Shown here one piece after another: positions 1 through 64,000 of a stretch of 64,000 nucleotides of DNA. The stretch is from the NCBI GenBank assembly GCA_008632985.1, contig QPGO01000156.1, positions 1 to 64,000 on the forward strand, in the 5' to 3' direction. This stretch comes from Psammoneis japonica. Its lineage: Eukaryota. The translations under genes were made by a program, and so were the position numbers. Each line of letters opens with the position of its first letter. Within the stretch, counting starts at the first letter, position 1. The notes beneath the pieces were generated by a model. That model had not been told where the DNA came from. It saw nothing but the letters and a program-made list of their open reading frames with translations, and did no database searches.

Positions 1-2337
1 TGTCTGACTCAGCTTGACCTTGCTGTCCTGACTTTGGCCCCAAACCTTGGGTCCAAAGATGACAAACTTGTTGCAAAACTTGCTCTGCTTGCCAACACCG
101 ACATGTTTGCCACAAACGGGGTGGATGCATCATGCACAAGGTTGTGTGTGTGAATGTCTGCCATGAACCCATTGTTGGCTGGATGTTCCTCAACCTCAGA
201 TGCCATGCAACGTGCTGCCTGCAATGACCACAGCTGCAACACAGACTTGTTTCTTGTTGGTGTTGATGATCATGCTTCATGTTGTTTGACCAACAACAAG
301 TCTGATCTTGTTTCGCCGCCAATGAAGGTTCATGTCAATGTCAAGGGCATCACTGGCAATGTGATCACCTCCTGCAAAGGAACTGTCTGCTGGAATATCC
401 AAGATGACAAGGCGAGACCCATGTCTTGCATGTCCCTGGCGTCTGATGCGTTCCCAACCTGCCAATGCAGCTGCTGTCTCTGCAACACCTGGCTCAAGCT
501 CTCAAGCAACAAGAGCACACTCATGAAGGGACTCATGCTGTTGCCACAAACAACTGCATTGTGCTTGAGTGGATGGACCAGAAATGCACGCGGTCGGTCC
601 CCTCAACAAAAGCAATGTTGGTGTCTTTTGCTCTGTCCCTTCTTTTAAGTCCCTTTGGGCACTGTGCGAAACATGCGACCATTGTCAAGACGAAAAATTT
701 TGTGCTTTCCAAGCAAACATCCCTGCACCCAAAGATGACACCCCTGACCCTGCCACTGCTTTTGCACATGCTGCTTTGCCTGATGGGGTCCAAGAGCATG
801 CCAAGTGTCACTCCAAATCGACCCATGTCCATGCTGATGAAGTCCCTGACAATGCTGCTCTTCCAAGTGACACAGCTGACACTGCTGACAACTCAACACC
901 TTTGCCAAGCACCAGTGCAGTCAATTTTAACTTTGCAGCTGATGGTTCGGATGCTGTTCCAGTCATTGAAGATGAAAACCTGTCACCCCAATGAGCCCAT
1001 CACAAGAAATGCTGTTGTGGCACTGCCAACTCGTGCACCCCCCGTTTTTGTGAATTAAATCTGTGGCATGGACTGGAGACTTGCACAAGAGACTTGTGGA
1101 GTGTCGCGTGCCCCAGTGTGCTGTGTGTTGATTCAGAAAAGTGACAAAAGCCCCTTGGAAGGTCAAAGGCAACTTTAAACAAAACAAAATGTTGAAGGCT
1201 GTGGAACCCGGTCAGTGTGTGTTGGTGGATCAGCTGGGCATGACAACACCAGACCCAGCCAGTCAGTTGAAAGGATGGGCAACAACAAAACAACACCGGC
1301 ATGCTGCCACATTTGTCGATCATTGCTCTGATCTCTCTTTTGTCTAACTGCAAACAACAACAACAACTGGGGTTGAGACTGCGGTGGCAAAGCGCGCCTT
1401 TGAAGCATGCTCGCAATCACTTGGAGTGCAAATTCATCACTGTCATGCTGACAATGGCCATTTTGCTGACAATGCGCATCTCTCTGCTGTTAAAGAAGCA
1501 AGCCAATCAACATCTTTTTGTGGAGTCAATGCTCACTTTCAAAATGACAGGGCCGAGAAGACAACACGCAACCTTCAAGATTCTGTTCAAACAGAGCTGA
1601 TGCACATGCAAAGCATCGGTGGCCAAAGGCAGTGGAAGTTGCCCTCTGGCAGTCAGTCAGGAAGCCTCTCCTGTGTTGAACTTTTTGCAAAAGCACCGGC
1701 AAAACCCAAACTTCGACATTGCAGCCCAACAAGACTGTTCCCAAGTGAGGCCCTCATTCCCGAGTTGGCTCACATGTTGGACCATCACCACAGCACTCTG
1801 GTTTGGTTGCTTTGGTGTTAAATCCAGTGACGGGCATGGTCTCTCCTCAACATCATGTGAGATTTGACAATTTGTTCAAAATGCTCAATTCTCAATGCGT
1901 GGTTGAGTCCTGCTGGCAACAGATCTGTCATTTCCATGACTCAAAAGTGCAGCCATGACTGGAAGAGACGACTGAGCAGAAAGCAACAACAACGGTCATT
2001 GCTCATCCCAGAATGGAACTTGTCACTCTCTGTGATGTTGAAATGCAAGATGTGCCTCAGGATGCGATGGTGCCAGAGGAGGTTCCTTTGGAGGAGGAAG
2101 ACATGGCAATGGAGTCAAATGAGGGAGCATCTGAAACTCCAGAACAACTGTCTGAACTGCTCATTCCTGATCCAGAGCTGCCACCAGAAGTGCAGACAAC
2201 CCAACCCGGATGCAAAATTCAGCTGACACAACGAATGATTGAGTCGGAACTGCAATGACAGGCCAGTGTAATTTCACACAAGGTTGGGTTTGATGCACTG
2301 GACCAAGACATGCACTGAGAACAGGATTTTGAGTCTG

Positions 2338-4740
2338 AACTTGATGATCCCATTGCATGTTCTGTGAAAGCATCAGCCGATCCTAATGCCATGCATCTTC
2401 ATGAGGCTGTGAGGCAACCAGATGCTGGTCAGTTCAAGGAGGCCATGATTGAGGAGGCACAGGATCATGCCATGCAACAGCACTGGGAACTGTGTGAGAA
2501 AACAGATGTGCCTGATGATGAAACCATTTTACCTGCAGTGTGGTCTGTGAGCCATGTGCACTGGTGCAAAAATCACGCAGAATTTTTGCGTAGAAAAAAT
2601 CACAAAAATCAGGGTTTGGGCCAATTTTTTTTTCTCATGCTTCTGTGCCGTGCTTCTCGGCTCCACCGATGCCTCAAGGAATTGGTTTCCCTCAAAACCA
2701 TTGACACCTCACATGATGACTTTTACATGAGTGACACTGTTCTGTGCATGAACAGTTCAAAGCTCCATTTTCAGAAATTCAATCAGCACTTCACCACACG
2801 GTTCCACCACGGTGAACATTTCCCAATGATGGAGTTTTGCCAAACTGTGGATGTTGTTGTGTTTGTCATCAAAAAGCAAGCATGCAAAGTGTCAATCATT
2901 GTGACTGAAATTGATTCCTCAAGGTTGTGGCCCATTTTTTGCAAAGCACGGGAAAAGCAGGATGAACAAGACATTCCACATGAATTTTCTGCGCAAGTTT
3001 TGCACCAGAAATTGGCCCAAACCCTGTTTTTTGGGACCCACAACCCCTGCACATGGCTTGTGAAGCACAAATGCTGAATCCACACACGCGAGATCTGTGT
3101 GGAAGAGTCGGCTCAATCTTGGAGGGCACAAGCAAATCCATGGAAAGCACTGTGACCAGACTTGTGCACCAGCTTTGTCTTGGACAATGACCCGGTTGCT
3201 CCTGTGTCTCTGTGTTGTGCATGCATGGCTGGCATTGAAGACAAGTAAATTTTGTCCTGGCATGTCCTCAAGCAGACATTCCATGACCAACCTTCATGGA
3301 GCCACCCAAAAGAGCAATGTTTCCTGGGGGATCGATGGCAACAAGCATTGTCTCCACGTTGAGAAAAACATTTGCGGTGGACATGACAGTGGACAAACTT
3401 GGTGCAAACACCTGTGATCTGGATTGTTGCAAATCGGATTCACAGTTTCCAAGTGCAATGGGAGTGTGCATTTTACAAGAGAGCAACAGTCTCATTGGTG
3501 TGCACTGATGATTGCCCAATCTTTGACAAGGAGTCTGCTCACAACATTGACAAGGTCACCAAGTTAATGCAAACCACATGATTTGATGTGGAAGATGAAG
3601 GAACACAAGTGATGAATGCCATGGAGTCAAGATTCAGAAGGAGAGCAACCGCTGTCACTTGGCTCAGCCTCATCTTGTCAACAGCATCCTCATTGATCTT
3701 GGCCTTGTCAACAAAGACGGCTCTCCAAAGAAAGGTGCAACTGCCAGAGATTTCCAAGCCAAACTTGATGATCCCATCACTTGCTCCTTGAAGGCCTCTG
3801 CTGACCCGGATGCTGTGCACGTGCATGAAGCCATGAAGCAGCCAGATGCAGCACAGTTCAAGGAGGCTGTGGTCAAGGAGATGCAGGACCACACCACTTG
3901 CAAGCATTGGGAGTTGTGTGAGAAAGCTGGTGTCCCCGATGACAAGACTGTCTTGCCGGCAGTGTGGTTGATGAAGTGCAAGTGCCAAATTCACACACCC
4001 AAAGTCTGCAAGTGGAAGAGTTGACTCAATCTGGATGGGCACAAGCAGATTCCTGGAAAACACCATGACCAGACTCATGTGCAAGCTTTGTCATGGACAA
4101 CAATTTGTTTGTTTCTGCATCACTGTGTTGTGCATGGCTGGCATTCAAGACAAGTCAATTTTGTCCTTGCGCACCCACAAGCAGACATTCCACAACCTGC
4201 CTTCTCATGGAACTGCCCAAGGGAGTGACTTTCCCCCGCATTGGCATCTCCAAGCAAGGTGTGCTGGAAGTGTGGGTCAGCCGGCACCAGTGTTGCTGGG
4301 CAAAGGTGCAACAGCACTTAAAATTGGGTTTGTTTTTTTGTGTTGAGAAGAACATCTGCAGCGGACATGACAATGGACAAACTTGGTTGTGCGAAAACAC
4401 CTTAGAGCCGGATCATTGCAACTTGGATTTGTTCCATTGGAGTGCAATGAGTGCATCTTCCATGAGGGATCAACAGTCCCACTGGTCTGCACAGATGATT
4501 GTCTCATCTTTGATGAAGAGTCTGCGGCCAACATTGACAAGGTTGTCAAGTTGATGCAAACCACATTTGATGTGGAGGATGAAGGAACCATTGATGAGCA
4601 CCTGGGAGTCAAGATTCAGAGGGAGAAGGACCGATGTCACTTGGCCCAGCCCCACCACATCAACAGCATCCTTGTTGATCTTGGACTTGTCAATGAAGAT
4701 GGCACACCCAAGAAAGCAGTGACCACCAGAGAGCTTCCAG
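2338..4740 (+). repeat. Tandem duplication of the RT segment (about 2338-3760 versus 3761-4740)
   Basis: Both units begin AACTTGATGATCCCAT and run colinearly through the CTDD and AQPH..NSIL..LGLVN motifs. Confidence 0.85.
2550..3058. mobile_element. MITE (509 bp) inserted in the first RT copy
   Basis: Perfect 11-bp TIR AGCCATGTGCA...TGCACATGGCT, 4-bp TSD TGTG (2546-2549 and 3059-3062), subterminal inverted blocks (CAGGGTTTGGGCCAATTT / AAATTGGCCCAAACCCTG). Removing it restores colinearity with the second RT copy. Confidence 0.88.
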
Positions 4741-6476
4741 CTCTCACTGCAAAGCTCATTGGACCTGACTTTGATGGAGACAAATTTGACTGTGATTTTG
4801 ACTGCCGATCCGTCATGGGCAAAGCAAACTTCCTTGAGAAGTCCACTTGCCCTGGTGTCACGTGTGCAACTCATCAACTAGCTTGGTTCACGGCCAATCC
4901 AAAGCAATCCCATGGTGCAGCTCTTAAACACCTCAGTTGGCACCTGCCATTGATGCATGACAAAGGCCACTGCATTCAGACCCCACCTGATGGCACCAAG
5001 AGCTTTGAGTGCCATGTGGGTGCTGATTTCTGTGGCAATTGGGACAAAACAATCATGGCAGAGAATCCCAACACAGCAAAGTCTCGCGGCGGCTGTGTTG
5101 TCAAGCATGGAGGAGCCCCTCTCCATTGGTCATCAAAGCCACAAACTCAATTTGCTCTCAGCAGCAGTGAGAGTGAGCATTTGGCCCTGTCAGCTGTCAC
5201 CAGACACGTCAAGGTGTCTGTGCATCTGTTGGAAGAAGTCAACAAACTTCACTGCCCAGTGACAACCACGCCCACAGTTTTTTGCAAGCTTTTTGAGGAC
5301 AACTCTGCAGCACTCGAAATGGGCAAGGCACCCAAGATGAGGCCCAGGACGTGCCACATTGACAATGTCTGTCACCACTTCCATTCAGAGGTTGCCAATG
5401 GACGCTTGCTGATTGAACCATCGGTGAGTGTGTGGAGGAGAGGTTCTGACTTTAACAACAGCATCATGTCAACGGCTGCAAGAGGCAAGGGCGTCATGAC
5501 TCATGGCATGAACGTGGGAAAGTTGGCGGCATTGCCACTTTAGCGTCGCAGCGACCTCGATGGGATGTGTTTTCACACAAAACCGCGACAGTGCACACAC
5601 ACTCCCGTGGACCGTAACACATTGTAGCTGGCACACAGACAGATTTCTATGCGATTTCTATGCACCTCATACAAATCATGCAGCGAGCCCTGCCAGCACA
5701 AAATGTCTGCCCTCCAACCCAATGTGAAGTGTCGCGGCTGATGATTTTCATTCTCTCAATTTCGGGAAACTCGGTGCAAGGAGGAGTCGACACCGCATCT
5801 GCAGTGGCCCTGGGACTGAAGTCAAAAGCTTGTCAAAAGGACATCTGCAAGATGACAGAACAAACAAAGAGCTGAGCCCAGCGTCAAAGAATCACAACGA
5901 AGCTGTCAAAAGACACCAGCTCGATTCCGAGGTGACGGTGACCAGATGCAAAAAATCGACACTGCTCATCGAATGGAGTGCACTGTGTAACGAAACCCCA
6001 GCCAGTCGCACGCTACTTTGCACCTCCGACAAGAACAGCATGAGACATGTAGTTTGCCTGGGTCTGGAGGCCACCACGTACACCAGAACTCAGAACCGTG
6101 GGAGGTCTTCTCTGTCTTCTTCCGTACCACTTACAGACCTCCCAGTTGGGAGTGGTACATAAGATTCCGTTCCGGCAAAGAGTGCTCGCTATTTTTCTAC
6201 GAGGGAGGGTCCGTACATTTCTACGTGTGCTGAGAGCACCATCTTGCGCTGTGACGACTCGCGCAAATCTGCGCCATAATGATTGACGTAAGGATCCTAC
6301 AGGGACGAAATCAGCCACGAAAAAGCACGCAAAAAATCCCAAGGCCAACCAGGGCAACACTGGAGCACACAAACATTGCCATTGAAGTTTAGACCAGTCT
6401 GTTTGCATAGAGCTAAGCTTCTCCGCAGTAACTCAACACTCAAGGCATACATACTCTCCATAAAGGACCCTCTTGA

Positions 6477-9022
<2,546 letters not shown>

Positions 9023-9145
9023 TCAGCTTTTATAGAAGAATTGTTCCATTTGTCTTGTCTAATTTTCTATTATTGAGTATACAATATGCCATTGCCGTTA
9101 CTGCGTTCTGCGTAAATATGAATTCATGTAGATTGTTTCTAGTCC

Positions 9146-10105
9146 TCAAGGAATGCGGTTCTGCCAGTTTCGACAAAGAGAACGCAGGTTCAAGTTTGGA
9201 AAGATCGTCGCGTTTTCTAAAGGGAGATTGGTGATAGGGGACCTCGGAACGTGCTGATCTCTCAAGACCCGCATTATGGCTTCCTTTTCATAGGTGTGCC
9301 CGTCCGATGCCACAACCGGGTCGCTCATGAGTTCCTTCGTGATTGGGCACAGCAGCTCATTTGGTATGATTCTTCCTGCGTTTCGAGCTATACCTGCAAT
9401 CATGTTTCTCGCACATTCAATTTCGCCTCTCTTGCTCGATATCCAGTCCTCCAAGGTTCGTTCTGCATTGTAAATCTTATCATTGGTTCGCCCTCGCTCT
9501 TCGGTAATGGACTCTTCAAGATTCTTGTTCGACTGTTCGAGCTTTCTTATCAGTCGTCGTATGGCACTCTCATTTTGCTTTATGCGGGCTGCAGTGACGG
9601 CCACACGTGCTTCGCAAAGCCTTTGCTGCTTTTCAGACCACCTTCCAACTCCGGAGATGTGGTTATGTAATGCTCTTTCGGCGTCTTCAACCCACGTTGT
9701 CAAGCTGTTTGCGAGCTCATCTCGGTTTCCACAAAGCGTTGGTTCACAGGGCATGTCACCTGGTTCCGGACAAGCAGTATCCGCCTCGCTCAAGAAGGAA
9801 AGATCTCCGAATGAATAATCAGAGCTACTTTCGTAACCGATTGAGCTGTCTTCCTCGGCCCCATCGGTATTAAACGGGCTTAGCGTAGGGATTGTGCCGA
9901 TCGTAGGAATTGAGCTGGTCGTAGGGATTGAGCTGATCGTCGGGATTGAGCTGTCGTCAAAGCCGGTATGCTGGGAATGGGAAAGAATCGCAATGCCGTC
10001 GCGTTCGTTATGGTCAGACATACTGCTGGTATCTGGTGCTACTCTTGATCCTCCCACCCTAGGCTCTCTAGGTCGAAACCACCTCTGTCTGATAAACCGA
10101 AACAT
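9146..10105 (-). CDS. U-box domain protein (E3 ligase-like) with coiled coil
   Basis: C-terminal ELLCPITKELMSDPVVASDGHTYEKEAI..SPITNLPL..PNLNLRSL; short SSIPT(I/T) repeats near the N-terminus. Confidence 0.88.
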   Translation of the reverse strand: MFRFIRQRWFRPREPRVGGSRVAPDTSSMSDHNERDGIAILSHSQHTGFDDSSIPTISSIPTTSSIPTIGTIPTLSPFNTDGAEEDSSIGYESSSDYSFGDLSFLSEADTACPEPGDMPCEPTLCGNRDELANSLTTWVEDAERALHNHISGVGRWSEKQQRLCEARVAVTAARIKQNESAIRRLIRKLEQSNKNLEESITEERGRTNDKIYNAERTLEDWISSKRGEIECARNMIAGIARNAGRIIPNELLCPITKELMSDPVVASDGHTYEKEAIMRVLRDQHVPRSPITNLPLENATIFPNLNLRSLCRNWQNRIP

Positions 10106-10619
10106 GCCAACAACAAGAGAGGTACACAGGCTGCTCCTATCGTTTTTCGAATGCTTGCTTACATTTTCTGGAGCAGTTGAATGTACAAAGTCTTTGAATG
10201 CTTGTCAGGGTTTCAATTTTTTCGAATGGACGCACGAGTCGACGAAGTCTTTGAAAATACCATTCTTTTTATCGAATACTGTACCAGGCTTTTTGCGAAT
10301 GGATGCACTACTGAAAATCCGCTTTGGTCGGTCAGCCGCGAAGATTTGCTGTATGGTGAAAAGTCATATTTACCATTGACATGGAATGAAGCGCTAAATG
10401 AGGAAATGCGCCTCATGTAGGCTTGAATCGATTTGCCGAAAGTCGAAAACTTTTGCTGGACAAGCTCCCTTCCTTTCGCGTCACACCCATTGCTGAAACT
10501 GATCGCAGAAGCAAGACTTTGTGTGAAGATCGTGTCCAAGTCGACCAGTAAGGTGCAGACTCCAACACGTACTGACTGACTATTGGGAAAACAGGGGTTG
10601 CGACTCTGTCCCACCGGCC

Positions 10620-11687
10620 TTACGCATCCCCAAATATTTCATCAAAGACATCTGCCTTCTTCTTACGTTTCTTTTTCCTGCGTTCCTTCTTACTTTTTGA
10701 TTCTGTATCGCCTTTTCGTTTTTTGCTCTTGCTTGATGCATCACTCTTTGCTGCTTGAAGTTGCTGTACGAATCCCATGTGTGCATCTTGCCCATCGTCC
10801 CGACCGACACTCGGCTCGTTCTTGTTGCTTTTGTGCTCCTTGACCGCCGCTGTAGTATCGTGAGCACCAGTCGAAAAGTCGACACTTTCGCCTAGATCAT
10901 AGTCGTCTTGATGATCAAGTGCTTCTGCTTCATTCGAAGCAATATCAGGCGTTGCTCTGTCACTTGATTCAGGCGCACTGGCCATGTCTGTTGCAATGGA
11001 GGATGATTCGTCTCCTTCTGACATTTTCTTGTTTTCCGCAGCTTGTAGTCCTAAGCTGGTTCGCGTAGCTTGTCGATATCGGCGTTTCTGTCTATTCACC
11101 ATGGACGATTTATTATGCTTCTCCTCTACAAAGAGCTTCATTGTATCATCCACGAGCTGGCTCGAGAGTGTTTCCGGTGACATTATCGGACTCCAGCAAG
11201 AGCGCAAAGCCACCAGCCCCTCCCTTCCAATTCTCATGACCAAAGCCCGTACTCTTGCCAATGCCGAAATTGCAATTGTGCAAAAGGGTAAAAAGTATCC
11301 ACGTGCAATTTCCGTCAACAGTGCCGAAGAAGCGTGTTGAATGCGAGATAGAATTTCGGGAAGCCCATTTACCAGTGTGTCATGCAATTCTCGTACTTTG
11401 TGACGGAGCTTTTCGGCTGATTTGTCTTCTTGGCTCTTGCTGTGGAGTACCCACTCTTCCTGTTTTCTCTTGGTTCTCTCTTCATCCACACATTGTTTCT
11501 GGATGGAATCGATTCGCTCTCGTAGCGTCTGTACCTTGTAACGTTTTACGGCACGAAGCACCATGGAGGTTCGTTGGAAGTAGCGTGTTTTGCCTTGCGC
11601 GCTCCAGTTTCGATTCAGCAGTTTTGTCAAAACAAACAAGTCGAGATTCAAGGCATCGTCCAGTGGTGTTGGTAACGACAACGACAT
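10620..11687 (-). CDS. NEPRO/Rmp1-like (DUF4477) nucleolar protein
   Basis: LLNRNWSAQGKTRYFQR, GYFLPFCTIAISALARV and a Lys-rich tail ending DVFDEIFG resemble this family; recognised from memory only. Confidence 0.6.
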   Translation of the reverse strand: MSLSLPTPLDDALNLDLFVLTKLLNRNWSAQGKTRYFQRTSMVLRAVKRYKVQTLRERIDSIQKQCVDEERTKRKQEEWVLHSKSQEDKSAEKLRHKVRELHDTLVNGLPEILSRIQHASSALLTEIARGYFLPFCTIAISALARVRALVMRIGREGLVALRSCWSPIMSPETLSSQLVDDTMKLFVEEKHNKSSMVNRQKRRYRQATRTSLGLQAAENKKMSEGDESSSIATDMASAPESSDRATPDIASNEAEALDHQDDYDLGESVDFSTGAHDTTAAVKEHKSNKNEPSVGRDDGQDAHMGFVQQLQAAKSDASSKSKKRKGDTESKSKKERRKKKRKKKADVFDEIFGDA

Positions 11688-12134
11688 GTTGCTGTTGACT
11701 CCGGTCTACTGCGTATCCAATGGATGCTCTACATCATTCTGCTCTGCGCGCTTCGTTCTTTTTCAGCACAAGCGAGCGAGCGAGCGCAGCGCGCGCGGGT
11801 TTCTACGATTTTTAGCACGACAGACCGATGTTGATAGAGGTCATCCTACCCCGGTACCGGTACCGGTACTCTCTACCCTCTCTCTATCTACAGTCTCTAC
11901 TCTCTACTCTTAGCTACTAGAGAGCTCTCTAGTACCGGTAGATGTTAGAGCTAGGAAAACTCTCTCCCTATAATCCCTTGCTACTCTCTAGATAGTACGG
12001 TACGACAGCGGCGGGTAAAACAAAACACGGAACTATGGTCTAAACATTTTTAAAAACTATGGTTTGATGAGAGCTAACAACATTGATAGGAGCAAGCTTT
12101 GGATGGCCATGCTCGAAGTCCCGCTGTACAGAAC

Positions 12135-13481
12135 CTAAGGGGACACCATATCAGGAGTTAGCATCAAAAGTGGATCGCTCAAGCGGAAAACTAGTAGAAA
12201 GGACGCCATCAAAATGGTTGCCGAAATGATAGACAAAAGAGAAGGAGTCGATGAACTCTTTGCGACTCCTTTGCTGATCTTGGCATTCTCAAAGTAGAGT
12301 TTGGAGAATTTTACCACGTCGCAAGCAGTAACCGGTTCGTGGGCCTTCTCAAAGTCCCAGTTTTCAGACATGACATGGTCAAAGTTCTCGTAGATTGTGC
12401 CAACCAACCTTGCCGCACGCTGGCCCTTGGCAAACCTGATGATGACAAGCTCAATAGCTCGTAAGAAATCTCGGAGAGCATCGTTCTTGACATGGAAACG
12501 TGAGACACTGGGAGCAATCAAGCGGAAGAGCTCCAACGCCGTGAATTCTGATGAGGAGGTAGCTGAAACAATTGGATGATAGTATGCACCGTCTTCTTCT
12601 TCAGCCGGCTTGGCCTCCTGGCAGGCTCCACGAATAATGTCCACAGCAACATCTTCGACAAAAACGCCGTTAAGGTTGCCTTCAGAACGGGGAAAGCGAA
12701 CGACGGGGTGGTGTGCGAGATCCGCAAATGCAAGGAGCCCGGTTCTGATTCCTTGTCCGTGCTCTCCGTCGCGGCTAGGAGCAACAATCGAAGGCCGCAC
12801 AATAGAAATGGGGAGGCTTGGGTAACGTTCATGAAGCAGACATTCCATCAGGTGCTTTGAGAAGGCGTAGGTATTGACCTTGTGGTGTGCCGAGATATCA
12901 ACGTCCAGGTCATTCAGTAACTCAGGCCACTGAGCGGAGCCGGTAACAACGTCCTCATAAAACTTGGATGGGGTTGTAACATCTCCCAACAGAAATGGGA
13001 TTCTGTTGTCTTGTCTACGCTGATATGGCAACGGGGGCTGCACATAAGCGGTAGAAACCACATTAATACCTTTCACTCTGGTTCCCATCTTCTCGCACTG
13101 TTGTAGAATGGATAGCATCGGTTCGATATTGTCCTTTAGAATCTTCTGCAAAGACACAAAGAACTTTACGCCGTACGCGTTCAAGATAACCCGAGTCACA
13201 TCGGAAGGAACATCATCCTCCACGCCAACATAGGTGGTCTTCTTGCATTCGCCGAACAGTGCATGAAACCGCTCCAAACCGGTTTGTCCTTTCTTGTCTC
13301 GTACCGGGCAATATACTTTTTCGATCGAATCATCCTCATGGCACGCTCGAACAATGGCTTGGCCTACAAAGCCGGTGGCTCCAGTGAGATAGACGACTTC
13401 CTTCATTGCTGTGTTCAAGGGCATGTCACAAAAAGAATTGAGGTGAGAAAACAGAATCAATGTAATCCCAAATATATCCAT
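12135..13481 (-). CDS. Fatty acyl-CoA reductase-like extended SDR (male-sterility NAD-binding domain) with hydrophobic C-terminus; true start uncertain
   Basis: LTGATGFVG, VYCPVRDKKG, VSTAYV, NTYAFSK (YxxxK), IVRPSIV. Confidence 0.85.
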   Translation of the reverse strand: MDIFGITLILFSHLNSFCDMPLNTAMKEVVYLTGATGFVGQAIVRACHEDDSIEKVYCPVRDKKGQTGLERFHALFGECKKTTYVGVEDDVPSDVTRVILNAYGVKFFVSLQKILKDNIEPMLSILQQCEKMGTRVKGINVVSTAYVQPPLPYQRRQDNRIPFLLGDVTTPSKFYEDVVTGSAQWPELLNDLDVDISAHHKVNTYAFSKHLMECLLHERYPSLPISIVRPSIVAPSRDGEHGQGIRTGLLAFADLAHHPVVRFPRSEGNLNGVFVEDVAVDIIRGACQEAKPAEEEDGAYYHPIVSATSSSEFTALELFRLIAPSVSRFHVKNDALRDFLRAIELVIIRFAKGQRAARLVGTIYENFDHVMSENWDFEKAHEPVTACDVVKFSKLYFENAKISKGVAKSSSTPSLLSIISATILMASFLLVFRLSDPLLMLTPDMVSP

Positions 13482-13914
13482 AGTAGCAAAGCATCTTCAT
13501 TACCTACCTCCTATCTACGGTAGCCTAACCTCTGGGCTTGCTTTGGTGTGGTTCCTTTTGTAGACTACAGTAGGGCTACCTATCAACAATTTGTGATGCT
13601 GTGAATGAGTGAAGCGACTATCGCTAACTTGCTCAACGGCTCACGGTCTCTAATGTATGTAGACTCTCCCGGTATGGTATATATGTAATGTACATCTCAC
13701 TCTATTTCACACTGTAACGTACTGTATGTGCGGTAGTTAAATAAATCGCCAATCGACCGTTAGACATAATATGTTTACCTTCATCGCATTTATGCTTTCA
13801 TATCTCTCTCTTACCCATAGAGAAATATACGGTATGTCATATTATATCGCCACACTTTGCAAGTCAAACTATGATAGTACTGTACTGTACGGTACTGTAG
13901 ACTAATACGACACA

Positions 13915-16470
13915 AACATCGCCACAAATTGCCGCAGAAAAAAATGTGTCCTTCTTCTCTGTGTTGTCAAAAAAATTGGCAGCCATCACTTTTGCCCCAG
14001 GCAAGAAAATCCTGGACAAATCACAGCAGACTTTTAGCAAGTTTTGTGCATCACATGTGTTTCAATCAAGACACCCAGCATGCAAGTGTTGGCAGGTGGT
14101 GTCCTTCAATCTCCTCTGAGACAACAACACAGGAGATTTGTGCTGAAGAAAAACATGTGCACACTCAAGTGAGTTTCCGAACTTTTTTTTTAGAGACAAG
14201 GGAGAGCCATGCAGCTGTGCCAGAAGACTGCTCTTTTTGTGCTGTCTGAGCTTGGGTTTGATGCAGGGAATCTCCTGTGTGAACAAACAAGACAGCAGGA
14301 GCAACACCCGCCATTCACAATGGCTGCCATGTCAGTCAGAGGCCAGCAAAAGAATTCTGCCACAACTGCACAATGGCACAGGCAAAGGGTGGCAGGATGC
14401 ACCAAACTTGTTTTGAAAGCAAGTGTTTTTTGTAAACATGAGTCACCACACTTTTTTGATGTTCAACAGGCAGGCCCTGCGGCTTGGAAACTCATCCTGA
14501 CATGGAAGTTTCTGACAAACTGAGTCTGTTGGTCAACCAACAACAGAGCGCCAATGCCAATCAGCCTCTTTTCTCAGCATTCTCAGCATGGACTTTTTTA
14601 GCTCCACTGGCTCCAAATCAGAGCCCCCTGTGAAATGTGAAAAAAGAGCTGCAGTCACACAAATGATGACACCATCTGGAAAGAATGCACAATCTTGCTT
14701 TGGATTGAGCATTGCAGTGTTTTTGTTTTTCACTTGACAACTTGCACATCTTGCTTTCTCACACTCAAGCTGGTTGAACAAGGTTTGCTTTCCAGCACTC
14801 AATGACTCAAAGATGTGGAAACATCAGTGTTCTCAACATGATTGTCGTGCACAGTCATTGCAGACAAGAAGTGCACTCAAGCCAGATTGTGGCAATGTGT
14901 TGTTGTTGTTGTCATCATTGGCATTGTTGTTGTTCATTGATGTGTCAACATGCTTTCTGGCAAAGCTTGCGGTGGGGTCACATGGCGCCAAATGTTCCCC
15001 ATCAAAGATCTTGAAAAAATCATCCTGGCTGGTGTTTTGGAGCAACAGAAACCAACAACAATCATTGCTGTGCAAACAACATGCCCAATCAGGACATGGA
15101 GTGGATGTTTGCTCTGTCATCTTTTCAAGGGAGCCTTCAAGGACAGCATTCTTCTCAGAAAATTTCTTGCCACAAAGCAAGAAATGAGGATGGGTTCTTT
15201 CAGGCTTGGGGACACAAGTGCATCGAAAAGTCTTTTGATGTTTGCATGGTGATGTCTGCAAATGCTGGCAATCCTCTGTGCCCCAGCAAAGAGTTGAATT
15301 GGCATGAAAGAGTCACACCCAGCGCCACCCTCCTTGATGCATCACTTCTGGTGCTTTTCTGGCACATTCTTCCAAGCAAAAAATGAGGTCTTCTGGCACA
15401 TTCTTCCAAGCAAAAAATGAGGTCTTCTGGCACATTCTTCCAAGCAAAAAATGAGGTCGTGTCAAGCATCTTGTGGCTCTCTTCTGGAACATCTTTGACA
15501 GCTCTCAACAAAGTGCTGGAAAAGGACAGTGGCAGTGTGGGTGGAACAGATGCTGCTCAGCTGAACACCGCCGCCAATGCAGTGTCTCAGCAGTTTGTCA
15601 AGAAAAGCATGAAACCAGGTGTCTGTGGGTTTGAGTCCTGAGCAACCAGCTTGAGTTCATTTTCACTTGTGTTGATTTCTTGGAGCTGCTTGGGCCCTTG
15701 TCAAGAAACTGTCATGCCAATGGCACCAGGAAGAAAGAACAAGAGAAACTGGGGTTGGGGCTGAGCTTTGCGATGATGTTGTTTTTGCTTGACAACTTGC
15801 GTGCCTTGTTCACTTTCCTGCACATGAGCTGATTAAGCAGGGTCAACATTTCAGCATTTGGCAGGCCCAAGAATGGAGACAATCACCTTGACATCGCCAA
15901 TGTGATCGTGAGCAGTCATTGTGGAAAAGAAACAATGTGTTGTTGCTGTGAGCCAGACTTGGTTGTGTTTTCCCAGACTGCTGCATGCTCCCTCAAAGCA
16001 CTCAACATGAAGCCTGTCTTTTCTCAAACAATCAATCATGAAATGTGCTCCTGGTGCCTTTGGTGCCCGCACAACACGCTTCTTGGATGTCCTCCCTTGA
16101 AGCCCTCTTCACAGGCTCTGTCGCCATTGTGAGCACATCATGTTGAGAGTGCTTGGGGTTGGCCAATGATCGTGATGATGAAGAAAAAACCTCTGGTCCC
16201 ATCACCATGAGCACATGTCGAGAGCACTTGGGAGATTGTGGCCTGCGACCGCGGCATTGACAAAGGGAGTTGGTGGGTGGTGTGTTTTTGCCCCACAGGA
16301 GCATGACCACTCACATCAGACAGGCGAGGCATGAGTGTGGACACGATGCATGGTGTTTGTTGAGACAGCAATGTGTCCTTGTCAAATTTTCACAGTTGTT
16401 GAGTGGTGGGCCTCCGAGTCTCACACGCCATGGTGCGGTGTGCTTTTCTGGTCTGTGCTCTTTGTGCTTT
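13915..16470. mobile_element. TpA-depleted decayed repeat block, probable transposon relic of unassigned family
   Basis: Near absence of TA, only Cys/His-rich ORF fragments, same signature as the Copia block; no family motif recognised. Confidence 0.5.
15357..15458. repeat. Three perfect tandem copies of a 34-bp unit
   Basis: TTCTGGCACATTCTTCCAAGCAAAAAATGAGGTC at 15357, 15391 and 15425, with no spacers. Confidence 0.95.
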
Positions 16471-16731
16471 CTGTGCGAGAAGATAGAAGTGTCGATCTAC
16501 AAATCTGCGTACGATGGACGGACGGACTTGGGTTGTTTTTTGTTTTTTCATTCATTCGAATTCATTCACATCGAACTCCACCCACACAACTTCTGCCCAG
16601 GCAGGATAATATCTTGGATCTGCCTGCACTGTCCATGTCAACGCAAGTGAAAACACGAGCGTTCTCTCTTGATCCGGGCATTTCCAATCATAATTCATTC
16701 GTCTCGCACTGAAAAATAAAAGAGAGACATC

Positions 16732-18391
16732 ATGGTCATGAACGAAGAAGATCTCGTCGCAACCGCGTCGTCTTGGTGTGCTTTGCACGGAGTGTTGATG
16801 GGTGCACGGCACGAAACGACCCGCGAGCCAATCGGAGACTATGTATTGAGCCTGCACCCTTTTCCTTGCATCCCACGCCTTTCCGCGTAAAGCTTTTGAC
16901 AAGGCAGTCAGCATGTCAAAGCCATTCAACGGGGTCGTTCATCGTGGTGCATCATCCAAGTGGTTGCAAACAGCCATTGCAACGGCGGCGGAGGGTGATA
17001 AAGATTTTACCGGAAGACTGATGGAGCTTGCCAACCAAGTTTTAGAAAAAGAAGCAAATGGAACACCTCGAGCTCAGCGTGTGGCGTTGGGTATTTTCAG
17101 GTGCGGATGCGCACCATACATAAGATTCTCTGCCATGTTGTGTTCAAATTATTGATTCTGTTGACTTTGAATTTGTTCTTTTTTGTGTTTGTGCAGAAGC
17201 GACTATATGCTTCATGGATCTAGTGATAAGTTTGAGGACGCAATTCCTCTGCAGGTCGAACTCAACACGATTGCTTCGTCCTTTGGATGCCTTTCTACAA
17301 AAGTGACCCGCTTGCATCAACATTTGAACGCACTACTCGAGACGAATGCTGGTGATTTACCTGACAACGGTGCTGCCAACGGCATTTCCCAGGGATTGGC
17401 CATGGCTTGTCAGGAATATAATCGTCAACGACAACAAGACAGTGAGGCGAACTCCAACCTTCCCACAGTGGTGGTCATGGTGGTGCAACCGGGAGAAACC
17501 AATTCCTGTGACCAGCGGGATTTGGATTCTTGTTGCACGAGGTGCACGGAGTTCGTTTGATCCGTAGTCTCTGTCAGAATTGGCGACTTTTGCCAGTTAT
17601 GAAGGCTCGCATTTGGAGGGCGAGAACTTGTAATCCCGATGGAAATGCAAAAGTTGCAGCTGCTGTTGTCTACTATCGTGCCGGGTATACACCGAATGAT
17701 TATCCGTCGGAGACTGAATGGAAAGGCGGACTCTTGTCGAGCACAGTTCCGCCATCAAGTGTCCAGACGTGTTTTATCACTTGTTTGGTGCCAAGGTAAG
17801 AGAGTACGGCATAGTCTCTTTCATATGTCATTCGATTCTTATCCTTTTTGATTCGGGCAAACAATTTTAGAAAGTGCAACAAGCATTGGCACAGCCAGGG
17901 GCTCTTCGTCAATTTTGCGTATCGGATAGCGAAGAGGAGCTCTTAGCCTCGTCATTTGCGGCCTCTATGCCCTGGGAGAGGGTGATGACTCGGAAGTGGT
18001 CAAGGCAGCGCTCGACAAACCGCATGACTACGTGCTAAAGCCCCAGCGCGAAGGTGGAGGGAACAACCTTTACGACGATGAGCTGGTGCAAGCGTTGAAA
18101 ACCATGACGTATGCGGAACGAGGGGCTTATATTCTAATGCAAAAGATTGTGCCGCCCTCGACAAACGGTAAGCTTGTACGAGGTGGAAAGGTCGTGTACA
18201 ACGGAGAGTGTGTATGTGAACTAGGAGTATTTGGAATATCCCTCCGAGAATATGATAGTGAAAAGGATGGTCCTGGGAGAACTCTTCTAGACATTGTGGC
18301 GGGACACATACTGCGAAGCAAAAGTGTCGAGACTGACGAAGGTGGGGTGGCTGCCGGATATGCCTTTTTGAGCTCGCCCCATGTTGTATGA
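16732..18391 (+). CDS. GSS: Eukaryotic-type glutathione synthetase; introns 17101-17196 and 17796-17870; several 1-bp frameshifts
   Basis: [70 protein letters not shown] junctions restore these motifs. Confidence 0.92.
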
Positions 18392-18649
18392 AGGTGGCAA
18401 TTCAGTTGAGAGAAAATTTGTACACCAAATAGTAAGAAGTGGCTGCATCAAAATTAAAATCTTGATTTAGGGAAAAGATTTTAAACACTGCCTTGAAACA
18501 GATTCTGTGCTACTACAAAGTGGTTCCTTTCCATGATCCCTTGCCAAATATATACCGACTTAAAAGTGTCGGACTTAACGTGAGGTAAGAATCACGTCCA
18601 CTCGCCAGTTTCGTAAAGATACCTGCTTTGCCACCCTGTATGCTTCCTT

Positions 18650-19400
18650 CTAGGGCTGCTTGGTTCGCAATTGTTGTTCCTGGAGAAGCTCGTTCACTGT
18701 AATTGCCTCCGAACATGCCATATGCAACGCCACAGCCGTGAGCCAATGCCAAGCAAAGGCGTGCAAATGCAACCGTTGTATGATTGGATTGCAGGCCACC
18801 ATGTCGACAATCCACAAGGCAAATCCCAAGGCTCCCCACATCAACGACAGCAAACTATTTACCGCTGATCGCTCTCGATCCACAGGATTCTTAATGGTAA
18901 CGATGCGTCGCCCAGCCGCATATGCTGACGCCAAAACAGCCACAAACAAATGAACTTCGCAAAAGATTTCAGGGATACAAAAAATGCCATGCCGAGAAGG
19001 ACAACATGGACCGAAAAGTAGATATATCGGGCCTTTGGTGATTCGGTCGTCCACCAACAATGGGAAAAATATGCGAATAGAGCAACCAAGAATCATGGCA
19101 CTTTCGAAAAACTCGTCCGTCTTTTGACCCACATAAATCAGTGTAGCATGAAACCAGGCGGAGGTGACTCCAGTCATAACAGCAAAGAGACAAAAACAGT
19201 ACAAGAGCGGGTCCCTGGGAGAGCTTCCAAATGTCAAGCGGTATGCATTCACCACGCCAACCACGACGTAGGCCACAGTCGACCAGTGTTGTGATATTCT
19301 TGAATGCCCCACGGGTTGATTTCAGGGAGGTTAGGTTCACACCAATCAATCGGGCGGGACCCCATAAGATCTCCTGTGTTGGAATCTGAAACAGAGGCAT
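18650..19400 (-). CDS. Alkaline ceramidase family (CREST) membrane hydrolase; frameshifted
   Basis: N-terminal WGP..DWCE, SAWFHATL..Q..DE, LHAFAWHWLT, multiple TM segments. Confidence 0.8.
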
Positions 19401-19987
19401 GGTTGATAATTAATCTGCTTCTGTGTGGTACGGTAGAGTAGAAGATAGAAGGTTATCTCAAGGTTCGCTTGGCTGGGTCGATTTTTGCTGCATTGGCGGC
19501 TGCAAGCAACCAAGCAACATAGGGCCTAGGCTGCAACAAGCTCCACGCTCTGCTTTCCGGCTTGGAACTTGGAACGGTTTTGCGGCTGTAGAATCCTACG
19601 CAAAATAAGTACCAAGATTTCAAAAATTTCGAATTTCTGTAAAAGCGCAGACGCCTAACTTACCGTACCATCCATGCATCCCACGCACTTCGCCGACCTT
19701 GCACCTGCTTGACCTCCTACTTTGGCTATTACCTCTAGAGTAGCTAGAAGTGCTACTTTCTAGAGGTTACAGGCACCTAAGTTATAAGGTAGAGAGAGAG
19801 CTCATCTTTTATATTTTGTATCTCGTGTCGGTGGATTACACTACAGTATCCACTACAGTATGCAAATCGAAAAGTCCTCCTGCATGTGCTGAGTGCCAAC
19901 AGGAAGAATGTGATGAGTCCTTTGCCATTATCGCTCCTCGTGTCTTTTAACTTTTCCAAAGAAAGAACCTCCATTGTCTATTGAACT

Positions 19988-22119
19988 TTAAATCTCGATT
20001 CTTTTTCCAACGGGGATGCCATCAAATCCATCTTGCTTCATGGTTTCGAAACCGAAGGTTTGACAGAAAAATCATACTCACTGTTGAGCGCGTGTTGGAT
20101 GTTTTCACTCTTTCGAAAGCCATGCTGCTCGCCCTTGTAAATGACCAAGGTCGATGGCAGTGACTTTTCTTGCATCGCTTAAACATGACCTCAGCTTGAT
20201 CAGGTGGTACAACCTTGTCTTCGTCGCCCTGAAGCAGGAGCAAGGGCAGCTCAGCTTGTCGACAAAATGAATGGGCAGCGCTCCTTGTAGATTGCCTCTT
20301 TTTGTGGGTACGGTCCAATGAGGCCATCCATGTATCGGCTTTCAAACTTGTGCGTTCCCGTGTACAGCGTCGTCAAGTCCGACACGCCGTACTTGGAAGC
20401 TCCCGCACAAAAGACGTCGCCAAACGTCAGTGCCGCCAGAGTCGTGTAGCCACCGGCACTGCCGCCATCAATGCACAGCCAATCACCATTTACAAGTCCC
20501 TGTTCAACGCAATACTTGGCACCATTGGTAACATCTGCCACGTCAATAATGCCCCATTTGTCACGAAGGCTCTGCCTATACTCGGAACCGTAACCGGTAG
20601 ACCCACCATAGTCCACATCGAGCACTGCAAATCCACGGCTTGTCCAAAACTGAATATCCAAACGAAATGTTGTAGATGTTCGAGATGTTGGTCCTCCGTG
20701 TGCCTTGACCAAGAGCGGAGGCCTGAAATCACCAAGTCGGGCAACAAGTTGGTGGGCGGATAAAAGAATCCATACCCGTACCCGACACCACTATTGTCGG
20801 ATGGAAACTTGATGAGTTTGGGTGTCGAGGACACGTCACGAATGGGATCGAGATTCACGTCCGCGCAAAGAGACGGGACAATTTCTTGCGCTACACAAGA
20901 CTCATCTCCGGGTCGTTCCCACCGCCAGATGGAAGGAGGATCCATGGTGGAGCCTCCAATAAAGTATAGACTCTTTGCTGTGGCGCACAATGAGGAAATG
21001 GACGTGGAGGAAAAGCACGTTCGTCCAAATTCTCGTACATTTGTGGGCGTGCCATTGTCCAATGATATAATGACGACTCTAGATCCAGTGTCTTCTTCTC
21101 CTTCTGATGCCTCATCAGTAGAGGAGCTTGGTGAATAAAAAGCAACGATAGATCCATCGGGTAGAAACGTGTAGTTGGTCAGGCCTAATATCCATCCTTG
21201 AGCGCCGCCGCAAAAGTCTGCGTCTCTAGGATACAACGCAACAGCTTTCGATGACGTTTCTTCTTCTTCTTCTTGCCAATGATACAGGTTGTACCATCCA
21301 CTGACATCACTCATAAAGTACAGACAGCCGTCTTGAGGAGACCACTGTGGTTCCGTCACACTTATTCGTTCTCCGCTCTCGTTCTGCCCGTGAACGGCTA
21401 CAGGCTCCCCGACAGGTTTCAATCCCTCATCTAGATTATGTACATATAATGTTGTTCCATCCCATGGCATATTTGGATGATCCCAAGCCACAAAAGCCAA
21501 TCTGCTGTTGTCGAGTTCACTCGAGGGTAAGCATAGAAATCATGCCCACTCGCCAATGTAGTGAGTGTGCCTCTTCCATCCAACGAGATTGTTACTATGG
21601 AATTTACAACCTTGGACGGAGCGGGATCCGTGTGATCTTCCATGATGCAAACCACGAGTGCCTCTTTTTCTGTTTCTACAATGCTAAAGTCTGCAAACCG
21701 CAATGGCGATTTTGTTCGTTTGGTGGAGGATATACCCTCTGAGGCTCGGGAGATTCTGGTTTTCCCAATAAACAACGTACTCGGAAAGTCCGTGTACACG
21801 ACGCCTTGACCTTTTGGTCCAATTGTAAAGGCACCACCACCATACTCGTGCACAGCGGATCGAACGTTTGCACTTTGCAAGGTACTGGGCTCGGCTACTA
21901 CTATGGATCCATCATCATTATTTTCGTGCAGAGACTTGACGCACGTCTTTCCCATGTTTTTGGGATCGCGACACCCAAAGTAAACCTCATTTCCATGAGA
22001 ACGCAGATTGGAAAACGAAACACCCGCCAAGGCAACTGTTTCTGCAGAAATGGGAGTGGACCTGCCGTCAGGACGAGCTTGTCCTTTTTCAAAGGAGGCA
22101 ACGACGACGAAGACGCCAT
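19988..22119 (-). CDS. Peptidase S9 (acylaminoacyl/dipeptidyl peptidase-like); multiple frameshifts
   Basis: [52 protein letters not shown] (catalytic Ser), [19 protein letters not shown]. Confidence 0.9.
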
Positions 22120-22603
22120 GGTTGAGGCGTTGTGCTGTGTGTGCTGTTGCAGAATCACCGACGCGCGGTCGACTGACCGACCATACATGTACCGTATCAG
22201 ATTTGCCGCCCAGTTGAAATAGAGTGTATTCTCTGTTTCTGTAACATATTAAACACTCATATATATAAATCCGTTGGTAGTTTACTTAAAAGAAATTATT
22301 CTTCTTTGGCCATAGTGGCGACTAGCACGCGCGGATGCAGAGAACCGTTGGTTTCTGCTCACTTTTCGCGAGAGTTTGAACCCGGTGTTGACTGAACAAC
22401 CTCCAAACCTGCCTTTCGTCGTCGAGAGCTTCGTCATCATCGCTGTCCGACGGCTTGCATCCATATACCTACTCTACGACTATACCGAAGCGTTTCTTTG
22501 TCAACATCAGCCTTTGACGTTTTTTTTTAAGTCTCCATAGACTGTGCAGCCTGTTGAGAAACAACAAAGCAAAAAACAAAACATACCGTTCAGACAAGCC
22601 GCA

Positions 22604-23580
22604 ATGTTCTCCAGTAACCACTCACGCTTCTCCAGCAAAAGTAAACACGGCAAGAAATCAAATCGCGGACTGTCGATTGCCACTTCGGAAGATTCTGGCT
22701 GTGAGCTGATTATCCGTCCTAGTTCGAGCGGAAGCAGCGAAAGTCGAGCCAATAGCAAGGTCAGCGAGTCGAGTCGCGGTAGTAGTTTTCGTAATCGATT
22801 TCGTCGAGGTGGCTCCAAGAAAAACAAGAATGAGTCATTGAAACGAGAAAAGGGCCACCCTCCCAACAAGCCGCCGTCTCGAACCGCGGCTGTGTCGAAT
22901 GGGAAAATATCTCCTCCCGCGGAGCTGAGGTTGAAATTACTGCCTCGCATTGCAGACTACCGAGAACGGGGATGGATCAATACAACGGAAGAAGCTAACC
23001 TTATGAAGACTCTGTCGGATCAGCCAGTGGACTTCGAAACAACAGTCGATCACGCTGCACTTCACGTTGAGAAAGCGTTGGATGTGATTCGCGACAAGAA
23101 AGAAAAACATGAAAAATACAGCGCGAAAGTCGGGACGAAACGTCCCAGTCCAACCAGAGTCAGGCAAGAAACACCTCATTAGACGCAATTCAATCGATTC
23201 AACAAGGAGAGGCTTGTATTGCATATCCATCCGAGGTCTGGGACGCCAAGGAAATTGAAAGCAAAGAAAAGCTAAAAGAGATGTTTGTGGCAATGTGCTT
23301 TTTCGCTCGATTAGGATTCATTCAACCGCCGTCATGCTTGCGATGTGCTCACCGGGAAAGTATGCATGACAAACCTCGTGATGATACATGTAAGCACTGG
23401 GTTGCGTGGCGGAAGAACGCAAAAACCCAACTGCATCCAGATGAATTGGAAGGGAATGTAATTATGGTACAATGTCACGCGGCACGCTCTCTAGTCGACG
23501 GAAAAGAGATTCAAGGCTATAAATGGGATGCTCAAGAGAAACTATTGAGATATGCACCAGCAGTGAATCAGCCTGAGTAG
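22604..23580 (+). CDS. Hypothetical protein with Cys-containing C-terminal domain; apparent frameshift(s) at about 23180-23280
   Basis: Consecutive same-strand ORFs 22544-23182 and 23281-23580 (MCFFARLGFIQPPSCLRC..CKHWVAWRK..QCHA) with normal composition. Confidence 0.5.
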
Positions 23581-24076
23581 GACATTCCCATGGAATCTGA
23601 CGTAGGGATGAAAATAGGGAGAAAATGATCATTCTTTATCGAACTTTATTGTCATGATTTTCTCCTGGCTCGACAGCAAGCTTACGCGAGGGATACTATG
23701 CGCACCGTTGGTAATATGTATGCACGCTTCGTCTGGTGTGTTCTCTTGGTTTGGGATAAAGAACGTTCTCCAACGACGCCAAACGATGTTTGGGAGCGGC
23801 TTTCAAAACGCATCTCGATTGAGTCGTGGTTCACGAATCATGTTTGAAAAATGTCAGAAACGGTTCAGAAATGATCAGTTGCAAATTCTGGGCTCTTCGC
23901 CGAAACGATTGAATTTCGCTCGGCATTTGCTGTCATAAAACACAAAACTTCTCTTCTGACAAGCATTGAGCAACATGAAGACGTGCAACATCAGCTTCCC
24001 GGTTCCGACGTCTCCCATCACACGACGGAAGCGTGTTGAGTCTCCAGCGGCGGATGCGAGAAGCGAGCGGTAAAAG

Positions 24077-25644
24077 ATGGACAAGAGCACCTCACCAGGA
24101 TTAGACTTTGAGGGTAAACGTGCGGCGATCCCGATCGTGGAGTTGGAGAAGCGGAAGATCGACGTTGCCAAAGCTGGTATCCCTACACCCGAGCTTCTTC
24201 AGGAAGCGACGTTGAGCGTCAACGCGCCGAGATTCCGACAGAGGACTCGAAGATGCGGAAGCTTGATGGTAACGAGGCCGGTAAGAAGACTGTCGAACTT
24301 TCTGCTGGTAACGACACCAAGCGCAAACCAGTTGAGATCCCGAAGGCGGATTCGAAGAAGAGCGCTGCCAACAATGGAGGGACAAATGCCACGACATTTG
24401 AGTTATCACCAGGACTCAACATTGAGCGTTTGAGGCTGCATGGAGACTTCAATGCTCTATTAAAGCTGGTAGAAAAGGTGAAGGCGCTTAGGAATGACAT
24501 CAAAAGGTTTCCGTCAACAACGCACCCTACGGTAATCTACAACAACAGCGAAATGGAGCCACGGCAGATCATCAACGCTGTTTCACGTATGCGTTCGCTA
24601 GTTCTGAACGAAGCCTCTGCTACGATACCAAGAGGAAGTGATATACTTCTCGATTCGCTGATCAACGAAGCATTTGACGTATTGCAGAAAGAGGTAGACC
24701 GCTGTGAAGCAATCAGAGTTGCTAACTGTCCCAAGCCACCTCCCCAAGACCTAAAGGAGAAGGCTCAGCCGAGCAAACGAAAATTACTTACCATGCCTCC
24801 GAACCCTGGTAGCCAGCAGTCGAGAAAGAAGTCGAGAATGAGCGACAGCGGATTGAGCCGTCCGACCCCCCAGGTTTCCGCCAACATGAGAGAGAGGCGT
24901 CGAGATAGTGAAGCGCTCGAGGATTTCGGACAAACAAACGCCTTGCTTAAAGGAACGAAAAAGGTGTATCATCCCGCAAGCGCTCGCGGTTACTATGGTA
25001 ACCCCGTCTCCTTTCACTCGCCGCCTACCAACGAACGCTGCAAGCCGGGATCACGAACCGGCCAGTACTTGTACCAAAAGGAACCATCCTTTATTCCTGG
25101 TCATCACGGGAAGGCTCCTGTTAGAGGCACGTCCAACTCTCACCCATTGCCAGGATTTGGTGTCCGTCAAATCCATTCAAGCGGTCACGGTCAGCTGAAA
25201 AAGTTTCCCTATGCTCGTGAGGCATACGAGCACTACCAGAATTCACTTGTCGATCCAAAACATTTCGAGCAATGGAAAAGTACAGCCACCACACCTCGTA
25301 TTCGGAATGCTCGGAATGGATCTTCGAAGAAAGCCAAGCCAGCTCTGATGAGGCCTAAATCGTGGAATAAGCGTCCTATGACAGGCGAGCCGAACTCGGA
25401 TGTGCGTATCAATCTAGTCGGAACGAACCAAAACTCCGGAAACTTTCACATGCCGAGTTCTCGACGTGAAACCGTTGCCACCAATCGCCCTAGGACGTTT
25501 TGGAATCAGAGCAAAATTAGCCAGCGATTGCACGCGCCGGAAATCGTCGAGGTGGAAGAATCAGATAGTGACGATGAAGTGATCGTTGTTGGTGTCACTA
25601 AGCCGATGGGTCGAAACCAGGGGTCTCACGTCCTCAAAAAGTGA
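24077..25644 (+). CDS. Hypothetical, largely disordered protein; start uncertain, likely frameshift near 24250
   Basis: 463-aa ORF plus an overlapping upstream ORF; no domain recognised. Confidence 0.5.
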
Positions 25645-26345
25645 ACGATTAAATCCACTCTTGATCGCAAGACGCTCGACCAAACATATCTCATTAATGT
25701 CTTTAAGTAAAATAAACAACGGAAAACGATTCTTGTATTAGCTGATGTCTCTTTCGAAGACGTTGTGACAGCAACAATGTTTTTGAGGGCGAGACCAAAG
25801 CAACTACCACCGTCCAACTAACTTGTCTCTAGCACCAGCAGTCTCCGCTTTACGAGCTAATCATGCTTCCAGATCCTCTCTAGAAAACGACTTATCATTC
25901 CAACTTCGTGACGATAAAAGGAACACGATCAATTTGTGGAGGTTGAATCCTGAATAATCGCGTTCCCTCGAACGGTATTTTGCATGAATCATGACCTGCT
26001 GTGAGATGCAAGAGGGATCCAGGATCAAACGCTCAATTCGAGTTTCGAGTCACTAAGTTGATGGCGACGAACAAAGCGGCCCGCTGGCAACGAGATGGCG
26101 GAACGCTTCTCTCTCTACTCTCAACACATACGAGTAGTACAGAACACTCGGCGAGGATTGGAGGTGACGAAATCGAACAAAGGTTGAGGAAGATCCAAGA
26201 CCTCCCACAACAAAAAAGGCGAAACGGAACTGCCTGAAGCTCGCGTATCGGTATGTGCAACTGCGTGTGGGTCCTTTCCGAAGTGGGTTGTTCCGTGCAA
26301 TGCAAGAAAAGCCACTCCACTACCTGCTGCTGAAAGACTTCGACT

Positions 26346-27278
26346 TCATACTTGCCTGTTCTCTGCTGGAACTCGAATCAACATTTTCAAGAACCTCTCT
26401 GTCCTCTCGCCAACTTCGTTTTCATGCAAGGCATATTCTGTTGTCTCCAAATCAAAAACTCCATCAAGGGCTTTTTTCTTCAACCAGTCTCGAAATTGAG
26501 GCAAAGCCTCTCGATGTTCCGGTGGTAAGGGTGAAACGAAAATGATAGTCTTACAGCCATTTGCACCATCAACAAGGATTTCGATTGCTCGGTAAAAATG
26601 AGGCAGATCATCAGGGAAGTAAACTACGTCACTTCCAACCACCAAATCCGGTTGAAACGAATCTCGTGCTTTCACCACAGTCTCTGGCTTGAAGAAGTCT
26701 AGTCTTTGTATACTTGCGTTTTTCTTTTCATCGTATACGTTGTATGCCAAATTGACTCTGTGCCACTTCTCGGGTATAAGTCGCTTTTCATCAAATTCAT
26801 CACCCTCTTCATACCAAAAGTCTGTCGCCAAGACAGCGCGAGCGTGAAGAACATCCCGAAACACCACGGATGGCAAACCCACACCGGCACCCAATTCCAT
26901 TACCCTCTTGTTTCGGATATTCTCGGCAATGCTGTCCATACACAATACCAAACTACTTGGCCAAACTGTGTATCCAAGTTTGCTGCAGCTGAACGACGTT
27001 CGACGGACCGTGACGCAACTAGATGCACCTTCAAAGAAAAACGTTTTTAGTGCCGTTGGATACCATTCTGCCACTTCGTCGTCATGGTCATTAGAAAGCT
27101 GAGGCTCCAACTCATAGCATTTTCCAACAATGTCGTCACTCTTGGTGAGAATGTAGGTGCTGATGATTGGTCGACTAAATGTTGGCATAGTTGGAACGGA
27201 AAAAGCCGAAACATCATGGCAGTTCGGAGAAGCAACGATCAGCAGAATCATAGCATGCCGTATCCATTGGAGTATCAT
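26346..27278 (-). CDS. Methyltransf_16-type (METTL21-like) SAM-dependent protein methyltransferase, probably plastid-targeted
   Basis: GYTVWPSSLVL, VMELGAGVGLPS, VVGSDVVY; signal peptide followed by VSAF. Confidence 0.85.
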   Translation of the reverse strand: MILQWIRHAMILLIVASPNCHDVSAFSVPTMPTFSRPIISTYILTKSDDIVGKCYELEPQLSNDHDDEVAEWYPTALKTFFFEGASSCVTVRRTSFSCSKLGYTVWPSSLVLCMDSIAENIRNKRVMELGAGVGLPSVVFRDVLHARAVLATDFWYEEGDEFDEKRLIPEKWHRVNLAYNVYDEKKNASIQRLDFFKPETVVKARDSFQPDLVVGSDVVYFPDDLPHFYRAIEILVDGANGCKTIIFVSPLPPEHREALPQFRDWLKKKALDGVFDLETTEYALHENEVGERTERFLKMLIRVPAENRQV

Positions 27279-27960
27279 AGCCAGACTATTCCAAACACCG
27301 CTTCACTCTCTAGAGCAGGATCAGCACTCAAAACACAAAAAAATAACGAGCAGGAGACGACGACCGCAGACACAGACAACATACGCAAGTCGGATCTTGG
27401 CATCCCGTCCCTGCCTGACTTGCGACGTTGTGTTTTTTGTCCGCCGAATGACGAATGAACCAGAACGCCGACCTGATTGAGTGAGTCGTGTTTGAGATCA
27501 TTGTGCGATCAAATCAGTACGGCATGTCTTGTGTACATAACATTTCCTCCCTGTGCAGCTCAGGGGATGACATTACAAACAGACAACTGTTACGTAGGGC
27601 CCTAAAGGACGAGCTCGTCGTACGGGTGGTGATGTGATGTTGCTTGCTTGGTGTGGAATAGAATGGCAAGTGGACGCCTCTTTTTTCTCATTCCGCTTTT
27701 TTTCTCATTTCAAAGGACTGGCCATGCACCATTGAAGTGATTTCCACGTGACTGGAGTGGTCTTGCACGACAACAGTTGTGCAGTTCTGTTGCGCTTTTC
27801 TGCCTGTCTACCTGTGTCTGAATCTCGAAGTGTAATTGCTCTTGGTTGTCAGTGCTTTTGTTGTTTGCGTCATTTTGTTTCACTTGTTTTCCAGTCGACT
27901 GTGTCACAGTTGGTTTCTGCATTGTGTGTTCTTTGAGACATGAAAACTGCTTCGACCTTT

Positions 27961-30290
27961 TTAGTTGACTTCCTTCTTTTCATCGATGGATCTAGGGTCG
28001 AGAATGGCCTTGGGCCCTTGGATCATTTCTTCAAAGTGCTCAGGCTGGACGGAGCACACGCGAAACTTCTCGGTGGGAATGAATCCATTGAAAGAGCTGG
28101 CTGCTGCAATGGTGCAAGCTCCCATGTTGTTCACACAGAGAAAGTTGCCGACCTTGAGCTTTGGCAGCAACATGGAGCGTGCCACCACATCGATCGAATC
28201 GCAGGCAGGACCAAAGAGAGTCGACATGAACAACTTGCGTTCTTCGCTGTTGCTTTCGATCAAGGGATCACCACCCGAGTCCAGACGCTTGAACCCGTTC
28301 TCGGTCTTGACACCAGGGGCATCTTCCGTGAGGTGAAGAACGCGTGGACGAACGGTTGCATGGTCAAACATGATGTTGTTGAAGGCACCGTGCACTCCAT
28401 CATTGACGTGACAGGCGCAATCGTCTTGCAAAGGAGCAGAATCGGCGACTGCTTGCAACATGACACCGTTGACTGCGGCTTCACCGGCAGCAGCCAATGT
28501 CAACAAGGCGGAAGTTTCTAGAGGAGCTTCCTCTTCCGAGTTTGCAGCTGCTTCGGCCACCAAAGGACAGTTCATGCCTTCCACCGTGTGAGCCGCAGCC
28601 TTCATTTGCTCCGCATCTGGAGGTCCCAGCTGATCTAGAGTGCTTTCCAATCCCTCCTTGTAGAGATCCAAATTGTCGGTGTAAACAACAACTTCTTGCT
28701 GAGCCAGTTGCTGACTCACAAAAAGCTTGTTGCAATCCTCGATCGTGTCCATCATGGAGTGCAGGAGCTGATCGTTTTCCAAGATGTTGATGGCTCCCAC
28801 AGAAGATTCGCGTCTGTGGTGGTGCACCAACGCCTTTTCTTCCTCACGGGTCATGTCACCCAAAGTGGCGGCAGCCTCCTTGTTGTTGATGGGTTCTGCC
28901 ACGAACAAAGAATCAACCTCATTGCTTCGAATGGTGACCACTGATGTGCACAAGGTCGCAGCTGCTGCCACAAAGTGCCTCCCGGGTTCGCCAATCACCT
29001 TTGCAACAGACTCAACAGGGAAGAGACGATCTGCGACTGGGGACACCTGTTCAGTGATTTCCTTGAAGAACATAAAACGGTCGTCATCGCAGTCATCTTC
29101 CCCAGACTTTCCTTCGTTGTTGCTCTTGTCATCCTTGTCAATTTTGACAGCAGGATTCCAAATGGAGTGGGTCTCTCCGGGGAAGCCAACACCAACATCC
29201 AAGATCTTCACGCGCATGCCATGCTCGCGTTCGGCCATGTCAAAGATTTCACAAGCATCCTTCAGCGCTGATTCGCATCCAGAGGCATCGCGACATCCAG
29301 AGCCAACCTGAAATGACACTCCGGCAACATTGAGGCCACATCGCTTGGCCACAGCCAAAAGAGGATGCCACTTGTGTTGTGGTGCACCAAACTTGCTGCT
29401 GAGACGACATTGACTTCCACGGTCGTCGGCGATGATTCGCAAAATCAGTTCAATCTTTTTGCTGACTGCTGCACATTTTTCCACTTCAGCAATGTTGTCA
29501 AAAGTGACCATGTGAACTCCACGGCAAACAGCCTGTGAAAAGGACAACCGTGAGAGATGCAAACCATCATGTGATGGGACAGAACTCGAGCCATTCTTGT
29601 TTGACCCACCTCGATGAGATGAGCCCGGGCTTTGCAGGGGTTGGCATAGATGACATCAGGTGTGCAACCAGGAAGACCTTGAGTGATCTGTTGTGCCAAT
29701 CAAGTTTCATTTCTCAAGGCACAGTCGAAGTTGCAGCCCAAAATCGCAAGCGTCTGAGAGGATGTGGCAAGATAAAAAGATTCACAAAGCGAAACGAAGT
29801 CAAAAGTTAAAAGCTGGACTCACCTTGATGATGACCGGATCAGGGCTGCATTTGACTGCATAGAAGGGCTCAATCCGTGGTGGAAGAAGTGGCGCCCTGT
29901 TGAAATGCAGCAAAATGGGTGAGTGAGCGACAGTGTCTTCCGAAGGCGCGCATCGCTCTCCGCTGCAGTGGACTTACATTGACAGACCTGTGAGACGACC
30001 ACACCCAAATCGACCACGTAAAATGCATCTTCCATTGGTGTTTGTTGGTCTCCGATCAGCTCCAAGTCCTTGGGACCCAGCAACAACAAGTGCGACGGCT
30101 TGTTGGTCATGGACGATCGCTCGTTCAAGTGGCAACTGGCCGCCTTGTTCAGACCCTTTCCAATGGAGCTTCCTCCTAAAAACACATCTGCTTCTTTCAA
30201 CACATCACTCAAGATGCCTGAAGCTTGTTCGCTGTCAATTTCATGAAACGACAAAGACCGTCCGGGCCTTCCCATGTCAATGAACATGTT
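27961..30290 (-). pseudogene. ODC: Ornithine/diaminopimelate-family decarboxylase (ODC-like), intron-containing and heavily TpA-mutated
   Basis: AFYVVDLG, PFYAVKC (PLP lysine), IYANPCK, TFDN, SKFGA, GVSFQVGSG, EPGRHF, CHVNDGVHGAFN, GPACDSID, NMGACT; an in-frame stop and an insertion near 29530-29700; intron donors GTAAGT and GTGAGT visible on the minus strand. Confidence 0.88.
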
Positions 30291-30471
30291 TCCTTCCACA
30301 AGGATCGACAGGAGCAGGCGATCGTCACCACGCACCCTCAACCTTGTCTTTTTTGTTTTTGGCCGTTGCCACTGGCAGGTTGGCCGTTGGCCGATTCTGA
30401 GTTCACTCTCGCCACTCGCCACTCTCAACTCGCCACCGCCGCAAATCTCCGTACATGAGGAGTCGTGGATC

Positions 30472-31251
30472 ATCTGTCACGACGAAAGTTGTGAAAACCG
30501 ATTCTCAAGAATCATCCGGGTGCCGATTCTTAAGAATCTGATTTCCGTTGAACGCAAAATTCGAGCTCGACGTGCGTGCTCAACGGAGATTCACAAGTTC
30601 CGCCGTCCTGTTTTCTTAAGAATCGAAGTTCGATTCTTGAGAACAGCTGTTACTGATTCTTATGAAAACTCTTAATATATCATTCATTCACTAATTTAAA
30701 AATATAACGTCACGTATATTTAATCATAAAAGAATGGATGTGAATATGAAGCGATTTTCGTACCGACTTCGAAGCTGTGAACGACAATGGCGGCTTCGAC
30801 GCAAGAAGCGACACCATTCAAGACATTGCGATAAATACTTCAACCTTATTCGATAGTACTTAGTTTATAACACTTGTGAGAGTCTTGCTGTGCTTTGAAA
30901 GCCGCTCTGGAGTCGAAAAAACCGTCAAAACACTCGTGCGCCGATGTTGTTGTTATGCTCTTTCGACCGAAAAAGCAATGAAGAAGTCAATTCTTCTCAG
31001 ATTTTTCGATTCATTAACATGTAAGCTATTAAGATACAATATATGGTTGATTGTTGGGACTGTTGATTGACTTCTCGTCGACAATGATCGCCATTTTGAC
31101 TTTGGATTCATGTGACAGATTTTTCACAAGAATTCCCTTTTCACAAGATTCCAATTCGTGGCACGAGCTCCGATTCTCAAGAATCGATTTTCACAAGATT
31201 CGGTCTCCGATTCTCAAGAATCGTCGATTCTCAAGAATCGTCGTAACAGAT
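30472..31251. mobile_element. MITE-like element (about 780 bp) with palindromic subterminal repeats
   Basis: TIR ATCTGTCACGACGA versus reverse complement ATCTGTTACGACGA (13/14 match); several GATTCT(CA/TA/TG)AGAATC units near both ends; AT-rich core; no clear TSD. Confidence 0.72.
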
Positions 31252-31259
31252 CCACATTG

Positions 31260-33050
31260 TGTCCATCTATCTGTCTGTGTCCACGTGGAATCTTCGTCCC
31301 GCCACGATGGATCACTTTGTCAAAGCTTGCAGCTCAACAACAGTCGCGCGCCACAAATGTTGCAAGGCCTGACTCAGTTCTCATTGGCAGAGGATTGATT
31401 TTTGAGAACTTGGCAACTTCTCCGGTGCACCAGGCAGCATGGATTCTCACGCTGGTGCAAGTTGTCTGGTGGTGGTGCAAGCCACTGATTGTGGCCCGGA
31501 CAGTTCACAATTTTAGTCAGCTGTGTTTCTGTCAAAGGCTTTTGACCAAAAACACTGCGTTGCTGCTTGGCAGTGCAGAGTGTCCAACAGCCCTCTTGTC
31601 TTAGGTGTCATCTTGGAGTGGACATCCAAGTGATGCATTGGAAGATGCGCAAAGAAGAATCTGCTGCGAACCAACATGCGTGAGGAGCTTCGGGCACACG
31701 CTGAACTGGCCTCGTGCACTGGGTGATGCCCCTGACCCCAATTTCACCCCAGATTGACAAAACATGTGAAACACCCCTGTTTTGTAAAATGCTCTGACTG
31801 CAAACAGTGGCTTGAGTTGTCATGGTGCTTTCGACAGTTGAGCAGCTTTTGCTGTTTTTGCACATCATTCAAATGTGTCGCACACTGAAAGTGAGTGTTC
31901 ACTTCCAGGTTTTTCTGGTTTTGATCTTCCATCAACCATGACCAACAAGTGCACGACAAATGCCTGCTGCATGGGATTCCATGTAAAATGCAGGGCAATG
32001 GGCCAAACTGCATGTTTCGCATGACAACATTTCATGCCCCCGGCCTGTTCCAGCTCCAGGTGATGTGCAGAGGTTCAGTTTCCACCCCCCTGGCCTGTTT
32101 CAGCTCCAGGTGATGCACAGAGGTTCAACTCCCATCAAGAGAATGATGGTTGATTTTGGCACACCAAAGAAGCCCAACTCTGTGAGTCTGCTTGTGCAAA
32201 CTTCACACACGTGTGTGACAGCTGCTGCTCTGACTCACAGGACATGCACACAACCACAGCTTTTGAGCTTGGAGCCTTTTTTCTTTTCAACACAGATGTC
32301 ACAAAGAAAGTGGTGGCATTGTTTGCTCACCCTCGTGTGTCTTTTTTGTGTTTTGCCTCCAAACAGGAGCTCTGCGGCCTGTCCTGCACATTTCTGGCAC
32401 ATGGCATGTGGCACTGACATGAAAAAAATGATGGCTCTTTGAAATTGCCGCCCACCACACAAGTCATTGCACAAAAAGATTGATGTGCTTGATCTTGTTT
32501 GTCATTGTCTTGTCTCTTGTGAATGTCGCTGCACAGCATCCAACATGTGTTCCCACCAAATGATGCAGAGTTGTGTCAGCACAGAAAGCTCCAACAAAAA
32601 GGGTTCAAGAAAGGTGCAAGAGACTCTCTGAGCAGCCCTGATGTTGGATGAGCTGTGTCACCACATCCATGGAATCAATGAAAGAAGCAAAACTTAACAG
32701 CAAGTTGAAAAGATCCAACCATGTTTGCCTTGATGAAGTTTGATTCAAGCACTCCAGTGGACAACTCATTTACACCCAGACTTGTTTTGCATTGGCACTC
32801 AAGAGGAGGCTTGAGAAGAAACACACAACAAGCCTTGTCTGACATGCTTGGTGTGCAGGCACTCAAAAACTTGTTCAAGAAGTGCAAGCCTTGCACGAGT
32901 CGTTGCTGTTGTTTTCAACAGAAAAAGTTTGGTTTGGTGTTTGACAGCATTTTGGCTATCTGCCAAATTGTGACAAGAGCATCACGACCCAGACAGACTC
33001 TGCCATTGCGTCCATTGCCAATGCGACACCCATGCTTCGGGTCCGGGGCA
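31260..33050. mobile_element. TpA-depleted decayed block of unassigned origin, with a 50-bp-period direct repeat at about 32038-32128
   Basis: Composition; duplicated GGCCTGTTYCAGCTCCAGGTGATG(TG/CA)CAGAGGTTCA. Confidence 0.45.
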
Positions 33051-33580
33051 TGATTTCTTCACTCACGTACCCCAAGAAAAATCTCGACGAAGCTTTGGCT
33101 TCGTTGACATCCAAATGCTCGACTTGGAGAAATCAAGATGGGGCTCATTTGTCCAATGCACCAGACTCAGTCATGATGGGAATGAAACTGATCGACAAAA
33201 TGAGGGTGACATTGGGCTGACGTGGTGGGCAATGGAACACAAAAGCACATCGGACTGCCGCCGATGCTCCTTTCAGCTACAATAATTAAATGAGCTAGTT
33301 TTCCCTGGCATCATAACATCAAGTTGTTCAAAGAACACTACATGACGAATTCTGCCTCCTCTGGAGAGCAAAACGTACGTGGACATAAAGGCCTGACGCC
33401 ATTGATCTACGATTCTTGTAACGTCGAAACAAGCGAGACCTTTTGGTGGGATGTACCTCTGTAAAACATGTAGCAAGAATGAAATGGGAAGTGACATGCC
33501 TCCCGACTTCTTCTCAGGTACTTTGGCCTGCCGTGATCTTGTCAATGTGAATTAATACATCCGTCAACTTAGGAGGCTCT

Positions 33581-35992
33581 TCACGGGCATTCCTCATCAC
33601 AGCTTGATTCCTCGAGGACGTCAAGTTCTAACTGAGAGGAGGAAGAATCAAGCTTTGGTACAGAGAAAGGCACCGTTACAGAATGATCGCACCGCCTTTT
33701 TACCCTGAAAGATTTCAGATACGAGTTTCGAATGTCGCTGTCAGCATTTGCGGTACCTGTGTTCCTGTCGGCAACCGCAAGCCCCACTGCTGCTGCTAGA
33801 AGGTACATCCAGTGAGCGACGAGCATTACATTTCCTGCAAGAGCCAACGTCCAGTGATTACGAAAGAAGGTTTCCATCTCGGAGAACATGGCATACTCAA
33901 ACCAGACTTCCAACCCCAATTCCAGAATCATGTAGAGGTACTTATTTAGATACTTCAGTAAAACGAACCAGTGCTGCATTACCAACACGAGAATTGGATT
34001 CAGCACTTCACGCCCCGGACTACCCGCGCCCGAAAGGAGCGCAGAAATCACCAGCGACGCAGCTCCATGATGTATGACAGTACCCACGGCGTTAAGGAAA
34101 TGGGCAAATCTCTTGGCAGCTCGCTGCTGATCCTTGTAAAGAGTCGCATACATGTACATGGTTGCTTCAGGGAAGCCAAACTTCCACAACCCAGGAACAA
34201 TTAGCATTAGAGCCATAAAATTATGATGTACAGCCAAACCCAGCGTTGCCATCATGAACAATGGGAAGAGGAACTGTGCGAAGCGCCAAAACCTTTCGAG
34301 GTCATTGTTCCAACCTTGATGGAGAAAATTCAGCAAAACAAGAAGCTCCAAACCAATTCCAGCGAGAATAGACGTTATCCAGATAACGAAGGCGACGTAG
34401 ACATTGAATCCCTCAATGCTTAACATTGAAATCGGATGCTTGCCCGACATCCTCCATGTTTTCTCGTGGCATGTTCCCCCACAAAGAGTAAAAAGCATTC
34501 TCTCTACCCTATCTTTGGATGGTGCCAGGAGATTCAAGCATCTGTAATTTGTGATTCCCATAGCTCCAGCCAGCTTGTGGCGACCTTCATATCCTGTGTC
34601 GCGTGTAAGCGAATAAAAGGCATCCATTTCGTTAAGCCTCACATCGTGGCCGGAAGTGAGGTTGAGCCCCTCAAGCATTGGTTCCTGTATCTGCATTAAG
34701 GAAAGGGCAAGAGACACAACTCGAAAAGGCATGAAGTCTTCCCCAAGATCTGAGTTTTGTGTGCAACTCACAGAAGGCATGTACAGCTTCGATAAGAATC
34801 CATATGGAACAGATCCCACGATGAATGCTGAATTCCACGCAATGTATGCATCAACCCAGTCCTCCCCAAGTCTCCATTTGAGTTCATAGTCTTTCATCGT
34901 AGGTTCGATTTGAACTGCTGCTGCAAGAGCTAGACCTACTCGCGCATTCTGCTCGAAACCAAGCAGCGCATCAACTTTTACGGCCTCCAGGATATTAAGT
35001 TGTAAATCTGGCACCACTACTGTTGGGAGCTTGTCCTCACCCAATGCTCGTGCAATATTATTCAAAGTGTTTGCAACGCCTTCATACTTTTCCATACGAA
35101 ACTCATTCAATGCCTGCACTTGTGCGTAATGCTCATTCACGTACTGTTCATATCGCTCATGTTGATTCGTCTGCATAGTGTCTACAACTTCGCGAAGTGC
35201 AGGCGGGTCTTTCAGCAATTCCGTAGTCAACTTGTCTAGCACGACGGCCCTGTGCAGAGTTTCCATAAGGTACATTATCTGTTGCGGCGTAGATAGACTG
35301 AGACGGTCAGGATGAAGGAACTCGGCAGTGCATGCCAAGCGCAGTGCCCCTTCCATCGAAGAAGTGCAATTCAAGGTGGAGTCGAATATGGGAATGAGTG
35401 GCTGTGGTTCTGCCAACAAGTCGGTGAGATGCTCACGAATTGAACGATGGCGTGCCAGACCCATGTCTGCTAGGACTCGTTCAATACCTTCAGGTACGGT
35501 GAAGGGATTGCCGTCAGGCGAGACGCTAAATCGAATGTCATCCAACCATCGCTCAAGACAAGACGGATCTGTTTCTGACTCGGCGTCAGCAGTCTTGCTG
35601 TAACCTGGCAGAAGACCCTCATCTTCAACTTTTAGACCGCGATACCAGTCCTGGACAAATGGGACCGTGTCTTTGACGATACCTTGGTAGGTCGTTTGTA
35701 TGTCATCCGCAAATTCCTTTTTCGTATTCTCTTCTGTGATGTGAGGCCTGATAAGTACCTCATTGACGACAGCAACCAGAAGGAACACAAACAGAAAGGA
35801 GAAAGCCAGCGCAAGAACGACTGATGAGAGTCGACGACGTTGCCTCTCTGTGTTTGCAAACTGGCTTGAAAGGTCCACACGAGAAGCAATGGATGATCGC
35901 CGCAACCAGGATCCTTCTTTCGTGTCGATCGCTGGTCTTCTGTTCAGACTATGACGCTCGTCTTGGATACTTTGCTCAATCCTTTCCGACAT
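33581..35992 (-). CDS. 803-aa hypothetical membrane protein: N-terminal TM, large soluble domain, multi-pass C-terminus
   Basis: Uninterrupted ORF with several hydrophobic helices; His motifs GTVIHHG, MQHW and AHW in the TM region. Confidence 0.8.
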   Translation of the reverse strand: MSERIEQSIQDERHSLNRRPAIDTKEGSWLRRSSIASRVDLSSQFANTERQRRRLSSVVLALAFSFLFVFLLVAVVNEVLIRPHITEENTKKEFADDIQTTYQGIVKDTVPFVQDWYRGLKVEDEGLLPGYSKTADAESETDPSCLERWLDDIRFSVSPDGNPFTVPEGIERVLADMGLARHRSIREHLTDLLAEPQPLIPIFDSTLNCTSSMEGALRLACTAEFLHPDRLSLSTPQQIMYLMETLHRAVVLDKLTTELLKDPPALREVVDTMQTNQHERYEQYVNEHYAQVQALNEFRMEKYEGVANTLNNIARALGEDKLPTVVVPDLQLNILEAVKVDALLGFEQNARVGLALAAAVQIEPTMKDYELKWRLGEDWVDAYIAWNSAFIVGSVPYGFLSKLYMPSVSCTQNSDLGEDFMPFRVVSLALSLMQIQEPMLEGLNLTSGHDVRLNEMDAFYSLTRDTGYEGRHKLAGAMGITNYRCLNLLAPSKDRVERMLFTLCGGTCHEKTWRMSGKHPISMLSIEGFNVYVAFVIWITSILAGIGLELLVLLNFLHQGWNNDLERFWRFAQFLFPLFMMATLGLAVHHNFMALMLIVPGLWKFGFPEATMYMYATLYKDQQRAAKRFAHFLNAVGTVIHHGAASLVISALLSGAGSPGREVLNPILVLVMQHWFVLLKYLNKYLYMILELGLEVWFEYAMFSEMETFFRNHWTLALAGNVMLVAHWMYLLAAAVGLAVADRNTGTANADSDIRNSYLKSFRVKRRCDHSVTVPFSVPKLDSSSSQLELDVLEESSCDEECP

Positions 35993-36621
35993 GGGAAATT
36001 ATTGTGGTTTTCTTCTTCGACGTTCAGCTAGTTTGTGTGTGTTTCATGAGTGTGATAAAACCGATCTAAGGTCTCTGCCATCATGTGATTCCTGCACACT
36101 GTTAGCGTGCTGACACTCTGTGCTGTGAAAGCGGAATAATGATGTCACGATATGTCAAAGAGATTTCACTTGACGCGAACCCTTTGACACCGCGCGCTAG
36201 TCTACGACGAGTGAATACCTGTACCGGTGGTACTCCTCTCTACTACTCTAGCTAGTAGTAGAGAGAGTAGCTAGCTAGTAGAGTAGCAATTGCCCACAGG
36301 GTGGTAGGGTCACAAATTGTACAGTACAAGTAACAGCGTTAGCTTAAAGAAAAACAACGACGCACTACATACAACGCCATACATTGAGAAATCACCAACG
36401 GACACCGTGGTGTTGGCGAGTCGATTGTTTTGGGGTGCGGTACGTACAGATACTCGGGACATATCATTCGGCAAACTGCACAGAAAAAAAAGCCATCTTG
36501 CGGACAGCTCCATAGCAAATTTAGGTCGGACAAAACTTTCCATGGCGAAAGAAATATCTTCGCTTAGTAGTAGCGACAGGGTTCCCACTCCTTGAATCTG
36601 ACTGCGGGTAGGCCCAGCCAA

Positions 36622-38454
36622 TCATAGTTCTTGCTCACGGCTTCTAGCTTCAATTGGTCCATGCGAAACCGCGCCATGGGCTTTCAACGTTGCAATGACT
36701 CCGTGGCTTTCGTGTAGACCAGACTTGTAGGCCCACCAGAGCGCAGTCCCACCCGTGGGTCCAAATCGTCCCGTACGGGCATTGACGTCGACTCGTCCCT
36801 CTTCAATCAAGAATGGACCATTTCGACATGACCCAACCGCGACGCTTCGTGTAACGGCTGCCATCCATTTATATCTGGGATGTGTGCATGCTCAGGCTTT
36901 TTTGCGAGATAGACACGCATCAGCTCCACATTGTTTTGCGCAACAGCGCGGCGAACATCCTTCAGGTCAAAGTTCAAATCCATCTCTTGCTTTTGCTCGT
37001 CGTGTTGGCATAATCGTCCGCTTGGCAGCTATCATTGTATTCCTCGGCTGCACACGTTTCATCGGCGGTTCATCGTCACGATGGACATCTTCTGCCGCAA
37101 CTTCCTCTTCTGAGGAAGAGTCTCCTTCGTAATCCTCGTACTCCAATCTCCTTCTTCTCTTTCGATATCCTCGTTCTTTATCTCATAATGTTCTTGACCG
37201 TCTGCGACTTTTGTTCCATCTTCCACTTCCTCTCCTTCGACATGCTCGTCGTACTCCATATCATAAAGTTCTTGATCACCATCCGTTTCTTCTGCCTCTC
37301 CAAGATCTCCTTCGTCATCTTCGTACTCCGTATCATAGCGTTCTTGATCGTCATCCGCCCCTTTCCCGTCTTCAAGATCTCCTTCGTCGTACGTAGCTAT
37401 GCATTCACCTTGCTTTCGGATTCGCACTCTTGCTGCGATGGTTCTTCTTCAACATCTTGCTGAACGACTTGCTCGAGTTCTTCTTGGGCTTGCGTCATAA
37501 CTTCTTCACAGAACACACGCCCATCATCTTGTTTTACACAATACCGACCCTTTTCCATCCACGGCTTGGGTTTTTTGGGACAGAAAAAGAGGCATGCATT
37601 CTTTCGCTTGGGCGCGACGCGAATGGTGACAAAGCAAAAGAGAAAGGTCCAAAAACGGTAAACAGCATGGTCCAGGTCGCAAATGTGTTTCTCCATTGTT
37701 TCCGCACGTGCTGTGTTACATCGTTGGTGACATTGGTCATTTTGTCGACATTTTCCGTGGCTAAATCGCCCATCTCGTTCAAATCCTTCGTTTGGTGCTT
37801 GAGCGTGCTGTGCATGTTTGCTGTTGAATATTTCAGTTGTTCGGCCATGAGGGATATTTCTTTTTCGAGTTGTTCTCTTTGGGCTTTTTGCAACTCTTCC
37901 ACGTTTCGATGATGCGTAGCTTTGGCGACTGATTCATGAGAGTGGCTCCGTCCGCCGTGAGATACTGCTTGCGGAGCAGCACCGTCAGTCACAGAAAGCT
38001 CTTCTAGCATCTTCTCCTGGGGAGATTCTGGCCGCTCCTCTGCATCTACAGAATCGTCCTCTTTAAGTTCGTCATAGGGTTGAAGAAAAATCTTACTAAT
38101 CAAATCGACACGTCCCTCCTCTTTGTCTTTACGCTGAACTTCCTGAGCAACCTGGTGGGCTCGTCGACACGTTACTTGAACTTCCTCCTGCAACTTGAAG
38201 AAGGAATCATCATCCTGGGGATCTTTGATAATGTCGCGCTCCTTGCATACATGCCAAGCATCCTGAACTTGTCGCCATAGGGCTTGAGCCATGTCGGCTC
38301 GCATGACAATGCCCTCCCAGCCTGTATGAGGTGGCGTCTCATGTGTTTGCATACAGTGCAAGAGCCTGCGTAATTCTATACCGGATCTTCTTAGAATATG
38401 TTCTGGATGTTCCTCGAAAAGAGGATTGGATGCAATAGGTTGAGAATGGTCCAT
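36622..38454 (-). CDS. Use1-like SNARE, apparently continuing through frameshifts into acidic repeats and ankyrin repeats
   Basis: QREQLEKEISLMAEQLK..LKHQTKDL SNARE-like coil followed by a TM; downstream DINGWQPLHEASRLGHVEMV and VDVNARTG..TALWWA ankyrin motifs; ends EQEL. Confidence 0.6.
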
Positions 38455-38787
38455 GGTCAGTTGGCTTTGACGCAGCGGTAGCGGTGTGCAAGTACCGGCC
38501 ATTTTGATTTGCCATTTGCAGCCCCAAAAAGCGGTCATCGGTCTCTCTAATGTATTTTCTTATTCTTTATTCTCCTATTTTGTATCCAAATAGTCTTATT
38601 GACCTAGTAAAAACTTACAAACGAATAAAAAAAAGGATCCCGCCACCAGTTTCCAAAGTCAGTCGTGAGTGCAGGACCAACACGTGTCATTGCATCTCTC
38701 AAATCCTAACACGCAGTGACATTCAATCACACATCACGGACACAAAAAGATATCATACTCCCATGGAAGAAAGCACAGCAACAGGCA

Positions 38788-39084
38788 ATGGTGCGTTTTA
38801 GTCTTCTTACTATGCTCTTGATTTTTCACCCGAATCTCTGCGTCGCAACAAACGAAAGTTGCGTTCAAGAAGCCACCGAGACTACTACGGACATTGACTT
38901 TGAGCAGGTAAACCTGGAAGTATATCCCGTATACGCGTGGACGGCAGTCACGGAAAAGATATCTCAAGTTCTTTGCCAAGTAACAGTCTCGCTCAAGGGC
39001 ATTGGCAGCAACCTTAAAGATTTCATGACGTCCGATGCCGGTCACGAAGATCTTCACACGAGCCTACTGTGGATGGATTTTTGA
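38788..39084 (+). CDS. Small putative secreted protein
   Basis: MVRFSLLTMLLIFHPNLCVA signal-like start; 98 aa. Confidence 0.4.
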   Translation: MVRFSLLTMLLIFHPNLCVATNESCVQEATETTTDIDFEQVNLEVYPVYAWTAVTEKISQVLCQVTVSLKGIGSNLKDFMTSDAGHEDLHTSLLWMDF

Positions 39085-39207
39085 AGCAATGATGCCTTTC
39101 AAAACACATCACTCACTATGTGCAATAGTATCTAACTTAGTTTAATTCTTTTAAATCTGTATCGTTTGACTTAATGATGGTCCCCTTTGACATCTAAAAA
39201 GATGAGG

Positions 39208-41229
39208 CTAGTGCGGATACACATAGTCGGGCGTCGCAACCGCTGTCGGCGTCCCGTCGACTACAAAAGACGCAAGCAGAATCCCAAGAATAATAACCAC
39301 AACTGTACCAAAAATAACAAATACGTAAGCTGGCACTTGGCTCTTCTAAGTTTCGACGGAAACAATTCAGAGAGTGAGAACGTGGTGGAAAGACACGCTA
39401 CAAGCACGACAACGAATGACTGCCTACCTGAATCTTCCACGGCTTTACCACCGTAATCTCGTCAGTTGAGACAGTGGATGATTCTGTAGAGGAGATAGAT
39501 CGAGCTTTGGAGGGAGAGCTACTACCAAACAGGCTCCTGGCCTTTGATGGAGTCTTTGCCACGGAGGTTGAGACCGCCACGCTAGCAGATTCCACGACAT
39601 CAGTCACACCGCCCACACCCTTGACGACCCCTGGAATCTCAACGTCAATCAATTTATCCAGCTTGTTCATAGCCGTCCGATCCAACTGCGGGAAAATGGA
39701 AAAGTCCTCAAACGCCTCGAGGCACTTTCGAAATTGATCTACTTTTGGCATGTCGCCTCTCGAAAGGTTGTATTTGTTCTCAACAACATTGAATATTTGA
39801 TCCAGCTTCTTGAGAACATTCGCCCTTGCTGTTTCCTTGCCGTACCAGCGCGGCATTTGTTGACGAATGTATCCCAACAGACACATGTGCACCTTGACAA
39901 GGCGAATACGCTTCACCAACGCATTCACCTTGCGCTCAACAGATACCTCTCTTAAGTTGATGAGTTCGTTGATTAGATTCCATTCGTCTCTCTCAAACAT
40001 TTTCTCGTAGTCATCATGGACAAGAGGCTCATCCCAGTATGAACCGGTGTACACCCTCACCACTTCGGGAGTGTTGAACAACTTTCCCATGCTCCACATT
40101 AGCGATCCATAAACCCTTACGAGTTCCTCACGGTCAATGCAGTCCGCCTTGTTCAAGACACACCTGATTTTATCGTCATTGTGCGGCTTGATCGTGGCAA
40201 CCACTTCCTTCAATTCATCACTGATATCCAGCTTGTGCGCATCAAACAGTAGCAAAATGAGATCGCTCCGATCCGCAAACCACCGTGTCACCTGAGCAAA
40301 CTCATATTCACGATTGAGACGCTGCTTTTCACCCGAAAGCACTCCTGGAGTATCGATTAGATTTAAATTGTGAAGCAAGGGTGCGGGAGAGACACTTCCT
40401 TCAAAGTTTTGTAGAAATGCCGATCCAAACTGAGAAAGGGAGGCAAATGGTAGTTCTGGCGTGACGGTCAGCGTGTTGCCCTTTACAATTTTTCCATGCA
40501 TCATCAAATCAGTATCTGACTGTGAAACTACACCCGAATCCTCGGCTGTATTACCAGTAATGCCATTTTCGGTTCCATGCACTAGAGCAACGAACCTGTC
40601 AGTCGTTGGCTCTGGTCCAATGTGCATTCCTGGAAAATCTTGCCCTCCCAACAAGTGGCGAATAAACGAGGTCTGAAAAGGAAGAGAGGAAATACAAAGC
40701 AGAACTGAAATGAGTTGAAATCATGGATCTTTCGTTTTGGTTTTCACCGGGTCTAACCTGACTCGAAGAAAGTGTGTTTTGTCCGGAAACATACCTTTCC
40801 GGTGCTGTATTGGCCGAGAAGAAGCACCATGGGACGAGAATCAAACTCCGCGTCTCGGATCTCTCCATTTGTTGGTAGACAAAAAGAATGAAGAAAGTAC
40901 CGTTTCTCCACTGGAAGGACGGTAGACTTGTACATTTGTTTTAGCTGGGACACAAGGAGCCGGGAAGCCTTTTCTGCCTCTGTTGACCTTGTCTTGTATA
41001 GATCCAGAATGCTCTTTTTCCGGCTTTTCGTTTTAGGCGAAAGATCATTATTCAACTCTCGCTTTGTAGACACATTTTCTTTATCGTCTCCAACAATACC
41101 AATGTTATCAAACGAAGCGACATGCTCTCCAGTGGCATCCACTAAATCGCCAACTCCAGAGAATCGGGTCGAGAGACTTTCATTATCAGCCTCATTTTCG
41201 ATCATTTTGCTTGCGCGAACACAATTCAA
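39208..41229 (-). CDS. EHD-family (dynamin-like) ATPase; introns 40673-40794 and 39346-39427; C-terminal TM; no EH domain
   Basis: PMVLLLGQYSTGK/TSFIRHLL, IGPEPTTDRF, IDTPGVLSGEKQR, LFDAHKLDISDE, VLNKAD, RVYGSLMWS, VRVYTGSYW. Confidence 0.9.
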
Positions 41230-41771
41230 GCTTATATTGGAATGCGATAGGGGGGGAAATCAAGGGATTACGGGTAGCAAGAGCAGAGATGAAAACGTAA
41301 AGAAGAAGGATGATTCTGATCGACAAGTGTCGCAAAGCCCATATCACTCAACAATCAACAAGTTCAAAGTAGTGATGTTTTGTGACTGGAAATCACGCGT
41401 ATGTAGCGGCATGTTTGGCGATATGGCGCAACGGTTCTTATATAACTGTATCATCACTTATAAAATATATCAATAAGTTTAATGCTATACATTAGGATGA
41501 TTAAATAGTAAGAATTATTATAACTATCCATATTTTTAGGAAATATTGGTCTACAGTACTATTAACAATGCAGTACATTATTTATATTTTATAAATATTT
41601 AATGCATATGTATACATATATTTTTCCCGCGCGTACGTACGTCAGTCACGAAATCTTCTTCGAGGGCGGATCCGGCGGCATCAAAATGGCGGTCGCGATC
41701 GACGCTCATCAAGCTCATTTCAATCAACGCCACCACCACCACACGCCCAGTAGAAACATCACATTATCATC

Positions 41772-42152
41772 ATGGTTTGGATGAATGGAATGGGACGCAC
41801 TAGCATCATGTGCTTTTTGGCGTCCAACACCCGCCGCGGCATTTCGTCGAGGACAAGGGCATTGCAAGCTACCAATTACCTCTTGACCTATGATTACATT
41901 CCCGACGTGTTGGAAAAACGTGGTCCTTTTCGAGAAGAGCACTTAAATTTGGCCAAGGATCTTGTGGGAAAAGGCAAATGCCTGTCGGGCGGACCAAAAG
42001 GAGAACCAGGCATGCAAGTGCCAACCGGGGCGCTGTTTGTGTTTACAGACGAAGCGACTGCCAAAGAATTTGTCGAACAAGACCCGTATGTGGCGAATGG
42101 AATTGTAACGGGACATAGTATTGAAGAGTGGAATGTTGTGATTGAAAAATAA
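41772..42152 (+). CDS. YCII-related domain protein with N-terminal transit-like extension
   Basis: YDYIPDVLEKRGPFREEHL, GALFVF, FVEQDPYVANGIV..IEEW. Confidence 0.85.
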   Translation: MVWMNGMGRTSIMCFLASNTRRGISSRTRALQATNYLLTYDYIPDVLEKRGPFREEHLNLAKDLVGKGKCLSGGPKGEPGMQVPTGALFVFTDEATAKEFVEQDPYVANGIVTGHSIEEWNVVIEK

Positions 42153-42599
42153 GAAAAGACGAAAGTCTGGAGTTCGAACAAAGATGGCATGTTGCATGCT
42201 GCCGAAAAATTTTCAATTGGAAACGAACGTTTCGACCTTTCTGAATTAATTCTTGGTATGGCTTTGAAATTGAGTTGCTAGTAAAGTTGGTTAGTAACGT
42301 AAACGGATAAGAGTCAATCGACGAGTCGATCGATTTCATTGGCGCCATGTTGTTCAAATTCATCGATCAGGAATTGCCACATGTCTGAGCCTGACCTTGC
42401 CGGTAGCAAGGAGTTTCTTGCTCTCTAATAAGTATGGCGAATAGTGCCGTATGTCAAGTATCAAGGCATCGCGCTGAAATAATTAGACTAGCCCTACATC
42501 ATTGTGGTAACCTGAACTTGCCGGTAGAAGAAAGCGGCTCCGTATGTGTTGTACCGGTAGGTGTCTTTCACATTGAGTTAGAGAAAACTGCTGAGATGT

Positions 42600-45060
42600 C
42601 GACGGAGCACAGGAACTGGAAGGTCCAAGCCCAAAGGACAATCTGTGATGGTCGGCATTGGTGATGATGTGAGTGCACTTGATGTTGAGGTCATGGCACT
42701 CAGTTGCAACACAGTCGTGAGTGCACATTGGAATCAGCAGGTGACAGTGACTGACGAGGACTGTCTGTTGGATCTGGCAACGAGGAAGGCAAACTCGATG
42801 TTGTGGTGCAGAACTCGGCCACAACACCATTGTGGGAGCATTGGAGGAGTTGATGGGTGCCAGGGACAGCTGCAGGTCATTGGATGGTGCTGGGGACAAT
42901 GAAGGTAAACTCGATGTGGAGGGCACAGCACTTGGCCACAATGCGGTCATGGGTGCATTGGAGTCGACAGGTGCCAATGACAGCCAGGACTGTCAGTCAG
43001 TGCCAGCAACAAGGAAAGCAAAATGTGTGTCAATGGCACTGCACTTGGCTGCAGCAGTCATGGGTGAATTGGAATGGCTGGTGCCTGTGACACTTGAGGA
43101 CTCTCCAGCACATCAGCAATGGGGAGACAATGAAGGTGAGCACCAACGTTCTTGAGGGCACCAGAGTGCCTCCTGTCACACTCAGAGCTGCAGTGCATGG
43201 TCATGGATGCATTGGTGCTGGTTTGCCCATGGAAGCTGATGAGTGCTTTTTGTCAGCACTGGCAACAGCAATGGCATGCTTGAGATCAAGCGCGATGCAC
43301 TTCTTGACATCAAGATGCTCACAGGGGCACCAAATGTGTTGGAAGGTGCCTTTTTGATGCCTGGGGTTTTTGGTTGGTGGCGCAAGTGACAATGACAGTG
43401 CATTTGACATTGAGGGCATCACACTTGGCCTCAATGACAAGGTGGTCATTGTGGGGACTGTGGAAGTCAAAAGCAACTGCGATGGTTGAGGGCTGACAGC
43501 CCGCAATGCTGGCTGCATGTTGGTGCAGCCAACTTGGCCTGGGCGAAGCCAACTCAGCATCAATGCAGCAGCAAGTCTGTTGGACATGGGTGGAGGTGTC
43601 AACATTGACAAACTCTCAGAAGGGACATTTGCAGCTGTGATCGTTTGCACTGGGCATTGTGGAATGCACAGGTGTGGTTGGTGCTGTTGCAAGTTGCAGT
43701 GGCATCAGCTCACATTCTTGGACAAACCCAGAAACAGCACTTTTTTGTGTTTGAGGTGCTGGGGGAGATGTGCTGGCAGATGGACTTGCTTGCTTGCTTG
43801 TCAGGAGGGGCGCCACCAGCACCAGTTTGTTGTGTTGTTGTGTTGAAAGAAGCTGCTGATGCTGCAGGAGCCAGTGTCCTCATGGCAGAAAAAGGAGCCT
43901 CCAATGACATGCAGCAGGGTGCGTGAGAACTTGTGGGCACTTGCAATGTTGTTGGAGTGCCAGACATCACAGGCAGCACCAACGGGCATGCCAACAAATT
44001 AGCACAGGTGGCATGGAAAGAGCCGCTGGTGTGCAAACAATGTCTGGGGTTTCCTGGGCATGCAGCATCAGCTTCAAAAAAGGTGGTGCTTCCCACCAGG
44101 CCATTTTTTTGTAACAACAACAATGCAGAGGAGCAGAGAGAACATCAAGTCAGAGTGGAGTCATCAAAGCAAGAAAACAACAACCATGAGAAAAGCTTCC
44201 ACCCCAGCGGCCGCCTTGAAAGATGACACTTCACCCGTTGTCTCTGCTCATCACAACAGACACAATCTCCTGACGCTGCTAAAAAAAGAGGCTCTTTGAA
44301 TGCAGCTGTTTCTTTTCATGGGGGTGACTCTTGAGTGCTGGTGAAGTGCTCCCCATTGGCAAAAATGCAAGTGCCACTGGTGTTTGCACATTTGAGAGAG
44401 AGATCATCATCTCTTGTTGTTGCCAAGGTGGTGAAAAACATTGTCTGCAAAAATGTTGCCAACCAAATTTTCATCAAAGGGCACCAAGTCATCATCAATT
44501 TAAGGTGGCCAAATGTCAGAAATGCCAAAGTGGCATCAGGACAGAGCAAAAATGATGAGCTCTTGAATGCCTCAGTTGAGTTGGTGCGAGCACCAGCCTT
44601 GATGTTGTCTCTGGGAGGGTGCAAAGGTTGGTTCATCCAGGGAAGGTGGTGGCATCATCTGGCTGCAACTGTTTCACAAAGGCAGGTTCCATCTTTGTCT
44701 CATTTGAGTTGGTGCGAGCAGCTTTCATGTTTTCTCTTTGCGCGCAAAGGTTGGGGGTCATCCAGCCAGGAGGAGGGGTGGCCTTGTCACTCTCACAAGG
44801 CAACTGGGCTGAGGAAGCTGACAATGTGAGTGGCAGCAGCCAAAATTCACAATGACAGCAATGGCAGAAACTCTCGCTGCTGGGGTTTTGCTCTCAAGGT
44901 CCTTGTGCGGCTGACTCTGCTGGGGGGGTCTCTGTCTTGACTCGTCTGTCACAGAGAACACTGAGCAACACCTGCCTCTTCCTTTCCCACACACAAGGAC
45001 TGACAATGGCAGCTTCAGTCCCACTCTCTCTCAAGACATCATGTCTAAAGGTGTGCCATC
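42600..45060 (-). pseudogene. TpA-depleted relic of a Pro/Ser/Thr-repeat, probably single-pass, host-type protein gene
   Basis: Minus-strand fragments such as APVDSNAPMTALWPSAVPSTSSLPSLSPAPS recur; hydrophobic stretch near 44110-44190; no intact frame. Confidence 0.45.
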
Positions 45061-45455
45061 TGTTCAGATGACAGCACCAGTCTACAGCGAGCTGATCGGT
45101 GTCGGTTCAGAAATGCCATTCATTCATTGGATGGGTTGCGGTCCCCGCGCGCTGATGGTCCCAAACTGACAACCGTGCGTTATCAACATTCAAACTTATT
45201 CAAGCAAGTATGCATGCCACTCTCTACTAGCAGTAGTTGTTCCCTCATTCTAGAGTAGAACGCAACACCCAACACGCACACCCAACCAACACTACAGTAC
45301 ATACATTTTTCCAAAGGGTGGGACTGTAATGTAACAACCCCCTCGTCTAATCTCACCGGTCTTGTTCGGCCTAAAGTACAGTGGTTGGCTTCTGCTGATT
45401 GGTTGAAGGTAATTTGCTGTATAACAATTGTCCAGTCTCCCCTACCGAGAACAAA

Positions 45456-47508
45456 ATGGGCAAAAAGTCTCGCCGCGCTCGGCCGGCAAAGCAGCAACAA
45501 GCGAAGCCGCCAACGAAACTGGAAATGTTGCTCAGTCTCATGGAAACTACAGCGAGGGCGAGAGGAGACGAAGGGGCCAAACAAGATGAGAAAATACGAA
45601 AGGAGAAAGTAAAGGATCGCCTGGAGAATCCAACTGAGACCCAGAAGATTATCGATCAGATGTCGTTTGAAAATTCACTGGAGCAGCAACGTGCGTTGCT
45701 CCGATCCTTGTTTTCGAAACACGGTATCGACTGGAAATCGTACGAGCGAGATCCGTACGGTGACGGGGATCAGTCTAGATTGGACGCTGAATGGTTTGGA
45801 AGTGATATGCACGAAGTCATATACTATAAAAACTTTGACTTTCGGCACTCCTTTGCTGAAGCAGAGGCCCTCGGCGTTAAGACTCGAGGGAAAGCCGTTG
45901 ATTCTGAAGTGCTGAGTCACTTTACACAGGTTCTTGGGATCAGTTCCGACTCTTTCCATTCGGTGGTTGCTAAGATCGACAGCGAATTGGATAGAAGGGG
46001 AATGTCAAGGTTTGCTTACTTTTGCTCGCTTCCCGATGCCAAAAAGGTCGAGGAGATCATCCAGGAAACCACAAGTCCAGGATCCGAAGAACGGAAACGA
46101 CTTCTTGAACGGAGAGAGACCACCTTTCGTCTTACCCCCCTGATGGTGGCAGTTTCCAGTTATCAGATGCTCAAGGATGGGATGGATACGTGTGGATTTC
46201 CCGATGTAGTTCGCGTCTTACTCATGTATGGAGCGAATCCATTTGCCCGTGACATCATTGGCCAAACCGTTATTCACTACGCCACGGATCCAAGGTTTGC
46301 TAGGGCACCAAGGATTGCAAGAGCACTGGAGATGGCACAGATGTGCTTGGATGCAAGTCACAAGTACAGCTTGATCCACCAGACAGTCACCTTGAGATAC
46401 CTGTCGAAAGCCGAGCTGAATGGAGCAAAAGGGTATTGCGGGGGATTCGACACCGTCTCTGGTCGGTACATCATTTACCTTTCCAAGGAAGATGGGACAT
46501 TGAAGAATATGCGCACCTCAATCAAACCAGAAAATGTGATGATTGCCTGTGAAGGTACCAAAAGCAACCCATGTGGCCGGCTTGTAGACTTCGAAACGCG
46601 TTCAGGTGGAACGGCTTTGTTGGCAGTAGCGATGGACGGAAAGCAAGCCGACATCGCCTCATTTCTCATCAAGAATAATGCTAGTATTGACATAGAACAA
46701 GGCAGACTATCACCTCGATCGCTAGCCACAGATGGTGATCAGCAAGTGGCTGTCCAATCTTTACATCTTGATGGACGACCTGTAGATGCCGTCATACGAA
46801 GGAAAATTGCCAAACTTGAAAAAAAGACCCAGGCCAGCGTGACTATGAATGAAAATGCTTGCGTTTTGTGCGGGCGTAAAGGAGAAACGTTTGCTTGTGG
46901 ATGGTGCGCTGGAGTATGGTACTGCGGCGATTCATGCCAACGGAAGGTAACAAAGCTGTCGACGGAGGTCAAATCGCTTTATCATTATTCTGTATGTATG
47001 TATGTATCCTCACTTGCATTGTCCGTTTGGCTTCTTGCAGCACTGGAAAGAACACAAAGCTGACTGCAAAAAGACCAGAAACATCCTGCTCGGGCCACCG
47101 ACGGAGTTTGAACTCAAACCGGACCTTTTATCATTTTGCTTTTATCAAGTAGAGAATAGAGATCTGGATTCGGTGGAAGGTGGGTACAACCCACCTTCTG
47201 GTTACGACTTACAGGAACGATTTTGGCTCAAAGTGACAGCAAATGCAGACAATTATCTGTTGTGTTATGATAGAAGCAAAACTTGCTGCTTTGTAATTCT
47301 GAATGGATCCGAAGGCTTTCAGGAAGTCTTTGATTTGGTTCACCCCAATTACGAACCAGCGTACCAGAAAATGAACCGCGATGCCTCCCTCGGACGTCGA
47401 CGCAGCGCAACTCCATTTCTGAAGTGTCTCCACTTTACTGCCAAGTTCACTGAAGATGGTACGTGCCTAATTTTTCCAAAGTCAGCACGAATAAAGGGAA
47501 GCTTCTGA
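45456..47508 (+). CDS. Ankyrin-repeat plus MYND zinc-finger protein; intron 46947-47040
   Basis: LTPLMVAV, LLMYGANPFARDIIGQTVIHYA, CVLCG..CGWCAGVWYCGDSCQRK/HWKEHKADC. Confidence 0.88.
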
Positions 47509-47542
47509 TGGGATACTGCATGAACAAAGATGTGAATTTACT

Positions 47543-47880
47543 GGTACCGTACCAGGGTACTGTGATGATAGGCCCCACCATGCCGTACTGCATCCTTAGA
47601 AGCAAGTCGTTGCGGTTGCTTCACCAGTCTCAGGAACCTCTCTCTACTCTAGGAGTAGAGATTAGAGTGCCTCTCTCTCTAGAGTAGCTACTCTCTAGCT
47701 AGAGAGAGCTCTCTACTCTAACTACTCTACTCTAGAGGCTACGGTAGCTAGACTAGAGAGCGAAGAAAGCGATTAATGATGCATGATGCTCTCTACTAGA
47801 GAGTAGAGAGCTACAGTACCGGTACGTAGTTGCCGGTGCTGTACCGGTACGGTAGTATGAATAGGCCCACCTACCGTACC
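47543..47880. repeat. TAG/CTA/TAC-rich low-complexity intergenic tract; similar tracts at 11845-12005, 19730-19860, 36195-36310 and 52010-52085
   Basis: Built from CTCTCTAG, TAGCTA, TAGAGAG and TACCGGTA words. Confidence 0.75.
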
Positions 47881-48019
47881 ACTGTCAGACATTCGGTAAC
47901 GCTTAGTACAAACTAAAGTAAATCCTACATACGCAACTCTCTACGTCATTCTTCGGTACATTCCAACGGTCCAACGCTCCCTCCTCCCACCTCCCACCAC
48001 AACATTGCACAGCAACACC

Positions 48020-51000
48020 ATGGCGGACGCCAACGTTGCCGAGCGGTCCTCCATAGAGGTCCGCTCTCTACTCCACAAACTCCACCCCAAAGTTAAAGAC
48101 GGTGGTCATAAGGAACGAGTCCGTCGGTTGGCACGTTTTCGTAACTACGTGAGTGGATCGCGAAACAAAACAACACCCGAGTTTTACGACGATGATTTGG
48201 CCTTGTTATTCATGGGCTCGAAAGCCCCGTCTGCCATTTTGGATGAGGAACTGGTCGGATTGAATCTCTATGGATTGCTGCAAGCGTGTGGGACACCGTC
48301 AGAGGATCACGCGGGTGAATTGAAACGATCTGCAAAGAACGCAATGACGCTAGTCAAGTACCTAGTGATTGATCACGTGGACTATACCGACGGAAAGCCT
48401 CTTACAGACCCAAACAAGGAGCCCCGAGAATTGAATGGCTTTGCTGTGGCACTCTGTAGTTGTAGTGCAGATCATTTAAAGAGTGCCAGTTTTGAACTCC
48501 ATCTGGCGGGGGATAAGCGCGGTGGAGCGCCTGAGGATGCCTGTCAGGTGCTTGTGCTTTTGTTGACACAGCATTTGGGAGAAGACGGAGAATCGCCACA
48601 GCCACTGCCATTGGAAACGCTCTTGCCATCGAAGCAAGCGCAACAAGTGTTTAGCCAGTGGTTGTCTCGAAATGCCAGTCGCAGTGATCAACAGGCTGTA
48701 AAAGCCGCTCTGGCGGCTGCCACCCCGAAGAAAAAGTCTCCCTCCAAGCAAGACGGTGCCGACGAGGATGACGACGACGACGATGCCAACCTCTTTAAAC
48801 GCAAGAAGGCGCGCCCGAAAACAGAAGAGGCCATGGGTCAGGCTGAAAACCGTGACCAAGCCTTGGAAACCATGGGTTACGATTTGCTCAACATCTCAGA
48901 AAGCAACCGCATGGCGTCTGGTCCCGCCATGCGGTGGGAAGACTCCAAGGTGTATCGAGCACAACAGGCACGCAAGAATGCGGCTGAAAAGGAGGGAAGC
49001 GATTTTCAGACGTTACGAGAACTTGAAGAAGTCGCAGCCGAGCAGCAGCGTATGGAAGAGGAGAAGAAAAAGATGCATTCCCGAGATCCACTTGGCATTC
49101 GTAAGGATGAATTTGATTTGCGCAAGGTTCAGTCGAGACGAGTTAAATTGTTGGAACAAGCCGTCAAAGATTTAGAAGAGCAAATGCAAGAAGAGGAGAA
49201 CTTGGAAGAGCAAAATACAGAGACTGCGCAGCATTTGACGAATCTTGCGGCGCAGAAGGAATCCCTAGAGATGTTGTTGGATGGGTTAACGGGTCTCGAT
49301 AGCCAGAAACAGGGCAGCGCTGATGAAGGCGCACCGACTATCAATAGCCATGCGAATGGATCCGTACTGCCGACAGATCCCAATTTTGATCCTCTTCTGT
49401 TTCTGACTTTGGTTCACCGTAATGCCACGTTCTCGCAATTGTCAAAGGGCATTGACCGTCTCAGCCGTAAGTTTATGATCTTTCTTTCGTCCCCGTGATG
49501 TCTTCGCGAATACATTCATTCACTTCTCGCTATGTCTTTCGATTTGCTATTACAGACAAGACGGACGACCAGGCTCTCCAGTTGCAGAAGCTCGTTAGAG
49601 ACAATTTTGATCTCTTCCTTCGCTGTGCCGACGGCGTGGACTGTTTCAATGAACGTTCTGGTGGAAGGGAGCGAGCCATGGCACCTCGCTTGAATGACCT
49701 GGATGCCTTGGCAGAATCTTGCTCAGAGCAAGCCAGAAAGAGTTTTAAACCATTGCTAGATAATACAAACGAGGTCCGAAAAGTAAAAACGTCTTTGACG
49801 GTGTTAAACCGTGTCACGCCCATTCTCCAGGCTCCCGGCCTCATGCGGCATCATTTGGATAATGGGCGATTCTCACAAGCAATCAAGGAATACCGACGAG
49901 TGTTGGTGATTGATGATAATTGCAACATTGACTTGTTGAACCACGTAAAGGCCAAGGCAGAAGACGCTGCTCGAGACGCAAGGCGTGCTCTTGAATCAAG
50001 ACTTGCCAAAGAGAATGTGTCCCTTGGCAGTCTTTTGGATGGCATTCGTGATTTGAGAGAGCTGTTGGAGTTGGATGTACCGCCAGACCCGGATGAAAGC
50101 ATTAATGGGACGCCAGTCAAAACAAACGGCGAAGCGGCAGCCGAAGCTCCTCTCGGCCCTGGTGTCTTTGATGTGGGCGGCACCGTCATTAATTTCCGCG
50201 AGCATACACCTGCCATGTCTTGCATGTTACTTCAAGCTGCTCACTTTGCCTTGTTGGTCAATGCGACGATTGATCAGACTGAGAAAAGCACAGAACTAAT
50301 ATCTGAAGGCGAATCTCTGTCCAATCTACAGGCTGAAGGCTCTGCGGGACGAATGCTGTCGCCGGAAAAGTCCACTGATGCAAGCAAGATGAATGGTAGT
50401 GCGACGAATATGAACGGAAAAGGTGCGGGGAATCAATGGAAGTACGACGTGCTGGATGCACGTGTTATTGCGACAGTTCGTGCTGTCGATGTCGTTCGAG
50501 CGTGGTTACCGCGAATATTGCGCATTGGTGTTGCCGCCCACGAAGACGAGAAACGACGTGCTGCACGAGTAGGTGGCCTGAGAAAAGCGTCGACTGATAC
50601 GGTCAACGAGCTGTAAGTTTGCGCAAGCCTTATTTTTGCTGTCTTTTCTTTCAAGGCGTATACCTTACCACTTTTCGGCATTCTTTTGTATCGTTTCCTA
50701 ATCCAGAACTGCCTTTGAGGTTGTAATTACAAATTTGACTCCTTCACTTGCCCTCCTTGTTGAGCACGCTGCGTTTTGTGCGCTGGGCCTGACTAGTCGA
50801 GCTTCTGGTGCGGAAGTGAAAATGACCTTTGGTAAGCGAGCTCCCGAAAAGCTACGCAATCTCCTTCGGTCTCCCTTGCCACCATCGCAATCTGCGAAGT
50901 GCGCCAAGGAGTTGGCTGACTTGGTGGAAGTGATTGTAAATGGCTCCGCCACGGCAAACGGCCTCCGTCCCTCGGATCGAAAAGCTTCCTCTGGCTTTTC

Positions 51001-51973
51001 ACGGTTATCGCCTCTCGACGAAACCAAAGTGTTGGCTCAGGAATCAGTCATTGCGGTGGAACGAAGAAGCTGTATTTATGCGTTTGATGTGTGTGCTCGA
51101 AATTGCTCTGCCCGTGCATCCGGTAGCGGAAAGTTTGACGGAGAAGCGTTGCTTCAATGCCTTCAGAGCCTCTCGGAGGATCTTGCACGTCCCGAGGAGT
51201 GTGCGAGCGAGGTGGAAAAAGGCTGCGAGCTCGTGGTGCGACGTATTTGCGAAGGACTTGCTGGATATGTACGAGACCGCGGAGATGCGGCTAGGCTTCG
51301 CGCTGTTGCAGAATGCGCGGATGCATTCAATACAATTGTCGATGTCGTTCGTGAGGTGGGATACCTCACGGGTGGTAGAGTGGATGCTGTTGAAGAAGTC
51401 ATGATGGAAGACGTTCTTGGACTGGAGGGTGCCATGTTTGACGAGTTCCTGGACAATATCCGAATCAATGTGGATGCATGTACAAGAGTCGGGTGGTTGG
51501 ACGTGGACGACGGCTCCCAAGCCGGAGAACGGGATGCGGGCAACCTGCCAAATTTTCCTCCATACCTTTCAGCATCGCTGCTGGCGATTGTTCGATGCCG
51601 TGCTCAAGTGGAGAAAGCCCTTGGCGACAAGGTTCGCCGATCTGAAGGTGTATCATATCAGTTTCTAGCAATGTCGACAGCGGCCGACGGTGTGATTGAA
51701 GGCATTTGCGCCGAAGTCAAGGAACGAAAGCAGAAAATGAAGGTTCGACAAGCGGATCGAATGGCGAACGAGCTTCAGTTCTTAATGAACACTCTGAAGA
51801 ATTATCTGACAGATGAGACACTAGCCATGGTGGATACAACGCGTCGCTTGCTCTGTTCCAAGGCTGGTCGAGGCGGAGGAATCCAGGGCGATGGTCCAGA
51901 TGGACTTGCTGCCTTAGAAGAACTTGAACGGCTCGGGCGAGTGTATGTGCTCTGCCTTGGAGATACTACATGA
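48020..51973 (+). CDS. SEC5: Exocyst component Sec5/EXOC2 with long N-terminal extension; introns 49467-49555 and 50613-50706
   Basis: PTDPNFDPLLFLTLVHRNATF..L, LQKLVRDNFDLFLRC, FKPLLDN, AIKEYRR; splice phases join the three ORFs. Confidence 0.85.
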
Positions 51974-52332
51974 GTGAAGGTGCCTTTAGATTGTTTTAAA
52001 GCTAGTTATGCATCACTCTCTACTAGTAGGGTCGTACTCTCTAGTAGCTCTAGCTAGAGAGAGTAGAGAATGTGTTAGTCTACAGCACCATCAAATGCGT
52101 GACTTGATCCTTGATCATGACTTCCCGCGCGGCACACAGGTTCACCCGCGGGGCCATACATAGGGCCATACTGAGTTTGAATTGCCCTCTTGCGAACTCT
52201 GGTTGTCAATCGTCTACTTTTTTAGCCGTTGATTCTACGCGATCTTGAGTACATTTTCACCTAGAGGGGACATCTACAAACAGATACGCCACCTTCAACG
52301 CTCTTCATAGCCCATAATTTTGAGATTTGACG

Positions 52333-54632
52333 ATGATGCGCAGGGTGTTTCGAAGACGATACCATGTACGAGCGGCGGCTCAGACGGTCGTACTGCTTTG
52401 CCTAGTTCTCGGTGGGCTAGTCATGTACCAGGTTGACTTGGACGATATGCAGAGCCAACGAGTATTGAAGCAAGACTGTGATAAAGACAAGGCCGATCCC
52501 GCTTGGCGGCTGGTCTTTTACGTGATTGGAGTCGTGTACATGTTTATTGCGATTGCTATCGCGTGTGATGAATTCTTTGTTCCAGCCTTGGAAGAAATGA
52601 GCTCTGAGAGACACTTGAATTTAAGCACCGACGTTGCGGGAGCGACACTCATGGCGGCAGGAGGGTCAGGTATGCATGTTCTTTGTTGAAGGTTGAAGCT
52701 GCGAGCCCTCATGGGGTCTCCTTGATCCTTTTGTTTCGCGTCTACATCTGTTCTACATCTAACATTTGTGAAAATGTCATGTTGTTTATTTTGCTCGAAT
52801 TGTTTGTTCAAGCACCCGAATTCTTTAGCAATTTCTTCGGAACCTTTAGCGACAGTGCGATTGGGTTTGGAACCATTGTGGGAAGCGCCGTGTTTAATGT
52901 GTTGTTTGTGATTGCCATGTGTGCACTTTTATCCAAAGAAGTTCTGACGTTAACGTGGTGGCCGCTGTTTCGGGATAGTTCCTACTACGCCGTGGGGTTG
53001 AGTGTTTTAGCCGTGTTTGTTGGGGGTACAAGCAAGGAAAAGATTGAATTGTGGGAAGCTATTGTTCTTTTTGTCATGTACATTGGTTATATTATTCTCA
53101 TGTACTTCAACAGTAAAATTTACAAACGGCTTACGGGAAAAGAACTTGTCTATCCTGAAGAGTTTGATAATAATGAGCAACGACAAGAGCAAGAAGAAGC
53201 ACCAGCAGAAGGCGGCAACACTGTTCCAGAACGTGGGTTGGGACCACATCGTTTGACAAACATTAGTCAGCTTTCTCTCATGAGTGGTGGGAGTCAAATG
53301 TCTGTTGTGAGCGGAAGTTCCCTCATTCTAGACCAAGCTGCGGACACACGGCGACGACGACGACCGAGAACCTTTCGGGCGGGTATTCTCAAGCTCTTGC
53401 GCGACCCAAACTCATGGGTGGAAACAGCTGGCGTTGGTATCGTGGCAAAGATTGCCGGCGATGCCGATTACATTTTTCGTTGTGTAGATGTCAATAATGA
53501 TGGTATTGTGGATCGAGAAGAATTAGAACAACTCTTTGAGAAACTGCAAATCGATTTGACACAACAGGAGCTGGACGATGTCTTTGCGGTGCTTGACGAG
53601 AACAAGGACGGACAGGTACGTCAACTGCAGTCGTTTTTGTGAGGCTAATACGCAGATTCTTGGTGGCGGACTAACATGATTATGTCTGCTGCTTTCGTTG
53701 CTATCGATATATAGATTAGCGCGCTTGAATTCAGTAATTGGTATGTCCGTTCCGAGGAACGGATTCTATCGCGTGTCAAGCACGTGTTTGATGAATTCGA
53801 CACCGACCAGTCGGGCACCATTGATCGAGATGAATTGAAGCTGCTGTTGGAAACGCTAGAACCTCGAGTCACGGACGAGGATGTTGACGATGCTATTCAT
53901 GCCATGTACCAGAGTGGTTCTCACGACGAAATTACATTTGGAGAGTTTTCCGATTGGTACCGAGAGTCGTTGGTCTATCAACGGCAAAAAGAAGAGGTGG
54001 AACATGAAATGGAGGGTGTATGGCAAAATCTGAAACCACCAAAAGAGGGCAACTGTTTGGCTTGGTCCAAGTATCTCTTGGTTATTCCGCTCGTGGCAGT
54101 CATGACGGTTACCATTCCCGATACTCAACGACCCGGCATGAGTAAGTGGTGTTACTTGGCATTCATCATGTCGATATGTTGGATTGGATTCTTTTCGTAC
54201 CTCATGGTGTCATGGACTGAGACGATTGGGCACACCATTGGTGTCCCGTCAGTAGTTATGGGATACACACTCTTGGCGGCCGGGACGTCTGTACCCGACT
54301 TGCTCTCTAGCGTCATTGTCGCACGACAGGGCTTTGGTGACATGGCCGTGTCGAGTTCGATTGGATCCAACATTTTTGATATTCTTGTCGGACTGCCTCT
54401 TCCGTGGATCATTTACATGTTGTGGCCATCCAAGCCGAGCTATATTGAAATTGGATCCAAGAACATTTTGATTTCCGTTCTGATTCTCTTGGGCATGCTG
54501 GTCTTTGTGATTGTCACAATACATTGTCAAGGTTGGAAGTTAACCAAGATGCTGGCATTTCTTATGATGCTGTTTTATATTGGCTTTTTGGTACAAGCGA
54601 TTCTTTTGGAGCTGCCGTTTGACAGTTGCTAA
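52333..54632 (+). CDS. K+-dependent Na+/Ca2+ exchanger (NCKX/SLC24-like) with EF-hands in the central loop; introns 52670-52812 and 53616-53714
   Basis: [49 protein letters not shown]-hand loops [36 protein letters not shown]. Confidence 0.93.
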
Positions 54633-54729
54633 AAGCTAAGTCTTTTTAAAAAGGAATTGAAAAAAAAGCAAAGCCTGCTCGCTAGCAAAAGTGAACCCAT
54701 GACCGAGAGGCACAGCCACTGGAGTAAAG

Positions 54730-55680
54730 GGTGTCGGTTGTTGCTGTTTGCAGTGACAATCGGTGCCTTTGTTGGTTTTTGTCAGATGGCAGATGGCACT
54801 CTGGAGCAAGCCTGTCCCTTTTGTTTGCTCTGACCAGAGAAAAGCCAGGTTCCAGCTTTGCTTGTTTGTGCTTTGGCCTTGCTTTGAACTCCTCCAATGT
54901 GTTCCTCTCTGCATGTTTGTGCAGCAAAGAAGAGGCAGATCACCTTGCCATGTTAGCCAAGGGGTGCAAATCTCTGAAACAATGACCATTTTGTCTCAAT
55001 GCTGCCAAGAAAACTGGAAGTTGTGCCACTCACATTTGAAAGAAAGGTGCCAAACAGCTTTGTGTCTGTCCTTTTCTGTGACACTGGAAAAGCACGGAGA
55101 AAGTGCATTTGGCACTCTGAAGATTTTTGAGGCCCCTGATGCAGCACACATTTGCTTGCTTGGAGCCTCAATGCTGCCGGAACTTTGTGCTCACCTCTGG
55201 TCAAAGCTGCAAGAATCGCCACTTGTCTGTCAGCAAAATGGCACATTTCATGGCCTGGGATGTGATGGCAGTGCATTGTGGATCAGACAGGGGCTGGCCT
55301 TTTTCTGATCATCTGCCCTGTGATGTGGCAGTTTGCCAAACCAGAGTGTGCTCATTGTCTTTTGTCATTGCTGCTGTTCGCAGGGACACAGCAGGTGCTG
55401 CTTTTGTGGTCTTTGTTTGTCGTCGAGCAGTGCTGTGTGCTGCACCAGAGTGAGCCCACCTTTCATGTTTGCTCTGGCCAGAGAGCAGCTGGGCTCTGGC
55501 TTTTATTGTTTGTGCTTTGACATTGCAGTTTGAACTCTCCCCAACTTGCTCGTTGTGTTGGCCTCACATTGGGGGCCAAAGAAAAGGTCTCGTCAAGAAG
55601 CGGCTTTTTGTCTGTCCAAGAGGTTTTGTTCTTCAGGTGTTCTTTGTGACATTTAGCTTCCATCACATTCTTCTTTCAAT
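54730..55680. mobile_element. About 1-kb TpA-depleted relic of unassigned origin
   Basis: Composition only. Confidence 0.4.
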
Positions 55681-55994
55681 CGTGAAAAGAGAAGGTTTGT
55701 TATTCTTTTCTCTATGGTGGGCTTTGTTTGTCTTTGCTTTGGACAAGGGTGGTGATGAGAGGCGTTCACTCCAGATTCCGAGATTTTGTGCGCGCTCTGC
55801 GCTATCGCAAAAATCCGGCAGGGCGGTCACGAGTCACGAGTCACGATCAAGATCTCAGTGCTCAGCGACGACGACTCCTCCTCAGCGCATCAACAACACC
55901 GCGACAACAACGAAAGCCATTGTTGATGTTCCTGAAATAGAACCAGCGTCGTTGTGTTGGTCTGTGTATTGATACATCATTTACTACTGTCACT

Positions 55995-57660
55995 ATGTCT
56001 TCTCATACAATCAAGGAGTGTTTGGAAGCCATCGGCGTCGACAGCTTTGACGGATGCGACAGCAATGTCGATCTCGAGTTTGCGCGAGTCAAGAAACAAT
56101 ACTTTCGTAAGGTTCTTCAATGCCATCCCGACAAGGGCGGTGACGCGGAAGAATTCCGTACCGTCCAGACTTCCTTTGAAGTGCTTAGAGAAATGCATTC
56201 CAAACACCTTATCCCGTCCTTTGCCAAGGAACTGGAGCGTGAAACGGCTGTAAAGGATCAGTACAATCACGTATGGGACGACTTTCAAGATGTACCCATG
56301 CCGTCGTGGGATTACTACTACACGGCCGCCGAAGAAGACGTGCCCACATACAAGGTGGAATTGGCCAAGACGGGGCGGAGTGCGTGTGTTCAACGGGGTG
56401 CAGCGAAAAAGTGTGCTGGCACCGAAAAGGTACTGATTGAAAAGGGCGAAGTGCGCATTGGATTTATGGATGACGAGATTGGGTCGTATGGGAGGTGGGT
56501 TCATTTGGAGTGCTGGCGTGTTCCAACCCTCGTTTGGATGGGACTTCCAGATCCGGCAACATGTACCGACCCGGCCGCCTTTGGCACGGCTCTGGAGCAA
56601 ATGGATCTCGTGCTACTCACGGGCTTTTCCGAGATGCCTACGGACAAGCAGCAAGAATTCATTGCGCACGTCATGGACAAGAACAATTGGGCACGCAAGA
56701 CCAAGTCTCGTAAGAAGCGCAAAAACCCAGTGGCTGGTACCGCCGCCGCTGAGACTGGCGCTGGTGACGAGGTGGCGGAAACCAATGACGAAGCGCATCA
56801 GGTAGTCCGTCACGGTGAAGTTCAGCGCGAGCGCTTTGTCATTCCGCAACCCGGCCAAGACGGTGCTCTTGCCAATGCTCTTGCGAGCAAGACGGTTGTC
56901 TTGACGGGAACCTTTCCTGAAGTGGGAGGTGGAGCGGGACTGAACTTGGGCAAAGACCGTGTCAAGGCCATGATCCAATCCTTTGGTGGTCGAGTCACCT
57001 CGGCCATTTCGGGCAAGACGGACATCTTGGTTGTGGGCAAGAGTCCTGGATTTTCCAAGGTTTCTAAAGCTCGCTCCCGTCCCAAGATTACGCTCGTCAA
57101 TCTCCGCGAGCTCAAGCAAGTCTTGGAGGGTGCCGCGATTGAAGACGTGCAGCCCGCCGTCATTACGGATTTTTCGAGTGGATACAGTCGTGGCCCGCCC
57201 TCTCTTGCCGCCTCGGCGTCGGCTGAAGAGCTTGCGATTGCGCGAGGACAAGTGGAACCCACCATTCTTAATGATGAAACCAATCAGAAGAAGCGCAAGG
57301 CGGCGCCCAAAAAGAAGGCTGCTCGTGTCAAGAAACCCAAGGCCATCAAGGAAACCGCCGAGCACGTTGTCATCACGTGCGACTCGTGTGGGTGTGATTG
57401 CACCGAGCAATCCTGGTTCGTAGAAGAGACAGAGGAGGACTTTTGCAATGATTGTCATGTCAAGAATCCCAACGAAAAGGCCGTCTTGCAGGCCAATGGT
57501 ATTACGGTGGCTGCGATTGTACCGAGCAATCCTGGTTCGTAGAAGAGACAGAGGAGGACTTTTGCAATCATTGTCGTGTCAGAATCCCAGCGAAAGGGCG
57601 TCTTGCAGCCAAATGGTATGACGGTGACCATTGTCAAGAAAAAGAAGAAGGCGCGCTCAA
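55995..57660 (+). CDS. J-domain + PARP-type zinc finger + BRCT + Cys-rich tail protein; 3' end uncertain
   Basis: VKKQYFRKVLQCHPDKGG; YKVELAKTGRSAC..KKC..IEKGEVRIG..WVHLECW; KTVVLTGTF..IQSFGGRVTSAISGKTDILVVG; CDSCGCDC..DFCNDC, partly duplicated. Confidence 0.88.
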
Positions 57661-58182
57661 CCAAGACGCGTTATTCTTAGACGCAACAGATTTGTTTATG
57701 GTGTATTTACTCTGCGGCTAGAGAGTTGCAAATGGGGAGTAGATACAAGAATGCCACTGAGAATCTCAATTTGGAATCTAGACTTGCATGTGGGTTGATG
57801 TAACGTTGGTTGAACAATTTCCTATAAAAATCGTGTAAGATCTTTTGTTGTCTCCAATAGTAATCAGGGCCGTAAATGGTTTAGATTTGCAATTTACATT
57901 GGATTGAGAGTAAACAAGAGCAATGGTCTTTTGGAGCTATGGAACGAGTTGTCGTCACACTCGTTGCTAACGCTGCCTGTTTCCCGGAGAGAAACTCCCT
58001 TTGTCCCACTAATGGAGAGTTTTATGCATGGAGTAGGATTCAGCGGTTTCTTTCAATCCAGATAGCTCTCCCTTCTCCTATAGTGTTGCACGGCAACCAT
58101 AGAATTCGTTTGAAATAGTAAGTGCGCCTCTTCAATATGTATGTATCTATGCAGCTAAATCTGTCTCATCAAGCCCCGAGTT

Positions 58183-58752
58183 TCAATAGTCGCCGCCAAA
58201 GTCCCATGAAATTCCGTATTTGACCAGCTGAACTTTGGCGCCCTCCACTTCATACCTGGGTTCAATCGCGTACTTGTAATACTTTGCAGGCCACGTATGA
58301 TCGTAGTCCGATTTCCACTTTGGGGCATCCGTGCAGTTAACAAGGATCAAATCAACGCCCACCTCGTCTTCTGGCGGATTTTGCAGGTCTCCTTCCCACC
58401 CAAGGCATGTGCCACGTTTACCCCTCCACAGGATCTTGCCCTTGGGCTGCGTGGATCCATACTCATCAACATAGTCACTGGTGAACCTGAATTGCTGTCT
58501 CTTGTGGCCAGGTTGCATAAGTGTGTAAGGTGCGAGAAAGAACTTGGATCCCAGCAACTTGTGTCTCCCCTGGATGCACAAATCCTCAGGACCAAACTTC
58601 CCCCAGGGAGTTCCTTTTAGCTTTCGACGAGCACCGCTGTTGGTTTCCTCTTGATCGATTTCACTGAATACGAGTGCTGCGTGTACCTCATTGTCAGCAA
58701 ACGAAAGAAAAAACGCAAGTGGCACAAAGATATGAACGTGGCTGATCTTCAT
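58183..58752 (-). CDS. Hypothetical secreted protein
   Basis: MKISHVHIFVPLAFFLSFA signal-like start, RRKL processing-like site, Tyr-containing normal composition. Confidence 0.55.
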   Translation of the reverse strand: MKISHVHIFVPLAFFLSFADNEVHAALVFSEIDQEETNSGARRKLKGTPWGKFGPEDLCIQGRHKLLGSKFFLAPYTLMQPGHKRQQFRFTSDYVDEYGSTQPKGKILWRGKRGTCLGWEGDLQNPPEDEVGVDLILVNCTDAPKWKSDYDHTWPAKYYKYAIEPRYEVEGAKVQLVKYGISWDFGGDY

Positions 58753-59249
58753 TGTGATCGGGAGGAAAAACAGAATTCCTGGTTTCACTAAAGTTGCCAA
58801 GTTTCGCCAAACAATAATTGTTGGGTGTTGTGACCGACCTGAGACCGTGTCTCAGTCATCCGTGTGGCAGTTCGCGCATGGATGGTTCGGGTTCGTTTTG
58901 TTCCTTGAAAAAGTGATGACTCTCTTCATTCAACGGCATGAATATGTTGATTGTGACAGATCACCAACCGGCACCACGTGAAAGGTGGGACAATAGCAGT
59001 AGGCCCGGTACATTGTCTGTTGTTCCATCCGCTACAGAAAAATCATACGAGACATTGTGTAGAGTGTCATCTCATAACCTTTTCAACTTTTCAGCACCTC
59101 ACATTTTTTTTCTTTCCGAGCAACAAAAAAAAATCACATCGCTTCTTCCTTTGGATGAAACGATCATACAGTAGGACATGTGTTTGTACGACACTCGAAT
59201 GTTTTGGGTCCCACACGCGCTCAAGTAAATTTTTGAATGACTCATCTCA

Positions 59250-62200
59250 GCCAAGAGTCGCCACAGAAATGTCAGTTCAGTTGCTCAGTCCGACATGGAG
59301 TCTTGTTGATGCAGGTGGTGGGTGGTGGCATGTTGGGTGCTTTGTTGGAGCGAGCATGAGTTGCCGGAGGCGGTGGTGAAGGTGATGGTGGTTTCGTCGA
59401 AGGGGACACCAGGGGCTTGGCCGCGCTTTCTTTGCATGGATGGATTCGGCGATGGTGGCGGTGCTGGGTGGGTGTCTTTGCAGGACTTGTGGCATCAGAG
59501 GTTGGGCGGAGGGAGGTGTGTGCGGCATGGCGGTGTTTGCATTGGCACAGGTGGTGTTGTTGATGGTGATGTTGATGCAGGCGGCGTCATTGTCTCTGGA
59601 TCTGGAGCAGCCGGCAATTCAGTCAGTGGCATTGGCGCAAGTGGGGGCACTTGGCGGCGATTGCGCTGGCAGCATGTTGGAGTCATCGCTGATGGTGGAG
59701 GTGGTGTCATGCTGGCAGGAGCAGGTGGCATTTCAGTCTGTGGTGTTGGAGTTGACCACGTTGACACAGGCCTCGTTGAAGCTGCGCAGGAGGTGTTGGG
59801 TGTTGGCAGTGAAGGATGGCTGTGTGGGATTTGTCGTTGGAGGTCGGAGGGAGAGTTGGGCTCGGTGTTGCAGTGGCATTGGGTGGCTGTCTGTGTGGGA
59901 TTTGGTGTCAGAAGTAGACAGAGTGAACAGCCCACTGGTTTTCTTAGAAGCAACTTGAATGCTGCAGTCTGCTTCGTGCAAAACCAGGGTGCCAGATCAT
60001 TTTGGGAGTGCAGGTTGGTCACACGGACTGGTTGCCTTAGCTGCAAACACCTGCTTTTGTCACAATGTGTGCAACAGAGAGGTGCAATCCAAATGGCAAG
60101 GCATGAAATGCATGTGAGAGTGGGCTGCAACACCATCATGGATCGGCTTGGACACCGCTGCTGCAAAATGTGAGAGTGTGTCATTTGTGTCGCCACCAAG
60201 AAGATTGATGATGACACACACGGCAGTCTAGATGACACATTTCGGAAATGACATGATTGAAGACTTCTTGGCATTGGACAAACACATTCAAGATGCATTT
60301 GCCAACAAAAAGGAAACAACTTAATCTGTCGATTCTCAAGGCATGACAGCCACAATGATGTGATTTGCTGCCAGTGCAAATGATGATGCTGTCAGCTCCA
60401 ACACTTCCAGTTTGCTGGCATGCCAGCAGGCTGCTGTTGCGAATGCAGCAAAAGGAGTCATGATCAATTTGAAGCAACCATTGTTTTTCTTAAAACCGCT
60501 CAATGCACATGTCAACAATGGGAGAACCTCTTGCGGTGGGGTCTTTGGCTCATCACTCGCACTCTGTCGGAGGCAGAAATGGCACAAAAATGAGGTTGAG
60601 TCACTCAAATGTAAAAAACACAACTCAAATGGAGTTTGGGAAGTGGAGTCGCCATGCAGGAACCTTCTCATGGGCACAAGAAAGACATTCATGCCCCGAT
60701 TCTGCTTCCCATGTCAACATTGAGGCCACCGCAATTGACACACTCATCATGGTGGGACGGTGTGTTTTGCCATGCAAAAAGCATGGGAGTGTTGGAAGGG
60801 TGGACGAGCACCAGGCAGAATGTTTGAGTTGAAGCATTCAAGCTGTGAGGTCCCTCCACGCAGGGCCTTTCACATGGTGCCGGTGATGTGCTGTGTCACG
60901 TCTGTCCTCACAAGTTGTTGTCTCCTCTCCGCTTGTCACAAACGGCATGGGGCATGGCAAGACCACCATGATGAGTTGCGAGCCTCGCAGTTGACAGCTT
61001 TTTTCAACTGCAACACCACACACCACCTGCTCATCTTTGGATTTCTGGCAAACCTCCCTGCTGCCGTGTTGGTGCCTTCAAGCACTGTGACTGCCCCACC
61101 AGCTGTGAAAAGGGCTTGAGAAGACACTGTGTGGTCAGGTGGAAATGAAAAAGTGAAAATGTTCCTTGCGTTAATGATGAATGACCCCTTGTTGAGCCCC
61201 AGGAAGAGAGCCACGCGCCACATGGTTGGCAGAGTGCCGGGCCCACATGATGGTTTTGCTTCAAATTGGGATGACTCACAAGGCTGGTCATGCTTTCTGG
61301 AATCACCTTCTTGATGGTTTGGTCATTGAAAAGGAAACAACCATGCTTGCTCAGAAACTCATTGCTGTGGTGGGCGTGTGCATCAGAGGCCGCAGCACTG
61401 TGATGTTCACTTCCCTTCGTCTGATTTGTGACATTTAACATCACGCAAGTTCATCTTTTTTGTTTGTTTTTTGCATCCAAAAATTCATTAAACAGTGCTT
61501 TTATTTTTCATGTTTTGTGAGATGTGTTGTCACCTGTTTGTTTCACTTGTTTTTCTCAATCAACCCAAACATGCCTTTTTTTAAATTTCAAACCTTTTCA
61601 TTTTTTGACAACATCACCACATTTCTTTTGATGTGTTGTCTTTGAAAGTGGTTTTCAACAGCTCTGCCCCGCACATGTGCCGCCGCAGTTGCTGGCATCC
61701 CCTCTGCGCCCAAGTCATTCCCATGTGCACTTGCCTCATTTTCTCCAGCACTTTCCAGAATTTTTAGTGCATGGCTCTCTACTCAGTTTTTAGCACATGT
61801 TCTACATCCACAATTTTCTGCGCATTTCACAACAGTGCATCCTCTCCCCAAAATGCATTTGACCAGAGCATGTGCTGTCATGATTCACGTGCTTTCCACG
61901 CGAATCAACAACTGACTTTTGGCCATGGTGGTCAATGACTTTACCCCATCCCATGACAAGGTCAACCATGACCCTTCCTTCCAATTCCCTGATGAGTGTG
62001 ATTTTGATGACATGGAACATTTTGCCAATGGTTTTGGAATGGAGTTGTTTGGTCCCAAGCTCAAAAGCACAATTTCAATGCTTGCATCCAAAAAGCAGTT
62101 TTTGGAGACAACAAATTGGTCCCCCTCTCCAGAATTCCTTGTTCTTCCCTTCCTTTGTCACAAGCCAAAGTTGCGTTGCATTCCACATGTCACAGAAGTC

Positions 62201-64000
62201 ATCCACACCAACAACATTGTCAGGAAAACTCTTGGATGCCCTGACATTTGGTCTTGCATCATGACCAGTGGTTGGTCCATGAAGAAATCCGACGTGCTGA
62301 AAGGTGAATGTGTTCTTCAACATTAAAATTTGGAGGAAGCTCTCCATTTCTCCAAACTGCCCGGAGAGACAGCAAAAAAAGAGGATTGTCACGTGCAACT
62401 TTGCTGCAAGATCAAAGCAATGGCAGAACTTGTTTGTGTGATCATCACCGGCGATGACCCAAATGATCCTGTCTCTGGCAAGCCTTGTTTCCATTTTTTT
62501 ATGGTGCAAAAGTCTCCAAGAGATGATCAATGACCAAGCACATGACCTTCACGGTGCATGCGTTGTCATTGAAATTGTCATGTGTTGCATCGAGTGCAAA
62601 TCAAAGGACATGGACTGTTGGTTCATGCAGATTTTTCACCGTGTCAATGCCCAAAAGGAGTGGCACATGTTCGTCAACAGCTTTCTTGTCACATGTGATT
62701 CCAATGGTCCATGTTCCCAGGAGGATGAGATCAAGGGGTTCCTTAGAGACAAACTTGGTGACATTGAGAACTCTGTGACAATGGCAGGTGACTCCCTTGC
62801 TCATTGGGAGGTGCACGAAGAAAAAATCAGTTCCATGTTGAATCATGAATTTGGGAAGGGCTGTCCTGTGAGGAGCAACCTGGCACATGACCCAGGCACA
62901 GCAAGCAGCTCACAATGCTTCAGCTAAAATTCAGAAGCATTGGGAGGAGCATCACATGTTGAGTGTTAAGACAGAGGTTTGAAATTTTTGCAATGGCAGT
63001 TTTCCTCTGATGGCTGTTGCACAACACAATCACAAAATCTGCAAAGCAGTCACAACAACACATTGAGACAAGTGCAATGGCAAAAAGGAAGACAGCAAAG
63101 GACAGGATGATGGCAGAGGCATCACCAAACAGCCCCAGGCTAACAGCAGCATTGCAGCAGGTGGGTGCAGCAGGAGATCACCAATCTCTGAAGAGAGAGG
63201 TGGAAGAGGTGGCACGGAGAGAGCCATTCCCAAAAGAGCGAAGTTCTTTGTGAAGGCGGACATGGCAAGTGGTGGCAAGGTGTCAAGGCCAGTGCAGAAA
63301 AACACGGCCAATGGCAAGTTCAGCAAGCATGAATGGGCAGGGTCATGGGAGGACTGGGTGAAGAAATGTGTGCTCAATGCAGTCAATGCAAAAAAGAAAC
63401 ACCGTGTGTCAGACGATGATGAAGAGTGTGATGAGCGGCAAGTGCTGTGGGGTGCATTTCCAAAATGGGACTGGGTGTGGTGCTGCTGACAAGATTCTCA
63501 TTTTGCTGCAGTCATGATGACAGAAGAACAAGCCAAGGAAATCCGTGGGATGAAGAAATTGACAAAGAAAGCAAAAAGTGCAAAGAAGTGCAAAAAGCCC
63601 CCTGCGGACCATGAAGAACAGTTCCTGGCAACTTGGGAGGATGAGGCAGCAGACACCATTGTGTTTGAGAAGTGGACAAACAAGGAGGCACACACATGGC
63701 TCTACAACAACATTCTAAAATTCATGGAGAGCACTGCAATGTGGAGAAGGATGGTGGAGTCTGGCAGCACCAAGGCTGCAGATCCAGCTGTGGCAAGTGA
63801 TGAGGCACTGGCGCTGTTGATGTTGGAAAACTGCTGGAAGGTTTGGGAGCACAAGACCGTGCAGGAAAGAAAGGATGAAGGGAGCAAAGAGGAGGAGGGG
63901 GAAACAAAACCAGCGCCCTTGCACACAGACCTGATGCAACAGCATGACTCTTGGAATGACAAAGGAATGCAGCAATTCAATGCCCTGCTTGGGGAGGCAA
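59250..64000. mobile_element. Large TpA-depleted block, probably a decayed DNA transposon; runs off the window end
   Basis: Composition; a + strand relic at about 63070-64000 reading ASDEALALLMLENCWKVW..WNDKGMQQFNAL resembles, from memory only, accessory ORFs of diatom DNA transposons. Confidence 0.5.

Follow-up and report, generated by a model that had tools for sequence, protein, structure and literature searches.

The question raised by this locus is why discrete blocks of DNA should have lost nearly every TA dinucleotide while the genes between them use it normally. The window, by which we mean the whole analysed stretch of 64,000 bp from Psammoneis japonica, had been described in a first-pass annotation as holding seven TA-poor blocks, and these had been ascribed to a repeat-restricted mutation of TpA to TpG or CpA for which no described pathway was known. 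Sliding 500-bp windows of observed/expected (o/e) TA recovered all seven blocks, with boundaries agreeing within a few hundred bases with those first proposed:

1-6013: block, 28 TA, TA o/e 0.07, CG o/e 0.33
13907-16497: block, 6 TA, TA o/e 0.03, CG o/e 0.24
27963-30530: block, 14 TA, TA o/e 0.09, CG o/e 0.76
31041-33282: block, 12 TA, TA o/e 0.08, CG o/e 0.45
42559-45082: block, 7 TA, TA o/e 0.05, CG o/e 0.21
54684-55937: block, 7 TA, TA o/e 0.09, CG o/e 0.42
59188-63999: block, 26 TA, TA o/e 0.08, CG o/e 0.36

These sharply bounded blocks total 22,004 bp and contain 100 TA. At the o/e of 0.58 seen in the window background about 832 would be expected, a pooled deficit with a Poisson p of 5e-228. 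They are also CpG-poor, with 502 CG against about 1,302 expected. When the blocks are compared with the rest of the window, only TA, CG, TG and CA deviate among the 16 dinucleotides, the other 12 being unchanged, and the lost TA (about 732) and lost CG (about 800), about 1,530 together, match a TG plus CA surplus of about 1,575. The pooled TA o/e is 0.07, an 8-fold depletion of TpA, and those of TG and CA are 1.71 and 1.74. By 500-bp windows, TA o/e is 0.00-0.12 within blocks and mostly 0.3-0.9 outside, with exceptional windows at 0.14 and 0.17 in block 27963-30530 and at 0.19 in block 59188-63999. Block edges are sharper than about 50 bp, and the residual TA is strongly biased to TTAA (22 of 100 in blocks versus 73 of 1,647 in the background). 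No strand-coordinated runs of TG or CA were found in the blocks beyond those of controls (z -2.2 to +1.0 versus -1.6 to -2.8). Two further segments are poor in TA, 7035-7956 and 56739-57499. Both consist of GC-rich coding sequence and were excluded from the phenomenon because their CG is normal and the TG/CA surplus is absent.

The effect on encoded proteins is pronounced. Tyr makes up 0.16% of residues in block ORFs (n=13; 3,089 residues) versus 2.14% in normal ORFs (n=17; 7,368 residues), which confirms that the genes between blocks use Tyr normally, and Cys and His rise to 4.66% and 4.63% from 1.57% and 2.24%. The block at the start of the window allowed these changes to be followed residue by residue:

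1-6013, + strand: dead Copia-type LTR retrotransposon, truncated by the window start (tblastn, Pfam, motifs and composition)
3061-4732, + strand: internal duplication of the reverse transcriptase (RT) region, 3061-3750 versus 3972-4732, 76% identical by self-blastn

Gag-like, integrase, RT (two copies) and RNase H regions all lie on the + strand; an intact 1,350-aa relative (P0241) gives nine tblastn HSPs over 196-5453 with shifting frames, and Pfam RVT_2 matches 3064-3414 and 4371-5540. Altered motifs quoted in the first-pass annotation were located, each on the + strand: HCHADNG at 1438, CTDD (as VCTDD) at 3501 and 4488, and CHHF at 5370. At columns conserved in at least 80% of 15 intact Copia polyproteins, none of 26 Tyr is kept (Cys 10, His 13, other 3) and 15 of 48 Arg are kept (Gln 10, Cys 7, His 4, Trp 2, other 10), and a single reversal of TG or CA to TA restores 46 of the 184 changed conserved columns. 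TA is not scarce in the relatives: Tyr makes up 2.3-4.0% in 41 Copia hits, and two metagenome Copia loci have a TA o/e of 0.33-0.85. A tblastn search with 41 Copia proteins found no Copia remnants in the window outside this first block.

A second target is of cellular origin, and lies next to an unaffected interval:

27963-30530, - strand: ornithine decarboxylase (ODC) pseudogene with introns (homology, conserved columns and a TGA)
30531-31040, no strand assigned: unaffected spacer upstream of the ODC copy, between two blocks, with normal TA and CG

The ODC copy is 75% identical to a Nitzschia inconspicua decarboxylase. An Arg of the orthologue is replaced at 29700-29702 by an in-frame TGA, the PLP-site His is changed to Gln and GGGFPG to GVGFPG, and GT intron starts are found at 29823 and about 29612. 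Judged against 40 diatom homologues, it keeps two of 13 conserved Tyr (Cys 7, His 3, Arg 1), 13 of 14 conserved Arg and 247 of 284 other non-Tyr columns (260 of 298 for all non-Tyr columns), and a single TG/CA-to-TA reversal restores 16 of 70 changed conserved columns. The replacement of conserved Tyr by Cys or His, noted earlier in a few motifs, accounts for 23 of 26 conserved Tyr in Copia and 10 of 13 in ODC, and for 33 of the 37 lost columns of both (23 of 26 and 10 of 11). In EHD, a normal neighbouring gene used as control, 4 of 4 Tyr and 10 of 11 Arg are kept, and reversal restores none of 30 changed columns.

These relatives bear on the idea that the low TA is native, the elements having evolved TA avoidance, for instance because a nuclease or an RNA-decay pathway would otherwise attack them. 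TA is under-represented in most organisms, and its o/e is 0.58 even in the rest of the window. However, the dead copies have lost catalytic and structural Tyr to other residues, Tyr and TA are normal in intact relatives of Copia and ODC, and the purge is equal in non-coding DNA and in all six reading frames. Native composition or selection is accordingly the least credible explanation that we considered, and the earlier view that the TA loss is mutational holds.

TpA loss and CpG loss are separable, because CG stays near normal in the ODC copy and at the block margins although TA is scarce in both. The TA-free domain reaches 100-650 bp past the CpG-poor core; it takes in the ODC transcription unit and leaves out the 500 bp upstream of it. 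The ODC copy bears the mark of the TpA process with hardly any CpG decay, since its TA o/e is 0.09 yet its CG o/e is 0.76; simple arithmetic with the background o/e as the starting point puts its TpA loss rate at about 7 times its CpG rate. Low TA with normal CG is also found in the last 500 bp or so of block 1-6013 (about 5470-6013) and in the zone around a gene fragment at the right edge of block 31041-33282 (listed below). Besides the TA-derived class of changes there is a separate C>T class at CpG. CpG depletion with TpG/CpA gain is seen in six blocks (CG o/e 0.21-0.45), and decay of presumably methylated CpG would explain, in those six, the CpG loss, the change of Arg to Gln, Cys, His or Trp and roughly half of the extra TG and CA. 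It cannot remove TA, and the ODC block and block margins lose TA and keep CpG. This CpG decay was absent from the first-pass annotation, and it contributes Cys and His from Arg. According to the available text of PMC2806351, LTR retrotransposons of Phaeodactylum carry CpG methylation.

Block 1-6013 is a retroelement, and the blocks end where discrete segments end, with untouched flanks. Such sharp edges would be explained if the RNA or cDNA of elements had been edited before insertion, by A-to-I editing of the ADAR/ADAT type or by an APOBEC-like enzyme, and dead-on-arrival copies had then integrated. ADAR and ADAT prefer a U 5' of the edited A, and APOBEC3 hypermutates retroelement cDNA; these systems share with our case a deaminase-driven attack on selfish nucleic acids, and the 5'-U/T preference fits TpA. 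They act, however, on RNA or single-stranded cDNA and on one strand, whereas here both chromosomal strands are changed, including those of an intron-bearing gene. On the sense strand of the Copia relic, A>G (Tyr to Cys, 10) occurs alongside T>C (Tyr to His, 13), and across the pooled blocks 2,417 TG stand against 2,319 CA, with TG close to CA in six of the seven blocks (the exception, 54684-55937, has 146 TG versus 104 CA), as had been claimed for change on either strand. The ODC copy cannot have gone through processed RNA, because its introns are kept. Furthermore, a global alignment of the two halves of the Copia internal duplication has 137 mismatches in 671 columns. Among them, CA and TG are exchanged as a pair 18 times, and double mismatches at adjacent positions number 43, where chance would give 27.9 +/- 4.3; the alignment indicates that the duplication was mutated after it arose, its halves having been hit independently. 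Because both strands, a post-duplication state and an intron-bearing copy were hit, pre-insertion editing does not fit; it is already largely refuted and we regard it as very improbable. In the rhizarian alga Bigelowiella natans, moreover, it is DNA already integrated that acquires comparable mutations (Mettrop et al., bioRxiv 10.64898/2026.01.13.699255, available text).

Two further features could be recognised in the remaining blocks:

32945-33217, + strand: rRNA-methylase-like fragment at the right edge of block 31041-33282 (Pfam PF06962, E 2e-8)
63067-63999, + strand: broken ORF with one TGA, belonging to an uncharacterised protein family (48 homologues)

The latter lies in block 59188-63999, which reaches the window end. 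Its 48 homologues at E <= 0.001 (best 2.8e-23), none with a Pfam family, were treated as a repeated gene family, and in a 12-sequence alignment its conserved Tyr columns read His, Cys and His, with one Tyr kept. The Pfam scan took in 152 of the 170 block ORFs of at least 70 aa (the remaining 18, all of block 27963-30530, were left out) and matched only RVT_2, ODC domains and one rRNA-methylase fragment. There was no match among the 21 ORFs of at least 70 aa of block 13907-16497, which adjoins ordinary TA-rich intergenic DNA at a boundary sharper than 30 bp, and none above noise in block 42559-45082. Block 54684-55937 contains a 61-nt repeat pair that differs by CA/TG switches. No LTRs or terminal repeats were found in the five smaller blocks, and self-blastn of the window found no similarity between blocks, only within-block repeats and two tandem repeats inside genes.

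Public contigs bear both on the reality of the blocks and on their copy number. These contigs come from one sample of one study, possibly the assembly's own source, with k-mer depths of about 34-60; they leave some parts of the window without cover, and their independence and read chemistry are judged from contig quality. They match 27104-29176 (2.1 kb) and 31606-33832 (2.2 kb) without a difference, and a single contig of 19,733 bp covers 37700-46999 (9.3 kb) with two differing letters. Block 27963-30530 is thereby reproduced in part, block 31041-33282 for the most part and block 42559-45082 entirely. Modified bases in heterochromatin might be suspected of having misled base calling, polishing or assembly, given that the changes are confined to regions that are likely to be methylated, and the first-pass annotation had named such an artefact as a possibility; but the recovery of stretches that include TA-free blocks with 0, 0 and 2 differences argues against it. 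Real decay is evident from frameshifts, from a nonsense codon and from changes at catalytic residues that do not involve TA, and a stable base called as G whatever the chemistry would be G after one replication. We consider such an artefact scarcely credible.

The same contigs do not support the earlier description of the process as repeat-restricted. Since block 42559-45082 sits entirely in one contig of 19.7 kb, the public contigs contain no second copy nearly identical to it, though old, diverged copies may exist, and one of the targets is a copied gene and no transposon. Summed contig depth is 397-913 over 30335-32335 versus about 60 elsewhere, a hint of repetition and not a copy number, and the left part of block 31041-33282 matches many contigs. 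The very deep segment 30335-31001 is nevertheless mostly not TA-depleted, so that being repeated is not sufficient for targeting. The spacer at 30531-31040 carries copies of a palindromic motif, CGATTCT-TAAG/TCAAG/TTGAG-AATCG. A second contig over 29149-29838, with 82 differing letters and 9 gaps, could represent another haplotype or a paralogue. One lone contig joins 27517 to 33068, but on one side of the joint it has no more than 40 letters; another haplotype might lack the ODC copy together with the block that follows, a joint too weak to use.

RIP (repeat-induced point mutation) in Neurospora and other fungi changes C to T at CpA, which makes TpA, and inactivates transposons and duplicated genes. 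Our blocks resemble its products in their dinucleotide-specific transitions on both strands, made in place and bounded at target ends. The chemistry is the opposite, TpA being destroyed here by A:T>G:C, as the first-pass annotation had recognised: instead of the TpA excess and AT-rich relics of RIP we find the 8-fold TpA depletion and a block GC of 0.47-0.51, compared with 0.44-0.53 in the rest (2-kb windows).

A pathway with the same signature has, however, been described since, so that the earlier statement that none was known is outdated. Of 302 de novo mutations in B. natans, two regions of integrated viral DNA received 231, and of these 230 were A>G or T>C changes, every one at a TpA; they arise episodically at about 1000-fold the background rate; the genome holds 124 TpA-depleted clusters enriched in RT and DDE domains, and an ADAT2-like adenine deaminase is proposed (bioRxiv 10.64898/2026.01.13.699255, in the text available). 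The A>G/T>C class of change, the TpA context with TpG/CpA outcome on either strand and the confinement to separate stretches of selfish or foreign DNA, in CpA+TpG-enriched clusters, are all found in our window. The two cases differ in host, a rhizarian there and a stramenopile here, and in targets, viral DNA there and here segments that include an LTR retrotransposon and a copy of a cellular gene. In B. natans the live targets are an NCLDV and a virophage insert that remain rich in TA, with a Rho TpA of 0.45 in the NCLDV, whereas ours are near saturation at o/e 0.03-0.09, and mutations were seen arising de novo there, whereas only the end state is seen here. CpG decay accompanies the signature here, and the available preprint text mentions neither CpG nor diatoms. 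A literature search covering sources other than subscription journals found the signature only in that preprint and in no diatom report; the available portions of the diatom transposon papers PMC2806351 and bioRxiv 10.1101/2025.10.24.684338 do not mention it.

A deaminase is not the only chemistry that would give this outcome. 5-Formyluracil mispairs with G, and a TET/JBP-type dioxygenase that oxidised the T of TpA in silenced DNA would yield T>C on either strand through such mispairing, an identical and strand-symmetric result. Dinoflagellates, also of the SAR lineage, have TET/JBP homologues that make 5-hydroxymethyluracil (5hmU), a base linked to transposon silencing and reported in older work to replace T preferentially in TA and TC (PMC11572971, available text). 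That system is a modification and not a fixed mutation; no TC effect is seen here (TC o/e 1.03 in blocks versus 1.13 in the rest), and the B. natans authors, in the available preprint text, favour a deaminase. We therefore hold thymine modification to be unlikely, if clearly more plausible than the alternatives weighed above.

Together, these observations make it probable that discrete integrated DNA in this diatom window underwent TpA-specific hypermutation with CpG decay superimposed. Here the ancestral state is deduced from protein conservation, and the signature is the accumulated result in one window. The source is a pennate diatom. In this TpA-specific reading the targets, a Copia retrotransposon, an ODC gene copy, a member of a repeated family and four other segments, would have been hit after settling in the chromosome. 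The A:T pair of TpA would be converted to G:C on either strand, TA becoming TG or CA and the site then being immune; the process would run near to saturation and halt within tens of bases at the target edge. A second, ordinary process, deamination of methylated CpG, would feed the same TG/CA pool in six of the seven blocks, in keeping with what silenced transposons of diatoms should undergo. The targeted process is probably of the same kind as that of the B. natans preprint, and chemically it would be either the enzymatic deamination of adenine in DNA or the mutagenic modification of thymine. The natural tRNA target of ADAT2/TadA-type enzymes is A34, which is preceded by U33, and a deaminase would be of this type. 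The mark that singles out a target may be a silencing signal, such as a small RNA, a chromatin state or homology.

A broader reading goes further, and we advance it tentatively, as somewhat short of an even chance: TpA erasure would be a dedicated genome-defence pathway common to distant SAR lineages, here a diatom and in the preprint a chlorarachniophyte, and the main, fastest killer of transposons and stray gene copies in diatoms, ahead of methyl-CpG decay, guided by a silencing signal and independent of cytosine methylation. The independence would follow from its action where CpG is not decaying. The guiding signal, in that defence-pathway reading, would respect element or transcript ends.

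TA loss removes TAA and TAG stops, and dead elements therefore retain long Cys- and His-rich open frames, which gene callers may take for genes. Targeted A:T-to-G:C rewriting at one dinucleotide is the mirror image of fungal RIP, and behind it there would have to be either a DNA adenine editor of the cell or a thymine modification that is mutagenic, with targeting built in. To our knowledge, a TpA-erasing process was unknown until 2026, and it now rests on one preprint and one rhizarian alga. The saturated diatom end state suggests that the pathway is widespread in SAR algae and acts beyond viruses, on LTR retrotransposons and cellular gene copies, and the diatom case sets it apart from CpG methylation decay. 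Diatoms include transformable model species where the enzyme and its guide could be found and, if the shared defence pathway is real, they would be a tractable source of a natural, targeted A:T-to-G:C DNA editor.

Counted in sliding windows of 500 bp, the observed/expected ratio (o/e) of the dinucleotide TA falls to 0.00-0.12 in almost every window of seven stretches, with three windows at 0.14-0.19; outside them it is mostly 0.3-0.9. Segmentation on TA density set the boundaries of these seven blocks, which cover 22,004 bp in total and have individual TA o/e values of 0.03-0.09; the seven TA-poor blocks described in the first-pass annotation coincide with them to within a few hundred bases.

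TA-depleted blocks, from TA-density segmentation
1-6013
13907-16497
27963-30530
31041-33282
42559-45082
54684-55937
59188-63999

Pooled over the blocks, TA occurs 100 times against about 832 expected at the o/e of 0.58 found in the rest of the window, the background (Poisson p 5e-228). The blocks are also poor in CG (502 against about 1,302 expected; o/e 0.21-0.45 in six of the seven), a feature absent from the first-pass annotation. TG and CA each reach about 1.7 times their expected number, and the remaining twelve dinucleotides are equally frequent inside and outside the blocks. GC content is unchanged because the missing TA (about 732) and CG (about 800) are balanced by the surplus of TG plus CA (about 1,575). 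TA is also scarce at 7035-7956 and 56739-57499, but these two stretches are GC-rich exons with normal CG and no TG/CA surplus, and are therefore not part of the phenomenon. As TAA and TAG vanish, open frames abound in the blocks: 170 of at least 70 codons in 22 kb, in all six frames and rich in Cys and His, which gene callers could take for genes.

Two of the blocks can be aligned to intact relatives.

1-6013, forward strand, dead Copia-type LTR retrotransposon, from protein alignment (the Copia relic)
27963-30530, reverse strand, ornithine decarboxylase gene copy, 75% identical to the Nitzschia inconspicua decarboxylase (the ODC copy)

An intact relative of 1,350 amino acids aligns to the Copia relic in nine pieces with shifting frames; the reverse transcriptase (RT) region is duplicated internally, and stops in the aligned frames fall at conserved columns. 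The altered motifs quoted in the first-pass annotation are present (HCHADNG at 1438, VCTDD at 3501 and 4488, CHHF at 5370), and the protein matches include Nitzschia inconspicua. The ODC copy has GT...AG introns and is thus no retrocopy; at 29700-29702 an in-frame TGA stands in place of the Arg of the orthologue, the His of the PLP site is replaced by Gln, and GGGFPG has become GVGFPG. The copy is a pseudogene. Between the blocks lie eukaryotic genes, which encode Cdc5/Cef1, a U-box protein, Sec5, an EHD GTPase and a Na/Ca exchanger with EF hands; the named best matches of the EHD protein are diatoms. With the Nitzschia inconspicua matches of the ODC copy and the Copia relic, this places the window in a raphid pennate diatom close to the Bacillariaceae. 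The EHD protein, which lies 10 kb away, served as control in a comparison of columns at least 80% conserved among homologues.

Conserved residues retained
Copia relic against 15 polyproteins: Tyr 0/26 (C 10, H 13, other 3); Arg 15/48 (Q 10, C 7, H 4, W 2, K 3, other 7); other residues 412/537
ODC copy against 40 diatom homologues: Tyr 2/13 (C 7, H 3, R 1); Arg 13/14; other residues 247/284
EHD control against diatom homologues: Tyr 4/4; Arg 10/11; other residues 153/165

Codon by codon, a single TG/CA-to-TA reversal gives back the consensus residue in 46 of 184 changed columns of the Copia relic, 16 of 70 of the ODC copy and 0 of 30 of the EHD control, and reversal to CG accounts for a further 46, 10 and 1 columns, respectively. 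Once both classes are set aside, 44 of 355 columns of the ODC copy remain off consensus, a proportion similar to that of the control, where it is 30 of 227; but for the two dinucleotide processes, this copy has hardly decayed. The relatives themselves are normal, with 2.3-4.0% Tyr in all 41 Copia matches and TA o/e of 0.33-0.85 at two related metagenome Copia loci, and the elements are therefore not natively TA-free. By protein conservation, the intact relatives settle the direction of change.

TpA and CpG are lost by two processes that can be told apart. In the ODC block, TA o/e is down to 0.09 yet CG o/e is 0.76, and the margins of the other blocks, 100-650 bp wide, are TA-free at normal CG density. 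By simple arithmetic on the o/e values, with the background as starting point, TpA was lost from the ODC copy about 7 times as fast as CpG, and at least 2 times as fast from the pooled blocks, where TA is saturated. Decay of CpG is what one expects of silenced diatom retrotransposons, and those of Phaeodactylum are reported to be CpG-methylated (PMC2806351); the TpA process is distinct from it.

The first-pass annotation had proposed A-to-G change in TpA on either strand, and the counts bear this out. In sense orientation, the lost Tyr codons of the Copia relic now read Cys 10 times, an A>G change, and His 13 times, a T>C change; over the blocks TG and CA number 2,417 and 2,319, and are roughly equal in all but block 54684-55937 (146 and 104). 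The succession of TG and CA along the blocks has no more strand-coordinated runs than control DNA. Aligned over 671 columns, the halves of the Copia RT duplication show 137 mismatches. Among these are 18 CA-versus-TG double switches, each the trace of a single ancestral site that was resolved separately in the two copies; mismatches stand in adjacent pairs 43 times, where chance would give 27.9 +/- 4.3, and shorter repeat pairs in other blocks likewise show CA/TG switches. Together with the introns of the ODC copy, these observations rule out that the element's RNA or its first-strand cDNA was edited ahead of insertion, and they point to a process acting on both strands of chromosomal DNA. Of the 100 surviving TA sites, 22 lie in TTAA (73 of 1,647 in the background; p 4e-10) and 73 in TTA or TAA contexts (620 of 1,647).

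The block edges are abrupt: at 13906/13907 and 42558/42579, TA-rich intergenic DNA becomes TA-free within tens of bases. The process spared 30531-31040, the 500 bp upstream of the ODC copy, though they are flanked by two affected blocks, so that targeting follows units and not neighbourhoods. An RNA-guided or a homology-based signal would fit the sharp edges, the spared upstream DNA and the presence of a gene copy among the targets. The interval 30490-31243, upstream of the ODC copy, holds a cluster of a palindromic motif, CGATTCT-NNNN-AGAATCG (14-16 nt), whose centre is TTAA in the unaffected spacer and TCAA in the TA-depleted parts; one instance, inside the spacer, has TTGA. Contigs built from a public sequencing run accumulate here, to a summed depth of up to 913, and the motif or its carrier is therefore probably multi-copy; many related contigs also lie over 30335-32335, no more than a hint, with the summed depth not equal to copy number.

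These public contigs come from the largest run of one sample of one study, which may be the assembly's own source. They match 27104-29176 and 31606-33832 with 0 differences and 37700-46999 with 2, the last in a single 19.7-kb contig that spans both edges of block 42559-45082; such clean contigs at k-mer depths of 34-60 imply accurate reads, albeit from non-independent material. The frameshifts, the nonsense codon and the catalytic-residue changes outside TA fit real decay rather than miscalling. Over 29149-29838 and 33068-33832, second contig versions diverge by roughly 10-14% (82 letters and 9 gaps in 690; 24 in 176; 52 in 486), and the depth of contigs matching the window is about half that of the regions around them, which hints at a divergent haplotype, sub-genome or paralogue.

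Two more features lie within blocks.

32945-33217, forward strand, putative rRNA methylase fragment, PF06962 (E 2e-8), in the TA-poor, CG-normal right margin of block 31041-33282
63067-63999, forward strand, broken ORF of an uncharacterised family, from homologue search, in block 59188-63999

The second has 48 detectable homologues (best E 2.8e-23), no Pfam domain, a conserved ...SDEALALL.LEN.W.VW... core and a Lys-rich tail, and is probably part of an undescribed diatom mobile element. Apart from the PF06962 fragment, which may be one more gene remnant that the process reached, or may mark its spread into a neighbouring gene, the four remaining blocks gave no Pfam match, no match to Copia proteins and no terminal repeats. 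Within one block, at 15357-15458, three tandem copies of a 34-nt unit are 100% identical, an expansion therefore younger than most of the decay around it.

Taken together, the data show a TpA-specific, strand-symmetric conversion of A:T to G:C in place, confined to marked segments and faster than methyl-CpG decay. It is self-limiting, because a site once hit is no longer TpA. The most likely chemistry, which we hold tentatively at a little under an even chance, would be deamination by an ADAT2/TadA-type enzyme acting on adenine in transiently single-stranded DNA. The natural substrate of these enzymes is A34 of tRNA, generally preceded by U33, and the requirement for a 5' T would thus come free. 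It is unlikely that a TET/JBP-type dioxygenase instead oxidises thymine at TpA, with subsequent mispairing: such dinoflagellate enzymes make 5hmU, a base linked to transposon silencing and, in an older finding cited in the same article, preferring T in TA and TC (PMC11572971), but no TC effect is visible in the blocks.

The first-pass annotation knew of no described pathway with this signature; a preprint on the chlorarachniophyte Bigelowiella natans reports the same one (Mettrop et al., bioRxiv 10.64898/2026.01.13.699255). According to its text, 231 of 302 new point mutations in mutation-accumulation lines fell in integrated giant-virus and virophage regions, 230 of these 231 were A>G or T>C, all at TpA, and only a subset of lines was affected. 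Genome-wide, it describes 124 TpA-depleted, CpA- and TpG-enriched clusters and 324 TpA-poor coding sequences, enriched in RT and DDE domains, and proposes an ADAT2-like DNA adenine deaminase; that text makes no mention of diatoms or CpG. Neither a full-text search of literature other than subscription journals nor a term look-up in two diatom transposon papers returned the signature in other organisms, diatoms included. Fungal RIP is a functional analogue of opposite chemistry, CpA to TpA, a direction the blocks do not follow, and the term "reverse-RIP" is apt in that sense.

The observation is real, and there is good support for reading it as mutational. It fits best as a second case, independent of the first, of the TpA hypermutation of B. 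natans, in another SAR lineage, differing from that first case in its new targets and in having reached saturation.

Follow-up and report, generated by a model that had tools for sequence, protein, structure and literature searches.

Results

A ruined Copia element carries a tandem duplication of its RT

The window analysed here is the whole 64,000-nucleotide stretch from the pennate diatom Psammoneis japonica (contig QPGO01000156.1, positions 1 to 64,000); the analysis placed this host near Nitzschia. It begins inside a Ty1/Copia element, in which the following features were recognised.

196–2330, + strand: degenerate gag, protease and integrase of the Copia polyprotein (tblastn; residues 71–866 of relative P0002, in order).
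2338–3760, + strand: reverse transcriptase (RT) copy 1, interrupted by an insert (duplication alignment; Pfam RVT_2, E = 4.2e-05, under the curated cut-off; tblastn with P0002).
2545–3060, no strand assigned: 516-base MITE-like insert with terminal inverted repeats (TIRs), in copy 1 only and missing from copy 2.
3148–3165, + strand: copy 1 motif, H C D Q T C; the two Cys codons come from Tyr (TAT>TGT), Y in relatives.
3761–5540, + strand: RT copy 2, then RNase H; holds a Tyr-free open frame at 4371–5543 (390 codons).
4061–4078, + strand: copy 2 motif, H H D Q T H; the two His codons come from Tyr (TAT>CAT), Y in relatives.

Using tblastn, residues 71–1330 of P0002, the closest relative, were placed in order on 196–5453. 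The polyprotein order gag–protease–integrase–RT–RNase H, with matches to RVT_2, is that of Ty1/Copia elements, and the relatives carry PF13976 and PF07727. The RVT_2 matches scored 25.6 and 23.7 bits against a curated cut-off of 31.6, which is expected because the copy is ruined. The element can be aligned colinearly with full-length Copia polyproteins, those with a name being from Nitzschia inconspicua, and in this it resembles the CoDi-type Ty1/Copia LTR retrotransposons of diatoms (PMC2806351, available text). Unlike intact diatom elements, it is a dead copy with frameshifts, TGA stops, an internal RT tandem duplication and an inserted element. No LTR was recognised, and no direct repeat of the element was found elsewhere in the window. 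Further copies of the family were likewise absent from the window at the DNA level, and at the protein level none of 265 tblastn segments lay past position 5700.

The two RT stretches are homologous to each other and form a tandem duplication. Three blocks align, 2338–2544 with 3762–3968 (72.7% identity), 3061–3309 with 3972–4220 (76.1%) and 3358–3750 with 4342–4732 (76.2%). The insert in copy 1 has inverted repeats at 2550–2627 and 2974–3058, the repeat blocks of which are not colinear. It is as free of TA as the retroelement around it, with observed/expected (o/e) ratios of 0.05 for TA, 0.37 for CG, 1.78 for TG and 1.76 for CA. One pair of its arms (35 bases, read by eye) has nine mismatches, including two reciprocal TG/CA, one CG/TG and one TA/TG. 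DNA with no known RNA stage is therefore affected too.

The ancestral codon at two RT positions was TAT

The sequence-only reading of this DNA held that the two RT copies had resolved the same ancestral TAT codons in opposite ways. The codons are as it described them: copy 1 has CAC TGT GAC CAG ACT TGT at 3148–3165 (HCDQTC) and copy 2 has CAC CAT GAC CAG ACT CAT at 4061–4078 (HHDQTH). It had also named what would overturn the claim, namely Arg or other non-Tyr residues at these positions in intact relatives. The comparison favoured the claim. Among 20 full-length relatives (alignment A1), the first site is Y in 14, a gap in three and S, V and F in one each; at the second, 19 have Y and one has F. 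Arg occurs at neither. The closest relative reads GKHYDQTYAPALSW at this motif. When 35 relatives were placed on the DNA, Tyr was found at the first site in 26 of 31 (copy 1) and 28 of 34 (copy 2), and at the second in 31 of 33 and 33 of 35; again, Arg was seen at neither site in either copy. Since the relatives have Tyr at both sites and never Arg, the ancestor was TAT. This residue conservation supports the reading that TGT in copy 1 and CAT in copy 2 are two outcomes of one ancestral codon.

Reciprocal TG/CA sites between the RT copies

With the insert removed, a MAFFT alignment of the copies gave 667 matches and 229 mismatches, the latter comprising 162 transitions and 67 transversions. 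There were 36 sites at which adjacent TG in one copy faces CA in the other, 19 with TG in copy 1 and 17 with TG in copy 2. Shuffling the alignment columns 2000 times gave 3.7 ± 1.8 such sites (maximum 11) versus the 36 observed, and every other dinucleotide pair that differs by two transitions occurred at most five times. The reciprocal pattern is thus far above chance. A further 74 transition differences are mostly AA↔AG and GA↔GG. Because conserved Lys, Asn, Glu and Gly codons were kept, these A/G differences outside TpA were read as ordinary divergence.

The ancestral dinucleotide, as judged from conserved residues in the relatives, was TA at 11 sites (plus four weak assignments) and CG at five (plus three weak); 13 were ambiguous, because these relatives share no more than 56% identity with the mutated frame and the nucleotide-level relatives only 56–63% over the longer segments. 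About one third of the assignable sites are CpG-derived. One example is 3066/3977, where all 35 relatives have Arg. The reciprocal sites, the count of which the sequence-only reading had proposed, do not all descend from TA.

Seven conserved Tyr codons are paired between the copies. Three are discordant (3151/4064, 3163/4076 and 3617/4599) and three are TG in both; the seventh (3472–3476/4461) was given no score, copy 1 being shifted there by indels. The discordant sites bear out the claim that both lineages mutated independently; alone they do not show that the duplication arose in genomic DNA. Ordered along the copies, TG and CA outcomes form 23 runs, with 18.9 ± 2.95 expected; same-strand tracts are thus absent.

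Tyrosine codons are lost throughout the element

For the whole element, codons were tabulated at columns with a consensus of at least 80% among at least 15 of the 35 relatives. Not one of 18 conserved Tyr codons is still TAY: nine are TGY, seven CAY, one TGA and one TTT. Control codons were largely kept (His 19/19, Trp 19/21, Phe 21/24, Lys 14/15, Asn 7/8) and the GC content resembles that of the flanks; the A:T>G:C transitions are thus confined to TpA. Conserved Met codons are now GTG in four of seven cases. At two of these, 2409 and 3869 in the duplication, the GTG is preceded by T, and the other copy has ATG preceded by C. Among 34 conserved Arg codons, eight are CGN, four AGR, seven CAR, three CAY, four TGY, two TGG, one TGA and five other; CGN has become TGN or CAN at 17 of the 34.

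The open frame at 4371–5543 contains 0% Tyr, 4.4% Cys and 6.2% His. No Tyr-free relative was present in the protein collection, in which Tyr made up 2.3–4.0% of the 41 longer matches and 1.2–4.8% of 52 matches of near-equal length.

Seven islands of TpA depletion

The element lies in one of seven discrete islands that together cover 22,600 of the 64,000 bases, with TA o/e ratios of 0.07–0.14.

1–5650: island 1; TA 0.07, CG 0.30, TG 1.93, CA 1.69.
13901–16700: island 2; TA 0.07, CG 0.29; no Pfam match.
27651–30650: island 3, which holds an ODC-like open frame; TA 0.11, CG 0.78.
31051–33300: island 4; TA 0.09, CG 0.45.
42551–45200: island 5; TA 0.08, CG 0.26.
54601–55950: island 6; TA 0.14, CG 0.44.
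59101–64000: island 7, which runs off the window end; TA 0.09, CG 0.36.

The first 5700 bases contain 27 TA, 101 CG, 645 TG and 641 CA dinucleotides. The TG and CA gains are strand-symmetric, with TG/CA counts in the five core islands counted of 645/641, 245/243, 138/140, 239/224 and 461/453. Surviving TpA dinucleotides have a TTA/TAA flank in 86 of 125 cases in the islands versus 610 of 1628 outside. By flank, ATA/TAT is hit hardest and TTA/TAA is spared the most.

As to content, one island holds the Copia element with its TIR insert and one a host-type ODC-like copy. The other five have no recognisable content (Pfam on ORFs of at least 110 amino acids), and a Pfam search with stop-free segments of the islands, TGA being read as Trp, returned only the match of a neighbouring host rRNA methylase and one weak DUF match. 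A foreign or repeated origin is hence established for only one of the seven islands.

Outside the islands, the ratios are 0.58 for TA, 0.99 for CG, 1.18 for TG and 1.13 for CA, and host coding sequence has TA ratios of 0.32–0.54, one part of a real host gene being at 0.32. The 0.58 outside the islands and the 0.32 in the host gene part therefore argue for a genome-wide bias against TpA at some level. Such a bias could by itself explain the islands without any targeting, if these were old, unconstrained DNA at equilibrium under TpA>TpG/CpA and the genes were held by selection. The values just given for non-island and host coding sequence agree with this explanation. However, 1-kb stretches outside the islands (at 11001, 13001, 41001 and 47001) have TA ratios of 0.81–0.98, which selection could hardly maintain if the neutral equilibrium were 0.07, and the island edges are sharp in TA o/e. 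We consider an explanation without targeting unlikely, also in view of the codons of the ODC-like copy described below and of Bigelowiella natans, in which the same spectrum is reported to act about 1000 times faster in particular regions (bioRxiv 10.64898/2026.01.13.699255, available text).

An ODC-like gene copy has lost Tyr and kept other residues

27964–29655, − strand: ODC-like open frame, within island 3; a protein atlas look-up returned no more than the family.

This frame keeps two of 12 conserved Tyr codons, the others now being TGY (six), CAC (three) and CGC (one). Phe (16/16), Asn (8/8), Gln (8/8) and Leu (22/23) were nearly all kept, and so were 12 of 15 conserved Arg codons. The loss of ten of the 12 Tyr codons with other residues retained points to a fast, specific burst and not to long neutral decay, the course that a bias without targeting would predict.

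In the first 200 residues of a CDC5-like gene in the window, the Tyr residues of VMKYGK and EHYE are kept. The same gene has His in place of the Tyr of the human chain and the Phe of another chain. These residues are too little for a claim that the process leaks into host genes.

CpG decay is a second, separable process

Two decay processes, one of TpA and one of CpG, feed the same TG/CA sink. The CG ratio is depleted to 0.26–0.45 in five of the seven islands, with a gain of TG and CA, as in the decay of methylated CpG, here inferred from sequence. The processes are separable: the ODC island has a TA ratio of 0.11 but a CG ratio of 0.78 and kept its CGN codons, and the converse occurs in environmental Copia loci that are poor in CG and normal in TA, with TA/CG ratios of 0.73/0.22 (L066), 0.60/0.25 (L010) and 0.63/0.26 (L058). 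The last of these keeps Tyr at 11 of 19 Tyr columns and Arg at nine of 37 Arg columns. The environmental loci are 56–63% identical to the element in nucleotide sequence, except for two short segments at 67% and 73%. None of 79 such loci had a TA ratio under 0.35, in a set retrieved with peptide patterns that contain Y and R and are therefore biased against mutated copies. In another locus, L055, 13 Tyr columns contain five Y, four C and one H; this could be at most a hint of Tyr loss in an environmental locus.

If CpG decay were the only process, every reciprocal TG/CA site would come from methylated CpG, for instance by CGT>TGT/CAT. The low CG ratios of the five islands agree with this, as do the reciprocal sites assigned to CpG (at least five, plus three weak). 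Against it, Arg is absent from the two flagged RT sites in all relatives, none of the 18 conserved Tyr codons is kept at a TA ratio of 0.07, and the ODC island lost its Tyr codons yet kept CGN. Deamination of 5-methylcytosine can neither remove TpA nor turn Tyr into Cys or His. We give the CpG-only explanation practically no weight. It was rejected on the relatives at the flagged sites, the Tyr codon table and the ODC-like frame.

Comparison with a public sequencing run

The window was compared with near-identical contigs from a public sequencing run of the same organism. Run contigs at single-copy depth match island 1 over 1260 bases with six differences, 462 with three and 410 with two. Among the best-supported differences listed, beyond which lay 151 more, at least 16 fall in island 1. 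Eight of these 16 are CG↔TG/CA, one is TA↔TG, three are reciprocal TG↔CA pairs (six places) and one is G>C. Thus, 15 of the 16 lie at CG, TA, TG or CA steps, although they may be consensus errors and not alleles. In island 2, the differences listed were mostly transversions.

These data also bear on the question of an artefact, in which errors of base calling or polishing at modified bases (5-methylcytosine, possibly modified A or T) would have written TG/CA in place of CG/TA. The position of some differences exactly at TG, CA, CG and TA steps could be taken that way. The assembly also departs from the run contigs by one or more small indels: both runs show an extra A behind 7153, a position within the CDC5-like gene. 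However, the run contigs reproduce the TA-free sequence almost exactly, although the run (X1, which contains 84% of sampled 31-letter words from 1–9000) may not be independent of the assembly. Furthermore, where the window differs, the run usually has another product (TG, CA) and not TA. An artefact therefore appears extremely unlikely.

Discussion

Probable mutation of resident double-stranded DNA and not editing of retroelement RNA

The sequence-only reading had concluded that double-stranded DNA was hit and not one strand of an RNA, and the present data agree: both outcomes occur within each copy, TG equals CA, strand clusters are missing and the signature extends to the TIR-bearing insert and the ODC-like gene copy. 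The alternative is editing before integration, in which the RNA (by ADAR-like A>I change) or the cDNA would be deaminated during retrotransposition and the edited copy then integrated. The best-characterised island is indeed a retroelement, and ADAR prefers sites with a U in front of the edited A, in keeping with TpA (bioRxiv 10.64898/2026.01.13.699255, available text). According to the same text, however, ADAR is known only from animals, and the host here is a diatom. Editing of a sense RNA would turn TA into TG on the sense strand only; here, Tyr became TGY nine times and CAY seven times, with both outcomes in each copy. The outcomes are interleaved without same-strand tracts, the duplicated halves disagree at the 36 reciprocal sites, the TIR-bearing insert and the ODC-like copy share the signature, and near-identical sequences of the same locus differ at these dinucleotides. 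The equal numbers of TG and CA, their interleaving, the insert and the gene copy, together with the run differences, therefore argue that resident double-stranded DNA was mutated. Editing before integration is, in our estimate, very unlikely. As for ADAR-type hyper-editing in general, the changes are neither confined to the sense strand nor strand-coordinated, and they are not limited to sequences with an RNA stage.

Our preferred reading, to which we assign a probability of roughly 0.78, is that a strand-symmetric TpA>TpG/CpA process acts on resident DNA of discrete silenced or foreign domains in this pennate diatom genome and is near completion. In this process, TpA would become TpG or CpA through A:T>G:C transitions at TpA only. 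A hit on the A of the upper strand would give TG, and one on the A of the lower strand would leave CA in the upper strand. A TAT codon of the ancestor would then become TGT or CAT by random choice, and homologous copies that mutate independently should consequently be discordant at about half of their sites. The second process, CpG>TpG/CpA, would operate in most of the same domains and would represent the decay to be expected of methylated CpG in diatom transposons. The agent may be an enzyme, and an adenine deaminase that acts on DNA is the likeliest candidate, in line with the proposal for B. natans; an equivalent alternative would be that the paired T is oxidised or misrepaired. Targeting might depend on chromatin state or foreignness, and a role in genome defence is conceivable.

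Relation to known systems

The closest parallel is B. natans (Mettrop et al., bioRxiv 10.64898/2026.01.13.699255; points on B. natans here and below are from its available text). Its mutation-accumulation lines acquired 231 new mutations in two integrated viral regions, of which 230 were A>G or T>C, every one of these at TpA. Coding sequences low in TpA are enriched there for RT and DDE domains. In both organisms the process acts on TpA only, yields TpG as well as CpA, and is limited to discrete regions of resident DNA; the long-term loss of TpA with gain of CpA and TpG is also common to both, as is the presence of RT or DDE sequences among those poor in TpA. They differ in host (a stramenopile here, a rhizarian chlorarachniophyte there), in targets (an LTR retrotransposon, a TIR insert and an ODC-like copy versus giant-virus and virophage inserts) and in extent (TA o/e of 0.07–0.14 versus 0.45 in the NCLDV region). 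Mutation was measured in real time in B. natans, whereas here a signature is read from sequence alone. CpG decay overlies most islands here, and the available text of the preprint does not mention CpG; the match to B. natans is therefore partial.

Repeat-induced point mutation (RIP) of ascomycete fungi consists of C>T changes, mostly at CpA, and enriches TpA. The islands resemble its products in that dinucleotide-specific transitions at the DNA level inactivate repeated or foreign DNA and leave skewed islands with ruined frames. Unlike in RIP, TpA is lost (0.07) and CpA and TpG are gained (1.7–1.9), which is the opposite direction. A dependence on duplication is a feature of RIP. RID, the RIP factor, has relatives in the DNMT4 proteins of diatoms (PMC9998398, available text).

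The decay of methylated CpG also differs from the TpA process in its distribution, since it is absent from the ODC island despite strong TpA loss there and occurs alone in some of the environmental Copia loci. In animals, the editing of retroelements and viruses by ADAR and APOBEC3 takes place before integration on a single strand, of RNA or cDNA, and leaves strand-coordinated tracts. The present case shares with them transitions of the deaminase type, a neighbour preference (for ADAR, U before the edited A) and hypermutated copies. Unlike those enzymes, it hits both strands equally, with interleaved outcomes, and includes DNA that is not retroelement.

Implications

Our search of the available literature, including a term search of PMC2806351, returned no report of TpA-specific hypermutation in diatoms. 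Such hypermutation of resident DNA has been described once before, in the 2026 chlorarachniophyte preprint as far as its available text goes. A diatom case at saturation extends the process to abundant and well-studied marine algae. Here it reaches not only retrotransposons but also a TIR element and a gene copy of host type, and it can be separated from CpG-methylation decay.

The islands have consequences for annotation. They yield many spurious long ORFs, in all six frames because TAA and TAG have been lost, and they conceal transposons from profile searches. Conversely, Tyr-free open frames rich in Cys and His, six-frame 'ORFs' and TA o/e below 0.15 are markers for mapping the process. They could be used across genomes and in the search for a gene whose presence correlates with it.

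A bolder proposal, which we put forward tentatively and hold to be somewhat less probable than an even chance, is that diatoms possess an enzymatic defence, a 'RIP in reverse', that edits A (or the paired T) at TpA in both strands of DNA that is silenced, duplicated or foreign and is homologous to the B. natans process. Its endpoint would be DNA in which no TpA, no Tyr codon and no TAA or TAG stop is left. If this is true, TpA editing at the DNA level would be an old defence across the SAR supergroup, open to study in genetically tractable diatoms.

A dead Copia element with a duplicated RT part

Matches to P0002, the closest full-length Copia polyprotein relative, were colinear along 196-5453 and included two for the RT part. 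The carrier element is a dead Copia, and its parts follow the order of P0002:

196-2330, gag/protease/integrase part
2338-3760, RT copy 1 with an insert
3761-5540, RT copy 2 and RNase H

Self-comparison gave three colinear homologous blocks, which are a tandem duplication of ~1 kb:

2338-2544 and 3762-3968, block 1, 72.7%
3061-3309 and 3972-4220, block 2, 76.1%
3358-3750 and 4342-4732, block 3, 76.2%

A 516-base insert (2545-3060) is present in copy 1 only. Comparison of the frame 4371-5543 with the public protein collection matched 41 longer proteins, the majority of them full-length Copia polyproteins of 1100-1450 residues with PF13976 and PF07727. The best match was P0002 (56% identity), and the named proteins among the 41 belong to the diatom Nitzschia inconspicua.

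Two neighbouring stretches were also noted. In RT copy 2, ~110 bases (~4221-4341) have no counterpart in copy 1; run-contig depth was 2830 in bin 3970-4536 against ~60 for single-copy sequence, and loose ends occurred at 4264, 4290 and 4339. The stretch probably stems from a further small insertion of high copy number. The 317 bases directly past the polyprotein stop (5671-5987) contain zero TA at ordinary CpG density and overlap a high-copy repeat (~5916-6068; depth 1328 in bin 5671-6237). They could represent either the remains of an LTR or a further TpA-only target.

The ancestral codons were TAT

Read directly and in frame, positions 3148-3165 of copy 1 are CAC TGT GAC CAG ACT TGT (HCDQTC) and positions 4061-4078 of copy 2 are CAC CAT GAC CAG ACT CAT (HHDQTH). 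The two stretches are homologous by self-comparison, which confirms the codon difference noticed in the sequence-only reading. In a protein alignment of 20 relatives (A1), site 1 (codons 3151 and 4064) was Tyr in 14, a gap in three and Ser, Val or Phe in one each, and site 2 (3163 and 4076) was Tyr in 19 and Phe in one. Among 35 relatives aligned to the DNA, Tyr was found in 26 of 31 at 3151, 28 of 34 at 4064, 31 of 33 at 3163 and 33 of 35 at 4076. P0002 reads GKHYDQTYAPALSW at the motif and differs from copy 1 only in the two Tyr. Arg or non-Tyr residues in intact relatives had been named beforehand as speaking against a TAT ancestor; we looked for them and found Arg in none of the 20 or the 35 relatives, with Tyr predominant. 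Tyr in the relatives and the third-position T in both copies thus identify TAT as the ancestor of both codons.

Codon fates were then scored across the element, a codon being conserved at ≥80% agreement among ≥15 of the 35 relatives.

Fates of conserved codons in the element
Tyr (n = 18): TGY 9, CAY 7, TGA 1, TTT 1, TAY 0
Arg (n = 34): CGN 8, AGR 4, CAR 7, CAY 3, TGY 4, TGG 2, TGA 1, other 5
His: retained 19/19
Trp: retained 19/21
Phe: retained 21/24
Lys: retained 14/15
Asn: retained 7/8

Conserved Met had become GTG in four of seven cases. At the two Met positions inside the duplication (2409, 3869), one copy has T|GTG where its partner has C|ATG, the fate expected of an ancestral T|ATG. The frame 4371-5543 contains no Tyr, 4.4% Cys and 6.2% His, compared with 2.3-4.0% Tyr in the 41 relatives. 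Positions 1-5700 hold 27 TA, 101 CG, 645 TG and 641 CA, and the observed/expected ratios (o/e) of 1-5650 were 0.07, 0.30, 1.93 and 1.69, respectively. TpA and CpG have both been converted to TpG/CpA, TpA to completion and CpG by about two thirds.

Reciprocal TG/CA sites between the copies

We aligned the copies after removal of the insert (667 matches; 229 mismatches, being 162 transitions and 67 transversions) and counted sites with TG in one copy and CA in the other, as proposed from the sequence. There were 36 reciprocal sites, 19 in one direction and 17 in the other, far above the 3.7 ± 1.8 (maximum 11) obtained in 2000 shuffles of the alignment columns; other double-transition dinucleotide pairs occurred at most five times each. 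The two Tyr codons thus belong to a strong pattern that is not random.

Each site was assigned the ancestral dinucleotide that yields the relatives' residue. This was TA at 11 of the 36 (4 more weakly), CG at 5 (3 more weakly) and ambiguous at 13. Clear CpG-derived sites are 3066/3977 (Arg in 35/35 relatives) and 3075/3986 (31/35). The rule that a reciprocal TG/CA site comes from TA thus applies to the Tyr codons and to the majority of sites, with exceptions, and the interpretation built on it is supported overall, except that about one third of the assignable sites are of CpG origin.

Three paired conserved Tyr sites in the duplication were discordant (3151/4064, 3163/4076 and 3617/4599) and three had TG in both copies; the pair 3472-3476/4461, where copy 1 is shifted by indels, was left out of the score. 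This 3:3 ratio is the pattern expected from independent, unbiased resolution. Part of the sites may already have been mutated prior to the duplication. The first ten reciprocal sites (2354-2525) strictly alternate between TG and CA; over all 36, alternation was not significant (z = 1.38).

Low-TA islands and separation of TpA loss from CpG decay

Islands, defined by TA o/e <0.2 in a 500-base sliding window, together cover 22,600 of the 64,000 bases.

Islands of the window
1-5650, island 1, TA o/e 0.07, CG o/e 0.30
13901-16700, island 2, TA o/e 0.07, CG o/e 0.29
27651-30650, island 3, TA o/e 0.11, CG o/e 0.78
31051-33300, island 4, TA o/e 0.09, CG o/e 0.45
42551-45200, island 5, TA o/e 0.08, CG o/e 0.26
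54601-55950, island 6, TA o/e 0.14, CG o/e 0.44
59101-64000, island 7, TA o/e 0.09, CG o/e 0.36

Outside the islands, o/e was 0.58 for TA, 0.99 for CG, 1.18 for TG and 1.13 for CA. The best 80 of 408 confirmed matches gave 79 distinct environmental Copia loci, none of which had a TA o/e <0.35. A genome-wide, untargeted bias against TpA is an unlikely source of the islands. One environmental locus (L055; TA 0.35, with Y 5, C 4 and H 1 in 13 Tyr columns) might be a partly TpA-mutated copy.

No protein domains were recognised in five of the seven islands, TGA read-through included. Island 3 carries an ODC-like frame:

27964-29655, minus strand, open frame of 564 codons with both ODC domains

This frame is 75% identical to N. 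inconspicua, the next matches being other raphid pennate diatoms, which places the host among pennate diatoms close to Bacillariaceae. It contains 0.4% Tyr versus 2.8-3.6% in nine homologues. At columns conserved in ≥80% of 60 homologues, 10 of 12 Tyr were lost (TAC kept 2, TGY 6, CAC 3, CGC 1), and Arg was retained in 12/15, Phe in 16/16, Asn in 8/8, Gln in 8/8 and Leu in 22/23. The frame is a host-type gene copy damaged almost solely at TpA, with CpG near-intact, and probably represents a silenced duplicate or a pseudogene targeted by the TpA process alone.

Environmental loci poor in CG with ordinary TA were also found (TA/CG o/e: L066, 0.73/0.22; L010, 0.60/0.25; L058, 0.63/0.26); L058 retained Tyr in 11/19 columns and Arg in 9/37. 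L011 was grouped with these three (CpG 0.22-0.26, ordinary TpA 0.60-0.73). Since CpG is near-intact in the ODC island and such loci keep ordinary TA, CpG decay can be separated from the TpA process. CpG decay alone as the origin of the reciprocal sites is refuted.

Surviving TpA had a preceding T or a following A in 86/125 cases in islands, compared with 610/1628 in the remaining sequence (odds ratio 3.7, p = 1e-11). Grouped by the base in front, the counts (islands/outside) were A 14/426, G 26/526, C 30/341 and T 55/335. ATA/TAT was therefore removed most thoroughly and TTA/TAA least, possibly reflecting a sequence preference of the TpA process.

Elsewhere, island 2 contains an exact 34-base direct repeat (15357-15458), and positions 57388-57626, inside a BRCT/DnaJ-like frame region, hold a tandem duplication of 122 bases at 90% identity.

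Double-stranded DNA as the probable substrate

Editing of the retroelement before integration, on its sense RNA, predicts only TA to TG on the sense strand. The Tyr codons gave both products (TGY 9, CAY 7), and TG and CA outcomes are both present inside each copy. In all five core islands for which TG and CA were counted, the two were balanced (645/641, 245/243, 138/140, 239/224 and 461/453). A runs test on the 36 reciprocal sites gave 23 runs of outcomes versus 18.9 ± 2.95 expected, with no tracts of processive one-strand change along the duplication. The insert of copy 1 carries terminal inverted repeats, a hallmark of DNA elements, at 2550-2627 and 2974-3058 and is equally depleted (TA 0.05, CG 0.37). 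By-eye reading of its arm pair I1 gave 9 mismatches in 35 bases, including two reciprocal TG/CA, one CG/TG and one TA/TG. All this makes pre-integration editing very improbable. The balanced, interleaved TG/CA and the depleted insert support independent change of double-stranded genomic DNA, as the sequence-only reading had argued.

Contigs of a public run bear on the same RNA-or-DNA question. They derive from the same organism at single-copy depth, are >99% identical to the window and are maybe not independent of the assembly. Island 1 differed from them at at least 16 places. These belong to the best-supported differences of the comparison, which yielded 151 further ones, and comprise eight CG/(TG or CA) exchanges, one TA/TG (1492), one G>C and three reciprocal TG/CA pairs (1545/6, 2805/6 and 3066/7). 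In the adjoining gene stretch, the seven differences listed for this run comprised both transversions and CpG transitions, and in island 2 those listed were mainly transversions. A base-calling artefact is scarcely credible as the source of the pattern.

The CDC5-like gene (6534-9022) is split between a frame at 6477-7484 and another, overlapping it, at 7037-9022. In both public runs, the contigs have an extra A after 7153 and two substitutions at 7156-7157; the extra A in both marks the frameshift as an assembly error or strain difference, not an intron.

Relation to known systems

We favour, at a probability of roughly 0.8, a hypermutation that is specific to TpA, symmetric between strands and acts on discrete domains of resident DNA, with CpG decay as a separable addition. 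This rests on one 64-kb window, relatives distant at the nucleotide level and run data in the form of contigs. We infer an enzyme behind the TpA change and a targeting signal.

A full-text literature search for the TpA spectrum found one paper. Among the 302 nuclear mutations recorded in mutation-accumulation lines of Bigelowiella natans, 231 lay within two integrated viral regions. Of these 231, 230 were A>G or T>C changes, without exception at TpA; they arose ~1000 times faster than background and were restricted to some lines (Mettrop et al., bioRxiv 10.64898/2026.01.13.699255). RT and DDE domains were enriched among TpA-poor coding sequences, the authors proposed that DNA is deaminated by an ADAT2-like adenine deaminase, and the parts of the preprint available to us do not mention CpG. 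Spectrum, two products, regional confinement and DNA substrate are common to both cases, whereas host lineage, targets and degree of depletion differ, and CpG decay is superimposed in the diatom window. Fungal RIP is the opposite, creating TpA where the window loses it, and ADAR/APOBEC editing differs in being single-stranded and pre-integration.

In the literature searched, we found no published report of a TpA process in diatoms; a term search of the founding diatom Copia paper (PMC2806351) returned no passage on transitions, such substitutions or deamination. In Phaeodactylum, the methylated part of the genome is transposons, and diatom DNMT4, of unknown function, is akin to the RIP factor RID (both from PMC9998398).

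TAA and TAG are nearly absent from the islands, giving long spurious ORFs in all six frames (the first 9 kb alone contain 57 of ≥80 aa, measured stop to stop), and RT was barely found by profile search (RVT_2, 23.7-25.6 bits, below cut-off). Such islands are liable to mislead both gene prediction and repeat annotation. TpA hypermutation had previously been described once, in another supergroup lineage.

Follow-up and report, generated by a model that had tools for sequence, protein, structure and literature searches.

Repeat-induced point mutation (RIP) of filamentous fungi turns C into T, chiefly at CpA, thereby creating TpA. A process directed at TpA itself has been measured in the rhizarian Bigelowiella natans: of the 231 mutations that mutation-accumulation lines acquired in two silent viral inserts, 230 were A>G or T>C, each of these on TpA, and the main text of the preprint proposes an ADAT2/TadA-like adenine deaminase as the agent (Mettrop et al., bioRxiv 10.64898/2026.01.13.699255). 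The TadA/ADAT wobble adenosine deaminases are described as editing an A that stands after U/T and before C, within a UACG core, giving Tyr-to-Cys and Thr-to-Ala changes (PMC11472039), and deamination of both A and C in DNA has been reported for amphioxus ADAT2 (PMC10354150). In the literature searched, we found no report of TpA-specific hypermutation in diatoms, the B. natans preprint being the only description of the process.

We analyzed a window of 64,000 nt from the diatom Psammoneis japonica (assembly GCA_008632985.1, contig QPGO01000156.1, positions 1-64,000). Its segment 27961-30290 has an observed-to-expected ratio (o/e) of 0.10 for TA, 0.72 for CG, 1.45 for TG and 1.46 for CA, compared with 0.33-0.68 (TA) and 0.84-1.14 (CG) in the 19 host ORFs of the window. 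As in fungal RIP, the damage is a local, dinucleotide-specific transition hypermutation that wrecks repeats and can wreck ordinary genes; RIP itself is rejected as the cause, because it creates TpA, whereas here TpA is destroyed and CpA and TpG are gained. The segment contains a copy of ornithine decarboxylase (ODC), a group IV PLP decarboxylase, on the minus strand (27961-30275), of a type resembling that of Bacillariaceae. Both Pfam domains of the family were found (PF02784, E = 2.2e-32; PF00278, E = 6.3e-13), and a protein search returned 323 homologues at E<=1e-5, including the ODC of Nitzschia inconspicua, with the top match 75% identical. Colinear tblastn alignments with orthologous diatom ODCs, together with the Pfam matches, support a model of four exons (30275-29978, 29896-29824, 29753-29610 and 29532-27961) and three introns (29977-29897, 29823-29754 and 29609-29533), all of the GT..AG type. 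Because these introns are present, the copy is not a retrocopy, as the earlier note on this DNA had recognized.

By its sequence, the ODC copy is a pseudogene. Its reading frame is interrupted twice on the minus strand: an in-frame TGA at 29700-29702 occupies a position that is Arg in 16/16 near homologues (CGA to TGA, a CpG-type change), and exon 2 carries two extra bases at 29881-29882, their exact site inside CCACCAC being arbitrary (73 nt in place of the 71 needed by the homologue frame). Only when 2 nt are skipped is the CDS a multiple of three and colinear with its homologues. The active site, whose residues we take to be K69, H197, G235-237, E274, R277, D332, C360 and Y389 in human numbering, is likewise damaged. 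An alignment with human ODC (7s3f) gives the substitutions H197Q, GGG to GVG, Y278H, T359A and Y389C, seen in the motifs as SFHVGSG to SFQVGSG, GGGFPG to GVGFPG, EPGRY to EPGRH, GPTCD to GPACD and GAYT to GACT; the Lys of FYAVKC, the Asp of NDG and the Cys of CD are retained. The four motif lesions listed in the earlier note (EPGRYF to EPGRHF, YYVNDGVYG to CHVNDGVHG, NMGAYT to NMGACT, and GPTCD to GPACD) are all present; the last does span a codon boundary (T/ACC to T/GCC), but the changed codon is GCC rather than the GCG given there.

A divergent but functional ODC paralogue, kept low in TA by selection on codon use or mRNA stability, would agree with the last exon, which is open over 564 codons, and with the TA o/e of some host ORFs, which falls as low as 0.33. 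Yet a long open frame is already predicted by the erasure of TAA and TAG, the TA depletion extends to non-coding parts, and the TGA, the +2 frame break and the loss at the aligned positions of His197, Gly236 and Tyr389 make a functional enzyme extremely unlikely. No RNA run was listed as covering 24001-33500, and in run X2, which is RNA-like in showing GT..AG spliced joints over a neighbouring gene, the bins 27508-30175 are without cover, which is not proof of silence.

The TA deficit covers every part of the locus. Compared with expectations from local rates, TA occurs 11 times instead of 67.2 in the exons (Poisson P = 2.5e-17), 3 times instead of 10.7 in the introns (P = 0.006), twice instead of 14.1 in the 3' flank and once instead of 9.5 in the 5' flank. 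Judged against the TA o/e of host ORFs, about 80% of TpA has given way to TpG or CpA, on both strands, across the whole TA-poor domain described below, exons, introns and flanks alike. At the protein level, Tyr is kept in just 3 of the 15 columns where it is conserved, compared with 361 kept among the 421 remaining conserved columns (Fisher P = 5e-8), and the 12 changed Tyr have become Cys (7), His (4) or Arg (1). When 16 homologues were left out singly as a control, 15 had every conserved Tyr intact and the other had two replaced, both by Phe; none showed Tyr to Cys, His or Arg. Altogether, 72 of the 436 conserved columns are changed, 43 of them with a change of the TA>TG/CA or CG>TG/CA type among their differences. 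The remaining 29 (6.7%) lie within the 1.5-8.0% range of the 16 left-out homologues, as would fit a working orthologue, and the excess of damage consists almost wholly of YpR transitions. This distinguishes the copy from other unprocessed pseudogenes, duplicated or unitary, with which it shares retained introns and flanks, a premature stop and a frame break.

Within the same 436 columns, 22 changes fall in a TA context (TA>TG 14, TA>CA 8), compared with seven A>G or T>C changes in other contexts. Directions of change were inferred from orthologous proteins no more than 75% identical, not from ancestral DNA, and the ancestral codon was picked to favour YpR classes where synonymous codons permitted, so that counts across codon boundaries are inflated and those for Tyr are not. 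The copy thus carries the signature of TpA hypermutation, namely TpA-confined transitions to both TpG and CpA, on both strands; the data support TpA-specific damage, and the occurrence of both change types together with the depletion of introns and flanks points to a two-strand process at the DNA level. An RNA-level origin, in which a transcript was hyperedited from A to I, reverse transcribed and inserted as an edited retrocopy, would share the preference of ADAR-type editing for a 5' U (cited in 10.64898/2026.01.13.699255). However, the locus has kept its three introns together with the promoter side and 3' flank, all of them depleted, the coding strand shows TA>CA as well as TA>TG, and the depletion continues into another gene, which is encoded on the other strand. 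A processed pseudogene or edited retrocopy is therefore rejected, and we assign hyperediting almost no probability.

The depletion forms a domain of 5.6 kb (27660-33277) with a TA o/e of 0.05-0.10, delimited by TA positions and a 300-bp profile and interrupted by a TA-normal MITE at 30479-31277. Its edges are sharp, within about 100-200 bp, and the 500-bp and 300-bp profiles place such local domains in an otherwise normal genome, the neighbouring ORFs having a TA o/e of 0.50 and 0.56. A read joint linking 27517 to 33068 (skipping 5550 nt; depth 25.1, shorter side 40 letters) was considered as a haplotype lacking the domain, but we did not rely on it because its ends mismatch the TA-poor edges and share GTAC microhomology. 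Besides ODC, the domain holds a decayed fragment of a PF06962-type gene (putative rRNA methylase) on the plus strand (32761-33253), with in-frame stops and a frame change. Its Pfam match (E = 2.1e-8) spans 32945-33217, and it has 30 homologues at E<=1e-3, with stop symbols in the tblastn alignments. The domain thus contains two divergent host-type genes, in agreement with the earlier suggestion that the process can hit non-TE sequence.

Between these genes lies a multi-copy repeat (~31510-32140), a TE fragment of unknown class that is poor in both TA and CpG. Read evidence for its copy number comes from the bin 31510-32176, where the summed depth is 471, and from numerous loose ends at 32042-32137; it has no Pfam match. 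The MITE-like insertion (30479-31277), some 200 bp upstream of the ODC start codon, is also multi-copy (summed depth 620-840 compared with about 50), with copies of a near-palindromic 19-nt motif at each end (direct repeat family D1) and a read joint from 30478 to 31278. It is not hypermutated: its TA o/e is normal (0.48) and its CG o/e high (1.62). Since the reads also contain another version of the locus without it, the MITE looks younger than the damage, and it makes a poor candidate for the silencer that the earlier note had offered as one of two possibilities. The repeat at 31510-32140 is a better candidate.

Cytosine loss follows a different geography. A CpG-poor core (31558-32890, CG o/e 0.23) is nested inside the TA-poor domain, the outer parts of which have a CG o/e of 0.74; CpG-to-TpG/CpA decay is accordingly strong only in this 1.3-kb core around the repeat and mild elsewhere. 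The TpA footprint is far wider, which bears out the earlier separation of TpA loss from CpG decay. A TA-only flank of this width is not the rule, since the TA and CG boundaries agree within about 200 bp at most other TE block edges. The accompanying claim that CpG was largely spared at ODC does not hold: the CG o/e of 0.72 lies below that of every one of the 19 host ORFs, and of the 76 changes deduced at conserved columns about 23 are of the CpG-to-TpG/CpA kind, among them the one that made the stop. CG is still abundant only relative to the Copia block (o/e about 0.2-0.4). Replenishment of CpG by TA-to-CG double hits is minor, accounting for one of the 12 changed Tyr columns; this rarity would follow from one hit destroying the TpA motif of the other strand. 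The decay of the core and of the TE blocks resembles the deamination of 5-methylcytosine at methylated CpG in diatom TEs, a process that cannot remove TpA and whose footprint here is far narrower than the TA-poor domain. Losing DNMT5a is reported to deplete methylation and de-repress young TEs in P. tricornutum (PMC9998398).

The sequence itself is confirmed by the reads of a public run, X1. One of its contigs (2073 nt) equals 27104-29176 of the window and another equals 31606-33500, each with 0 differences and 0 gaps, and 85% of sampled 31-mers from 24001-33500 are present; X1 may be the assembly's own source, so that the match excludes consensus error without being an independent sample, and the TGA and the frame break fall outside the contig 27104-29176. 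Modified bases can give systematic miscalls in some long-read consensus sequences, and the missing TA could in principle be an assembly or base-calling artefact of this kind in DNA that truly has TA. The exact agreement of these k-mer-built contigs, from a run whose platform is not on record, and the 31-mer content argue against this reading, which we consider very improbable.

The same run contains a second ODC version, about 86% identical, in a 1733-nt contig that aligns colinearly to 27567-29176 (with 51 differences and 13 gaps over 358 nt, followed by 162 differences and 7 gaps over 1126 nt). Homology ends near 27567, and the first 113 nt of its contig match nothing in the window; a MITE-less version of the locus runs on past 31278. 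The second version is not simply an unmutated allele, because 162 differences in 1126 nt are about three times the number estimated for hypermutation of one copy (roughly 48). It is also absent from the protein collection, where the ODC copy has no match above 75% identity. These observations bear on a variant of the same process in which the trigger is duplication, as in fungal RIP, and the ~4.8-kb two-gene segment is a segmental duplicate, recognized through a homologous copy elsewhere. The second version with its end of homology near 27567, the continuation of the MITE-less version and the joint decay of two adjacent host genes are consistent with such a trigger. However, the depths of the two ODC versions (33.7 and 35, versus 45-57 for collapsed contigs) are haplotype-like and fit two alleles as well as paralogues, and the main target described in the B. 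natans preprint is single-copy. We therefore hold a duplication trigger to be possible, if rather unlikely.

The ODC domain and the TE blocks share a bias in the TAs that survive, in line with the earlier proposal that one process hit both. Among 86 TAs retained in the TE blocks, 49 are YTAR and 3 RTAY, compared with 294 and 533 of 1667 in normal DNA (chi-square P = 7e-20); the 17 TAs retained in the ODC domain comprise 6 YTAR, 10 mixed and 1 RTAY. RTAY has thus nearly vanished and YTAR has been left, TTAA most of all, and the Tyr codon data read this bias as T-A-Y. When two internal repeats of the Copia block are compared, the most frequent double difference is CA/TG (33, the next having 7), indicating that YpR sites were resolved independently after duplication; self-BLAST found no dispersed TE copy pairs within the window, only these internal repeats in the first block. 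Pfam searches of 91 ORFs from the TA-poor blocks gave only weak RVT_2 matches (block 1-5500) and the PF06962 fragment. The TE blocks, with the weak RVT_2 matches of the first, would suit a process aimed at foreign or selfish DNA; ODC and the methylase-like gene are host-type, but they adjoin a multi-copy repeat.

This context bias can be written as T-A-Y with the A changed or as R-T-A with the T changed, because TpA is self-reverse-complementary and T>C on one strand equals A>G on the other. In some protists, modified thymines occur preferentially at TpA. A thymine putatively modified by an enzyme (e.g. hydroxymethylated) in 5'-R-T-A-3' that mispairs with G would leave the same footprint, and dinucleotide data cannot separate the two chemistries. 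The intrinsic U-A-C(G) context of TadA-type deaminases, with its Tyr-to-Cys and Thr-to-Ala outcomes, fits T-A-Y (PMC11472039), and we regard the thymine-based chemistry as improbable.

Taken together, we think it probable that the locus is an intron-bearing genomic ODC pseudogene in a repeat-nucleated silent domain, hit by TpA-directed transitions and, separately, by CpG decay. By inserting between the two genes, the repeat would have seeded silent chromatin, which then extended across both transcription units; we infer this silencing and its spread from sequence features. Silent chromatin would then be the substrate of DNA-level, TpA-directed transitions of the kind measured directly in B. 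natans, the most likely chemistry being enzymatic deamination of adenine in 5'-T-A-Y-3' to inosine, which is read as G. Repeat-centred deamination of 5-methylcytosine would remove CpG independently, and the MITE would have inserted later.

The likeness to B. natans, as its preprint describes the process, lies in the change of TpA to TpG and CpA on both strands, in sharply bounded local domains and in the presence of TE-type sequences among the TA-poor set. The host here is a stramenopile, TA loss is near saturation (o/e 0.03-0.10 versus a Rho of 0.45 for the B. natans viral insert) and intron-bearing host genes are covered. CpG decay accompanies TpA loss here, whereas C>T is essentially absent, and no CpG component reported, in what the preprint describes for B. 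natans. The words 'context' and 'trinucleotide' are absent from the main text of that preprint, while an extended bias towards loss of RTAY over YTAR is seen here. The process was measured in mutation-accumulation lines there and is deduced from its footprint here. Compared with TadA/ADAT enzymes as described (PMC11472039), T at +1 is as effective as C, and the candidate substrate is chromosomal DNA over kilobases. Tentatively, diatoms would have a DNA adenine deaminase system, descended from TadA/ADAT, targeted to chromatin and specific for 5'-T-A-Y-3', that erases TpA over silenced transcription units of any origin. Because the same footprint has been measured in a rhizarian, this might even be an ancient, SAR-wide defence operating beside cytosine methylation and more widely than it; we consider this broader proposal possible but doubtful.

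TpA-directed hypermutation has been described once so far in the literature searched, in a 2026 preprint on a chlorarachniophyte. A saturated footprint in a diatom, from a different and ecologically dominant supergroup branch, suggests that eukaryotes have, in addition to fungal RIP, a widespread second kind of genome defence by mutation. The ODC locus indicates that the process is not limited to foreign DNA and that host genes with introns, lying next to a repeat, can be destroyed by it, with a footprint wider than, and separable from, that of CpG methylation decay. Its extended context, with RTAY erased, YTAR spared and a T-A-Y reading, is a constraint able to identify the enzyme. There is also a consequence for annotation: since TAA and TAG disappear, TA-poor domains give long spurious ORFs and Tyr-poor, Cys/His-rich 'proteins', which pipelines could take for divergent paralogues. 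If the proposed mechanism is true, the two host genes on either side of a newly inserted repeat could both be destroyed, irreversibly and possibly in an allele-specific manner.

The window is gene-dense diatom DNA, and the flagged open reading frame (ORF) has its best protein matches among ornithine decarboxylases (ODCs) of Bacillariaceae (323 proteins at E ≤ 1e-5, Nitzschia inconspicua ODC among them; top identity 75%). Both ODC domains are present (Pfam PF02784, E 2.2e-32; PF00278, E 6.3e-13). Using tblastn with three full-length homologues and the minus-strand sequence, we placed four minus-strand exons (30275-29978, 29896-29824, 29753-29610 and 29532-27961) parted by three GT..AG introns. 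Thus, this is a genomic copy and not a retrocopy, as the earlier note had argued from retained introns. The copy is a pseudogene. Its codon 141, which is Arg in all near homologues, is an in-frame TGA (29700-29702, minus strand), and exon 2 has a frame break near 29881-29882 on the same strand: its 73 nt exceed by two the 71 required by the frame of the homologues, and only with two bases skipped there is the coding sequence colinear and its length a multiple of three. Alignment to human ODC (7s3f) shows His197 replaced by Gln, Tyr278 by His, Thr359 by Ala and Tyr389 by Cys, in human ODC numbering, and the middle Gly of GGGFPG replaced by Val. The stop, the frame break and the changed conserved residues contradict a working ODC paralogue. 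All four motif lesions proposed earlier are present; one codon had been misread (GCC, not GCG), which leaves its meaning unchanged.

A sequence artefact is likewise contradicted by the data. In X1, a public run from this organism that may be the assembly's own source and is not an independent sample, we found 85% of the 31-mers sampled from 24001-33500. One X1 contig of 2073 nt matches 27104-29176 and another matches 31606-33500, both with zero differences, which argues against a consensus or base-calling artefact. A second ODC version is also present in X1, at similar depth (35 versus 33.7; collapsed contigs 45-57). It aligns colinearly to 27567-27924 with 51 differences and 13 gaps and to 28051-29176 with 162 differences and 7 gaps, and represents either a paralogue or the other haplotype. 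By our estimate, its divergence is about three times that from hypermutation of one copy, so it has otherwise diverged or mutated independently. For the non-coding stretch 25632-26128, X1 also has a second version at haplotype depth; 31 differences and 44 gap letters separate the two over some 390 nt, and the coding neighbours of the stretch differ by about 1%. This divergence suggests two strongly diverged haplotypes.

Across 27961-30290, the observed/expected ratio (o/e) is 0.10 for TA and 0.72 for CG; the 19 host ORFs within the window range over 0.33-0.68 and 0.84-1.14, respectively. Compared with expectations from local TA rates, the exons hold 11 TAs versus 67.2 (Poisson P 2.5e-17), the introns 3 versus 10.7 (P 0.006), the 3' flank 2 versus 14.1 and the 5' flank 1 versus 9.5. 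As the non-coding parts are depleted too, codon selection is ruled out as the cause of low TA; the depleted introns and flanks, together with the retention of the introns, also contradict an edited retrocopy. The spliced product contains 5 Tyr, 24 Cys and 21 His, versus 16-22, 9-15 and 8-14 in 12 homologues. Among 436 conserved columns (at least 75% agreement among 16 near homologues), Tyr is kept at only 3 of 15 (7 changed to Cys, 4 to His, 1 to Arg), versus 361 of 421 for other residues (Fisher P 5e-8). When each of the 16 homologues was left out in turn and compared with the rest, 1.5-8.0% of conserved columns differed, as opposed to 72 of 436 (16.5%) in the ODC copy; conserved Tyr was unchanged in 15 homologues, and the remaining one showed two changes, both to Phe.

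The smallest nucleotide changes inferred for the 72 columns comprise 14 TA>TG, 8 TA>CA, 15 CG>CA, 8 CG>TG and 31 others, with the ancestral codon picked to favour the pyrimidine-purine (YpR) classes where synonyms were possible; Tyr codons are unambiguous. At least one YpR-type change occurs in 43 columns, and the other 29 (6.7%) fall inside the range of working orthologues, so virtually all damage beyond that range consists of transitions at TpA and CpG. Of the 12 changed Tyr columns, one is a double hit from TA to CG (TAC to CGC, giving Arg), a rarity that is to be expected if the first hit leaves the opposite strand without its TpA context. Contrary to the earlier claim, CpG is not largely spared: its o/e is lower than in all of the host ORFs, and the stop codon arose by CpG decay. 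By o/e, the copy has lost about a quarter of its CpG and about four fifths of its TpA.

TA positions and a 300-bp profile delimit a TA-poor domain at 27660-33277, with the ODC gene on its left side. Roughly 200 bp upstream of the start codon of ODC, a MITE-like element with normal TA and high CG (o/e 1.62) breaks up the domain at 30479-31277; this element is multi-copy (summed depth 620-840 versus about 50) and absent from a second version of the locus in X1 reads (depth 32.1); it looks like a MITE inserted later than the damage. A near-palindromic motif of 19 nt occurs at both ends of the element, with 2 copies at one and 3 at the other. To its right, after a short spacer, lies a multi-copy repeat (about 31510-32140; depth 471, many loose ends), and a decayed gene for a PF06962-type putative rRNA methylase occupies 32761-33253 on the plus strand, divergent from ODC (Pfam E 2.1e-8 for 32945-33217; 30 homologues of 140-865 aa at E ≤ 1e-3). 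The tblastn alignments, from 32761 to 33253, reveal in-frame stops and a frame change across it. The domain is therefore two divergent host-type genes flanking a repeat, with edges close to the 3' ends of both, and the prediction that non-TE sequence can be hit is borne out by a second gene besides ODC.

TA o/e is 0.05-0.10 all along the domain, while CpG depletion is nested inside it (CG o/e 0.23 in 31558-32890; 0.74 for both the ODC unit and 32891-33277). This nesting is the strongest evidence here for two distinct processes, one removing TpA and the other CpG, that differ in reach. At other block edges, the TA and CG boundaries mostly agree within about 200 bp. A second case of TpA loss outreaching CpG loss is 59301-59900, 600 bp with no TA and normal CpG (27 CG) beside the TA- and CG-poor block 59900-64000; its ORFs gave no Pfam match.

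In seven blocks of the window, 20.6 kb in all, TA o/e is only about 0.03-0.10. Their 86 surviving TAs include 49 in YTAR and 3 in RTAY contexts, compared with 294 and 533 of the 1667 TAs found elsewhere in the window (chi-square P 7e-20). TTAA is the best-kept context (22 of 86 survivors versus 4.4% of TAs in normal DNA), and ATAC/GTAT has zero survivors. This ranking also holds for the 17 survivors of the ODC domain (6 YTAR, 10 mixed, 1 RTAY), in line with the proposal that one process acted on the ODC copy and the TE blocks. Because TpA is palindromic, this bias fits either T-A-Y or R-T-A as the target on the changed strand. A pyrimidine precedes the codon in 6 of 7 Tyr to Cys changes and a purine in 3 of 4 Tyr to His changes, which favours a changed A within 5'-T-A-Y-3' or, just as well, a changed T within R-T-A of the opposite strand. 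Strand-symmetrised products, a test that CpG decay confounds, agree with this: in the blocks they are raised 1.63-fold for TGY/RCA and 1.38-fold for TGR/YCA, with RTG equal to YTG.

The Copia-like block (1-5500) contains an internal duplication (2338-3750 and 3762-4732, about 69-76% identity) and two weak RVT_2 matches (3064-3414 and 4371-5540). Between its two repeats, CA opposite TG is by a wide margin the most frequent double difference (33, with 7 for the runner-up); each repeat thus had its YpR sites resolved in place and independently once the duplication had occurred. In blocks 1-5500, 14001-16500, 42600-45000 and 59500-64000, both strands are rich in long frames free of stops, which is to be expected from loss of TAA and TAG, and these could be mis-annotated as genes. 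Separately, a tandem duplication of ~120 nt (57388-57626, 90% identity) lies at the end of a BRCT/zf-PARP-containing ORF.

The domain, host genes included, has thus had its TpA turned into TpG/CpA locally, on both strands and with a context bias, beside narrower CpG decay. The repeat between the two genes probably nucleated silent chromatin across both transcription units, where a DNA-level activity would have converted adenines in T-A-Y, alongside 5-methylcytosine deamination in a methylated core. Rival explanations are duplication-triggered, RIP-like targeting of a segmental duplicate and modified-thymine chemistry. In the P. tricornutum diatom, TEs are under DNMT5a-dependent methylation control (PMC9998398). 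TadA-type enzymes, whose edited A lies within U-A-C(G), recode Tyr to Cys and Thr to Ala (PMC11472039), and DNA deamination is reported for an amphioxus ADAT2 (PMC10354150). In the literature searched, TpA-specific hypermutation is described only in a B. natans preprint, where 230 of 231 accumulated mutations in two viral inserts are A>G or T>C, all on TpA, the larger insert is transcriptionally silent and an ADAT2-like deaminase is proposed as the agent (10.64898/2026.01.13.699255); its main text mentions neither diatoms nor context beyond the dinucleotide. To this very recently described process, the diatom locus adds damage to host genes, a footprint that extends past that of CpG decay and an extended T-A-Y/RTAY preference.
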